From the NCBI GenBank assembly GCA_002633005.1, contig NMRA01000694.1:1-64000 (forward strand): a stretch of DNA of 64,000 bases. The letters are read 5' to 3'. Source of the stretch: Phoronis australis (Eukaryota; Animalia; Phoronida). The translations under genes were made by a program, and so were the position numbers. Positions 1-64,000 of the stretch are shown in pieces (position 1 is the stretch's first letter; each line of letters begins with the position of its first letter). The notes under the pieces were generated by a model. The model had not been told where the DNA came from, did not search any database, and saw only the letters and a list, made by a program, of their open reading frames with translations.

Positions 1-1728
1 AAGGCCTTATGTAACTACCAGAGTACATTCACTTGATTCCACTCGCACCACTTATTACACTCCAGTGATGTAGCTAGGATTATTGCCCCACCTAGTGTCC
101 AACTCTTAAGTGATTCCCACAGTCCATTCCCCATTCATCTGACACCAGCATTGACTTCAGTGCATAAACATATTATGAAGTCCAGCTTAGCTGTAAATTA
201 AAGTTGCATTTGGTGTGCATGTACTCAAGATATGTGATATCAGACAAAGGAAACATTTTCAGTAACAAATACGACATAACAGCAAACTGTCTAGTAAACC
301 TCCCAAACATTTCTGAGCTGAGATTGACAAGAAAAGAATGCTATTTTATTGTTAGCTTTTCAAAATTTTGTGTCAGCGTTGCAGTACACTTTATTAGTAA
401 AATTTTGCTAGCTTTAGAATTAGGAATGTCATGATAGTTTTGTTGTGAAATAGTGATAAGCATGACAGCTGTGCGCTGCTCTCAGATGAGCGCCCTACTG
501 GTGCAGGGTAAATACTGCAGAGTACAAAAGGGTGCTGTGATATTCTAGGGTGTTGTTAGTCGGCTGTTCTCAAGTAGTAGGGGGTCTAATTAAAAGTGTT
601 TTTGTCATTGGAAATTGCTGAAAGTTTGGTAAGTTTTCTTTTGACGCCATAACTATGTCCATGTAACTGTTAATTATTGCCATTTTCCTTAACAAGCCCG
701 CAGGTACAAAGACTGGATGAATAAGACGAAACAAATGAGTCAGGATAGTGATGACAGTGGTGACGAGGGGACTAAGAAGGGAGGGAGAGGCAAGGTGACG
801 ATACTGGGTCACAGAGGTGAGGCTTGGTTCATATCATTTGATGGCATACATTACATGAGACTGATGTAACCAGTCGTTTCTCCTTCGTAATTGTCCATTG
901 GCTTGTGTTTAGATGACTATGTAATGTGGTCAACCTTACTTTGTTACCTGTTTGTGAATGAATATTACAGGTAGAAATTTTTGGTAGTCACCAATTTAGG
1001 ACACAATATGGCGGACAGATGGAGTTTATTTTCTCTATTTTCTATAAAAGATATCTGGCACCAAACTAATGTTTTTTTTAGATTTTTTGAATGTGTAAAT
1101 TATCTCCTTTGGAAATTGTTTGAAGATCAAAAATCAGATTTTCTTAAGCAACCTTACAGTTTAGCAGTGACCTGCAGGCCGTGGCAAAAAGTATTTTCTA
1201 CTGGGATTGGTGCCGTGGAGGCATAGTCTTTATAAAGGACTTATTTTCCCCAGACGGTAATATTTTGAACTATAGATTTATTGGGGATGTTTTAGGTATC
1301 AAAACGAACTTAAATGGAGTAGTCTAATTTCAGTGATATTTAAGTACCGACAGAAATGTGGTATTGATAGAGTTGTTAGTTTTGATGCGTATTGTCCTGT
1401 TATGCCAACGATATTTTTGGCTTTTTTGATAAAAAGTTGGTGAACAGTTTATTTATACCCAAAAGTTCGGATCAAAAAGATTACCTTTAATTAGATTTTT
1501 TAACTTCATCAAACAATATTGTTTGAGTGAAAAGTATAGTGCTCATAAGGATTTGAATTCAGAATTTGTACAAAAAAAGATGGTGTAATTTTGAAACCGT
1601 TTTTCTTAGAGTCAAGAGGATTAGGTGTGGGGTATGCGTGCGTGCGTGTGTGCGTGCGTGTGCATTGTAATGTGCTTTTGTGTTATTGTAAAATGTGCTC
1701 ATTGCTAATAAATGTATAAAAAAGTTAA

Positions 1729-4700
1729 GAGTGACTCCATATAAAAACCAACAGGTAGAGTCTATACCCAAAATCACCGATTTTTTTGAAACTTAGCACA
1801 TGAGTTTGGTTTGTTGAGAAGTAGAAAAACCTCACTTTTTAAGAATTTTCATTCATTATTTTTCTTTTTATGACCTGTACCTCCATTTTGCAACAAAATT
1901 GGGCGTCAAAGTAGGCATGTTTGAATGCATTTTACTAGCATGTATAGTACGGTCAAAACAAAATGAATAAAATGAATTGAAAGGGCAATGGCTGAATAAT
2001 TTAATGGCATAACTTCCAAAATCCATTTTTAAATTTATACGTTTTGAATNAATGAATAATACGAATTGAAAGGGCAATGACTGAATAATGTAATGGCATA
2101 ACTTTCAAAATCCATTTTTAAATGTATATGTTTTGAATTTGTGAGGCAAAAACGGCTATTTTTCAGGTTTTCACTGAAGCCATTTTCGGCCATATTTGGC
2201 ACTCTGTAGCAGCCATAACGCACCTTTCCTGAAATTGACTTTATAATAATTTGTTAAGTCATTCCTAACCTGTTTATAATCTAAAATAAAAAATCTTGCC
2301 TCTTATGTAGTTTTTGCGTACGAAGCATTATACGAACTGCACTTCGTCCTTTTGCCATGTTCTCAGTTGCCTCTGCTGCCAATAGGGGGCTCTTGGAACA
2401 TATAATAAGCTTGCGAAACACGAAATAAAAACTTTGTATTTGGAGAAAAGGCAAACAGCATTATTAATTACTATTCTATGAAAACGGCATTGATGATTAA
2501 TACTTATTACAATAATGTGTACGAAAATCAACTGGCATGCGTGCTTCTAAATGATAGATGGCGCTGATTTTGTTTACGTGGAGACTGAAGACGCATCTAG
2601 AATAAGAGCAGTAACACGAGGACCTTGCTATAATTCAAGACTTCGCGAGATGTTGCCGTGTATTTTAAATGAGAACACGTGGTTTTGGATAAATTTTAGA
2701 GAGGTTCTAGTGTTATTGAACTCACCCCTGCCTTGTTTTCTATCTGCCTTGTTCGTGCCACAGGCAAAGGAAGGCACCCAAGGTGGATANCTGGCATGCG
2801 TGCTTCTAAATGATAGATGGCGCTGCTTTTGTTTACGTGGAGACTGAAGACGCATCTAGAATAAGAACAGTAACACGAGAGGACCTTGCTATAATTCAAG
2901 ACTTCGCGAGATATTGCCGCGTATTTTAAATGAGAACACGTGGTTTTGGATAAATTTTAGAAAGGTTCTAGTGTTACTGAACTCACCCCTGCCTTGTTGT
3001 CTATCTGCCTTGTTCGTGCCACAGGTAAAGGAAAGCACCCAAGGTGGATTTGGCCCCCCTAGTGTCCAGTGCAAAAATCCTTCAACCTGTCAATAGTCAT
3101 TGTAACTTTGGGTTCATATTGTAATGTCCCTGCTGGTTGCTACAAATTTTAGCCGCCACCAGTCCCCAGAAATCTGGTGTCCCCCCCACACACCAGGCGG
3201 CCCTAACGCTGAATATTTCTGCCAGTGTGATCATCAGTGGTATAAAAAGGTACACATTCACAGTCAATAGAAAATAATTCACCAGAGACAATTTTATAAT
3301 GACTCATTCATGACAGACATGAAGTAAACAGAAGTAACGGTCTCGACTTCATATATCTACGAATACATGCTACGAAAACTAGGCTAAACGTTGAGCACAT
3401 TTACCACTTCATTCAGTAAATCTGACGACATGACAGCATCTTCAGCAGAAATAGCATCGTCATAAATATTGCTGCAGATCGACAACCTCGAAAAATCCAC
3501 CAATCTGCGATTCACTTAACATCACAGGTAAACACTTCCCCAGTGGGTTCTCGTAATGTTAGTTCTCCATTTTGGCACTTCCGAGGGTGAACGTTTTTAC
3601 CTGACTTATCTTCTTCATCGAATATGTTCGTCAGAAAGTTCTTAACCTTTACTGAAAATCTTGTTGACCTTTTACCATTTTTCAATGTCTAACCTATTGC
3701 TTTAGCATTCGTCTCATCCAAATAGTACTCTGAGGCTGCCTCAAATGACGCTCCGGTTCTTGCATCTGAAAGCATTTCTGACCACTGTCGTGCGATGTGG
3801 TTATACGTGGTTTCCCTCTGCAAATGTTCAGTGTGGTTACCCACATCCAAGTGCTGACCTAATTCTGCCTGTCTGTAGCAAAAAAATCGAGTAACCTTGC
3901 TGGGTACAAGGGAACTTTTGTTGAGGCTCTTCACTAGATACAATGCCAACCTTAACTCTTGGTGTGGAAAATCTGCCATGTCTAGAGATGTTACTGTATT
4001 TTAGAGAAACAGGTTTCCCATTTTCTCAGTATTTGTAAGAACTTACCGTCACCTACATGGAATGATTTCCACACCGAATTCCTTGGGTGGAATAGTGGGA
4101 ATTTGGGAATGTTGTTATACCAGGAACTGAGTGTTTTGGAAGATACCTAATTGCATTGACTGAACAAGCATAAATATAACATCCCCTCACAAGGCCACTG
4201 GAAAGTAATGCTACTTTGAAATCCAGAAAGTTTATGATATTGTTACCTTCAGCTACAAAGTACTTCGCATGTTGTTTGATTGGAGCGATCTTGCGATCAC
4301 AGAGATCCTTTCCATTCTGACTTTCACTAAAGTCATATCTCGAAACAGAAATGCCGGTAGAAGTTGACAAGGCTGCTACGTTCAGGAGGAAAGGAGCACA
4401 GTGGTAACATCCAGCATTACCTGACTCTTCCATGACTGGTCTTGTTCAGTCAGAAATACACCGAGTAGGGGTAGTACGAGTCCGTACTCTGGCACAGGCC
4501 TTGCTTTGTGAGCTACTTTCCTGTATATCAAATGTTCAGTGGTGTCTTTGACATAACTCTCTAAAGCACAAAGCTTTTGTGATTTTTTGCAGACTAAACT
4601 CTAAAGGAACATGAAGGCCCATCGACATCGTCTGCCATTTTGTCTTTTTAAAATGCACTAGTCTTGCTTCTCTCAAAACCAGTCATTACAAATATCAATT

Positions 4701-5567
4701 CTTACTCGTTTAATCTTAAAGGCATTTATTTCCATTTGAAAGTTCTACAGAGTGTTAAAATTAACCTGATAATGTAAAAGAAATGAAAGAATACAAGAGG
4801 GTTACACGTACATTTTTTATATATCCTCAAGCTTAACCTCAACTGACTCCCTCAGTGGGCAAAGGTCGTCGGGTTCAGTTTTGATACTAGCCGCGTAATA
4901 AACCCGGAAAACACCTTGTTTTCATTTGAAAGAGTTCAGTCTTGGTTTCTATAACTATTTAAAGCAGACTTCTTGCCTAAAAGTTTGTTCAAATGGTCTG
5001 TAAACTCTGCTCGTCATTTCCAAACTATGAAAACAGACTGTTTTGCAAGACAATTTCCACTAAAGTGCAAAGTTGAGGCAAGATTTTTTATTGCTCAGTC
5101 ATCAAAACTAACTATTTAACTGTATGTTCAAAACGTCCCATAAGGCTACAAGGTGTTTTATGGCAGTAAGAAGGTCACAAAAATAGCCACTAAAATTAGC
5201 CCCAAAAAGTGGTCTGTGGATTATCTCCCCTGTCTAGCACAAAACTGTCAGATTTTAATAAATGACACAGAATTATGCACAGTATACGTTGGTTATTTCA
5301 GCCACCCAAATATAGCTTTTGATCTATTTTGCATGTTACTCATTTTTGTTGCTGAAAACATGCGATTTTTGAGACGGCTAATATGCCCAATTGTGCCAAT
5401 TTGTGTTATCATGCTCCAGCGGCGAAATTAGGGGTCATTGAGTGCACAAAATTTGGCCTTTGGGTTTTTGTTAGGATACCTACCCATGTACAAAAAATGA
5501 AGTTGTTTTAAATTTTGACGTATAGACTAATTTTTAAAAATCTACTGGTTTTTATATGGACTGCCTC
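1729..5567 (-). mobile_element. Degenerate Sola3-type DNA transposon
   Basis: TTAA on both sides (1725-1728, 5568-5571) and GAG...CTC termini. Imperfect inverted terminal motifs (ccatataaaaacca / tggtttttatatgg; aataaaaaatcttgcctc ~2285 vs gaggcaagattttttatt ~5074). Internal broken - strand ORFs carry NAGCYH...RYDFSESQNGKDLCDRK, a motif I recall from Sola3 transposases. Confidence 0.7.
3689..4433 (-). pseudogene. Fragmented Sola-type DDE transposase
   Basis: ORFs 4053..4433 (GCYH...DFSESQNGKDLCDR) and 3689..3979, separated by stops and frameshifts. Confidence 0.7.
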
Positions 5568-6010
5568 TTAAATGTTAAGGTGATGTAGCACCCTTGGAAA
5601 GTGTCCAAATTTGCCTAATTTCAACTCAAAAAATGGACTCGTGTGAAATCTTCAGTACTTTTACCCAAAATGATGTTAAGATTTGTTTTTCAAATTGCTG
5701 TTCAAGTGTTCCACTTTTGCATGATAGGACTTTTTTGTCTAGAAATCTCAAAAATTGTTTAAAACAAAAACGAAATCATATTTCAGAAAACTTCTGGAAA
5801 TCGCAAATTTTGCTTTAAACTAAAAAGAAATCATAATTCAGAAAACTGTGACATCGTTTTCGAGATATCACCTCCAACATGTATATCAAACGAGATTTTA
5901 TCGTGTTATTGTTACCACTGTTTCGCTTTGAATGAACCTTTTTTGCTAAAGTTACTGAAGAGACATGTTCATGTGACTCAGTAAATGAGAGTTTGGAATC
6001 CAAACTATAN

Positions 6011-9000
6011 CGAGGGGGGGGGGTTCAAATTTCTAAAAGGTTGAACCTTTTGATGGCATTTCGCTAGCGTCGGCCCTCTCTACTGCCCTTCAGAAGCTGA
6101 CAATGAGCGACGCAATAAGTTTTCGAAGCTTTATTGTCAAGAACATTAATAGTTGAACAAAAACTTGATACACTTAATTCAATGTACATGTAAGTTCCAC
6201 TTTAAGTACGCTCATCGAAGCGAGAAGATACACATCAGGTTAGTACGCTACCAAATTTCATCTTCCTAGGATTTATTTGCTCAAAACGCTAGACAACTCT
6301 GTCAATTTCTATCTCTTTGTTGTAATGAACATGCATCAGCGCCAGAGATGACATTCTGTCACCACTCATACTTGCTCGCATGAACGTGTTGAGTCTGCGT
6401 AATGTGCTAGTGGATCTCTCGCATTCACACGACGTCACCGGTAGTGTAGCCAAAATTTTTAGCAGTACATAGACGTTCGGATACAAAATTTGATCACAGT
6501 CTTTAATAGTCTGGGCACATGTCGAGGGCGCATTCTGCTGGGATTTCCACTTGTCCCCGAGATGAGACGGAATCAATCCTAGAAGTGAGGATGCCGTAAC
6601 GGTTGTTCGAGAAAAACGGGCCCTAAATTTGGATGCAATGTGATCCAGAAACAGTATCACCACTGTTCTCAAATAGTACTGCTTGACACTGGAATTTGGT
6701 GGATTTGCTCGATGTGTTTGGCGAAGAGCTTGTCGCGGCATGCTGGGTTTCACACCAACATCTCGAGCCATGGCAACGGCTTGGTGGTAAATGTCATCGA
6801 AGACTTCATCCACAGTCTTGCGAAGTTCCTGGTACAAGTTTTGAATCTCATTCACCATTCCGTAAGCTTGTACAATATCAACTGTTGTGCTCTGCAATTT
6901 GATTGCAATGCCGTCTAGATGAGAAAGTGAGTTATATACTGTGCAGAATGTCACTATAAAATCAAAAGAAGTGATACCAGCTAGCAACCCACTGGCTTCG
7001 GATTTGAACCTCCCTGTCCAGCCCGAGGTCACGTCGGTGCTGTACTATTGCTTGTGTTGGTCATATGCTATAACTTCTAGCGAAATTACAATACACCCGT
7101 ACGACTGAAAAAACCTCGACTAAGCATTGTGACGTGCCGCCCAGCGAGTGCGGCAAACATCAATGAGGGGCTTTTTAGCGATTCGGGGTCTTTCTTTTTA
7201 TGTACTTCTTTCAGGAGGTATTTTCTCTTTTGACTGCTCATAAAAAGTAAACAACGCATTTTACTTTATCCAAAGTATTTCTGATTTCCTGTATTGAACA
7301 TGAACAGGCTATCACTAAGTTTAGACAATGACCGCAGCAATGTGTGTATAAGGCTAAAGGAGAGTGTTCACGCAGGATTGCCTGGACGCCAATGTTGTCA
7401 CTACTCATATTTGCTGCGCCATCATATCCCTGTTTTCTGCAGTTGGCAGTGTCGATCCCGAGCCTATCTAAGGTGCCCATTATGCATTCCGCTTCGTGTT
7501 TGCCAGTTATCCGCGCAAGACTACAGATTTCCAACAACTTTCTCTCGAATGTTGTCATCGGCGTCTACATATCGTATACACAAGGGCATGAGTTCTTCAT
7601 TGTTGGATGAAACCTCATCAGCCATAACGGAATAAAATTTGGCATCTTTTATTTCCTTTACAATATCTGCTTGTATGATGTGTTTTCCAATGATCTCGAT
7701 AATTTCATTCTGTATTTGAGGCGAAGTGTACATGGCGTTCTTTATTTTTGGGTGCTGTAATCTTTAGTTTCATTATAGGTACTCAACAGTTTCAAAAGAG
7801 CAAGAAAATTTCCCGTGTTCTTGTTATCATCTGTCAAACTTTCAGAATCTTCTCTCAGTGCAATACACTGGCGACCGCAATAAAGAATCGCTTTAGCTAT
7901 CGCCTGGACATTGTGCCTGTTTTTCTTTATTTGTTCTTTGACCTAACTGTGTAAGACAGCATCAACACCTTTCTGCGGATTTTCCATCATGCTAACAAAT
8001 GTATTAGCATCATCTAATGCCTCCATGTGATACCTTTTTTTTGAAATGCTCAGACAGTACTTTCATTTTATGTTGCCATTGCATGAATGGCGTGTTCACT
8101 AACTTGGTTGGTTGCCTTTTTAAATCACCTTTCGAAAATAAAGCACAAGAAATGCAGAACGCACCAATGAATTCCCAAACTCTTTAAACCAAGCGTGTCT
8201 GAATGAGCGATTACATCCCGCTGCATACTCTGTTTGAAAAATGTAGTCGGGAGATGGTTTATCGTGATTTTTGATAAGATTGCACATCACTTAATTTGCT
8301 TAAGGTGTTGGAAACCTCTTCTATCGAATCTGTTGCTCGGACGAACTCTGCGAGGTCGTGTACCATTGCCACTGATTTGCTGTCAACACCAGGCTTTTCT
8401 TCATTGACTGAAGATTGGTTAGTGGACCTAGGCGTACATGTACTTATTCCTGCCTGTGAACAGGCACACGTGTCCATATCTGAGTTTTCTGTAAAAAACA
8501 CGGTAATTAAACGTCTGTTTTTAGGAGCAGGGGCTATAGTGAAGATACGTAAGCTGAATTTAAAGAATGGAAACCGTGCAATTATGTGCATCATTATGCA
8601 TGTCAATCAAACGATCCACAAGTACAGTATACATTGTAAGTCGCTACAGAATCCGCGATAGATTTCGATATGGAATTTCAAAAAGCGTGCTATATATTGT
8701 CACTAGCAACAACCGAATGCATGCGACAAACCTGTTTTATGCTTCTTCGCCCATTGGTCGATTTTAAGACACCCACTCGCTTTTTTGAGAGCTCTCTCGA
8801 TGCTGTTTACGACCAGGCATGTTCGCTAATTTAGAATGACCCTCTTACCTCATGGTGTAGTCGTCAGTAGAGCACATGCGTTTGTGGTTAGTCGGTGTCT
8901 TTGAAGCTGTCAATCTCTTGAAGCGTCCTGTGGTCGTCTGTAGGCCTAAGATCCCGTTATCTACAAGAACTATCAGGCGAAGTTCTTGCGGTCTGATGTC

Positions 9001-9192
9001 ACTATGGTTTGAATCAGATGAACAGTTAGGCTTCGAATTCATCACTAGTTTTGATATTATTATAATTAATAGTGGCTGTAGTAATTTTTTTTTGGTGTCC
9101 AGCTACTTCCTTATCGTAGCCCGAGCTCGACCTTTTCGGCGGGGAGGTGGGGTTTGATTGAACTCCCCGAATCCCTCCTTGCTACGAGCCTG
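6011..9192 (-). mobile_element. Degenerate hAT DNA transposon (PRKRIR/THAP12/ZMYM1-like transposase)
   Basis: The - strand starts CAGGCTCGTAGC at 9192, a hAT-like terminus. The left end is G-rich and apparently eroded, so that boundary is approximate. Contains the broken transposase listed next. Confidence 0.65.
6289..8260 (-). pseudogene. hAT transposase pseudogene
   Basis: Collinear fragments in different frames: YTSPQIQNEII...FYSVMADEV...LCIRYVD (7521..7733), QGYDGAANMS...YTHCCGHCLNLVI (7238..7558), LATLPVTSCECERSTSTLRRLNTFMRASM (hAT dimerisation domain, 6289..7032). Confidence 0.9.
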
Positions 9193-9355
9193 CATTCATA
9201 GAAATGGAATCCAGTGGTCTCTATCCTCGGCTGAACTTAGATGGGTAAAGACTTTGGTTAGAGATGCACAGTTCGATACATGTACGTATTATTCGACATT
9301 AAAGTGGTTAGAAATTAAACCGTGATTCAGTAAAAGGCTATAATTACCACTCACA

Positions 9356-9602
9356 AATGTCAGCTCTGAAATCAGGACTGTCCGAGGCTCTTCCTCGGCT
9401 TCAATCGTTGAAGATGCTGTTGTGAGTGGTTTGAGTTCGTACAGCCTCAAACATGCAGTCTGGTGATATGGCGAGGTGTACTTCATTACTTGTTTCGCCC
9501 TGTCGATTTCACTTCCATCTGCATGTCTGTCTTCATAATACTTGTCAAACTCACTATCTAAGTCTTCGTAACATAAAAAATCACTCTCTGCCATTGTATA
9601 TA
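9356..9602 (-). CDS. Possible coding exon of an unidentified - strand gene (MAESDFLCYEDLDSEFDKYYED...)
   Basis: Lies inside the 125-codon open frame 9289..9666, with a candidate acceptor (gttgacag) and a strong donor (TTT|gtgagt). No recognisable domain; boundaries approximate. Confidence 0.25.
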
Positions 9603-9669
9603 GGCTGTCAACTGTGATCACCGTCTTCCACTGATTGACATCATGTGTAGGATAACCAAAAATCATTTT

Positions 9670-11068
9670 TACTCTGTTAGCGCAGAGTCCTGTTGTTCCT
9701 GGGTTTTCTTCAATTTTATTCTTATTCTTCTTATTTTTCTTATTACTCTGTGCGTGTAAGCGCAGAGTACTGTTTTTCCTGGGTTTTCTTCAATTTTATT
9801 CTTATTACTCTGCACGTGTAAGCGCAGAGTACTGTAATTCCTGGGTTTTCTTCAATTTTATTCTTATTCTTCTTATTCTTATTCTTATTCTTCTTCCGAC
9901 CAACTTCGAGGCTTAATAACTCCAAATTGGGTGCAGGTACGGTCTTTAAAGTCAGCATATGACTTTTGACAGTATATAAATTTGGATTGGTTATTTAATC
10001 ATATTCTATATTGCACCGGAAGAGGTCGTTTGGTGCAAAGGTCATAATTTTCAAAATGCTACTTCTCCTTCAATTTTAAAGCTATCTTTTTCAAATTCGG
10101 TGCACAGGTATAAGTCAACATAACAATTTAAAAAATTACTTTTCTAAGTAATCGGGTCATCCAATCAGGTGAAATAGGTCAAAGGTCATTAGGTGCAAAC
10201 TAAAATTTTGAGCTAGACACTTCAAATTGACAGGTCTGATTGCCACAGGTAAATCAAATCGGAATCCAAAGTTTCAGGTCATTTAGTGCAAACATGGGGT
10301 CATTAGGTGCATTTTTCTTCTGAAAATTTGACCTTTTCAATCAGCAAGTATTCTGATGTGTCAACCGTTAGACAACTGTGATTCTCAGCGTTAAACACAT
10401 TTTCCATGGGCTTTGCAATAATTCTCCTAAAGATGCTTAAAATGCACCGGATAAGGTCAATTAGTGCAAAGGTCATGTAACGTTCAAAATGTTATATCTC
10501 TTACGTTTTTCAAGGAATTCTTTTCAATTTCAGCACACTGGTGTAAGTCAACATGCCAATTGAATACCCTACTTTACTTCGCAATAGGCCTAACCAATCA
10601 GAAAAAATAGGTCAAAGGTCATTGAGTGCAAACTAAAATTTTGAGCTAGAGACTTCAGAATTACGTATCTGTTTACTAAGTGCGATTGAGTTTGAATTCT
10701 AAATTTTCAGGTCATTTGGTGCACCCATGGGGTCATTAGGTGCATTTTTCTTCTGAAAGTTTGACCACTTCATTCATCTTGTATTCTGAAGTGCTTAAAG
10801 TAAAACATCTGTGATTATTAGCATTAACCACACTTTTAATCGAGTTAACAATTACTCCCTCATCGGGGCTCATAATGCACCGGAAGAGGTCAATTAGTGG
10901 AAAGGTCATCAAAAAATTAATATGTAATTTCTCCTACAATTTTAAAGAATTCCTTTTCATATTGGTAAACGGGTTGCTGTCAGTAACTTCCCATAATAAT
11001 TCCAGTAATACGCACGCGCAGAGTCCGTTATTGTCACGCCGTGACAATAATCTTTCAAGTTCTTAATT
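9670..11068 (-). mobile_element. Non-autonomous Helentron-associated (HINE/DINE-like) element, copy 1
   Basis: Near-identical inverted copy at 58008..59276. Terminal palindrome ttattgtcac-gcc-gtgacaataa (~11028-11050), sub-terminal gcgcagagt motifs, a (TTCTTA)n microsatellite and internal ~430-bp repeats (tgcaccgga.aggtc near 10012, 10443, 10876). Confidence 0.65.
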
Positions 11069-12045
11069 TAGAATTCCTCAATTATTCCCCAAAATAAGTT
11101 TTTCTTTAGTTAGATTTTATGTTATTAAATTAGTGTCTAAAACCTCAAGAATGCAATGCTATGACTCAAAAACGCTTTTAAGGTTTCATGCCAAATTAAC
11201 TCGTAAAATGCAAGGTATTTTTGTAAAAAAGCAGTGGTGTTATTCGTATATTACTGCAGGACACAAAAACTGGGCACGTTAAAGCAAAGCTCCAACTTTG
11301 TTGTTTGAGGAAAAAGTTTTAGTAAAATTGGCTTTGGGGATATTTTGTTATGAAACAAATAAAATCTGCCTGTGTCTTGCACATGAAAAATTGACTCAAA
11401 ACAAGGGGGTCTATTGACAATACTAAAGACCCAGCTGTCTGTAGTAAGAAATGTAGTTTTAGAATCCTTGATCTTTCTCCTTTCAGAATATAGATATGGA
11501 AAGCATTATTTTTTTCAATATTTGACCTAGAGGTGATGTCCTTTATTAAGGTTCTAACTTATTGGCTAATGTGCTTGATTTGATGTTGTAAGAGTTTGTT
11601 GTGTGACTGATGTACTGATGTGTATGTATGGGAACACTTGTGGCATGATATTGTACTAATGGCATGACATGTTTGATTTGATATTGCAGAGGTACAAGGT
11701 GTGGATACTGTGGTGGAAGTCGTAATTTGGTCATTGATCACCCGATGAGGTACAGGTATGTAGTGATTTATAATTGCTTTTGAGAAGCCTATTTTGAATG
11801 AGCAGCAAACAGGGTCGCGCCGCACGTTACACTTGTTTGCGTGACTTTCCTGTTACCCCAATTCATTAGTTATTCTTTGCAGTATTTCACACCCGCCGTG
11901 TCTCACTGTGTGTGTCGTCAGCTTATACTCTGTGGTGGCATTACTGCGTCATTTTATCTTCACTTGAGAATGAAACAAGTATGTTTTGAAATATCGTGTG
12001 TCTTTTAATTATGTCGCTAGGTCAGTTACTGTATCTATGTTCAGT

Positions 12046-12897
12046 NNNNNNNNNNNNNNNNNNNNNNNNNNNNNNNNNNNNNNNNNNNNNNNNNNNNNNN
12101 NNNNNNNNNNNNNNNNNNNNNNNNNNNNNNNNNNNNNNNNNNNNNNNNNNNNNNNNNNNNNNNNNNNNNNNNNNNNNNNNNNNNNNNNNNNNNNNNNNNN
12201 NNNNNNNNNNNNNNNNNNNNNNNNNNNNNNNNNNNNNNNNNNNNNNNNNNNNNNNNNNNNNNNNNNNNNNNNNNNNNNNNNNNNNNNNNNNNNNNNNNNN
12301 NNNNNNNNNNNNNNNNNNNNNNNNNNNNNNNNNNNNNNNNNNNNNNNNNNNNNNNNNNNNNNNNNNNNNNNNNNNNNNNNNNNNNNNNNNNNNNNNNNNN
12401 NNNNNNNNNNNNNNNNNNNNNNNNNNNNNNNNNNNNNNNNNNNNNNNNNNNNNNNNNNNNNNNNNNNNNNNNNNNNNNNNNNNNNNNNNNNNNNNNNNNN
12501 NNNNNNNNNNNNNNNNNNNNNNNNNNNNNNNNNNNNNNNNNNNNNNNNNNNNNNNNNNNNNNNNNNNNNNNNNNNNNNNNNNNNNNNNNNNNNNNNNNNN
12601 NNNNNNNNNNNNNNNNNNNNNNNNNNNNNNNNNNNNNNNNNNNNNNNNNNNNNNNNNNNNNNNNNNNNNNNNNNNNNNNNNNNNNNNNNNNNNNNNNNNN
12701 NNNNNNNNNNNNNNNNNNNNNNNNNNNNNNNNNNNNNNNNNNNNNNNNNNNNNNNNNNNNNNNNNNNNNNNNNNNNNNNNNNNNNNNNNNNNNNNNNNNN
12801 NNNNNNNNNNNNNNNNNNNNNNNNNNNNNNNNNNNNNNNNNNNNNNNNNNNNNNNNNNNNNNNNNNNNNNNNNNNNNNNNNNNNNNNNNNNNNNNNA
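12046..12897. other. Assembly gap (N run)
   Basis: Run of N. Other gaps are at ~39363-39630, 40617-41100, 42230-42756 and 46318-46933. Confidence 0.99.
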
Positions 12898-13734
12898 AAC
12901 CAGGCAATTCAAGAACCGGTCTACTATTTATATACTTAATTTTCTTTCTTAATATACATTTAACCAATTACAATTCATCTATGTCGACCGTTTTCATTTC
13001 ATTGCGTCATATATTTGCTACAGTTACGGAAAATAGTTCTTCCCACAGGTCTCTGCTGATGGACACTACACACTTCTGCTAACATTTAAAGTATGAACAG
13101 TCGCGAGTTTACTGAAGTCTCATTATAAGTACAGAAATGTTGTTGAAAAATAACAGTGACTATCTGAAGACAGGAATGCATAACAAAATAAAATATGGAA
13201 ACACCAAACAATAATCAAAAAAACACTTACCTGTTGCAATAACGCCTTAAATGCGAACGTACTGACCGACTTGCATGAACGGAATGTTAGTTGAACATGT
13301 TAGTAGAACAAAACTGTCTCAATGAAATTTTCATGGTTTACAGGTTTAAGAAGATCCACCGCAGATTTCCGTATATAAGTCCAGCAGAATATATGGCCAA
13401 TTTGCGTATCTTAAATTTTTTCCTAAAATATACCTACATGTAGGATGCATATCTGAGAATAAAAATGCATGCTTGAAATCTAAAAATAATGCTATTCCCA
13501 CTAGGATATAATGAGGGTGAGTATTTATTCTGTGTTCGTGTATTCGGCATTGCTGAGTATAGGTCCTGGTGTATTTTTATATAAGACGTTTGGTTTCCAC
13601 AAATTATATGCAGAAATCGCTGGTAATACTTCCCAAAATTATTTACCCTTGCTGCAAGTAAGGCATCACCTCGGGTAAAAATAGAACAATAATAATTAGC
13701 AATGTAACAGTCAACACAATTAAACACACTTACA

Positions 13735-14236
13735 CAGGGCTTGGAATTTTCCGCGGAAACGCGGATTTCCGCTTTTTTCAAATGTGCTTTCCGCTTTTTT
13801 TATAATATTTCCGCGTAAAAAAATCGGATTTGATATAAAATTTCCGCGGCAAATTCTTTTCTTACCGCGGCGCTGCAGACGACGTTCACCTCGAAAAGCG
13901 GAAGTTGCTCTTTATGCTTCGGAGGAACGTAAATTGTCAACATTGCCGGGGCATCTGGCATCTGGGACAGCGTGGTGGGATTTTCAATGGTGTCTCGTGT
14001 TATTGTTAAGCGCGGCGACAAATACTACCGCCCTGCAGCCAAGAATGTGTGGGTTGGGAGTGGTCGGGCGAGCTAAAAAGGACGCAGACGCACACTACTG
14101 ATGCTGGTAACGTTTTTTTTTTTTTAGTCCCGATTTTTGTCGGGGAAAGGTTCATTGACCATTTCAAGATTGGTTATCGGGCATGATTTGGGCGTAAAAG
14201 TTTCCGCTTTTTTGTCATTGGTCATTCCAAGCCCTG
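13735..14236. mobile_element. hAT-like MITE with 6-bp target duplication
   Basis: TIR CAGGGCTTGGAAT...ATTCCAAGCCCTG, flanked by cttaca on both sides; internal ttccgc sub-terminal repeats. Confidence 0.75.
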
Positions 14237-16475
14237 CTTACAGCTGAAGTGCCTCTAAAACTATATTAATACAAAAAACATGGCCTGTAGTTTAAGATCA
14301 CGTTTCTTTTTTGTCTGAAAACTATCAACTGAAGGCGGTAACATGGACAAGAAGACAAGGTCCTGTGGAAAGTAGATATGGAACACCGGGTCGGAAACAC
14401 CTATCAGGTTCCAAGCCCATTGCATCGGACTCCAGGTCCTGTATTCTTGTTAGCCTACCCCTAGGACCACAAGAAGCAACGACTGCCAAATCTGATTCAA
14501 CTGACTTGTCATTTTTCGAAATGATTGGTGGAGGATTTTCTTAGTCGCCGCAGACAGAGAGTGCCACAGGGTCCCGGTGTCCTTGTCGGCATTCATCTTA
14601 ATCTCGGGACACCATGGAGTTCAGGGTGTTGTACCTCAGACGGTACAGGGTGTGAATTAACAAGACCACATGTACACAGACCAGTGGATGAGCAAGCAAA
14701 ATTGGGTCGCTGCAAGTTAAATCTTTTTAGGTTTACATCTGGGGTAAAGCTCGTAACGCTAGAACTTCGCTAAAAAGCAAGAATTCATGAAATTACGTGA
14801 TGTATTGTGTGTTTTAATTGAAAGCGTGATTTTGGCTAGATTTTTGTATTTCCCAAGACAGCTACTGAACTCTACCCTAGTCTGCGACCAGGGGCGCAAG
14901 GGTGAGAATGTCTCGAACACGCTAGACTGAAGATGTTGAGACGTTTGGTGAGGCATTGCAAACGAAGCACACGATCACACTATCTTCTTTAGCGAGATTC
15001 TGACATCTGCGATGCTTATCAGAGAGCAACAGACAATTTGTAAGGGTAGTGAAACGTGGTTACGTGGATGTACATTAGTTTTTGATATGTGTTATAGCAC
15101 ACCGGCTCTTACACAACATAGGACAGGGATGCAATGTCTCTGTAACAATTGCGTGTGCGCCGCACCCCTTTCTGAGTGATGGGCCTTGCACTATGTTTGA
15201 ATTTTAACCAGCTTTACTTTGGCTCCGTCTCACTCGGCTGCTGCTGTTCACTATCTACATTACTTTGAACGCGCGATATCCTACGGACAGACTTAGTTGT
15301 GGCCTATTGTGTATGGGGGCCTAATTTTTCTCATCACGTCAAGAATAAAATCCGGACACGTTGCCGGGAGATTTTAGCCACTAACAAGGGCATTTGCAAA
15401 GGCCAGGACGTTTTAAAAATAAAAACGTTTCGTAAACACGCAAGTTGATGTCAGGCGTGCAAGTTCAATGTCACAGTCGGAAGTCGAACAACACGGTCTA
15501 ATTAAACCAGAGCACATGTTACGCTACAACGAAAAACTGCAGCCTTCGGTGTATTTCCCATTTGTATTTTCATCAGAAATTTTCGTCATGCGGGACTCGG
15601 TGACTCTTTTTGTAGCTAAAGCGCCAAACACGAGCTAAACGCAAGACAATCGAGTAACGATCATGACATCATCAAGACAAGGTAAAAATTACATAGCCCG
15701 TTACACCAGTTCACAGATTCAAGCCTTATAGAGTAGTAATCATCCGTTGAACGCTTTAGTGACACGGGAGTTGCGTCGATCCCAAATTAGCGTTTCTAAA
15801 ATTTTCCTTGTCCGAAAGTCGCGGGGCAAAAATCCGACACTGTCCGAAGTTCGAAGATCATTGAAAAACAGTTTATGGACCTTGTACGAATTTCGTGCAC
15901 TATGAAAAACTCATTTCGGAAATATTTATTCTTGGTCGAAAATGGCGGGCCGTCCGAAAATCACGCGACTTTACCGTATCAATGCATTCCAAACATGAAG
16001 TGCGTTAACTTTGTACGTACAATAGAGAATGAAAACGTTTTAACCCAAGGTGTATAGTAAATCACCACTCACATCAGCACGCACATCAAAGACCTGTTGT
16101 TTAGTACATCATTTTTTAGAGACCAGTGCATTTCAGTCACACAAAATGAAGGTGGCGGGTGATTATCTGTTACAGGATAGAATGTCTGCAGTCTTGTGTG
16201 TGCGTATAAGCACTTATTGCGATGCTATATGTTTAGTGGTGAGATTCGTGTATGTACAACAAGTATCGTACCATAAAGGTTAACCAAAGATGTTAGACAG
16301 TCTCTGACCATACAGTGGACGTGCTATGAGAACAGCATGAAAATTTGGTTGTGGCAATGGCAGATAACTAATTGGTTGTTACAGCGAGATCATTAGTCCC
16401 ATTTAGACATCATCTTTTGATCCAGCATAAGTGGCACGGAGCAACTTGATTGGTGTAACTATAGTGGCCGGTTAC

Positions 16476-16806
16476 CATGGGCGGATCCAGGTTTTTGAGT
16501 TGGGGGTGGGAGGGCAAAGGAATAACCAGAATTTCCCCACACACGCGCCCCCTGCCTAAAGACTAAAATGTAGGGATGCAGGGGTCTCGAATTTTTTGAG
16601 TGTGTGGACCTTATTACTAAAAAAACAAAAAAACACTGACCGGGATTTGTTCAAGGCCTATGCATTGTGCATTCCCCCCACCCGAGCCCCCCCTGGGTGC
16701 GTGCATATACTAGTCAGCAATTCGCACCTCGAACTGCCCAATGGTATCTAGGAGATTTTTAGGGCGGCCATGGCCCCCTTGCCCCTCCCTCCCTAAATCC
16801 GCCACT
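16476..16806. mobile_element. Short MITE-like element (catgggcggatccag...ctaaatccgccactg)
   Basis: Imperfect terminal inverted repeats with G/C-rich sub-termini. No clean TSD. It sits inside a larger inverted-repeat remnant (gtggcacggagcaac ~16431 vs tttgctccgtgcca ~17071). Confidence 0.45.
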
Positions 16807-18098
16807 GGCTACACACGCAATTCACTAACTGTGGCAAGACCGAAGTTGTACGCTGGAGTGTGGAATGCATATGCACAGGTTTTCGAATAGCAGGAGTTGT
16901 AGAGACAGAGAACCCATTTGTAGGTCATTGCACATAGCGCAGCAGAGATGATCCTTTCCGCCTTGCCCCAGTTTCGCTTTTAGACAATAATTGACACGGA
17001 GCAAGATGTTCAAACGCAAGTTGCTCTACCTACCATTAACGGGTGGCAAAAGTTGTCACCGCGATGTCAGTTTGCTCCGTGCCAGCGCGGTTTACACACT
17101 GGAACATCTCGATCCGTGTCAGCTGATCCGTGACAACTTTTGTAGTAACGGCACTAATGACTGACATAATCATGAGCTGGTGATTCAAACGGAGTCGAGT
17201 TGCCCACACAAGTGATCAATTGTAGCGCTGCATCTGAGGGATCTGTGCCGATTCTGAATAAGGCAACGAATGATTTGAATGTCAACTTTTTTGCTTATAA
17301 CATGGCTGTGGTTGTCATGTATTTTTAGTGAAGATATTTAGTTTTGATAATCGTGTAGTCGTGTACTATATGTATTTGGCTATGCTATGTTGAACTGTCG
17401 GTCAGCCATTTAATGTTGTCAGAACATATTGATTACAACTAGTAATAGCAAGTCTTCCTCCTAAGCTCATTTTAGAAAATACCACCATTGGACAATTAAC
17501 AATTTGCTCATACTGTCTATAGTATGTGGGTCTGTTAGTAATGTGCTCTGTCATAGCAAACTGCTTCAGCAGTATGTGTCAGTGGGCACAAAATGTATTG
17601 TCAACTGGTCCATGTATCTCTGTGGTGATACTATCTACAATAAAAACATCTCCACAATGACATTGATACACATAATTATTTAGGCGTCATTGTGATGAAG
17701 CTGTGCCTGTATGCAAATGTGGGCTCATTGCGCATACCACGATGTGTAAAAACCCTGGCTTATATAATGAGTAAAATGAAAGTGCATATTTTTAAAATAA
17801 CGTGAGAATGAAACTTTATTGCTTTGAAACCAGTAAACGATGTCGAGTTTTGAATGGAGATGTTAACTACGAATGAATAGATGATGCATATACAGAATGA
17901 GATATGCGTGTCTACAATGAAATGGAAAACTTACACATATGTGCCTTTGTGTGAAATATGTAAGCAAAATATAGTTTCTGAAAAAAAGAAATACAGTTAT
18001 GGCACATGGTTCTAATTACTCGATTGTGCAGGAGAACATTATTTTGTAATTGTCTTTTCAATATATTGCGATTAAATCGATTTTATTTTATTTTACAG

Positions 18099-21000
18099 GG
18101 GTGCGTTGTTTGGACCTTATGCATTAAAATGTTTGTCAGCTGTGGGCAACTCAAGTCAAGATCAAGAACTGTTACAGAAATTGGGAATTTGCCAAAAGCT
18201 GGACTTGAGTTTGTTGAACTTAAGGAGCGAGGAGGTTCCTGTAGGACTGACACTTTGTCAAAGCTTAGTGAAACTTGATATGTCAAGTAATGAACTGACT
18301 TCTATTCCAGATGGCATTTTTTCACTGTCGCATTTAGAATCATTGAATTTGTCTTTCAACGAGCTTACAGAAATACCTTCTGACATCAAAGCACTGGCAG
18401 AATTGAAAGATGTTAACCTGTCTCACAATGAGAGATTAAGAGACATTACTTCAGTCTGTCAATGTATCAAACTGCGAAGGTTAGAGATACATGACAACCA
18501 GTTAGTGAATATTCCAGTTGAAGTAGTGAATTTAATAGAGCTGGAAGAGATTGATTTATCAAATAATAAGATCAGAGACTTTGATTCACTGGTAACGTGT
18601 GCCAAACTGAGAAAGGTATCATTATGTCATATCAAGTTGGCGAGTATTCCAGCTGAAGTAGGGAAGCTGAGTGAATTGGAAGACGTTGATTTATCAGGTA
18701 ATCAGATCAGAGTCTTTGATTCACTGGTTACTTGTGCCAAACTGAGAAAGGTATCATTACACGATAAGTTGGAGAGTATTCCAGCCGAAGTAGGGAAGCT
18801 GAGTGAATTGGAAGAGGTTGATTTATCAGATAATCAGATCAGCGACTTTGATTCTCTGGTTACTTGTGCCAAACTGAGAAAGGTATCATTACAACATAAC
18901 AAGTTGGGGAGTATTCCAGCCGAAGTAGGGATGCTGAGTGAATTGGAAGAGGTTGATTTATCATTTAATCAGATCAGCGACTTTGATTCTCTGGTTACTT
19001 CTGCCAAACTGAGAGAGGTATCATTACACCATAACAAGTTGGAGAGTATTCCAGCCGAAGTAGGGAAGCTGAGTGAATTGGAAGAGGTTGGTTTATCATT
19101 TAATCAGATCAGCGACTTTGATTCTCTGGTTACTTGTGCCAAACTGAGAGGGGTATCATTACAACATAACAAGTTGGAGAGTATTCCAGCCGAAGTAGGG
19201 AAGCTGAGTGAATTGGAAGAGGTTGATTTATCATTTAATCAGATCAGAGACTTTGATTCACTGGTAAGTTGTGCCAAACTGAGAGTGGTGAGGCTGTGCA
19301 ATAATCTTATCAAAGTTATTCCACCCAGTATAGGGAATCTGAAGCAGCTTGAGCACCTTGACCTGTCCAATAATGAGATGGTAGGATTTGCTCGGTTGCC
19401 ATATAGTTTCCTTGATAAAACTGATGATACACACATTCAAATCTGTAGTCTCCCAGATGAAGTATGCCAGTTAAAGAAACTAAGATTTCTTGACTTAAAG
19501 AACAATTCATTACATCAACTTCCAATGCACATTGATCAGTGTCATTCTCTCCAGACGTTGAGGCTTGATGGTAATCCTTTAACAAGGCCACCTGTGGAAG
19601 TATGCAAAAGTGGTGTAAAGGCCATATTCCAGTATTTCAAGGATCTGCGACAAAGTGAAAGCAGGGTCAGAAAACAGCAGGTGGTCTTCCTGGGAGAGAC
19701 CGGAGCTGGTAAAACTAGCTTGGCTAGAACATTGGTAAACAATCGGTCATCTTTAGCTGATCCTGCGGACCGCACTCGTGTGCTTGATCGATACGTTTTG
19801 AAAGTAAGCAATGATTTACAATTACAGATTACGGACTTTGGTGGCCACCATGTTTATGAGTTGGCTCATACATTCTTTTTGACACCCGAGGTAATTGCTT
19901 CATTAGTAGTAGATTTGTCACGGTATAATAAGGACAACTACATGAATTTCGCAGGTCGGTGGCTGGGTTCATTAATGGCCATGTCGTGGAAGTCTACTGT
20001 GATTGTTGTTGGAACTCACAGTGATTGTTGTGCTGCAGAGGAGATTGAGAGAAAGAAGAAGGACTTATTGGGTCGCATCAAGGATCAATATCATCAGATG
20101 ATAACTGATGTTGAAAGGCAGCGGGAAAGAATCGCCAAGACAATAAATCGGTATGATGGCAGAACAGAGTTCGATTGTTATGTTCAATACCTTAAAAACA
20201 TTCGCAAGAGCAAGGAAACCCGCTTGGAATCACTGCGTTCAAACTTCCATTTAATTGACTACATCTTTGAGACAAGTGCACATTCTATGCATGGTATTCC
20301 TAAATTCAAGGATGAACTACTTGCAGTTTGTGACAAAAAGGCAGCAACATTGCCTCGTTCATGGCTGGCAATACAAGACATCATGGATGAACAGAGTGAT
20401 GAACCCTGCATCATGCTTGAGAAATTCCATGAAATTGTGCGTCGAGGTTTCACTGTTCGTGAGTTGCCTACAGATGATATTCAGCACACTGCTGCAGTGT
20501 TACTTTCGTATCAACATCAGTGTGGAAATTACTTATGGTTTGAAGATGATGATCAGCTTAAAGGGTATGTCTTCCATCGACCTGATTTTGTTGTGGAGTT
20601 TTTGAAAGGCATTTTTCATCACAACATGGATAGTCAACTGGATCAGAGTAATCAAGATTTTGACTTCAAGCATTTCACCAAGGAAAGTTTCAAGAAAGCA
20701 AAAAAAGATTTCTTGAAGTGTGGTCTCATTTCAACACACCTGCTGCGGTGTCTAGTGAAGCGGTATGTGAGTGATGAATCTTTGTTTGACATTTTGGTAC
20801 ATCTCTTGGAAAAGTTCTCTCTATGTTTCCGTGTTCGCGAAAAAGGTCATGGCAGCATTCTTTGTTTTCCATGGTTCCTCACCAATGACCAGCCCGACGA
20901 GATGCAAGTGAAGTGGCGAAAGAAGCCAGGCGAACAACAGTACCAGATCGAGTTTCATTTCTCAATGCAGTTTCCTGAAGCTTTCTTTGAGCTGGCCATT

Positions 21001-21394
21001 GTTCGGGTGCATCAGTGCTTTGGACCATTTCTGCAGGATGTTGTAACATGGAAAAGTGGTGTTTACTTCCGCAAAGATTACGACAAGATAAGAATGTCCA
21101 AAGTGCGAGAAGACAACGATGACATTCTACAACTTGCTGTGCGAGGAGAACAAGTTACTAAGTCGTGGCCTAGTTTGATGAAAGCATATCACGTAGTTGT
21201 TGGCCTTTTATTAAGGAAGTGGCCAGGAGCCTCATATGACATTTTCTATGTCTGCCCACATTGTCTATGCTCTGAAGTTGCTGATCCTACTCTGCATCCA
21301 GCCCAAGATCTGCATACGTTTCTGTCTGGTGTAGAATTCCTGCCATGTGACAACAGTGATGAAGGAATGGTGAAAGTGGATGAGGTTGTACCAG
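18099..21394 (+). CDS. Large exon encoding LRR-Roc-COR (ROCO, MFHAS1-like); first identified exon of the ROCO-protease fusion
   Basis: 1,101-codon ORF with ~19-20 LRRs. Roc motifs: P-loop GETGAGKTS (19693-19719), switch I RTRV, DFGGH, VGTHSD, ETSAH. Then COR (LPRSWL...YVFHRPDFVVEFLK...FPWFL...TWKSGV) and a CPHC...C tail. Acceptor ttttacag at 18091-18098; donor CCAG|gtaata (phase 1). Start exon not identified; the first in-frame ATG is 18280. Confidence 0.93.
18541..19290 (+). repeat. Coding tandem repeat: 5.5 units of 135 bp (45 aa = one 22-aa plus one 23-aa LRR)
   Basis: Units start at 18541, 18676, 18808 (the preceding unit is one codon shorter), 18943, 19078 and 19213. Near-identical at DNA level. 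Confidence 0.92.
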
Positions 21395-21873
21395 GTAATA
21401 CGCTTGTGTAGTCAGTATTCATATCAAATGTTCTCACTTAGTAAATCACAGTAAGTTATGGATATCATATGAGTTATAGGTATATGTCAGAAATAGTTAT
21501 GTTGAGCACAAGATCAAATTTCTGTTGTAAGTCGTTTTTCATAAAACAAAAATTAATCTCAGTAGTATAGCAGAGAAAGTGGACAAACTAAAAAAATTGG
21601 TTTTAATGAAGCTGCTAGATTGTCAAGCAACAAGATTTGGGTTGAGGGCTTACAAAAATCATTTGCTTCTCTGAGTTGTATGTATGTGTGATTTTTTAAG
21701 TGAGCTTGAGAAGTACCAAATTCTCCTTCTTAATTCTCAAGTTTTAATACTTTTGTGAAGGTGATGAAGTTGTAAATAACTTGTAGCCCGTTTTAGAAAT
21801 AAAACATGTGATCAACAAACTCATTCAAAGTTTGTGTGACAATGAATGTAATGTAATTGTAATTTGTGTTTAG

Positions 21874-21947
21874 GTCCATTTTCTTTACCAAGTGAAGTAG
21901 AGCTATTTGAGGCACAGAGAGGTTTTGACAACATTTGTCAGCAAAAG
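21874..21947 (+). CDS. ROCO-protease exon 2 (linker, GPFSLPSEVELFEAQRGFDNICQQK)
   Basis: Acceptor gtgtttag, donor AAG|gtaaga. Phase 1 in, phase 0 out; in frame with the preceding exon. Confidence 0.75.
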
Positions 21948-22479
21948 GTAAGAAGTAATTTAAGCTGCACTAGTTTAAGTGCTCTAGTTTCTATCCAATA
22001 CTCAGCTGCTTTAGGGTTGGTTTCCAACTCTAAGTTTCATGACTTGTAATGTTTGCTGCTTGTTGGATCTGTTTTTGTGTTCTCTTACCTAGCAGTGTCA
22101 CACTAAGTAGGTTTTGGCAACTATTTTGACATAAAATTAACTCCTGCATAATTATGTTCTTGAAGATGTGTTAGATTGCAATTTTACGTCTTTAACGTGC
22201 CTGTCCCTGTTCACATTACAAAGACGGTTATGTGTTTTCGTGAAATTACTGTTCTGTATTTTAAGTATCTGCATTCCCCAGTCCAAAATGTTTGTGAAAT
22301 AGTGTGGGAAGACATAATTCTGCAAACTTTTACCTTCACACCAATGTAACTCCTACTTATGTTGATGTTGTAGTCAACCACTTAAAAGTAAATATATAAT
22401 AACATCCCGTACCAAAATGAGGAGTTGAGTTTCAAGTGAGATTCAATTAAAGTTCAATAAAAAATTGAATTTCTATTGA

Positions 22480-22715
22480 ATATGTCTATTGAATGAAATG
22501 TCAATTGGCACTGCCCTCCAACCTGATTATGCTGTCAGTTGAGTGGCTATTGAACATCTATTGAATGGCAATTGAATTTCAGCACTTAGAGAGAATTTTT
22601 AGCTGTTCTGTATTGAATAGCTATTGAATTTCAGGACTTAGAAAAATTTTGGCAGTTCGGAATTGAATATTTATTGAATCAGGATGTCTTGAATTGAATG
22701 GCTATTGATTTTCAA
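22480..22715. repeat. Degenerate short tandem repeats of ctattgaat/attgaat
   Basis: More than 10 copies of attgaa(t) in ~230 bp; possibly a transposon sub-terminal array. Confidence 0.5.
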
Positions 22716-23938
22716 GACTTGGGGAATTTCTGGATGGTTTGATTTTACCAACAATGTTTGTTATAGACATAGGTTACCAAATTGGTTGTCAAGGTTACAT
22801 TTCTGGAAAGTGACCATTAAGTTTTTCAAACCCTTTCAAACGGTTTTGGTCCAGCATTAACTTTTCATAGATAGTGAAGAACTGCACAGATTAATTGCCG
22901 AGTTTTTGATTTCAACATTTTATTATGTCAATTTGATTGTTAAGGACCATAAGGTTTCATTCAGGAATGAGTAGCTTCAGTCTTGCTAACAAAATGGAAG
23001 TATTTTTCTGATTCAGCTGATCAAGGTTATGGAAGTTAAGTAGTGGAGCACAGATTTCAAAACGAGTTGAATATAGACCAAAACTTTCATGTGCATGTAA
23101 TTGCCAAAAGAACTGTCAGTTAACTGTATTTTGACCTAACATATTTCATTTACTTTAAATTTATTACTTGAAACTTAGGAACATATTTTTACGATTCTGT
23201 CTTAAAATTTTCACATCAGAGAAATGTACATGACATGATTGAGAGAAATGAATTTTTATTTTGGTTACATGAACTGCAACTAAATAATTGAGTTAGGCAG
23301 ATGTCTTGGATATTAGAGGTTTGTCATCGCCACCAGTCATTTACCTGTAGTGTCTCTGCAGTATGTTCTGACAATTACCATACTGGTTAAATATACAAGC
23401 TGTTGTGCTCACAATATTAAAAATTAAATTTCAGTCATGAGCTAATGAGATGCTTGATATTTTTGACTCTCACAAACAGTGCGATTCTATGGAAGGGGTT
23501 AGTACTCACTTTGGTTTATGAGTAGGCCCTATTTAGCGACATAAGCTAATTGGTGGAAGCCATTCAAACACAGTACTGCAGAGGTTAGGATTTTGATGTC
23601 TTTGATAAATGTATGTTGCTGCTGGATGATATTCCCATGGGCCAATTAAATAATGCAAAAAATTTAAATTGCATTTACAATGAAACAGCGTGTTCATAGA
23701 TGTAGGTATGGTGTAATGAGAAAGTTACAATGCATAGTCACTGATACCCATGCTTGAACATCAACTGAGTTTCAATTCCTGTCCCATTTGAATGTCCAGT
23801 GTACTTTTTCGTATGGGATGCTCCAGATTTCCAAATGTTTCTCACCACATACTGTATAAGTCTAAAGTATTCAGACAAAATGACTCGGAATTTTCCGCCA
23901 TTAGTACTTGAGTGGAAGTTGAATTCATCGTGAGAGTA

Positions 23939-25722
23939 CCGTAAACGTTCGGGTTAACGCCCTGGGCAGTTAAATTGGCAAACCCAAAAAATCGAGGGTG
24001 GGCGGTTAACCAGACATGGGCGCTTAAACGTGAAACTTCAAAAAATCCAGGGTGGGCGGTTAACCGAACATGGGCGCTTATTACGACAGGCAAGCGCCCT
24101 GGGCGGTTAATCTTACCTCGTGATCTAAGTACCCACACCACACACGTAGTCGTAGGCCTACTCGGAACGCGTAGCACTTTTCAAAGAGCGTTATCGTCAC
24201 GTCGCCACATGACGGGAAAAATGTCATAACAGCGGATGATCCTAACAAAGGTTATCATGCCCTCAGATTAGTTATTCACTATTAAATTTACAGAATTGCT
24301 GAGTAATAGCCCCGTGCCGTCCTGCGGTCTTGTTATTTAGCCCTGTAGTGTAGAGCGCAGACGACAAGTGACCACGCAGCCTCTACTTGGATTGCAACTA
24401 TTTCATCTTGCTAAAGTGCGCGCGTGCAAGCTTCACGTGTTGCAGAGGTCACAGCAGACATCAGATTTATGGTTACAGTCTCGTACTAGCTGCCAAGTTC
24501 ATAGTCAGAGAGCAGTTTTAAAATTGGTTGTAATAAAAGTTTGAAAACCTTGATTCAGATGTTTTTTTGTGTTTGGGATGTTTATAGTCAACACACCGTG
24601 ACTCAATGACATTTTCAGCGTATGGTTCTGTGGCTTGCTGTTTTATCTCGACTGCCCGGCATTGCTCACTTGCCGTTGCGCCAAACATGCTCGGCAAAGA
24701 AGTAGGCCCAAGACAAGAATCTGGGTTAAGCGGCCGTGTGCCACTCGTCAATCAAGAATGAAATTTCGAGCCACGGCATAAATATGTGATAAAACGCTAC
24801 AAAACAGCGATGTTTCAATTCATAAACGATCACCTTACCAAACTTCGTGGTGGAAAAACATTTATTTTTCATGCAAGATGTCCAGAATATCCTATTTATA
24901 TCACTTGCAATATCGCACTGCGGCACTGTTCGGTCCAGTTGTTAGCGCGCAATGTCTCAGTCGGCTGACAATCGTGACTTGGAAATGCCGTCAAGTAATA
25001 TAACGGCCTCTTTCAATATGCATCTCGTTTTTTATGGCCAAAGATAGCAGCGGGATTCAGCACGCGCGTAGGGCCTACGTGCGACTCACCTGTCAATCAC
25101 ATGTTGGTGTCAAGGTAACATGCACTCCAAAGTGTGGGAACTTGCGCGCGTGCACCACTACAAAGTCACACATCAAAAGAGAATAGCGACAGTCCTAAGT
25201 AACAGAAACGGGCGTGACTATATATTTTTAACCATTGTCTCATTTCTCTGGCCTGATTTTTTCGAATATATGTTTTATCAAGTGCACTGCAGACGAAAAC
25301 TCAGCGCGGCAGACAAAGTCGCTGAAACTTTGCAAACATGGGAAGAAAATAAAGTGACAAAAACGTTCAAGTATTATATTTTGAAGTGAGTCCATGACCC
25401 AAGACAATAACTCGTCACTTGTATAATTGCAATTCACATTGCCAAACCACCGTCTCGGAGGCCCGGCGTCGTTGCGCTCATTGTGATCATCGATCTTTTT
25501 CTAAAAGTCGGGGAATCGCGCATTTCCTTAGCACTGGGCGCTAAATCTTCATTCTTTAAAAGTCGGGGATGGGCGCTTAACCGAGAAGTGGGCGCTTAAC
25601 TGGAAATCTTCAAAAATCGCAGGGGGGCGCTTAACCGAGTAGTGGGCGGTTAAATCGAAAATCCACCTAAAGTAGGGGGTGGGCGGTTAACTGAGCATGG
25701 GCGTTAACCCGAACGTTTACGG
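23939..25722. mobile_element. Non-autonomous Tc1/mariner-pogo-like DNA element
   Basis: TA target duplication and a perfect TIR CCGTAAACGTTCGGGTTAACGCCC...GGGCGTTAACCCGAACGTTTACGG. Sub-terminal gggcggttaac/gggcgctta repeats at both ends; no transposase. Confidence 0.85.
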
Positions 25723-26099
25723 TAGTCTTTTCTCTTAACCAAGAATAAAGGAGTATGAACAGAAAGTTTGTAGGGTGGCCGTTAAGCAATTTTGTAATAA
25801 GAACTTTGCCGCTTTTATAATTATTACCATTTATGTTTTGTTGTTTACAGAATTAGTCGTCATTACGGGGAAACAGTATCTCATCTGATTAGTTTTTTGT
25901 CTTCCATTGAGTGTACAACTGATTTTTATATTTATATGTGGGTGCATATTGCTGTCATTATTGGTTGTCCGGGTGTCGATGTCCGCTACTGTATCTCTTA
26001 TTAACCCAGTGGAAAATTTTTGGCATGTGTGCTCATATGAAACTGACGACATGCTGATGAATTTTGGATTGATCTGACATGTCACCTTGTGACAATTTA

Positions 26100-27070
26100 A
26101 TTTTTCACGCTTTCCACTCTATCGTCCTAATTCTTGAATGCATTTTCATGGAACTTGGCAGATAGGTTTCCATTATGAAGAAAACGGCACCTTTCCATTT
26201 CCAGATGTCTTTGGTTATTCTGCACCACCTAGTGGTCATTTTTAAAACTTTTCAAGTCAGGTTTTTGATAAACCGCTTGAAGGATCATGAAAAATGAGGA
26301 GACTGCAATTGAGGTTTATTTTCGTAGATGTTCGACTATTCTTACTTCCTAGATCCTCTGTTTTTTTGCATCCTTAACCCTTTTCAAGATTGTTGTGAAA
26401 TTTGGCTGATGTGTTCCTGTGGACGACGAGTTTAAGTCCAATCTGTTGGTTGGTGTGCTGCCTAGTCGCAATTCTATTTTTACATTTTCTTGAGTTGTGT
26501 GTCTTTACAATTCATGGAAAATCTGATGTATTTGCATGAAACTTTACAAATAGGTTTCTATTTAAGGGTGCCAACAATGTCTTCTTAGTGGGCATTTTTA
26601 ACAGTTTTTAGTCCATTTTGGCCTCCGCCTATATATCTACCAAATTATTTGAAAAATCATTTTGGAAATTGGAAGATCTGTTTCTGATGAGAAGGCCGTG
26701 ACTGACATTAATATTCGGTTAGACTCGACTACTCAGGTGCCCGCTGGTGGCATTTTTTGCATGTGTGTACCGTGTCTCGTTAACCCTCTTTAGGATCATT
26801 GTCAAATTTGGTGGATGTGTTTCTATGGAGCTGACAACATATTATCAGACCCTTTGGACTGCCCCAGTGTGCCTCTAGTGGCAGTTTTATTTTTTTACAG
26901 TTCTCGCTATGGCTGTACCACCCTGTGGCAATTTGCCTTTTGTGTCTTCACAGTTCATTGGCAGTTGTGATTAAAATTAGGGAAACAAGTTAGTGTTATG
27001 GCGATAGCATCTTTGCATTTAAATGGATTTGATGTGTCCTGCACCACTTAATGGTCATTTTTATTGCCGA
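26100..27070 (+). repeat. Dispersed old repeat family with recurring ccacctagtgg/ctagtggca units (Helentron-like central repeats)
   Basis: Related degenerate units at ~31985-32600 (+), ~53330-54700 (-) and ~63150-64000 (-). Boundaries approximate. Confidence 0.45.
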
Positions 27071-28743
27071 TAAACAACTTAGAAGCACACTGCTTGCATT
27101 GCAGTCGTGAGTGCATGCATTTCAATTCTGTCTGTTGCTCAGCTCAGTTCTCTATCTCTGCTTACGAGGAGAGTTTTATGAATTACATATATGATTGGGC
27201 AGCCTTGTCATGCAGAAGTATATTTATTAGTACTTATTGCTGAACTGTTTTATCATCTGTGTTGTAGGTTAAGTGCTCCTCAGCAGAAGGCGGTACATTT
27301 CATGGTTCTTCGAAGATTTCCGGTACATCTACCTCACGTTTGTATTTATGCCTTTTTCTTTCAAATACTGTGTGGGAGGTTGTCTTCTTAACAATAAACT
27401 ATGGCTCATGGAGCGTTGCATTAGTTAATGCTAATTATAAGATCTCAGATTGTATGATATAAACCCTTAAGTTATCAAAAATAGGTATAGCTTCTTTAAA
27501 TTTCTCCCTATGTATATGTAAATATTATTGTAAAATTGATTACTTGATTATTTTGTAAACAAAATTTTGTGTTGGAGGGACACATAACTAAGTGTTAAAA
27601 TCTTGCATATTTTATTTAGAATCTCTGTTGTACCTATCATACTTGGTATTTAGCGCTGTTATTTGTGACTAAGTGTACACACTTACTATGTATATATGTT
27701 TTGTAAATATGCTTTTTTGCAAAAATAAAAGTTGAAAATTTTGAAAAGATCCCAGGTTTTGAAAGTTGAAACATACGCTGCTGTAACGTATCTTTGAGAC
27801 GTGCAATTTCAGTTTTCAACTTAATTTGTTAGAAGTATCAGTGTTGGTTATACTTTGTCCAAAAGTAGGTGGATACATAAGCTTGGCAATGTGATTGGAT
27901 CATACTCAGCGTTCCTCTATCTCTTCAAGCCAGTTTGGTGCCATTATGTCTCATACTACATGAATAGTGGCCTTAGTTGACGTAAAGCTCCCTTAGTTTT
28001 TTGATCTGTCACTGCTTCATTTTGGTCTGAATGTTCTTTAATTCCTAATCTAACAGTCAATTTTCATCATACTTAACTATATGTCGGTGCCAAATTTCAG
28101 ATGCTGTAAGTTTGTCAAATCCATCGTTGTTAGGCAAAAGAAAATCTGCCGTTGTCATGGACACAGAAGCTGGTATTATTCCACCTAAGGTTTGTAAAAA
28201 TGAAATTATGAAGTTGTCAGCTAGTGAAAATAAACCAAGTGACTTGAGTGACTAACAGAATATTTATTGTACGTTTAACAACTGTGTAATCCCAGCCGTG
28301 AGTTTAAGCCAGACTACGATAAGCAGCAACTACCCTGTAGTCATTTTAGAAGACCCAACTTCATGTTAAATTATGCTTTCCTTCATATAATATCATATTG
28401 TATAACAAGGAGTGGTTGTTAACGACTCAAAGGGAGATAATATGGAGACAATTCGCTGTAATGTGTTCTTGTGCATAGTAAATGGTGCAAGCTGAATTGG
28501 TTCCATGATTTTCAGTAGTTGTCACTTTTTGTTGGTTATACACTTTATATTCCTTCAAAGCACGACAATAAAGTCATTTTCTGATTCTTTTTGTATAACC
28601 TTTCTTGCATATGAAGTGAGCCAGTTCATTGCTGCAAGTGAAGCAGAGAAATAGAACCCATTTATATTTTTTGTCTTTCTGACTTATAAAAAATGAAGAG
28701 TTTGCATTACTCCCCCAAACATTAAAATCTTTTATTATTTCAG

Positions 28744-28792
28744 ATTCCTGAGGGACTGGCCTCAACCAGCACTGATCCTTCCATGGACACAG
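28744..28792 (+). CDS. ROCO-protease exon 3 (linker, IPEGLASTSTDPSMDT)
   Basis: Acceptor tttattatttcag, donor CAG|gtatgt. Phase 0 in and phase 1 out, which bridges exons 2 and 4 exactly. Confidence 0.7.
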
Positions 28793-28879
28793 GTATGTAG
28801 TCTTATTCTATTCTTTAGTTGTTATGACCTTTTGTTATGTCTTGCATAATGTCAAGGTTGAAAGGCTGCTCAAGTGTTT

Positions 28880-30640
28880 TGTTTGTATACCGAATTTAGT
28901 GACACATCAGTGGATGAGATGTGACTTAACTTTTATTTGTATATTGAATGTAGTAACACATCAGTGGATGAGATATGACTTAACCTTTATTTGTATACTG
29001 AATGTAATGACAATCAATCTGGAAACCTCCCAGCCAACTGGGGTGTCTTCCGATCACGCTACCCTCATCATGTGGTGATCTGGTCTTTCGTACCTGGCCA
29101 CGCCGGTGTCTTTATTAATGAGCGTGCAGATTACCTCGCTGGCTCATGCACCACCAACCAACCCCTCTACTTATATTCGGCTGACGTTAAGCTGCTGGCT
29201 CGCAAACGCAACCACGAGCAGACTGCATCCCAGCTGGCTGAGTTCAATGATGGCAGCCGCCTGCTCGAAGCCGGTATTATTTATGGCCATGCTGCGAAGA
29301 GTCACAAGAAGGGCCATGCCCGAGTGCTGTCTAATCAAATGCTTACAGGCAACGTCAGCCCTGGAGTTCTGCGCCTTCTGCTGATGGTCTGGGGAGGGGA
29401 TTAATGCACCAGCATATCCCCAATGATCCTGTCCGTGACAGGTATTACAGGTATTACAGGTATCGAATGTAATGACACATAGTGGATGAGATGTGACTTA
29501 ACTTTTATTTTTATACTGAATGCAGTGACATATCAGTGAATGAGATATGACTTAACTTTTATTTGTATATTGAATGTAGTAACACATCAGTGGATGAGAT
29601 ATGACTTAACCTTTATTTGTATACTGAATGAGGTGACACATCAGTGGATGAGATATGACTTAACTTTTATTTGTATACACATCAGTGCCACATCAGTGAA
29701 TGAGATATGACTTAACCTTTATTTGTATACTGAATGCAGTGACATATCAGTGAATGAGATATGACTTAACTTTTATTTGTATACTGAATGTAGTGACAAT
29801 CAGTGGATGAGATGTGACTTAACCTTTATTTGTATACTGAATGTAGGGACACATCAGTGAATGAGATGTGACTTAACATTTATTTGTATACTGAATGCAG
29901 TGACACATCAGTGAATGAGATATGACTTAACATTTATTTGTATACTGAATGTAGGGACATATCAGTGGATGAGATGTGACTTAACCTTTATTTGTATACT
30001 GAATGCAGTGACACATCAGTGGATAAGATGTGACTTAACTTTTATTTGTATACTGAATGTAGTGACAATCAGTGGATGAGATGTGACTTAACCTTTATTT
30101 GTAAATTGAATGTAGTGACACTTCAGTGGATCAGATGTGACTTAACCTTTATTTGTATACTGAAAGGAGTGCCACATCAGTGAATGAGATATGACTTAAC
30201 TTTTATTTTTATACTGAATGCACCTACACATCAGTGAATGAGATATGACTTAACCTTTATTTGTATACTGAATGCAGTGACATATCAGTGAATGAGATAT
30301 GACTTAACATTTATTTGTATACTGAATGTAGGGACATATTAGTGGATGAGATGTGACTTAACTTTTATTTTTATACTGAATGCAGTGACACATCAGTGAA
30401 TGAGATATGACTTAACTTTTATTTGTATACTGAATGTAGGAACACATCAGTGGATGAGATGTGACCTAACCTTTATTTGTATACTGAATGTAGGGACACA
30501 TCAGTGAATGAGATATGACAACCTTTATTTGTATACTGAATGCAGTGACATATCAGTGAATGAGATATGACTTAACTTTTATTTGTATACTGAATGTAGG
30601 GACACATCAGTGGATGAGATGTGACTTAACCTTTATTTCA
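28880..30640. repeat. ~51-bp intronic tandem satellite (gtgacacatcagtggatgagatatgacttaacttttatttgtatactgaatgta-like)
   Basis: About 25 tandem copies, interrupted by a LINE fragment at 29013-29464. Confidence 0.95.
29013..29464 (+). mobile_element. 5'-truncated non-LTR retrotransposon with C-terminal RNase H remnant
   Basis: ORF with WSFVPGHAGVFINERADYLA (RNase H C-terminal motif), a (caggtatta)n tail, and a 13-bp TSD gaatgtaatgaca at 29000-29012 and 29465-29477. Confidence 0.85.
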
Positions 30641-30989
30641 TTTGACTGCTGCTCAAACATTATCATTTCTAATAAAAGCTCAGCGTGTTGTGCTCTGTTG
30701 AATGCAAGAAATAGCATGATTCACTGTCATCATCTCAAAATACCAAATGTTGCCAGTACAGGGTTGGGTGTAAATATAGTATGGTCTATGAGTGAATAAA
30801 ACAGTTTTGCAAGTGTTGCTGACTTAAAATAAATTCATGAAATTCTGTAGATAAATAATGTTTTTGTCAAATGACACAAAATAAAACACTTGAAAATTGT
30901 GTTGTAGTTCTGTCAACTTCCTGAGTAGCTCCTTTGTATTTACTATAGTTTTGTAACTAAATAGTGCATTCTCTCTTTGTTGCTTACAG

Positions 30990-31199
30990 CGACACCAGTT
31001 GGACGAAAGTATGGGCCAGCTCGACAAGCTGGCAAGGATACATTGTCTGGACGTTTTCAGAGCTGTTTGGCCAAGGCTTACTCATCTGTCGCCAAGGTTA
31101 CGTGGTCAGATGGCAAGAGTGGGTCTGGATTTCGTGTAGGAACACGATACTTAATGACAAACTACCATGTAGTGCAAGAAGAACCAGCCACTACGCCTG
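30990..31199 (+). CDS. ROCO-protease exon 4: protease N-terminus with catalytic His (SVAKV...GSGFRVGTRYLMTNYHVV)
   Basis: Acceptor ctctctttgttgcttacag, donor CTG|gtaagt, phase 1/1. Trypsin_2/FAM111-type GxGF...xTNxHV motif; His codon 31166-31168. Confidence 0.88.
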
Positions 31200-31770
31200 G
31201 TAAGTTTTGTAAATAGGGTCGAACTTATAGTTCTATATAAGAACCAACTACACTGGCCACTACACTTGGTTAGTTTAGTGCATAGGTAACTTAGTTGTAT
31301 GTAAGAACCTCTGGCCACTGCACTTTGTTAACTTAGTTCTATGTGAGCACCACTGGCAGCTATACCTTGCTAGTTTGGTTAACAGTCTCAGACTTAGTTC
31401 TATGTAAGCACCACTGCCAGCTATACCTTGCTAGTTTGGTAAACAGTCTCAGACTTAGTTCTATGTAAGCACCACTGGCAGCTATACCTTGCTAGTTTGG
31501 TAAACAGCCTCAGACTTAGTTCTATGTAAGCACCACTGGCAGCTATACCTTGCTAGTTTGGTAAACAGTCTCAGACTTAGTTCTATGTAAGCATCACTGG
31601 TTGCTATACCATGCTAGTTTAGTTAACAATCTCAGTCTTAGGTCTATGTAAGAACCACTGGCCACTACACTTTGTTAGTTTAGTAAATAGTGTCTGACTT
31701 AGTTTTATGTAAGATCACTGGCCGCCCCTCTTAGTTTAGTAAAGAGTCTCACACTTAGTTTTATGTAAGA
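31180..31770. repeat. ~61-bp minisatellite beginning at the exon 4 donor
   Basis: Unit accactggcagctataccttgctagtttggtaaacagtctcagacttagttctatgtaagc, ~9 copies, the central ones near-identical. Confidence 0.9.
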
Positions 31771-34700
31771 CTTTGACATTAGGGTACCAGAACTTATTAA
31801 GTTGGAGTTGGATTTTATATCGGTGGTGAGTTTATGTTTGCGAATGATTTAGGTGCCAACTTTGATTGTCGTGGTAGAATCTCAACTCTCAAAAAATTGA
31901 CAATTTGTGGTCAAAACTAATTAGTGGTGTGGGTATTAGTAGTTACACAAAAGAGTCATTCTTACATTCAAAGTTATCTTCATTATTTTATTTTTCACCC
32001 ACATAATTGTACGTGGTCGCACATTGCCGTCATCTCTGTGGCAGTGTCCAGTGTCCAGCATCCGCTGCTGTATTTTCTAAACCCCTACAGGATGATGAGA
32101 TTTGGCAGACATGTTCCTATGAAGCTGATGACGAATGACGTCAAATTTCGGAGCTCTCCGACCACAGCAGGTGTGCTTCCTAGTGGCAATTATAGTTTTT
32201 TACGCTTACCTCTGTATCTTCGGAAGTTGTCAACAAATTTTCATAAAAGTTGGCAGTTATGCATGTATTAGTGAGATGACACTATCCTCTGTTTTCGAAT
32301 GGATTCAACTGGTGGCCATTTTTGCTGTTTTCGAGTCGTTTTTTGGCGACCACCCTTCTATCAATCAAACTGCTCTGAAAATTGGCATATAATTATGTTC
32401 TTACTATGAGGTGGGTGGTAGATGATGATTTTTCCGACGACTTTAACTACTGTGGCGCCTCATTGTGGCAGTTTCGTTTGTTTTTGCGCCCATGGCTGTA
32501 TCTCCTAAATGCTCTACACGATCTTTATTGAATGTTACTGTTGTATTTATTGGAAGTTGAAAGCAGAGTACGACGACTTTCGAATGGATAACGACCTTAA
32601 TTACAAGTCTTTGTATTAATAGCCAAATATCTTTAAACTATAGATTTCATCTCGGTAAAAACATATATTTTCTGAAAGTAGAATTCCTTTAAAATTTCGT
32701 CTGGCTTTTTACCGATTTGCATAAAATTGGGTCACATTACCATGTCTTTTCAGTAAAACGGATTGAAAAAGAAACAACAATATCAATAAGATGATAAAAT
32801 TTTGTTTGATTTCATTGTTCAAGATGAGATCTCAAAAACGTTAGTTTCTGAATTATTGTTTCGTTTTGCTGAACTTCGGAAGTTTTATTGCAAGTCATTA
32901 AAGTCCTATTGTTTGATAACATCTCATGCAAAAGTGCGACACTTCCTAACAGCATTTTGGACAACAGTGGCTTGTCATCTGAAAGTTACTATGAATCCAG
33001 TGATCCATTTGGTGGATATGAAGTGTGAACGTTTAGCTACATTTTGGAATTTTTACAGGGTCCTACAAAACTTTAAGGTGCATTAAATTAAAATTTGATG
33101 ATTATACATGTGTCATCAACATATTGGCTTTATAATGTTTAAGTCATTTTATAGCTGTTTTGAAATTTATAGATTTTACTCCACGTGTTTCACTTTCGAT
33201 TGTCTCCTGTTGCCGGATACTAGAGCAGGTTTTCTTAAAGAGACATGAGTGTAAACACGCGTATATGTGGTTAGACAGAGACACAAACAATACAACAATA
33301 CATCTGTGAACTGGATATTGGCATGCATGGTTCTATGACTTGTCACAAGATTACAGGTGGCAGAATGAGCCTGATGACCCTACTCTGTGGGTTAAATTTC
33401 CCGGTTTTGGTGATCGGGAACCGCAGTATCCTTATCTGTTGGAAAGTGATAGTGAGGGGAAAAAGTTGGCAAACCGATGTTTACATAGTCCACCGCTCTC
33501 ATTGTCTCCATTCATATGACAAGCTCATGTAATCCGGGATTAAAGTTGTTAATGTACAGTGTGCCTGACACTTGCTTTTAAACATTATCTGCTACTTACT
33601 TTCAACAAATGTCGTAAAGATGAGTTTTTTTCAAAACACGATCACCAAACAAATTTTGAATTAATAAAAACGGTCGACTTTCTGAGAAATTAGGCTTAAC
33701 TTTCATTTGTCGGTGTGGGTGTAAGGCCTGGAGGCCTGCTCCAACTGGTTTTGAATTAATCCACTTAATACAGTTATTAAATACTAGCAAGTTTGTATAT
33801 ACATGTGTTTACTCAAGTTGGAAAATGATATCTAAGCTGACAACTTAACGAACAAGTTGAACATGTCAGGCTTGTTGTTTTATTACACTCTTTCACAGTG
33901 ACGTATAGGTGGCGCTGTGTCAGAGGATAGTCATTTTATGTGCTGAAAGCAATTTGTCTGGAAATAATCTAAGGCAAAGTTTGATTTACTCCTGTTGTAA
34001 CCAGTCAGTTACAACTGTGTTCTGTGATTAAAGACAGCTTTAAATGAGGCTTCAGTTGTTGTGAAACAATGACTGAATTTATCGGAGATGGCACTCAAGT
34101 TTTTAGCATCAAATTGCAAGTTAACTTTTTGTCAGGTCTGTTGCATGACTCTCAAGACGGGCATTTGGTCACGAAGCTGTACATGTTGTGAATAGGAGTT
34201 TTAGTCATTTTTGGAACCACTCTGACTTATTCAGGCTTTGAATTAATATCTGAATTATTTTGCTTGTTTTTGTGCTGCATATCACTGAAATATACCACTG
34301 TTAAGGATGGATAGTACTTGATATTGTGCTATGTACCACTGTTGAGGATGGAGCGTACTTGATATTGTGCTATGTACCACTGTTAAGGATGGATAGTACT
34401 TGATATTGTGCTATGTACCACTGTTGAGGACGGAGCGTACTTGATATTGTGCTTTATACCACTGTTAAGGATGGAGAGTACTTGATATTGTGCTATATAC
34501 CACTGTTAAGGATGGAGAGTACTTGATGTTGTGCTATGTACCACTGTTGAGGATGGAGCGTACTTGATATTGTGCTAGATACCACTGTTGAGGATGGAGA
34601 GTACTTGATATTGTGATATATACCACTGTTGATAATGGAGAGTAGTTGATATTGTGCTATATACCACTGTTGAGGATGGAGGGTACTTGATATTGTGCTA

Positions 34701-34775
34701 TATACCACTGATGAGGATGGAGAGTACTTGATATTGTGCTATATACCACAGATTGTTAAGGATGGAAAGTAATGG

Positions 34776-36961
34776 CAGGGCTCCACATAACGAGCTGCAG
34801 GTCGCATATTTGCGACCTGAAATTTGGAAATGCGAGCTGAGATTTTTGTCAGCTCGTATCAAGTCGCAAAATGCGACCTGGAATTTCCAACGAATGCGAG
34901 CTGAGTTTTTACACTTCTCAACAGATACCTGGCAAATACAAAGCAGCTCTTGTTTATCGGACCGTTATTTGGTCGCTGCCAAATCCAAGTTCAAAACAAC
35001 ACTAAGGGGGACAGCCCTCCCGATGACTTGTAAGCAAGTCGTGTGAACATGGGATATGCAGTATCGATCTTCGACGCGTATCATTGGCTAACTCTTTCGG
35101 CCACTTATGTAAATTCCCGGATTCGCCGAAGAAAGTTTCGGGCCACTGCTTAACACGTGATAAAACTTCACAAAACAACAGTGTTTCTACTAATTCTTAA
35201 GCGATTAACGTACCAAACTTTGTGGTGGACAAAAATGTTTATTTTTCACATAAGATGTCCTTATTATATGTACCAAATATCCACGACATTATCCCTGATA
35301 CCGCACTGCGGCACCGTTAGCGCGCAAGCGGTCCCGGAACACAATCGTGACTTAGACTGAGATGTGCTTCTGCTTTTTATCGTATTAAGACAGCCAAAGT
35401 GAAAATGACAACCTTATTAATCGCCAAACGACGGTCACGTCTTTACTTTCAGTTGCCAAGAAATTCTCAAACCCCTTACTTGTTTCTGGGGCTACGTGCG
35501 CGAAATATGATTTGTCTTTCACCCGTTCCTTGCCAACGTAAAGTGTAGGCCTACTCCAGCAATTCAAGTGCGTGAACTCACGCGCGCGCTCCACTTCAAA
35601 GAACAGCGACTGCCCTAAATGAAGAGTATACCGGCTTGGCTCTGGTTTATTTGAAAATAAACTCAGATTCCCAGCGGTTATAAAAGACCCGATGTACCGG
35701 ACCCGGCGATATAACCCCGAGAACTGACTATTCCTGCTCTGATGTTTCCCGAGGTCGATGTTCTGTAAATCCTGTATTCTATGCTCGTAGCCAGTTATTG
35801 CAACTAAACTGGCACTAGATGCGAAATTGTGGTTCAAGTTAGCGAACTTTTCATTCTTCTCTTTATACACCCCCCTCCCCCCGGCAACTTTTCGCTCCCC
35901 GAACCACCGTCGCCGTAAAATGTTCAGACTCCTATAGAAACAACATTGTTCCGGCTGAAGCGGGCAGTTAAAAACAAAATCATTCGGTTAGCGAAAAAGG
36001 GTACAATGTAGGTGGTAACGATATCCAGAAGTCGCCCCTACGAGATGGAGTTTGCCTCGCAAAATCGTATTATTATAATGTTTCTTACCATTGCAGCGTT
36101 TTAATATCTTATTACCGCAAACACTGAGGTTAACGACTATGCTCACGCACAAGCTTACTGCCTACCTTTAAAGTGTTTCATAATAAGCGCTCACTGATCT
36201 ATTAAAAGTCCCCCCTTAATTTTTTTTGAGAATTTCCAATGAAGCGCCCACAGTTCAAGCTAGCGCCCATCATAGCGCACTACAAACGACTGCGTGTGAT
36301 TTAAAATTGTCACACAGCTTATATGGTGTGTCACTTTCATTTTACACAACTTCACAGTTTTCAAAAACGTCTTTTCACAATATGTAAAAACCAAATCCTG
36401 CCTTTGTTTGATACCTCGGAAAGAAAGTTAACACTAGTGACATGCGTGTCGTTTTGTGACTGACCTATTTTTCCCGTACTTGGAAGGTATTGCGGAGCAA
36501 ACTCGCCATTACCCGAGTTAGTTTGAATCATTAACTACTTTGATGACAACCAGTAGCAGGCCAGATCTAAAAATATCCCGGATACTTCAACAGGCATTTT
36601 CTCCCTTTTCACATCGCAAGTTTAGCAACTCGAATGCACAAGTCAGTTAGAGAGCACTGATTCAACTTTCCCGTCGGCAACTTGCCTTGCGCTCTAGAGT
36701 CTTTCAAATGCGGTCGTGAAGAACAGTAAGGCCGTACCTGCATGAATGAAGTCAATTTTGAGATCCGAAATTTGTGAGTATTTAACGCTGCAAGTAAGAG
36801 CAATTTCTCGATGATCTAAAATTCTATTTTGGCGCGTAAAAATTGCGGGAAAATTTTGCGACCTGGCATTTACGAATGCGAGCTGGATTTTGAAAATGCG
36901 ACCTGGGATTTTGGCTAGGTCGCAAAATGCGACCTGGCGATTTTTATAACGTCGAGCCCTG
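34776..36961. mobile_element. Non-autonomous hAT-like element with 5-bp TSD
   Basis: CAGGGCTC...GAGCCCTG termini, aatgg duplicated on both sides, and tgcgacctg/tgcgagctg sub-terminal repeats at both ends. Confidence 0.8.
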
Positions 36962-37070
36962 AATGGATGTGCTATATACCACTGTTAAGGCTGGAGAGTT
37001 GTTGATATTGTGCTAGATACCACTGTTGAGGATGGAGAGTAGTTGATATTGTGGTACATACCACTGTTAA

Positions 37071-37930
37071 AGGGGAAGGCAATCTTTTTTTAGCAAAAAC
37101 AAGGTTCATTGATTATCCCAGACATATCTTTTAATTTAATTATAGCTTTTCACAATTTAATTACGTAGTAATTCGTCCTCTACTACGGAAGTGACGTTTT
37201 TGTTAGGCAAGAATTTTGCGCCAATTTCTTTTCATATAGTCTGACTGTGAAAGCTGGTGAGTCAGTCATGATTCTACCTCAGTTGTGACAAGTTCGGTCG
37301 TACTTTGCTTTTATTTACGTGTCGGACAACATGCCACACTGTTGCTGCGTACCAAGATGTACTCATTATCATCCAGAGCCTGTAAGCAGCCTGCTGCGAT
37401 GTTGATTAGTGGACGAGTGAAGAGGACAGTTTGTCGTCCAATGAACGGTGAGCGAAACATTGATAAGTTCATTGTGGACATGTCTAAAGTATTGGAGCTA
37501 TTTAGGAGGTGCCATGTGTGTGGCGAGGGAGTCACACGGCGGGATGTAAGCAGTTTGTGTGCTCAGGTAACCATCCCGTGGGAGTGTGTCGTGGGACACT
37601 CGGGCAAGTGGGACAGTTGTTTCTCTGTCCGCGAGATGATAATGAGTACATCCTTGCATGCAGCAACAGTGTGGCATGTTGACTGACTCGTAAACAAAAG
37701 CAAAAGGCGACCGAATTTATCACAATCCGAGGTAGAGCGATGTCTGACTCTGTAACTCACAGCCGGTCTATATGAAAAGAAATTGTCGCGAAATTCTTGC
37801 CTCCCAAAACGCCACTTCCGGAGTAGCAGACGAGTAATTGTTTAAATTATAAAAAGCTGTAGTTAACTGAAAATATGACTGGGATAATCAACGAACCTTA
37901 TTTTTGCTAAAAATGACATGAAAAAAGGTT
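37071..37930 (+). mobile_element. Internally deleted Kolobok-like element (fold-back)
   Basis: TTAA|AGG left end and ~300-bp imperfect inverted arms (37085-37380 vs 37640-37912). The core encodes FIVDMSKVLELFRRCHVC...WECVVGH..WDS, a Cys/His motif I recall from Kolobok transposases. Right terminus lost. Confidence 0.65.
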
Positions 37931-38377
37931 GGATGGAGAGTAGTTAAAATTGTGCTATATACCACTGTTAAGGATGGAGAGTTCTTGATATTGCGCTATA
38001 TACTACTGTTGAGGAAGGAGAGTTCTTGATATTGTGCTATATACCACTGTTGAGGAAGGAAAGTTCTTGATATTGTGCTATATACCACTGTTGAGGATGG
38101 AGAGTAGTTGATATTGTGCTATATACCACTGTTAAGAATGGAGAGTAGTTGATATTGTGCTATATACCACTGTTGAGGAAGGAGAGTACTTGATATTGTG
38201 CTATGTACCACTGTTAAAGATGGAGAGTAGTTGATATTTTGCTATATACCACTGTTGAGGAAGGAGAGTACTTGATATTGTGCTATATACCACGACTGTT
38301 AATGTAGGAGAGTTCTTGATGTTGTGCTATACTGTTGAGGATGGAAAGTACTAAATTAATGTGCTTTTCTGTTTCAG

Positions 38378-38682
38378 CTGAGGTTTCACATCGGCAGACC
38401 TTGCGATCCTGCCTATTCAATTTTGACCGACCCTACCAGCGTGGAGATGAGAGAGACTACAAAGATTTTCAATTTACCCTACACCCCGTAGTTGCCTATG
38501 ACCAGGAACTAGACTACGCCATTTTGGAGATGGACGTTGACAGTGCAAACCCACCGCCAGAACCACTAACTATGTTTAAGAAGATAGTTGGTCATGAGAA
38601 GATCTTCTTTGCAGGTCATCCAAGTGGACAGGCGAAGTTGGTGGACCCTGGGTGTAAAGTTGTCCATAAGACTGTGGCAGAG
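38378..38682 (+). CDS. ROCO-protease exon 5: catalytic Asp (ELDYAILEM) and FAGHPSGQAKLVDPGC
   Basis: Acceptor gcttttctgtttcag, phase 1 in. Donor GAG|gtttgt, phase 0 (an alternative phase-0 donor follows 38715). Resembles FAM111A LDYAVLKL and IIGHPYGEKKQIDAC; Asp codon 38512-38514. Confidence 0.88.
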
Positions 38683-39114
38683 GTTTGTGGCAACAGTGAA
38701 TGTACAGCAAACTGGGTGAATGAACTGAAAAGTTGTTAATGAAACCAAATTGCTCTATTTTCTACGATGCTTTACTTGAATTGAGTCTTCAATTTGTATA
38801 TTCTGATTTACTGTTTGGGTTACTAATTTCAATCTTGTTAACAAACAACATATAATATCAATAGAAAAGTACTAAACATTGTGTTATTGGATAACTTTTG
38901 TAATCATTTTATTCAGACTACAGAACATGACCTCGTAAAGACTTAATTGACAAAATGAGCACATTTTAAAAAAATAATGTGATTTGAAACGATAATTAGT
39001 TATTTTTTAATTGAATGTCAGTATTGAAAGTTTTGACATTTTCTAAACTTACACACATACACTTTGGTAGTGTGACACACTCGGAATCTTTCCATTACAT
39101 GGTTGTCACTTCCA

Positions 39115-42100
39115 CTACCCTTATGAAAAAGCTTCAGGAAATTCTAATCCCGAAAGCCAGTGAGAATCTCACTGGATTCCAGTTAGATTCCAGTGAGAAT
39201 CTAACTAATTAAGATGCCATTTAAATTAGTGAGAAAAAAATTCTCACTCTAGTGAGAATACAGTGATATTCCAGTTAGAATTCAGTGAGAATCTAACTAA
39301 TTTGCATAGCATTCCCACTCAGTGAGAATTTGTCTTACTGAAATTCTCACTCAATAGGAATGNNNNNNNNNNNNNNNNNNNNNNNNNNNNNNNNNNNNNN
39401 NNNNNNNNNNNNNNNNNNNNNNNNNNNNNNNNNNNNNNNNNNNNNNNNNNNNNNNNNNNNNNNNNNNNNNNNNNNNNNNNNNNNNNNNNNNNNNNNNNNN
39501 NNNNNNNNNNNNNNNNNNNNNNNNNNNNNNNNNNNNNNNNNNNNNNNNNNNNNNNNNNNNNNNNNNNNNNNNNNNNNNNNNNNNNNNNNNNNNNNNNNNN
39601 NNNNNNNNNNNNNNNNNNNNNNNNNNNNNNTTTTACTGTAATATTTGAAAAGAGGAGCGAAAACAAATATGAGTACAACTTTGAATTTTTCAAATCGGCC
39701 CAGGATAAGAGATTTTGCAACACAGCAACACTCACGATTACTTTCATTCGGCGCGCACTAATACAAAAATATAGGACCCAAGTTATTTAGATTTTGGAAC
39801 ACATGCATTGCAATATTCAAAATACGTTTATTATGAATCTTACAAGCTGTAAAACGACGTTGTTAATTTCATTGTGTTCATTCATTGTCATCCATCAAAT
39901 CGGCAATTTCCGAGATGTGATCTGCGGCGTGCGCGTATGTGTACAAAACACGTGATTGTTATGTTCCTGAAGTACGAAAATTAAGAAGTCTTTAACATGC
40001 CGTTATTATTGACAGGGACACGATAAAACGAATTTGGATTTTGACTTGATACAGCGATCTGACTGACCACTGCGTCATTGTCTCCGTTAGACCCAGAAAT
40101 TTCACACAGCGCTGGTAGTTCATTTCGTCCCCAACATGTAGGTCGAGCCTTTGACTATTAATACTCCACGGCAGAGCTAACGACAGTCGGCCTGTGCACA
40201 CAAAATCTGTGAGTTAACCAGCACTCACCTTGCATGTTACAGCCGTTTTAGTGAAAAACAATCTAGTAAACGCAATTTTCTTGCATAATCCTCCACCTTT
40301 TGTAACAAAAAAGTCTATCGTCGATGACCCGCACACGCACGCTCACTCACTCTCATACGCAGACGACCTTCAAAACAAACGTCAACAAACAACAACATGT
40401 GTGTTCATCCAGAGATTTTTCTCGTGTTGTGGAGTACGATGTAGCGCACATTTGGACTTAATCGCAATTAATCTGGACTCCACATGAACTTTAAAAATTG
40501 TAAAACATCAGGAAGATTTCAGGTAATTTGTTGAGTCGAAACTATATTTTTATTCAAGAGTACAAGTTTTCCTATTGACGATCGCGATTCAGCGACGCAT
40601 CAGTCGGCAAGTTTTCNNNNNNNNNNNNNNNNNNNNNNNNNNNNNNNNNNNNNNNNNNNNNNNNNNNNNNNNNNNNNNNNNNNNNNNNNNNNNNNNNNNN
40701 NNNNNNNNNNNNNNNNNNNNNNNNNNNNNNNNNNNNNNNNNNNNNNNNNNNNNNNNNNNNNNNNNNNNNNNNNNNNNNNNNNNNNNNNNNNNNNNNNNNN
40801 NNNNNNNNNNNNNNNNNNNNNNNNNNNNNNNNNNNNNNNNNNNNNNNNNNNNNNNNNNNNNNNNNNNNNNNNNNNNNNNNNNNNNNNNNNNNNNNNNNNN
40901 NNNNNNNNNNNNNNNNNNNNNNNNNNNNNNNNNNNNNNNNNNNNNNNNNNNNNNNNNNNNNNNNNNNNNNNNNNNNNNNNNNNNNNNNNNNNNNNNNNNN
41001 NNNNNNNNNNNNNNNNNNNNNNNNNNNNNNNNNNNNNNNNNNNNNNNNNNNNNNNNNNNNNNNNNNNNNNNNNNNNNNNNNNNNNNNNNNNNNNNNNNNN
41101 AGGAAGATTTCAGGTAATTTGTTGAGTCGAAACTATATTTTTATTCAAGAGTACAAGTTTTCCTATTAACGATCGCGATTCAGCGACGCATCAGTCGGCA
41201 AGTTTTCGCCCTGTGATGAGCACAATTTTTTGAAAAATCATCGTAATTTAACAACGGAAGTTGATAGCAATGCACCAAAATTTTGTTGAAAGGCTGTCAT
41301 AGGCTACAAATACGTCACAGAGCGTAAATTTGATGAATCCTTGCTTCCGATTTTACCGTACCCGTTTGGGAAACCGGGATTCAACTGCCGTAGGCTCACT
41401 ACAATAAGCGTCCCCTCCCCGTGAAATGAATTTTTCTAAGCGTTTGAGCCATTACAGCATACAGCTTTCCACCAAGGCTAGGTGATGCAAGACATTATTC
41501 TTTGTTGCATTATACATGTAGTAACTGGTCTTGGCTAATTATCATTTTATGGCCTGGTCATCCATTAAGCCAAAAGTAGTTCCAGAGGTGGCTTATCAGC
41601 CAATTATTCACGCATGCTGACTCACAATAGAAGCCTGATAAGAGTGAAGGTGGATAAATGCGGTGTTCCTACAGTTTCTTGTTTTAGTGGATGTGTTCAC
41701 AACGTGGAACTTTGACTAAGGATACAATTTAATAATTGCTAATTGTGAAATATAGCAGACATAAAATAATAACTATAACGCCTTTGGTGAATCAGCAAAA
41801 TACTGAAAACTCAGCTGTCAACATGCACAGAATGAAGACATCAGCCTAATACTGGTGCTTCATGCACTCTACTACATGTATGAAATGTACTAACCTTAAG
41901 CTTATTAACACGCAAAATCAGTCCAGGATCACCTGTGGTTGACTTGCAGACAAACTGTTCAGTAATTTCAGAATATTTGTGAGAAAAACATCAACAATCT
42001 TCAAGCTATTTCTCCAACTGCTCATTCCTGACGCCATTTTAGTTTGAATTCAGAAATCTGGTTCAACTGAAATTTCTACAGTTACAGCCAATCAGGGTGT

Positions 42101-43370
42101 TTGTTTATCTCAGATTCTCACTGAATTCTCACTCCAATTTTGGCAAGTCCAAATTCTCACTCAATTCTCACTCAGATTTTTCCTAAGTCTGAAATTCTCA
42201 CTGATTCTCACTCAGAATTTTTCTAAGACNNNNNNNNNNNNNNNNNNNNNNNNNNNNNNNNNNNNNNNNNNNNNNNNNNNNNNNNNNNNNNNNNNNNNNN
42301 NNNNNNNNNNNNNNNNNNNNNNNNNNNNNNNNNNNNNNNNNNNNNNNNNNNNNNNNNNNNNNNNNNNNNNNNNNNNNNNNNNNNNNNNNNNNNNNNNNNN
42401 NNNNNNNNNNNNNNNNNNNNNNNNNNNNNNNNNNNNNNNNNNNNNNNNNNNNNNNNNNNNNNNNNNNNNNNNNNNNNNNNNNNNNNNNNNNNNNNNNNNN
42501 NNNNNNNNNNNNNNNNNNNNNNNNNNNNNNNNNNNNNNNNNNNNNNNNNNNNNNNNNNNNNNNNNNNNNNNNNNNNNNNNNNNNNNNNNNNNNNNNNNNN
42601 NNNNNNNNNNNNNNNNNNNNNNNNNNNNNNNNNNNNNNNNNNNNNNNNNNNNNNNNNNNNNNNNNNNNNNNNNNNNNNNNNNNNNNNNNNNNNNNNNNNN
42701 NNNNNNNNNNNNNNNNNNNNNNNNNNNNNNNNNNNNNNNNNNNNNNNNNNNNNNNNTGCATGTGTTCCAAAATCTAAATAACTTGGGTCCTATATTTTTG
42801 TATTAGTGCGCGCCGAATGAAAGTAATCGTGAGTGTTGCTGTGTTGCAAAATCTCTTATCCTGGGCCGATTTGAAAAATTCAAAGTTGTACTCATATTTG
42901 TTTTCGCTCCTCTTTTCAAATATTACAGTAAAAACTACGTAAAACTCTCACCATAAAAAGTACAGTCTGCTAGCTAGATTGTAATCAGCTGATCATATCC
43001 GCATGAGCGAAGCCAATTATCCTCGCTCGTGACTCGATGACTAGAGCAGCCTGGCGGCATCCCTTTGATCGTGAGCCGAGTGCGACTCAGCCAAGGTGGA
43101 TAAATATGGTCTAGTTCAATTTTCCATACCCCGCCGTTTACCTTAACCACCGGGGTTAGAACCAATTTTATTTAGTGGGAATGTTCATAGCATGTCACTC
43201 AATTCTCACTCAGATTTTTCCTAAGTCTGAAATTCTCACTGATTCTCACTGTTACATAACATTTTCTCACTCATTCTCAATGACTGCCCCTGTTGTTCAA
43301 TTCCCACTGGGTTCTCACTGGCATTTCTAACTATGAATTGGTGATTTAGTGAGAATCTAACTGGAATCTA
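39115..43370. mobile_element. Gap-ridden DNA element(s) with inverted sub-terminal arrays (agtgagaat / attctcact), EnSpm/CACTA-like
   Basis: Repeated gtgagaat at 39160-39355 and attctcact at 42115-42229 and 43195-43325. Segment 39631-39810 recurs inverted at 42757-42935. Class assignment tentative. Confidence 0.4.
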
Positions 43371-43502
43371 AGTATCAATGCAGAAATATATGTCTGAATC
43401 GAAATGTACAGTGTAGATACAGCCTAAATGTGGGCATATTGGATACATGTCACAGGTCAAATTTGACTAAAAACAAATCGATGGTGATGTCATTTTTTAC
43501 AG

Positions 43503-43841
43503 TACCATGAAGCTGTCAACTGGTCCTTGGTGAACTTTAGAGTCGATGCATTCCCACGTTTTTTGGACCCCCGCAGGGTTCTTTATCACGTGAGTGAGAA
43601 ACTTATCGGAGGAAGTTCTGGATGTCCAGGACTGGTCAGCGATGGACAAGACAACGCTTGTGTAGCTGTGGTCAACACCTTCCAATTTCCTGATGTGCCT
43701 CAGCACTTAGTGGCTGCTGTCCATATCCCTGACAAATATATTGTGGAACAGGGTGTTCGCATCGAAGCCATCTATCGTGATTTGCATGACCAAAATGCTC
43801 TTCTTTGTGACGACATATTTCCACATGGAATGCCCACCTGA
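43503..43841 (+). CDS. ROCO-protease last exon: catalytic Ser (IGGSSGCPG) and FAM111-like C-terminus
   Basis: Acceptor cattttttacag, phase 0. GxSG Ser codon 43617-43619. IVEQGVRIEAIYRDLHDQNALLCDDIF parallels the FAM111A C-terminal helix (IIEFG...I..DI.......EEVF). TGA at 43839-43841. Confidence 0.88.
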   Translation, partial: YHEAVNWSLVNFRVDAFPRFLDPRRVLYHVSEKLIGGSSGCPGLVSDGQDNACVAVVNTFQFPDVPQHLVAAVHIPDKYIVEQGVRIEAIYRDLHDQNALLCDDIFPHGMPT

Positions 43842-45129
43842 TGCGTTATCTGGTGGGTGAGTGTCAATCAGGTTAATGTGATGACATCACTATACAATAA
43901 TGCAGGTTGCCTGACAAATATGCTGTATGTTGCATATTTTACTTTTACTTCCATGCAGTTGATTTGATGTCAGTGATTTTCGGCACCGCTTAAGAAACTG
44001 TGTTCTCCTCATTATAGCGGTATCAATTCTTGGAGCCTGAAACACAGTGGTAGCAATTGTTTATTGAGAGATGCTCTTGGGAATGGGAGACTGCTGTGTT
44101 ATGGCTAATTTGTTTGTGTGGGTGTGTAAAGGTGTGTTTGTATATGTGTGAAGTAAGTGTATTTACAGGAAACGGGTTTCAGTGATGTACTAAATAATTT
44201 ATGTACATAAGTCTCTAATGACATTCCTCAATTCCGATGAATATTGTAAACACATATAAAGCACTATGCTAGGACCATTCTGGATTACACTGTGAGACTT
44301 GAATTATGCTGCGTTCATCAACAATGGAATGGCCATCAATCCGTAGTCTTGTTTTTGCCATTGGAGTTCTATGTTAGTATTTGTTGATGTCGTCGTATTC
44401 TTTACTTGGATAAACCTGACAAACATCTGTGGATGCATGGTGTTAATTAAGTTTGATTTTTGACATGACCTGTGATAATGTACCTGACATTCCAAAATGA
44501 GGCCAATGAAAACAACATACTTTCTTGTTACCTCCAGACCAAGGAGAGTTCTATTGCCGTGTAATCCAGGACAACTGGTTGGTTCTTGTGTAAGCCCTGG
44601 GCCATTTGTTGCACAGTTGATATGTGTCAGAGTGTGTATCTTTGGATGTTCATAGTTTAGCCTTGTATTCCCAAGTGTTGTGCTACATGATAAATATGAT
44701 TTCCAACCCCAACCAAACCGCTTAGGACATTGCTAAGTTAAAATGTCATCAATTTTGACAGACTTTTTCAAAACGGATTATTCTCCTGCAAAATGCAAAC
44801 TTTACTGAGAAACACACTACAAGGCATCTCACCATTGAAGAAGGTGTGTGTCCCTGGACTGTTAAGTCTTAAGTTGTACATAACGGTTACATTGATGCAT
44901 ATTTATATCCACTGTCCTTCAATATACTTATAGCCAGGTGATCACTTGGTAGTACATAAGGCTCTGGTGTGCTACAGTGAACTGTGTATCTGCATTCTCA
45001 ATGTGGCTACTTTTGTCAGCTTGAAGTGCCAGTGACAGGGTAGATGTACATAGTGGAACCATGTGTAGTCATTACTATATGATAAAGCAAAACATGTACC
45101 ACGCCTATTGCTTTCTGAGTGATTTATTA

Positions 45130-48100
45130 TGCTTGAAATGTTCAATGTGTATGAAACTTGAAATGTTCCATTGTGTAATGTGAAGTTTGAAATAGCCAGT
45201 TGTATGTTTGTAGCTTATCAAGTTTAGATTGAGGGTCTATGAAGTTTGAAATGGCATAGTGTATGTTATGCAGTTTGAAATGTTACCTAATTCGTGTGTG
45301 AAGCTTATGACATTATTATGAGGCTTGAAATGTCATGTTGTATACAGGAAACTCAATTATGAAGTTTGATTTACTTTGGGCCTGTATTAGCAAGCTTGAA
45401 ATGTTCTGCTGTGTGTGTGCGGAGCTTATAAACTTTACATTGTTCCAGTCTGTTTGAAGATTGAAATCCCATAGTGTGTACTATAAAGTTTGAAATGTAA
45501 CCTTTTTGTTTGAAGCTTATGAGGTTAGAATTGTCTCAGGCCTGTGTTATAAAGCTTGAAATGCCCTACTGTGTGTGTTATGGCCCTGTCACACCTTGAC
45601 GATTTAGCCAGCGTATGCCGACATATCAGAATTTCCCTAAAACGCTGGCATACGCTGAATTATCGAATTTTTTTCAATTTTGGGCGTATACATAGCGTAT
45701 TCATATCGAGTTGGACGTATACATAACGTATCAGTAAATTATAAAGAACGTTTCGATAACTTATAGATAACTTATTCCAACAAATGCCTAGCGTGTTGCC
45801 GGCGTACACAACTTGTGCCCAACGATAGTCTAACTTATGCATAGCGTGCAGCAGCGTATTGCCGACGATCACATGTCGTAGTCATGCATGGTCCTCCTTA
45901 CGGAGTTCCACCATAAGCTGGTCATATATGCCAAACTGACGTCGCCTCCTGATCCATGGTCTCACCCAGTTCTTTCTCCTCCGTTCACCTCTTCTTCTCC
46001 TGGCTTTATTGGCACGCAACTGGTAAAGTGTCAAATCGATGAGGTCATTTTGATGTTGGAGAACAGCTAGTAGGTATTCTCGTCTCAGCCTTGCCGGATC
46101 CTCCATCTCTCGGATGATATGAACATCTGCTCACCATGAAATCTAGAGGAGTACTGACGGGTTCCTCCTGTGAACCCCATTTTTATATCCCAATTCCCCT
46201 AAACGCTACCAATACGCCATTATACGGCAGCTGTACGTTAGAAACACGTTCAGTAAGTTCTGTGGTCGTCCGGAACATGTTAAATACGTCTACATACGTC
46301 AATATGCGTAGGAGATANNNNNNNNNNNNNNNNNNNNNNNNNNNNNNNNNNNNNNNNNNNNNNNNNNNNNNNNNNNNNNNNNNNNNNNNNNNNNNNNNNN
46401 NNNNNNNNNNNNNNNNNNNNNNNNNNNNNNNNNNNNNNNNNNNNNNNNNNNNNNNNNNNNNNNNNNNNNNNNNNNNNNNNNNNNNNNNNNNNNNNNNNNN
46501 NNNNNNNNNNNNNNNNNNNNNNNNNNNNNNNNNNNNNNNNNNNNNNNNNNNNNNNNNNNNNNNNNNNNNNNNNNNNNNNNNNNNNNNNNNNNNNNNNNNN
46601 NNNNNNNNNNNNNNNNNNNNNNNNNNNNNNNNNNNNNNNNNNNNNNNNNNNNNNNNNNNNNNNNNNNNNNNNNNNNNNNNNNNNNNNNNNNNNNNNNNNN
46701 NNNNNNNNNNNNNNNNNNNNNNNNNNNNNNNNNNNNNNNNNNNNNNNNNNNNNNNNNNNNNNNNNNNNNNNNNNNNNNNNNNNNNNNNNNNNNNNNNNNN
46801 NNNNNNNNNNNNNNNNNNNNNNNNNNNNNNNNNNNNNNNNNNNNNNNNNNNNNNNNNNNNNNNNNNNNNNNNNNNNNNNNNNNNNNNNNNNNNNNNNNNN
46901 NNNNNNNNNNNNNNNNNNNNNNNNNNNNNNNNNNGACGCATCAGTCGGCAAGTTTTCGCCCTGTGATGAGCACAATTTTTTGAAAAATTATCGTAATTTA
47001 ACAACGGAAGTTGATAGCAATGCACCACAATTTTGTAGAAAGGCTGTCATAGGCTACAAATACGTCACAGAGCGTAAATTTGATGAATCCTAGCTTCCGA
47101 TTTTACCCGTTTGGGAAACCGGGTTTCAACTGCCGTAGGCTCACTACAATAAGCGTCCCCTCCCCGTGAAATGAATTTTTCTAAGCGTTTGTTTGAGCCA
47201 ATACAGTATACAGCTTTCCACCAAGGCTAGGTGATGCAAGACATTATTACTTGTTCTTTGTTGCATTATAGTAACTGGTCTTGGCTAATTATCATTTTAT
47301 GGCCTGGTCATCCATTCAGCCCAAAGTAGTTCCAGAGGTGGCTTATCAGCCAATTATTCACGCATGCTGACTCACAATAGAAGCCTGATAAGAGTGAAGG
47401 TGGATAAATGCGGTGTTCCTACAGTTTCTTGTTTTAGTGGATGTGTTCACGACATGTTAAGCTTGTGAAGTATGAATTGCCCTAGGCATGTATTATGGAG
47501 CTTGAAATGTATTATTGTGTGTGGGCCGCTTGTGAAGTTTGACTTGTCTTAGGCCTGTATTATAAAGCTTGAAATGCCCTACTGTGTGTGTTAAGCTTGT
47601 GAAGTTTGAATTGCCCTAGGCATGTATTGTGGAGCTTGAAATGTATTATTGTGTGTGTTAAGCTTGTGAAGTTTGAATTGCCCTAGGCATGAATTATGGA
47701 GCTTGAAATGTATTGTGTGTGGGCCGCTTGTGAAGTTTGACTTGTCATAGGCCGGTATTATGAAGTTAGAAATGTTGTATTGTGCATGTGTGTGGAAGCT
47801 TATACATTTTGAATTGCTTTAGGCATGTATTACGAAGCTTGAAATGTTCTATACAATGGAAGCTTATGAGTTGAATTGCTTTGGGCTTCATTTTTAACTC
47901 TTGAAATGTGTTATTGTTTGTGGGAAGCTTATGAAGTTTGATTTGCCTTAGGCCTGTACTGTGAAGCTTGAAATGTGTTATTGTTTGTGGGAAGCTTATG
48001 AAGTTTGACTTGCCTTAGGCCTGTACTATGAAGCTTGAAAACTCCCATTGTGTGTGGGAAGCTTGTGAAGTTTGAATTGCCTTTGGCCTGTATTATGAAA

Positions 48101-48500
48101 TTTGAAATATCTTATCAAGCATTGGAAGCTTATGAAGTTTGAATTGGCCTAGGTATGCATTAAGAAACTTTTAATGTTTTATTGCAAATGGGAAGCTTAT
48201 GGAGTTTGAAATGCCATATTTGTGTATTATGGAGTCTGAAATGTTCTATTATATGTGGAAAGCTTAATGAAGTTTGAAATGCCATATTTATGTATCATGG
48301 AGTCTGAAATGTTCTCTTATATGTGGAAAACTTAATGAAGTTTGAAATGCCTGAGTGAATGAAGCTTGATAATGCACATGTGTATAATATGAAGCTTAAA
48401 GCGACCTAGTTTGATGTGAAACTTATGAAGTTTGAAATCGTGCGGTGTGTGCAAATTTTGAATCACCTTTACTAATTGTATGAACCTAGGAAGCTTGATA
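45130..48500. repeat. Degenerate ~60-bp satellite (aagcttgtgaagtttgaattgccctaggcatgtattatggagcttgaaatg...) interrupted by a transposon and a gap
   Basis: Recurrent gaagtttgaa / gcttgaaatg at ~30-bp spacing in 45130-45580 and 47455-48500. Confidence 0.8.
45581..46317 (-). mobile_element. PIF/Harbinger element fragment
   Basis: GGCCCTGTCACAC terminus after tta. ORF 45882..46106(-) RRKNWVRPWIRRRRQFGIYDQLMVELRKED is typical of a Harbinger transposase N-terminus. Runs into a gap. Confidence 0.75.
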
Positions 48501-50789
48501 TGTGCTAGGAGATATCTTTGTATGTAGGCCTTTATAATTCAGTCCAATGATTTGGGAAAAAGGAAGGCGAGTTATAGGCCTAACTTTCGTATATAGTTGT
48601 AATTTGTGTATAATTCTAACTAAAGTTATATCTTTTGCTTAGTTCTACTAACCTTTCCTATTTCAAGATAAAGATTGTCTAAACTGTTTACCCAGCAGTG
48701 TATTGATTCCTATGTAGTTTCATATCATGCAAGCTATGTAAATGATTTGCTCAAGTGCAGCATGAACAGTCAAGTGTAATGTGACTGCTGCACTTATACA
48801 GTGTATCTGAAAACTATGCAAACTGTATTAGGAAAAATCAAAAAGAAGGATATTGGAATTTAAAATTGAGTTACCGAAGGATTGCAAAATTTTGAATATT
48901 TGATGAAATATTCCTCCATGTATGGCACATTCTTTATGGGGTTGTTACCACCTGGTGTAAGATGGCTCTCATTGCAGGAGTTTGTATATTATGTACCTTG
49001 AAAAGTTTTTTTCAAGCTGTGCGTGATGGAGGGGGAGGGCAGCGTATGTGAAAACAAATCTGATGATTGACTTGATTGTTCCATTGTATGACAAGTACCA
49101 ACAAATCCACCAATCGTCACCATTGCTGGACATCTATTGAATGAGCTGCCTAAAAATCGAGAATTTGTATGGTTGGTAGAGGAAGGATTGACTCGAAGCA
49201 AAGTTGCCAATCATTTTTTATAAGGACATTTTGGAGTTTTTGTCTCATGAACCCTTTGGCAATACTTTGGAAAAGTGAGAAGTGGGCCGGTTATGAAAAA
49301 GTACATCAGAGTTGTTTTCTTGTCATATCTACCTTGTAGAACTGATCTTGCACACACTCCTAAATTGTTTAATGTTTTGGGCTTTGGCCAATAACTGTGA
49401 AATCATAATGCCACTCATATCAATCTTTGCTGAAACTCAATATCCTTACTTTTGTTGCCAACTATATTTCACAATATCATTAAAGTGTGTATTTTGATGA
49501 ACTACGCAAATTATGCAATCATTAGAAATTAGCACGCCGATTGCTTTAGATGTGTTACATGAAATTATACTCTCGAAGAACTTGCTTCAAATATTTTCAG
49601 ATCTGTAATAAATTTCATCCAGGTACAGTCGACAATTGCAATATTTCCCTCCTTTATATAAACATAGGCAAGTGTCATTACATTGTAATTGCAGGTCCAT
49701 GGTATTCTTACTAGCAGTTTGAATCTAGAGTCTAGCGAGAGTGTTCAGTGTTTTCATGTAAAATCAACAACAGAATGCAAATGACCCAGGCAATAATTCC
49801 ATACTCTCGCCATATATGCCGAGTTAGAGTGTGCTCTTCAAAACTTTAAAAGTATAACAACGGGCCGTTTTTAAAACTCGCATGAAGATTATCAATGCAT
49901 GTTAATCAATTGATAGTCCTAAAAATGCTCACGACGTCAAAAGTACATTGTATTGAACACGATTATTGCGTGTTTATTAAAATAGACACGGGGAAATATT
50001 ACATGTACATAAACATTTGAAATATATTGGAAACAACATGAAAAGATGTCATTTACAGAACTCAAGTGTACATACGTACGTCACATTTTGTTATACACAA
50101 ATGAATCTGAATATAAAAGACATTTGTATGAAAGTCTGATCAGCCATGGTCAAAAAGGTGTAAAATGTGCCTGGCCAACTATAATGAATATAAAAATACC
50201 TCATCTGCAAATGCTATGTGCAATAACACAGACACGATTGTTTAAACTTGAATTGCTTCCCACTTTGAATGATACAAAATTTGCCTATCGTCTACTATAT
50301 ATTGTTTTGTGATGACGTATAATAAATATGGACCCCCCTATCATACTTTCAAAAAAATTCCTGGACATTTTTGGGATTCAGGTAACCAGGTGGGCAATTC
50401 AGCACTTAAAATTTTTACAAAATTTTGTGTTAGGATTATTTCCAAATTCTGTATTGGGATTAATTGTTGTGTTATGAAAACAGTTGCACTAATCATGTGC
50501 TCTGGCCGTAAAGTTGAGAAGGATGGGATTAACCAGTAAAAATTATGAAGTGCTCAGTAATTTACAGAGCTCCTTAAATTCGGCCCATTTACTGTTTTTA
50601 ATTCTGGCATTTTCATTTTTTTTGACTGGATCTAAAACGTCAATATGACATGACAAAATAAACGACCCAAATGGAAAGCAGTCAGCCACTCAATCTTACG
50701 ATGACTTAAAATTCAGTAATTACACAAAGATACAGCAAAGAGGTTCAATGCAACAATACAAGACTGTGAACTGAGCATTGTGGGAATGA

Positions 50790-50878
50790 TCAGGAAGGCT
50801 TTACAGACCTTAACCGATCCGGTAATGTCTTCATGAAAAGTCTTCCACATACATGGAAATATGGTATCACATAGTGTC
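50790..50878 (-). CDS. MAGUK-like gene, probable last exon (GHYVIPYFHVCGRLFMKTLPDRLRSVKPS*)
   Basis: Acceptor ggtttcacag, phase 1 matching the previous exon; TGA at 50792-50790. Position fits the GuK C-terminus. Confidence 0.5.
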
Positions 50879-53083
50879 CTGTGAAACCAACATACTGCCC
50901 AAGAGAATGTTGCGTTTAAATAGCCCGAGTGCAGGCTTGAGGTGAACAGTAGTCAGATAGTTGCCTCACCAATTCAAGAAAAATTCTAATGGGAATTGGT
51001 GAAAATGAAAAGTCAGTCTATGGACTGAAGGTTGGTTTGTAGCAGTATTATACAGAATAGGAACTTAATACAACAGTCATCTGCAAATTATACAGAGCAG
51101 GTTCATTTAATTTACAGAACCACATTTCCACTAAACCGAATTAACTTTGCCTACGCAATATGTAATTAAACTGGTCTGGCTTTTTCATCCTAACTCATTG
51201 CAAAAGTAAAACATTAAGTATCGAAAAATAAATGCTACTTTGAAATTATTCGGAAGTATTAAGCAACAAAATTGTAAAAATTACAACTAATCATAAAAAT
51301 GCCGTGGAGCGCATGAGCAAAACACTTTTGAATTAGACAACTACTTCCACAAAAGCATCATTATTATATAAACAATTGTAATACACCAAAACTTTGCGTC
51401 TGGCTGCACATGCAGGAACTATACCATGTCATTCAAGCTGCAAAGCTATCGTTTACGATATTTTCATCGATGACTGAAACTAGCTGTTACTGTTTGTAAC
51501 CTCGTTATAAACAGCAATAAAAACACATTTAACTAAAATAATTTACACCTTCTCACAAGGTACGCTACCATTAGGTTGGAAATCACATGAGGCGCTATGA
51601 AAATTAAATCATTTGATTATTGCTCCCTCTGGTGATCCATCAGAAAGGTATTTTCGAAAGCGGCTCCCTATAACAGATCTGTACAATGTTCAGGAGTAAA
51701 TCGTCCACTGTTCTTATCTCGACCGAGCCCAAATCTATGGCATCTGTAAACAATGTACAATAAACTGTAATACGATCAAATGAACATAAACTTGACAGCA
51801 TGAAAATTCAAAAAAGTTTCGGTGCCCAAAACGGTGATAAAATTTCTACTATTTCTTTACACAACATGTTTCGATTGCAGCAAATTCTCGACAAAATCTC
51901 GACAGATGTAGTTCCATGTACTTTGTCAACATTGCAACAACTGAGCATTGCGAGTCCATTCACAAATGAATATGTAATTATTGGCCTGGTCACATTAAAC
52001 AGTCTGGAAAAAAATTATCCAGGTTTGGCAGAGTCTGATAGAATTCTATCGAAGTTTGTCAAGACAATTTTGAAAGCCTCTAAGTACATATACCATCAAT
52101 ATGTCTTCCAAATCATCAGTAAATTTCACGAGAACAAAAAGCAAACTTGACGCATGCACTAACAGTGGTTTCCTGATTTCATCAGATTCTCGCTGTACTC
52201 AGTATTTCAGGGATAGTTTCACACAGAGTGCGGGATTTCACTTTCCATTTGACCATATCTGGTTACAAAATTAAATGAAAACTCTAGAAATCCACCGAAC
52301 TATGGGATCGAGACAACTCAAATCATTTTGGCTACTTTTTTGATTTTTCCTAATTGGCTTCATCTCTTCAACAAATCTATACCGTAGTTTCGAAACTTGG
52401 AACTTAAGGCACAGAAATGATAAAGTTTTAATGGCATGCTTGCACTAAAAGTTGTATGTACAGAACTTAAAAAAACCTGGTAATTTACGACACCAGAAAA
52501 GTAAACCGTGTTTGTTATATGCCAGACCAACAGGGTGAACAAGGTTATTTATCATTGTTTCATGTTTTCTCGTAAAAAATTGTAATTGATAAACTCCCGC
52601 ATTTGATAGGCTCAGAGAAACTATTAGTCAAAAATGGAATAACAAGAGACAAATTGGCCTTCGGAACACCTTTTGTAAAATTATTACTTGCAGAGAAAAA
52701 GGGCAGAAAAAATGATGCCAGTTACAGCTTAACCCACACTTCAAAAGTATTATGGTGGGGAAAAGGCCTATTTTGTGGACTTGACACGAACGATTTATGA
52801 TTTCAATTAAAACTGTCCCATCAAAAACAAAAGAAATAGAAAATAGCTGACATTAGAAAAAGACTGTCACGCAAAATCATCCATTCGAATGAATATTTGC
52901 TAACCATCATGTAAATGCCTTGTAAATTACGGAAACGGAATCTTCGACCTTAGTTGTCCTTGCCTCTTGAAGTGGAAAATAAAAAGGTAAATAAAAAACC
53001 TATCTGCAGTTTGACAAAGAAGCAAATGTTTCAAATAATGAACTTGTATTTTCATAACAAGTCTTTCAAGCCCAGTGACCTAC

Positions 53084-53178
53084 CATAAGATTGACCTCTC
53101 AAAAGCACATCCTCCGTTTTCTTGCCCATCTCAAGTTCTTGGTTAACATCAGCACTTCCGTTACTGCATATCTCAGAC
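53084..53178 (-). CDS. MAGUK-like gene exon (SEICSNGSADVNQELEMGKKTEDVLLRGQSY)
   Basis: Acceptor tttcacttag, donor G|gtaggt. Phase 2 in and 1 out, consistent with its neighbours. Confidence 0.6.
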
Positions 53179-55079
53179 CTAAGTGAAATTACGTCAAGAG
53201 TCAAAACAATAATAAGAGCAACGTGGAGCATTGAAATGCATCCACAAATGCATGGCAAATGGTTTGTTTTTAAGGTACCGTAATTGGTTATTTGTGTCAT
53301 AAAAATGGTCACTAGACAAACAAAACTACCAGTATGTGGCGCCAGAGTAGTCAAAGTCGTCATCATCAACCGTCCTCTTTACACTGAGAACATATACGCC
53401 ACTTTTCAAAACCATCCTTAGAATGATTTGGTTGATAGAGAAGTAGATACCAAAAACAGACTCGAAAACAGCAAAAATGGCCACTAACTATCACAAAGTA
53501 CCTTGATTCCATCCGGAAACGGGAGGATAGCGTCATCTCTCCAATAAATTTTTTATGAAGATACAGAGATAAACGTAAAGCTAAAATTGCCACCAGGGGG
53601 CATACCAGTAGTCAGATGCATCCCAAAATCATCGTGGTCTGTTGTCAACATCATATAAACACACTTTTTAGATTTAGCAAAGATCCTGCAAACGGTTTAG
53701 GAGATACAGCCATGGGTGCAAAAAAAAGAAACTCCCACTAGAAGACACCAGTAGTCGAAGACATCGGGAAATCATCCTCAGCCGTCCACTTCATAGCAAA
53801 AACATACAAGCCAATTTTCACAATTATCCTGAAAGCGGTTTGGTTGATGAGGGGTGGACGCTAAGAAACAGACTCGAAAACAGTAAAAATAGCCACTAGG
53901 TGGCGCAAACTATGTAGAATTCATCTGAAACCAGAAAGATAGCATCACCTCACTAACAGAAGCCTGTACGCCAAATTTTATGAAATTACGTTCAGGACCT
54001 TTGAAGATAAGGAGATAAACGTAAAAAAATGCCACTAGGTGACACACTAGTTGTCAGATCTGTGCGAAAGTAGTCATTGTCCACATCATGTAAATGCACT
54101 TACTAAATTTAGTAAAGATGTTGCAAACGGTTTAGGAGATATAGCCATGGGCTCAAAAAAAAACTGCCACTAGGAGGTGCCACAGTAGTCAAAGTCGTCG
54201 GAAAATCATTGTCAATCGTCCTTTTCATAGTAAGAACATAGTTTACATACCAATTTTCACAATCATGCTTAAATCGGCTTGGTTGATACAGGGGTGGACG
54301 TCAAAAAACAGACTCGAAAACAGTACAAATGGCCACTAAGTGGCGCAAACTACGTCAAATCCATCCGAAAATGCGAGGATGCCGAAGATACTGAGATTAA
54401 AGCAAAAAGTAAAACTCCCTATAGGGGTCACACTGGTGGCCAGATACACACCAAACTCTTTGCCGTTCCCCTGTAATGGGTTTAGGGATACAGCCACCGA
54501 AACCAAATGGCCACAAAACGTACCAAAACAGGCAGACTCATTAAAAAATTAGAGCAAGATGTGCTACATCGTCTCACTAGGAATATACTCCAGAATTTTC
54601 ACAAATATCCTTCAGGCGGATAAACAAATGGATGCCGAAAAGAGACTTAAAATAATAAATATGACCACTAGGTGGCACAAAATACACCAAATCCAAATAC
54701 TGCTGTTCAAACAATGAACAAGTTTTACTTTCAATAACAAATTAAATTTTATATACAAAGTGTTTAAAATGGGAGGGATTGATTGTTGCCACAAACAGGC
54801 AACGGCTCTCAGTGACACACACATCTACATTCCCGAAGTCGACCACCTGCGAAGTTCAGGCGCAGTGTAGGTAGGTGCTTATAATCACAACTGGTATGAA
54901 GCATGCACAGTCGCATGGTTGGCACGAGATGCAGGGCGTAATGTTGTACGGCATGCTAGTCAGCAAACCACCTTTGATATTAAAACACTCTGAGCAAATC
55001 TTGAAAAATAAAAATTTTAGTCTTTTACATTTTCCAAGGAAGAATTTTCACACGATACTCAACAGAAAATGGGACCCAC

Positions 55080-55210
55080 CAAAGTGTGCCTGGAGGCATT
55101 AATTGCGATGGTCGAAGAAACACAACATTCAAGTCCATGCCGACTGCTTTGAGACGAGAGGAGAAGGTCACAACGTCTTGAACATCAACATCAGCAATGC
55201 AAAAGTAGTT
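55080..55210 (-). CDS. MAGUK-like GuK exon (NYFCIADVDVQDVVTFSSRLKAVGMDLNVVFLRPS)
   Basis: Parallels the MAGUK GuK segment HCILDV...RL......IAIFIRP. Acceptor aatttcag, donor G|gtgggt, phase 0/2. Confidence 0.7.
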
Positions 55211-55934
55211 CTGAAATTATATAACTGAGTAAACCTATTGTTTAGTTCACATATGTCATGGTGTTAATTCTTATCATCTATTCTAGTCAATATGACACAG
55301 AACAGATGTCCATAACTTAAAATGGAATTAAGACACTTGGTCATCCATAACTAAAGCCATACTCAACAAGATGCTCAGTAGATGTACATTGCTAAAGTCC
55401 GAGTAAATAACACATTCAGCAGATGACCATTTACTAAACTTTAGTCAGGAAGACACTGAGCAGGAGTCCATTACAACAAGACACTCGGGCAATTGTCCAT
55501 TGCTACAGTGTATCCATGCACAGAGGTCACAACTTCTTTGCTCATGAATTTAAACAAAATTGTTGGTAAATAATACAATGAAGAGAAAACGCTACTGTAC
55601 CCAATACATGGAAAAACTGAAGCACTGACCATCATGAAGTCAATAATGTAATCCATCAACTTTCATGAGTATATCAGATAATACTTACTCGAACAGGCTA
55701 CAAGTACTTACAGTGCACATTTAACTCCATGTAACTTACTGATTTTAATATTCATTGATGCACACATTGACATCTGAAATCTATCCTTCATGATGCCAAC
55801 AAATTTTTGATGTTCTAGAAATTGCAGTCATGAACAAGGTCAAAAATATTATTCGGAGTTGAGTATATTAACCCAGCTAAATAATGTTGAACAGCAATGT
55901 ACAGAGACTGCAGCTGCATTTTTTCATAGTTTAC

Positions 55935-56062
55935 CAAAGCATTCTTTTTCACAGATTCTGTTGCTAAGACGCTGAAGTTAGACACTCCACATTTCACGCA
56001 GTGTAGAATTTCATTCTTCAAGATCCAATGCACAACTTCCTGCTCAGAACATATTCGGTTTT
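55935..56062 (-). CDS. MAGUK-like GuK exon (ENRICSEQEVVHWILKNEILHCVKCGVSNFSVLATESVKKNAL)
   Basis: Acceptor ttttatttcag, donor TTG|gtaaac, phase 1/0. Aligns by eye with the GuK FIE...YGTSVQSVREVA segment. Confidence 0.65.
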
Positions 56063-56758
56063 CTGAAATAAAACAAAAAAATTAACTCACAAAACACGAA
56101 AATCGAAATAAAAAAAGTTAACCCACTAAAAACAAATGGGACGAAAGAAACTCCAGATTCAAATAATGAAACTAATTCATCAGATTCTAATGATTCAGAA
56201 ACTTTTACACTCCACATGACTGATGCACTTTTAAAAAGTTACCGCATTTAAGTTTTTTTTTCAAAATGATTCACATTTAATTTATTTTACAATCACATTC
56301 ATTGCAATCGTTCTAACACAGCAACAAGTGGTCACTGACAGGGGCGCCGGATTTTGGGAACCAATTCGATGTTCTCAAAATAAGGGATCCCCTTTGCCCA
56401 CAATGGAATACAATAAAAAACAACCCACTTGGTGCTGTAAGCTTCACAGCATACTTAGCGCTAACTCATCATACTTTCAGATGCCTGGATGAATCCTTGT
56501 CCATATTTTCATACAGGAATTTTCAGAAGCAATCACCAATTATGACAACTATTGAATTGTTCAAAAACTGAAACATTACGTTTTTAAGTCTTTGCACAGC
56601 CACCACTGGTCGTAAGTTACGGCTTTCAGAGTTGTAAGTATTACATTTGTCAGCAGCAAACGTCAAATTTTAAGAAAATACTGAGAAAGTTCAACCAATA
56701 ATTAATGATTTCAAGCTGTGAGTCTCATGCAACTAAATGTTAATAACAAAGGGCTCAC

Positions 56759-56854
56759 CCAGCGTACACTCCAGAAAGTCATGCTTCAACCGGAGCTCCT
56801 GCTGTACTGTGTACCTTAGCTGACAAGGTCCGTAGATAACAAGAAGCTTCTTGT
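56759..56854 (-). CDS. MAGUK-like GuK start exon (YKKLLVIYGPCQLRYTVQQELRLKHDFLECTL)
   Basis: Equivalent of RPVIILGP. Acceptor tttaatgcag, donor G|gtgagc, phase 1/1. Confidence 0.7.
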
Positions 56855-57308
56855 CTGCATTAAATCAATGTAGTAAACATAGCAGGGGATTCCACCACAC
56901 AAGACACTGGAGAGAATGGTCACGTGCTTCATTTGTAATGCATGGAACTATCTGGCGAAGACTTGCGTGAACACATATCTCTCGAAAGAACCTTACTCTA
57001 TGGAATGCAGCCCAGATACACATCTACACATCTACACATGAATCTCATAATGTGAACTTTGTAGTCAGTGAATGAATCTGATATTCAGTTCGAAGGCAAA
57101 AAGTCTATGAAAAGGGTCACAATCGGGATGGCAGCATCAACCTTCATCAGAATGACTCATCTGAATACTCACGATGAGGCATGACAAGTTGTTTATTTAA
57201 TATATATTACGGGTCAAGGGTCAAATGGCATAATTGACACCAAGAAAGGTCCGAGTCACAAACCACACCATAAACAAATTTTAGAACTACAGGATGGTAC
57301 AAACTCAC

Positions 57309-57353
57309 ATTGATGCAGTCTTTGGTATGGAACTTCCCTGATGCTCCCCTCAC
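57309..57353 (-). CDS. MAGUK-like exon (GEGSIREVPYQRLHQ)
   Basis: Equivalent of the (S/P)YE.V strand preceding GuK. Acceptor gctttacag, donor T|gtgagt, phase 1/1. Confidence 0.65.
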
Positions 57354-58007
57354 CTGTAAAGCAATAATATTGATTTTAATGATAATCATGACGCAAGCCA
57401 AAGAAATGATGTCATCTTCATTACTATTATGGTGTTACAATGTCTGTCTGTTAGTATCTCTCTGCTGGAAAAACTTTCCACAGCGCAATACGTGGGAGTG
57501 GTCACTTCACTAGAAAATACTGTAACTTTTAGTGGGCTAAGTTTTATGCTTCAATAATGAAATTTGAAGATTTTCTGTAATTAAGACAGACATGCACAAA
57601 TTAATTTGAAAACACATCGAAGCAAAATCAACCCAATCATAAGTAAAGCCAGGCGACTGTGTGGTCTGCACTTTTAATAACAAACCAGCACTGAAAGATT
57701 TTAAATCAAAGACAATAAATGGATGTTTCTTCTAACATTAGGAAACCTGTAGAATTTGATCACCTTATACTAATCTGCAACAAATAGTGTCATGTGACTA
57801 AGTCCTTTTAGAAGTCTTTACTAGCAAACTAGAAACAAATAGCCAAATAAAACACCAATAACGACACCCAAACTTTATTTGATAATACTAGTCAAGATAA
57901 AATCTCAAAAAAACGAATTTAATTTTTTTTAAATAAAGTTAACTTTCTTTCATTTTATGAAACTTTTGAGTCCTATCTTTGATCGCCAAAGTGGAACATT
58001 AAAACAA

Positions 58008-59276
58008 ACTAGAAAGATTATTGTCACAGCGTGACAATAACGGACTCTGCGCGTGCGTGTTACTGGAATAATTATGGGAAGTTACTGACATCAACCCGTT
58101 TACCAATATGAAGAGGAATTCTTTAAACTTGTAGGAGAAATTACATATTAATTTTTGATGACCTTTCCACTAATTGACCTCTTCCGGTGCAATATGAGCC
58201 CCGATGAGGGAGTAATTGTTAATTGGATTAAAAGTGTGCTTAATGCTAATAATCACAGATGTTTTACTTTAAGCACTTCAGAATAGAAGATGAATGAAGT
58301 GGTCAAACTTTCAGAAGAAAAATGCACCTCCTAATGACCCTATGGGTGCACCAAATGACCTGAAAACTTAGAATTCAAACTCAATCGCACTAAGTAAACA
58401 TATACGTAATTCTGAACTCTCTAGCTCAAAATTTTAGTTTGCACTCAATGACCTTTTACCTATTTTTCTGATTGGTTAGGCTTATTGCGAAGTAAAGTAG
58501 GGTATTCACTTGGCATGTTGACTTACACCAGTGTGCTGAAATTCAAAAGAATTCCTTGAAAAACGTAAGAGATATAACATTTTGAACGTTACATGACCTT
58601 CGCACTAATTGACCTTATCCGGTGCATTTTAAGCATCTTTAGGAGAATTATTGCAAAGCCCATGGAAAATGTGTTTAACGCTGAGAATCACAGTTGTCTA
58701 ACGGTTGACACATCACAATAATTGCTGATTGAAAAGGTCAAATTTTCAGAAGAAAAATGCACCTAATGACCCCATGTTTGCACTAAATGACCTGAAACTT
58801 GGGATTCCGATTTGATTTACCTGTGGCAATCAGACCTGTCAATTTCAAGTGTCTAGCTCAAAATTTTAGTTTGCACCTAATGACCTTTGACCTATTTCAC
58901 CTGATTGGATGACCCGATTACTTAGAAAAGCAATTTTTTAAATTGTCATGTTGACTTATACCTGTGCACCGAATTTGAAAAAGATAGCTTAAAAACTGAA
59001 GGAGGAGTAGCATTTTGAAAATTATATGACCTTTGCACCAAACGATCTCTTCCGGTGCAATATGGAATATGATTATGTAACCAATCAAAATTTATGTACT
59101 GTCAAAAGTCATATGCTGAATTTAAAGACCGTACCTGCACCCATTTTGGAGTTATTAAGCCTCAAATTTGGTCGGAAGAAGAATAAGAATAAGAAGAATA
59201 AGAATAAGAATAAGAAGAATAAAATTGAAGAAAATCCAGGAACAACAGTACTCTGCGCTTACACGCGCAGAGTAAC
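58008..59276 (+). mobile_element. Helentron-associated (HINE-like) element, copy 2
   Basis: Reverse complement of 9806-11068: ttattgtcac-agc-gtgacaataa hairpin, (AAGAAT)n, and an actctgcgc...gcgcagagt terminal stem. Confidence 0.7.
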
Positions 59277-59455
59277 TATCTAACAGCGATCTGGAAAACA
59301 GTGCATAAAACAGACTGTATTGTGTACCTTTCATAGATCCTATCGGTCATTTGGGAGATAACTTCACCAGCTTTCGATACTATTCTCAGGTGCTGCACAA
59401 CCTTATGCAATAAGTGACGAGGATATGCAACTTTAACTAGAGTTACTTAACTTAC

Positions 59456-59532
59456 CAAAAGGCATGTCCAAGGTACTTTTGCCTAACAGTTTAAGTGGAG
59501 ACGTGGTGCACTTTGACAATATTTCAGAAGCC
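59456..59532 (-). CDS. MAGUK-like exon (RASEILSKCTTSPLKLLGKSTLDMPF), HOOK region
   Basis: Acceptor ttattttcccag, donor G|gtaagt, phase 2/1. Confidence 0.65.
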
Positions 59533-59875
59533 CTGGGAAAATAAATTGAATGTCAATTTTGTAGTGGCGTAAAGACAATATACATATATCGGAACAACAT
59601 TTAACACTCAGACTAGTTTGTGAAACTTTGATTAACGTTGCTAAAATTATTCGGACATCAACTGAATCTGACGTTGGGACAGTATGGAACATCCTTCAGC
59701 ACAGATGTTTACACACAGATTGTATTAAAACTGAACCAGTCCAGTAACATTGCCTAGAAACACTAATGATCTGCTAAATTCAAAAGTACTATGTTTGAAA
59801 ATAATTGTCACATGTTATAGTAAGTACGATACAGATGAAGTCGGAGAAAAGCAGCTAATCTGCAATAAAACGAAC

Positions 59876-60090
59876 CTGTTTTCATTAGGAATATGGCCAA
59901 ACTGATCAGCATCACCATTTTCTTGTCGATCTTGCAAGCAAACCAGTCATACACTACGTTTCCATAGCGATCAAGCGCAGGCTTGCCTGTTCTGTCACTC
60001 CTTTCTACAGCTTTGTGTAATGCCATCAGAATGTCTCCCTTATGTATATTTAGATAACCCGGAAGATGGCTATCTATCTCCATATTGGAC
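59876..60090 (-). CDS. MAGUK-type SH3 exon with an apparent 1-nt frameshift
   Basis: SNMEIDSHLPGYLNIHKGDIL...YDWFACKIDKK in one frame, then NGDADQFGHIPNENR in the -1 frame (compare GxIP of CARMA/DLG5/ZO SH3 domains). Acceptor gtttccatag, donor AG|gttcgt. Confidence 0.7.
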
Positions 60091-60415
60091 CTATGGAAAC
60101 AGACAACAATTCAAAGGACAGTGTGAAATCTCATCAAACACAGTGCAGTGCTATGAGCAAGAGTTCTAAGCATAAATCTAATCTATGACCTGAACATGTC
60201 AGTGGATAGTAATCACTTCTAATCTGAAGAAGGAACTGCTTAAGATCTAAATTTTTATGGAAAATAGATCAATATTGTTTGAAAGATGATCCTTTGCTTA
60301 GTCTTTACTTATTAACAAAAATAATTAGTCAGGAAATGAGGCAAAAATAAATTGAATATCATTTGTGCAGCACAATCTTAATGCAACGTTCTTCTGCTAA
60401 TGTGGCTTAACTTAC

Positions 60416-60494
60416 GTCTTGTAAGTCGGTATAAAATAGGCCAAGATTGATGGTTTTGTTTTTGCTGACAGAGGAGTATGACTGCCATGAACAG
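60416..60494 (-). CDS. Candidate upstream exon of the MAGUK-like gene (VHGSHTPLSAKTKPSILAYFIPTYK)
   Basis: Acceptor ttttaactttctcag, donor AC|gtaagt, phase 2 out matching the SH3 exon. No motif support. Confidence 0.4.
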
Positions 60495-60534
60495 CTGAGA
60501 AAGTTAAAACTGAATTCTTCGGATCAATCCTCAT

Positions 60535-62430
60535 TATAAAAATGTCGTGGAGCGCGTGAGCAAAACACTTCTGAGTTAGACAACCATTTCTAAAAAAGCA
60601 TTATTATTATATAAACAATAATACACCAAAACTTTGCGTCTGACTGCACATGCAGGAACTATACCGTGTCATTCAAGCTGTAAGCCTATCGTTTACGATA
60701 GTTTCATCGATGACAGAAACTAGCTGTTACTCTGCGTAACCACGTCATAAACAGCAATAATAAAAACACATTTAACTAAAATAATTTACACCTTCTCACA
60801 AGGCACGCTATCAAGGTTGGAAATCACATGAGGTGCTATGAACATTAAATCATTTGATTATTGCTCCCTCTGGTGATCCATCAGAAAGGTATTTTTCGAC
60901 AACGGCTCCCTATAACAGATTATTTTGTACAATGTTCAGGAGTATATCGTCTACTGTTCTTATATCAACCGAGCTTAAATTTATGGCATCTGTAAACAAT
61001 GCATATTAAACTCTAATACGATCAAATGAACATGATATTAAGTGGTTTTAAAAGAAACTGGACAACATGAAAATTCAACAAAGTTTCGGTGCCCAAAACG
61101 GTGATAAAATTTTTACTATTTCTTTACACAACATGTTTCGATTTCAGCAAATTCTCGACAAAATCTCGATAGATGTAGTTCCATGTACTTTGTCCACATT
61201 GCGACAACTGAGCATTGCGAGTCCATTCACAATGAATGTGTAATTATTGGCCTGGTCACATTAAACAGTCTGGAAAAAATATCCAGGTTTGGCAGAGTCT
61301 GATAGAATTCTATCGAAGTTTGTCAAGTCTATTTTGAAAGCCTGTGTACATATACCATCAATATGTCTTCCAAATCATCAATAAATTTAACGAGGACGAA
61401 AAGCAACCTGACACACGCACTAATTCCAGCAGATTCTAACTGTACTCAGTATTTCAGGGATAGTTTCACACAGAGGGCGGGATTTCACTTTCCATTTGAC
61501 CGTACCTGGTTACGAATGAACATTCTAAGTTCACAGAACTATGGGATCGAGACTGCTCAATTCATTTGTGCCATATTTTTTGATTTCCCCTTTATCTCTT
61601 CAACAAATCTATACCGTAGTTTCGAAACTTGGAAATAGGCACAAAAATAATGTAGTTTTAATGGCATGCTTGCATTAAAAGTTGTATGTCCAGAATTTTA
61701 AAAAACCTGGTAATTTACGACACCAGAAAAGTAAAGTGTGCTTGTTATATGCCAGACCAACAGGGTGAACAAGTGTATTTGTCATGGTTTCGGGTTTTCT
61801 TGAAAAAATTGTATTTTGCAAATTCATACAGTTGATGGGCTCAGAGAAGCTATTAGTCAAAAATGGAATAACAAGAGACAAATTGGCCTTCTGAACACCT
61901 TTTGGAAAATTATAATTACTTGCAGACAAAAAGGGCAGAAAACGTACTGTCAGTAACAGCTTAATCCACACTTCAAAAGTATAATGGTGAGAAAAGGCCT
62001 ATTTTCTGGACATGACATGAACAATTCATGATTTCAATTAAAACAAAATAAATTTAAATAAAAAATAGCTTACATTAAAAAAGACTGTCGCGCAAAATCA
62101 TCCATTCGAACGAATATTTGCTAACCGTCATCTAAATGCCTTGTAAATCACAGAAACGGAATCTTCGACTTTTGTCCTTGCCTCTTGAAGTGGAAAATAA
62201 AAAGGTAAATAAAAAACTTATCTGCAGTTCGACAAAGAAGCAAATGCTTCAAATGAACTATTGTGTTTTCATAGCGAGTCTTTCAAGCCCAGTGACCTAC
62301 CATAAGATTGACCACTAAAAGCACATCCTTTGTTTTCTTGCCCGCCTCAAGTTCTTGGTTAACATCAGCACTTCCGTTACAGCATATCTCAGACCTACGT
62401 GAAATTACGTCATAAGTCAAAACAATAAAA
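60535..62430 (+). repeat. ~1.9-kb direct segmental duplicate of 51290..53215, including a copy of a MAGUK-like exon
   Basis: Collinear similarity from aaaaatg.cgtggagcgc.tgagcaaaacac to gtcaaaacaataa, with many substitutions and indels. Confidence 0.9.
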
Positions 62431-64000
62431 ATGAATTTCCCTCAAAAATCTATTCCAGGATTTACACACATTGTAGACAATGCTAGCGTTTTCACACCGA
62501 TTGAGTTACTTTCCACAATTAAAGAGTCAGAGACTGTAACGGTACTACATTACTAAAGGACTCTGTACGATGACTGGTAAGAAAAATAAAACATCATTTT
62601 CAAGTATAGAATTCGTAAGACTGTAGCAAAGAAGAAAAAAGTTTGTAGCCTGAAATCATCTCAGAATTTCTTTGTCAAAGGAATCCCCTTACAACATGTG
62701 CCTAAAACACATTCTTTTGTTGGTTTCAACTGTTCAGGTGATCAATTTTTGTGTTAAAAGGAATGTTGTCTACTTTCACAAGCAGCGATAAAAAGTATAA
62801 TACGTATTCATGCATTCAACCAAACAGCAACCAGAGCAGGGCAAACCTTTGAAAACCGGTGACAACTGAGTCGCAAAACCTATGATTTTATGGGTGTTCA
62901 TCAGCATCGTGTAAGATATAAAAATTACATTAATTAACTCAAAGCTAAAATCGGAATGCCGCTGTTTCTTCCCAATCATACACCTCTATGTAAGGATCCA
63001 TCAAAGCCTCGACCAAGCCAATAATAAACGAGACAATTTCTAGTCAATAGAAATGCCAACAGGGAATGCTAGCCTACCGAAAATCTACTGGTACAAGCGC
63101 ATTTCCGCTATATCATTCTGGATTAGGGGCCTGTAAATTTGAAATTTCTGGTCAAAAGTAAAACCGCCAACAGATGATTCCACGGTAGTTAAATTCGTGT
63201 GAAAGTTAACTGATGCTGGTGCCTTCATGCCAGATAACTCTGCCAAATATCATTAGCATCTGTAAGTCGCACCAATGCAAAAAACAAAATTGCCACTAGG
63301 TGCCACCATGATAGCCCGATCCATTCGGAAATTTACGTTAGTCATTAGTCATGTGCTATTCAGAACGAGACAACATTCAAGAGACTTCAAGTGATTTGGC
63401 AGATAGAGGTGGACGCCAAAAACAGACCCCAATGTAATAAAAAGACCACAATTCGAATATCTCCACTTCACTTCAAAATAGGAAGGCGTCACCTTAATAT
63501 GAACCTATTGGAAAAGTATTATGAACATGTGTCAAAAATCTCTGACCAGATACAGCGTAAAGAGTAAAACTGTTAGGCACAGCGGTAGTCAGATGGCTTC
63601 CACATTCATTGTTCATCCCTTGGTATGTTTATAACAATTCATTAGCCAAATATCATAAAGACCATGTGCAGTTTTAAAGAGATACAGCCATAGAGACAAA
63701 TTGCCACATGGGAGCACTAAAAGAGATAGACCCCCCATGCAAATCTACACTCAATGAGGCACGTTTTCTCAATAGGAATATATTCCCCAATGTTAAAAAA
63801 GTTCTTTAAGCAGTCAGAAAAATGGATGCCAAAAACAGACTAAAACTAATTTAAAACGACCACTACATTTAGGTAACACGGAATACTTCAAATTCGCTTA
63901 ATGATCGGAAGGTTTTTGACGTCTACATAATAGAAACCTATATGTTGAATTTCATGAAATCCGTCACAGAACACCAATGATACGGCCGCTATGGGGCACA

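Follow-up and report, generated by a model that had tools for sequence, protein, structure and literature searches.

Within a window of 64,000 nucleotides from the phoronid Phoronis australis, a long exon encoding a ROCO GTPase is followed by exons encoding a trypsin-fold protease, and the question raised by this locus is whether both are parts of one protein and, if so, how the two parts might act together. The reading favored here, to which we assign a probability of roughly 0.9, is that the LRR-Roc-COR exon is spliced via four linker exons on to three FAM111-like protease exons, with the last linker exon joined to the exon carrying the catalytic His. Sensing, switching and cutting would thereby sit in one chain, composed of an LRR sensor, an LRRK2-related GTP switch and a FAM111A-like protease.

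Gene model and splicing of the ROCO half

The initial annotation had described six exons with AG acceptors, GT donors and the phases 1,0,1,1,0 that can be joined without a stop, and all of this was recovered. Its single open frame was retained as well, while its length of ~1,420 aa had to be revised as two linker exons were missing: the corrected model contains at least eight coding exons and 1,476 aa, plus a missing 5' exon. The eight exons lie in consecutive order on the + strand and no stop or frameshift occurs across the 1,476 codons.

The long coding exon (18099-21394, + strand) encodes the LRR array, Roc, COR-A and COR-B (residues 1-1098 of the model) and is backed by Pfam, the phases, RNA depth and a donor used in reads. 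It begins at an acceptor and ends with a phase-1 donor placed exactly at the end of COR-B. The open frame in which it lies (18076-21408, with the read-through stop at 21409-21411) holds LRR, Roc (E 2.4e-11), COR-A (4.6e-11) and COR-B (2.3e-10) in Pfam, which agrees with the LRR-Roc-COR identity first assigned; Roc is directly followed by COR, as expected of a ROCO protein, and Roc, COR-A and COR-B all score above the Pfam gathering scores. As the frame opens at acceptor 18099 and has no Met before the first LRR, a 5' exon is considered to be absent from the model. This exon was sought by scanning for donors, by tblastn using relatives and by Pfam analysis of the upstream frames, none of which gave a convincing candidate, and no Pfam domain was found in 29 upstream + strand frames or in two further scanned frames. 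An alternative first exon at 26020-27300 is not supported, the + strand depth observed there at 82% likeness being mostly gone at 91%, although an RNA peak near 26870-26890 persists. The locus is rich in repeats and assembly gaps.

Transcription was analyzed in three raw RNA runs (X2, X3 and X4), all from one study, in which joints were read at 82% and 91% likeness. In run X4 the + strand depth is 33-41 on the ROCO exon (19300-21219) and 1.6 in intron 1, and four consecutive read-backed junctions carry the splicing from the LRR-Roc-COR exon as far as 28792. The first of these, 21394>21874, had been predicted and is present in 10 reads (8, 2 and 0 in X4, X3 and X2); it leads to linker exon 1 (21874-21947, 74 nt, phase 1 to 0), both junctions of which are found in reads. 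The subsequent step of the initial annotation, 21947>28744, is absent among the joints listed (15 of 19 and 15 of 36), and the reads instead pass through linker exon 2 (27268-27337, 70 nt, phase 0 to 1) and linker exon 3 (28101-28189, 89 nt, phase 1 to 0), which together add 159 nt with phase 0 in and out and keep the frame. The junctions concerned are all GT..AG and comprise 21947>27268 with nine reads (5/3/1 in X4/X3/X2), 27337>28101 with 37 (27/3/7) and 28189>28744 with 28 (18/3/7). Linker exon 4 (28744-28792, 49 nt, phase 0 to 1) is supported by RNA reads, with a longest matched side of 51 letters at 91% likeness in all three runs, which fits an exit at donor 28792. Linker exon 3 contains a basic KRK patch at 28136, a putative NLS-like pattern.

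Transcripts ending at 21411, named initially as the outcome that would speak against a fusion, are not what most reads represent, as judged from the low depth in intron 1 and the onward splicing through four junctions. A poly(A) signal lies at 22446-22461, where the + strand depth is low (about 2 in X4), and is compatible with a minor transcript form lacking the protease. At least two copies or alleles that differ from each other contributed to the reads, and most linker-exon reads belong to a divergent copy. Of the 43 exon differences that the reads reveal, 28 are non-synonymous and none introduces a stop or a frameshift; a 6-nt deletion in one linker exon leaves the frame intact.

The probable join to the protease exons

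The protease is encoded on the + strand by an exon with the catalytic His (30990-31199), an exon with the catalytic Asp and a GHP-x-G motif (38378-38682) and an exon with the catalytic Ser (43503-43841, stop at 43839-43841). The junctions 28792>30990, 31199>38378 and 38682>43503 are predicted from splice signals, frame and end-to-end homology. The His exon is defined by its top-scoring acceptor, the frame, alignments and a Trypsin_2 match (E 0.0042), a domain that had been expected, and the Ser exon by splice signals, frame and homology; a GTGAGT donor-like site lies 18 nt past its stop. The donor of the Asp exon is homology-inferred: 38682 fits the homologues best with a profile score of 90.0 bits, on which 38694 (83.0 bits) and 38700 (81.5 bits) were rejected, and a profile of fish sequences plus P0017 does not separate the three.

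Several observations support the join to the ROCO half. Acceptor 30990 is the best-scoring among those in 28830-31010 and is in frame; the His exon has a phase-1 acceptor, matching the phase of donor 28792, and no Met precedes its catalytic region. Between donor 28792 and acceptor 30990 neither a better acceptor nor a poly(A) signal was found. An alignment of the joined protease with two FAM111-like relatives, the mussel protein P0027 and P0017, spans residues 28-277 and has no gap at either exon join (E 4.9e-29).

Searches for a fused relative were negative. Trypsin_2 was present in none of the 16 Roc-COR matches (7,990 scored), the combination of domains for which a search across animals had been suggested in the initial annotation. 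Starting from the Asp exon, none of 25 candidates among longer proteins passed and none of five matches among 1.84 billion representatives contained Roc or COR, and a three-row protease alignment, in which the Ser exon is misplaced, gave one match of 6,445 against longer proteins, which is without Roc or COR. This missing homologue is one of the points in favor of a distinctly improbable alternative, namely that the ROCO transcript splices from 28792 to another exon and that the protease exons constitute a separate gene or a relic. In its favor are also that 28792>30990 is a predicted junction and not among the read-backed ones, that the poly(A) signal downstream of the ROCO exon permits a minor form ending before the protease, and that the linker exons are 2-3 times deeper than linker exon 1 with mostly divergent-copy letters, which indicates that other transcripts share the linker exons. 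The alternative is countered by the fitting phase of the His exon and its lack of a Met before the catalytic region, by the absence of a better acceptor or poly(A) signal in the intervening stretch and by the position of all eight exons on one strand and in order.

Sensor, switch and protease

The leucine-rich repeats (18196-19629, + strand; Pfam and pattern count) number at least 15 by a strict pattern and include a 135-bp coding unit of two LRRs in ~5.5 copies (18542-19284, + strand; TRF and unit comparison). Units 1-5 show 87-97% DNA identity and represent a recent expansion. In the four inner units the concave-face columns are variable in 5/10 cases compared to 6/35 for the others (p 0.048, for one of two cuts tried), which would point to diversification of the LRRs, and over all six units the values are 7/10 and 17/35, which is not significant (p 0.30). 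NCBIfam matches are restricted to LRR and far under the cut-offs.

The Roc GTPase (19681-20283, + strand) is defined by motif positions, an alignment with 20 relatives and a model with pLDDT 82.4. Its motifs G1 (19693), the G2 Thr (19774), G3 DFGG (19834), G4 (20011) and G5 (20272) are intact and match those of active-type relatives in the alignment; a long helical hairpin is predicted between G4 and G5 (about 20035-20244). COR-A and COR-B (20353-21393, + strand; Pfam, alignment and Foldseek) follow, with a CxHC motif common to animal MFHAS1-like relatives. The top Foldseek matches of the Roc-COR model are LRRK1, LRRK2 and C. tepidum Roco (E 3e-19 to 2e-16); a single-sequence fold of Roc-COR was discarded (pLDDT 38.7). 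A match to nSTAND3 is a P-loop fragment (E 0.066), and the NTPase is a Roc GTPase and not a STAND domain of the NACHT or NB-ARC type.

In the protease, the triad consists of His1252 (31166), Asp1308 (38512) and Ser1403 (43617), exactly at the coordinates first given, with the GHP-x-G motif at 38614 and the Glu of VEQG at 43746; besides the triad, the Gly before the Ser and the equivalent of Glu573 are kept. That the protease is FAM111-like, as originally noted, holds at the level of sequence: the joined domain scores 73.0 bits against a profile built from four fish relatives, compared to 2.0 for the highest of 200 shuffles, a control that is partly circular for the Asp exon since the fish relatives were found with it. 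The best solved-structure match of the Asp exon is the FAM111A/B protease 8s9l (E 0.023), and four of its five matches among 1.84 billion proteins are from fish, two being named FAM111A; an atlas search with it gave only generic trypsin-like clusters (best 0.92). Taken alone, the His exon first finds weak HtrA-type matches (E 0.07-0.2) and the Ser exon nothing in Pfam or PDB. In these profile and similarity searches the joined domain and the Asp exon favor FAM111 and the His exon alone weakly HtrA.

An Asn-Thr pair at the S1 position is normal in HtrA-type proteases. Here, Asn-Thr-Phe-Gln replaces the stretch His556-Gly559 that lines the chymotrypsin-like S1 pocket of FAM111A, and two additional residues are present in the loop preceding the catalytic Ser, which makes activity and specificity of the protease uncertain. 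The dimer-helix residues of FAM111A, V347 and V351 (PMC10920703), correspond to Gln1216 and Ala1220 in an ungapped mapping from a conserved Ser-Val, so that the dimer dependence of FAM111A is not simply transferable and the protease may neither need nor form a dimer of this type. A predicted autocleavage-like Tyr1200 (31010) lies in the first protease exon. The modelled part contains no signal or membrane segment, which places the triad in a non-secreted protein as modelled, the N-terminus being outside the model. Between COR and the protease, a linker of ~110 aa is composed to 50% of Ser, Thr, Pro, Gly and Ala compared to 23% in Roc-COR, favoring proximity over direct allosteric coupling.

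The initial annotation had suggested that ligand binding by the LRRs and the Roc-COR dimer cycle could switch on the protease. The intact GTPase motifs are in line with this; the replaced valines and the long flexible linker are its two weak points. As a tentative mechanism, which we rate somewhat below even odds, ligand-driven ROCO dimers would bring two tethered proteases together in a single-chain intracellular sensor with proteolytic output. C. tepidum Roco is reported as a dimer when empty or GDP-bound and as a monomer with GTP (PMC5714945), and for MFHAS1 a very low GTPase activity is described (PMC6337361); by analogy, the resting state would be a GTP-loaded monomer with the protease off. 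Binding of a foreign or damage ligand by the recently expanded LRRs would cluster the protein and favor hydrolysis and the COR-based dimer, which would bring two proteases, each on a flexible tether of 110 aa, to a higher local concentration. The paired proteases might then order their oxyanion holes as reported for FAM111A (PMC10920703), the weaker-looking dimer helix rendering them dependent on the ROCO scaffold. The active enzyme would cleave proteins of the host or of an invader within disordered linkers, and it may free itself by cleavage after Tyr1200. A role in defence or cell death is likely, as the protease sits in the slot of Death or CARD domains in mollusc and brachiopod relatives.

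Death and CARD domains act by induced proximity. Among the 16 Roc-COR relatives three carry a CARD, five a Death domain and none a protease, and these tails of 106-135 aa start where the LRR-Roc-COR exon ends, intron positions of the relatives being inferred from protein ends only. The full-length protein closest to the protease, Mytilus P0027, is unrelated in its N-terminal region, and amphioxus proteins combining TRADD-N/Death with Trypsin are on record (supplement 4 of PMC8195603), so that trypsin domains are indeed used as modular C-terminal parts in invertebrates. In an extended version, which we consider rather unlikely, the MFHAS1-like ROCOs of invertebrates would be the GTPase-based equivalent of NLRs and would exchange their effectors as cassettes at a phase-1 intron common to them and placed directly behind COR-B, the effector being Death in molluscs, CARD in Lingula and a FAM111-like protease here. 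The phoronid member would then be a self-contained proteolytic receptor, with ROCO dimerisation replacing the lost dimer helix and ligand binding firing the protease directly. If so, the protein would be a natural reporter of which Roco nucleotide/oligomer state is "on".

Among the alternatives to ligand-driven dimerisation, it is unlikely but worth weighing that the ROCO half is a targeting scaffold, whose LRRs hold a substrate, be it a host complex or a protein of viral or microbial origin, while a constitutive or autoactivated protease cuts it via the tether. The linker (109 aa), by its composition, would uncouple the domains, the dimer-helix valines are absent here and in the Mytilus relative, dimerisation is reported to be unnecessary for FAM111A autocleavage (PMC10920703) and a viral protein is reported to be degraded directly by FAM111A (PMC13245274). 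However, a mere scaffold fits poorly with the retention of the motifs G1-G5, of COR-A and of COR-B and with the placement of induced-proximity Death/CARD domains in the same slot of the relatives.

SV40 large T reportedly targets FAM111A. This, together with the targeting of FAM111A by poxvirus SPI-1 (PMC13245274), the changes in the S1 pocket and oxyanion loop and a 5' exon outside the model, would suit a weak or dead protease serving as integrated decoy for pathogen inhibitors of FAM111-type proteases, with signalling from the ROCO part or from a domain of the missing 5' exon. This is improbable, as the His, Asp, Ser, the Gly before the Ser and the Glu573 equivalent are intact, the Asn-Thr pair is of the ordinary HtrA kind and the scanned upstream frames hold no Pfam domain. 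Least probable is a recent lineage-specific product of exon shuffling under relaxed selection, expressed but without coupled function, for which the non-synonymous share of read differences, the failure to find fused relatives and the repeats and gaps of the locus can be cited, but which conflicts with the frame kept in all codons and differences, with a Roc-COR in which no motif is lost although identity to the closest relatives known is only ~30%, and with linker exons common to the divergent copies.

Novelty and comparison with known systems

The initial annotation had regarded the architecture as possibly new. No animal or FAM111-type ROCO-protease fusion was found in literature or protein database searches, so that an animal ROCO with a FAM111-like protease is new as far as print was searched; LRR-Roc-COR proteins whose effector slot holds a trypsin-fold protease are on record from bacteria (PMC8195603) and from brown algae and other SAR (PMC11378527). 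Should the fusion operate in the proposed way, a ROCO receptor with a proteolytic output has arisen independently in animals, from an antiviral-type FAM111 enzyme. This would lend weight to the idea, until now put forward for bacteria and algae, that the LRR-Roc-COR proteins of animals are NLR-like immune sensors whose effectors can be exchanged. It would also extend FAM111 biology past DNA replication and poxvirus restriction, and would offer a simple peptide-cleavage readout for the debate in LRRK2 research on which Roco state is active, the GTP monomer or the GDP dimer.

The nearest relatives of the Roc-COR part are MFHAS1-like ROCOs (26-31% identity, E down to 1e-81). MFHAS1 (MASL1) and the MFHAS1-like ROCOs of Lingula and molluscs likewise have N-terminal LRRs followed by Roc-COR and no kinase, and share the G1-G5 and CxHC motifs with the window protein. 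At least one source names each of the seven named animal proteins among the 16 Roc-COR matches as MFHAS1 or as an MFHAS1 homologue, and in a quick tree of 21 rows without vertebrate MFHAS1, LRRK and DAPK the window protein stands by itself on a long branch, no sister being strongly supported. Vertebrate MFHAS1 is described as LRR and Roc-COR only (PMC6337361), whereas the phoronid gene adds a long linker and a protease, the latter in place of the CARD or Death domain of invertebrate relatives.

With FAM111A/B the protease has the PA-clan trypsin fold and the His-Asp-Ser triad in common, and the Phe334 cleavage position of FAM111A aligns with an aromatic-Gly site here at a 3-residue offset. FAM111A/B differ in their N-terminal PIP box and UBL domains, in place of which the window gene has a low-complexity linker and Roc-COR, and V347/V351 and His556-Gly559 are not kept. 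The nearest protease relatives are the divergent mussel protein P0027 and P0017, neither of which matches FAM111A in PDB.

Group-3 ROCOs of brown algae and other SAR combine LRR-Roc-COR with an IPR009003 peptidase (section 10 of PMC11378527) and thus resemble the window gene in domain order and protease clan. Both halves of the latter, however, have animal nearest relatives and the 16 Roc-COR matches include no named SAR protein, which makes an origin of the animal fusion independent of SAR likely. The bacterial AP-GTPase (LRR-Roc-COR) systems, read by Kaur et al. (2021) as counter-invader receptors, have a variable C-terminal effector slot, said to comprise at least 24 domains including trypsin (section 15 of PMC8195603); of the 17 "Trypsin" places in the source table of that work, just one concerns a protein with Roc-COR and trypsin, which is VWA-led and from Verrucomicrobium. 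These systems are bacterial, intronless and proposed, whereas the window gene is animal and spliced. LRRK1/2 and C. tepidum Roco share the predicted fold of Roc-COR. NLR- and inflammasome-type receptors likewise combine sensor repeats, a nucleotide switch and an effector in one chain; NLRs use a STAND ATPase and LRRK1/LRRK2 possess a kinase, whereas the phoronid protein has neither and its predicted output is a serine protease.

Transcription and splicing of the exon chain

In the analyzed gene a leucine-rich repeat (LRR)-Roc-COR (ROCO) exon (18099-21394) is spliced through the linker exons 21874-21947, 27268-27337, 28101-28189 and 28744-28792, and the chain is predicted to continue via a 28792>30990 link into the candidate protease exons 30990-31199, 38378-38682 and 43503-43841; we assign this fusion a probability of about 0.88. 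The gene is real and expressed, and its exon chain is better supported than that of the initial annotation. RNA was compared with 19300-28870 at 82% likeness (X2, X3 and X4, which are stranded raw runs from a single study, plus one contig set) and with 21100-28870 at 91% likeness (the three raw runs only), with 18-19% of every raw run scanned. The ROCO exon is transcribed from the + strand at a depth of 33-41 in X4 and 2-10 in X2 and X3, and depth goes down to 1.6 in intron 1. Over 19300-21219 X4 exceeded X2 and X3 in depth by a factor of about 5-7 at similar read numbers.

Reads cross the GT..AG joints 21394>21874 (8, 2 and 0 reads in X4, X3 and X2), 21947>27268 (5, 3 and 1), 27337>28101 (27, 3 and 7) and 28189>28744 (18, 3 and 7). 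Of the junctions initially annotated, 21394>21874 was thus confirmed by 10 reads, whereas 21947>28744 has to be replaced, as two extra exons that preserve the reading frame lie between; it was absent among the joints listed (15 of 19 at 91% and 15 of 36 at 82%). The longest matched side at 28189>28744 is 51 letters in X2, X3 and X4 alike, which fits reads exiting at donor 28792. Acceptor 30990 has the top simple score and the correct phase for joining this donor, and 28793-29460 contains no poly(A) signal.

While part of the reads show no further difference from the window, most reads on 27268-28189 share differences from it and about two thirds of those near the COR-B end stem from a copy about 10% apart, so that expression comes from two or more alleles or paralogues. 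The 43 exon differences among 80 listed comprise 28 non-synonymous and 15 synonymous changes and 0 stops. A minor protease-less transcript form is weakly hinted at by an X4 depth of about 2 past the first linker exon together with the poly(A) signal found at 22446-22461. A + strand read peak at 26820-27079 (depth about 30 at 26874-26884 in the three raw runs), which persists at 91% likeness and has no joint among those listed there, could be a repeat within another transcript or an alternative exon. Past the stop (43842-49480), AATAAA and ATTAAA are absent up to 49479, and 18 nt 3' of the stop there is a donor-like GTGAGT, which together suggest a non-coding last exon.

The window has an animal-like makeup: GC 37% with 2,750 N, intron lengths of 0.5-7.2 kb, tandem arrays and remnants of transposons. 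For both protein halves the closest named relatives come from a brachiopod, molluscs and fish, which makes an invertebrate animal the likely source. Minisatellites are intronic at 29465-30638 (54 bp x 22), 31331-31722 (61 bp x 6), 34290-34749 and 37931-38293 (41 bp x 11 and x 9; this unit occurs at three sites within a single intron) and downstream at 47459-48351 (about 67 bp x 10). Intron 2 holds a repeat (23780-26000), probably a transposon family, with abundant transcripts from both strands and direct and inverted joints inside. An inverted pair (9805-11061/58007-59275, 95% identity) lies in the distant flanks and a direct pair (51287-53215/60530-62431, 87% identity) 3' of the gene. A hAT transposase remnant (6292-7044, - strand; Pfam Dimer_Tnp_hAT, E 8.6e-08) was observed 5' of the gene, and a weak RNase H match under the cut-off (28979-29401, + strand, E 0.00065), likely a retroelement scrap, in the intron 3' of the last linker exon.

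The ROCO part and its effector slot

As initially annotated, the frame 18076-21408 encodes LRRs, Roc, COR-A and COR-B, all over the Pfam cut-offs. It opens at the AG acceptor 18099 with no Met ahead of the first LRR, so the N-terminus is encoded in a separate exon, which was searched for in the window and not found. A 135-bp unit of two LRRs occurs in about 5.5 copies, with 87-97% identity among units 1-5. Concave-face columns vary in 5/10 against 6/35 others in the four inner units (p 0.048), and in 7/10 against 17/35 in all six (p 0.30), a weak hint that this face may be a diversifying binding surface.

The G1-G5 motifs of Roc match those of 20 aligned relatives, and the Roc-COR structure model (alignment with 17 relatives; pLDDT 82.4, pTM 0.80) resembles LRRK1, LRRK2 and C. 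tepidum Roco (E 3e-19 to 2e-16). A protein search recovered 16 Roc-COR relatives at E 0.001 among 7,990 scored; CARD was found in 3/16, Death in 5/16 and Trypsin_2 in 0/16. The named animal relatives are MFHAS1 homologues (27-31% identity). In a quick tree (21 rows, none of them vertebrate; bacterial outgroup) the protein forms a long branch with no supported sister; therefore this tree does not establish MFHAS1 orthology.

The phase-1 donor of the long exon coincides exactly with the COR-B end. Tails past COR-B measure 106-135 aa in 9 animal relatives, 6-41 aa in 10 and 141 aa in the bacterial one, and the truncated relative P0003 diverges from P0026, the full-length member of its cluster, three residues beyond the COR-B-end column. 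Judged from protein ends, this would fit a shared intron at the COR-B end and a cassette exchange of effectors.

The FAM111-like protease

The catalytic residues His1252, Asp1308 and Ser1403 (1,476-aa model) were found exactly where the initial annotation had placed them. Its FAM111-like assignment was upheld at the sequence level. The best solved structure for the Asp exon is FAM111A (E 0.023), followed by a plant Deg protease (0.14), and against 1.84 billion proteins the exon had 5 matches: four fish proteins, two of which bear the name FAM111A, and an unnamed fragment, P0017. A fish-only profile gives the joined protease 73 bits (<=2.0 for 200 shuffles), and the joined protease aligns over 250 residues with P0017 and the Mytilus protein P0027, recovered by a later search, with gap-free exon joins (E 4.9e-29, donor 38682). 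Against an unqualified FAM111 label, P0017 and P0027 had no PDB match at E 0.01 and 1, respectively, and the His exon on its own gave weak HtrA matches. With residues mapped on the FAM111A chain and roles taken from PMC10920703, the Glu573 equivalent is retained, but His556-Gly559 is changed to Asn-Thr-Phe-Gln and V347/V351 to Gln/Ala; Tyr-Gly 1200-1201 aligns, with a 3-residue offset, with fish Phe-Gly at the Phe334 cleavage position. On sequence grounds we call the protease FAM111-like and not a FAM111A/B orthologue.

In P0027 (Mytilus galloprovincialis) Pfam gave no match for the region N-terminal of the FAM111-like protease, which may resemble a TRADD-N-like domain. P0027 is possibly a further invertebrate immune architecture.

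Possible mechanism and known systems

C. tepidum Roco is a dimer when empty or GDP-bound and a monomer with GTP (PMC5714945), MFHAS1 binds GTP, hydrolyzes it very slowly and has a nucleotide-dependent oligomer state (PMC6337361), and FAM111A depends on dimerization via alpha-1 (Kd about 4.8 nM) to cleave its substrate, though not to cleave itself (PMC10920703). Since the 109-aa linker from COR to protease is flexible, proximity is more plausible than allostery. By analogy with these proteins, and given this linker, we tentatively favour a GTP-bound monomer at rest and a ligand-driven dimer that would pair two weakly self-associating proteases. That the ROCO part is a targeting scaffold is doubtful, and that the protease is a decoy is unlikely. 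Absence of a fusion is slightly less probable still, and a relaxed by-product is the most improbable reading.

The initial annotation knew of no characterized animal protein with this fused architecture. The class itself is known: brown-algal group-3 ROCOs and certain other SAR ROCOs carry a C-terminal IPR009003 peptidase (PMC11378527), and trypsin is said to be among at least 24 effectors of bacterial LRR-Roc-COR proteins (PMC8195603), file 6 of which names trypsin at 17 places, with a single Roc-COR protein among them, VWA-led. Roc-free amphioxus TRADD-N/Death+Trypsin proteins are among the matches listed in its file 4. Aplysia ROCO proteins bear TIR or Death (PMC9334734), and FAM111A restricts poxviruses (PMC13245274). 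PMC11378527 tallies up to 40 animal domain combinations, among which a protease may be; one of its supplements, when searched, gave 0 matches. A full-text literature search, with most subscription papers outside its scope, found no ROCO-FAM111 fusion or animal ROCO-protease, and the animal form appears undescribed. The predicted fusion shares its architecture class with the SAR and bacterial ROCO-peptidases but differs from them as an animal, MFHAS1-like and FAM111-like form, which is probably independent of those previously known.
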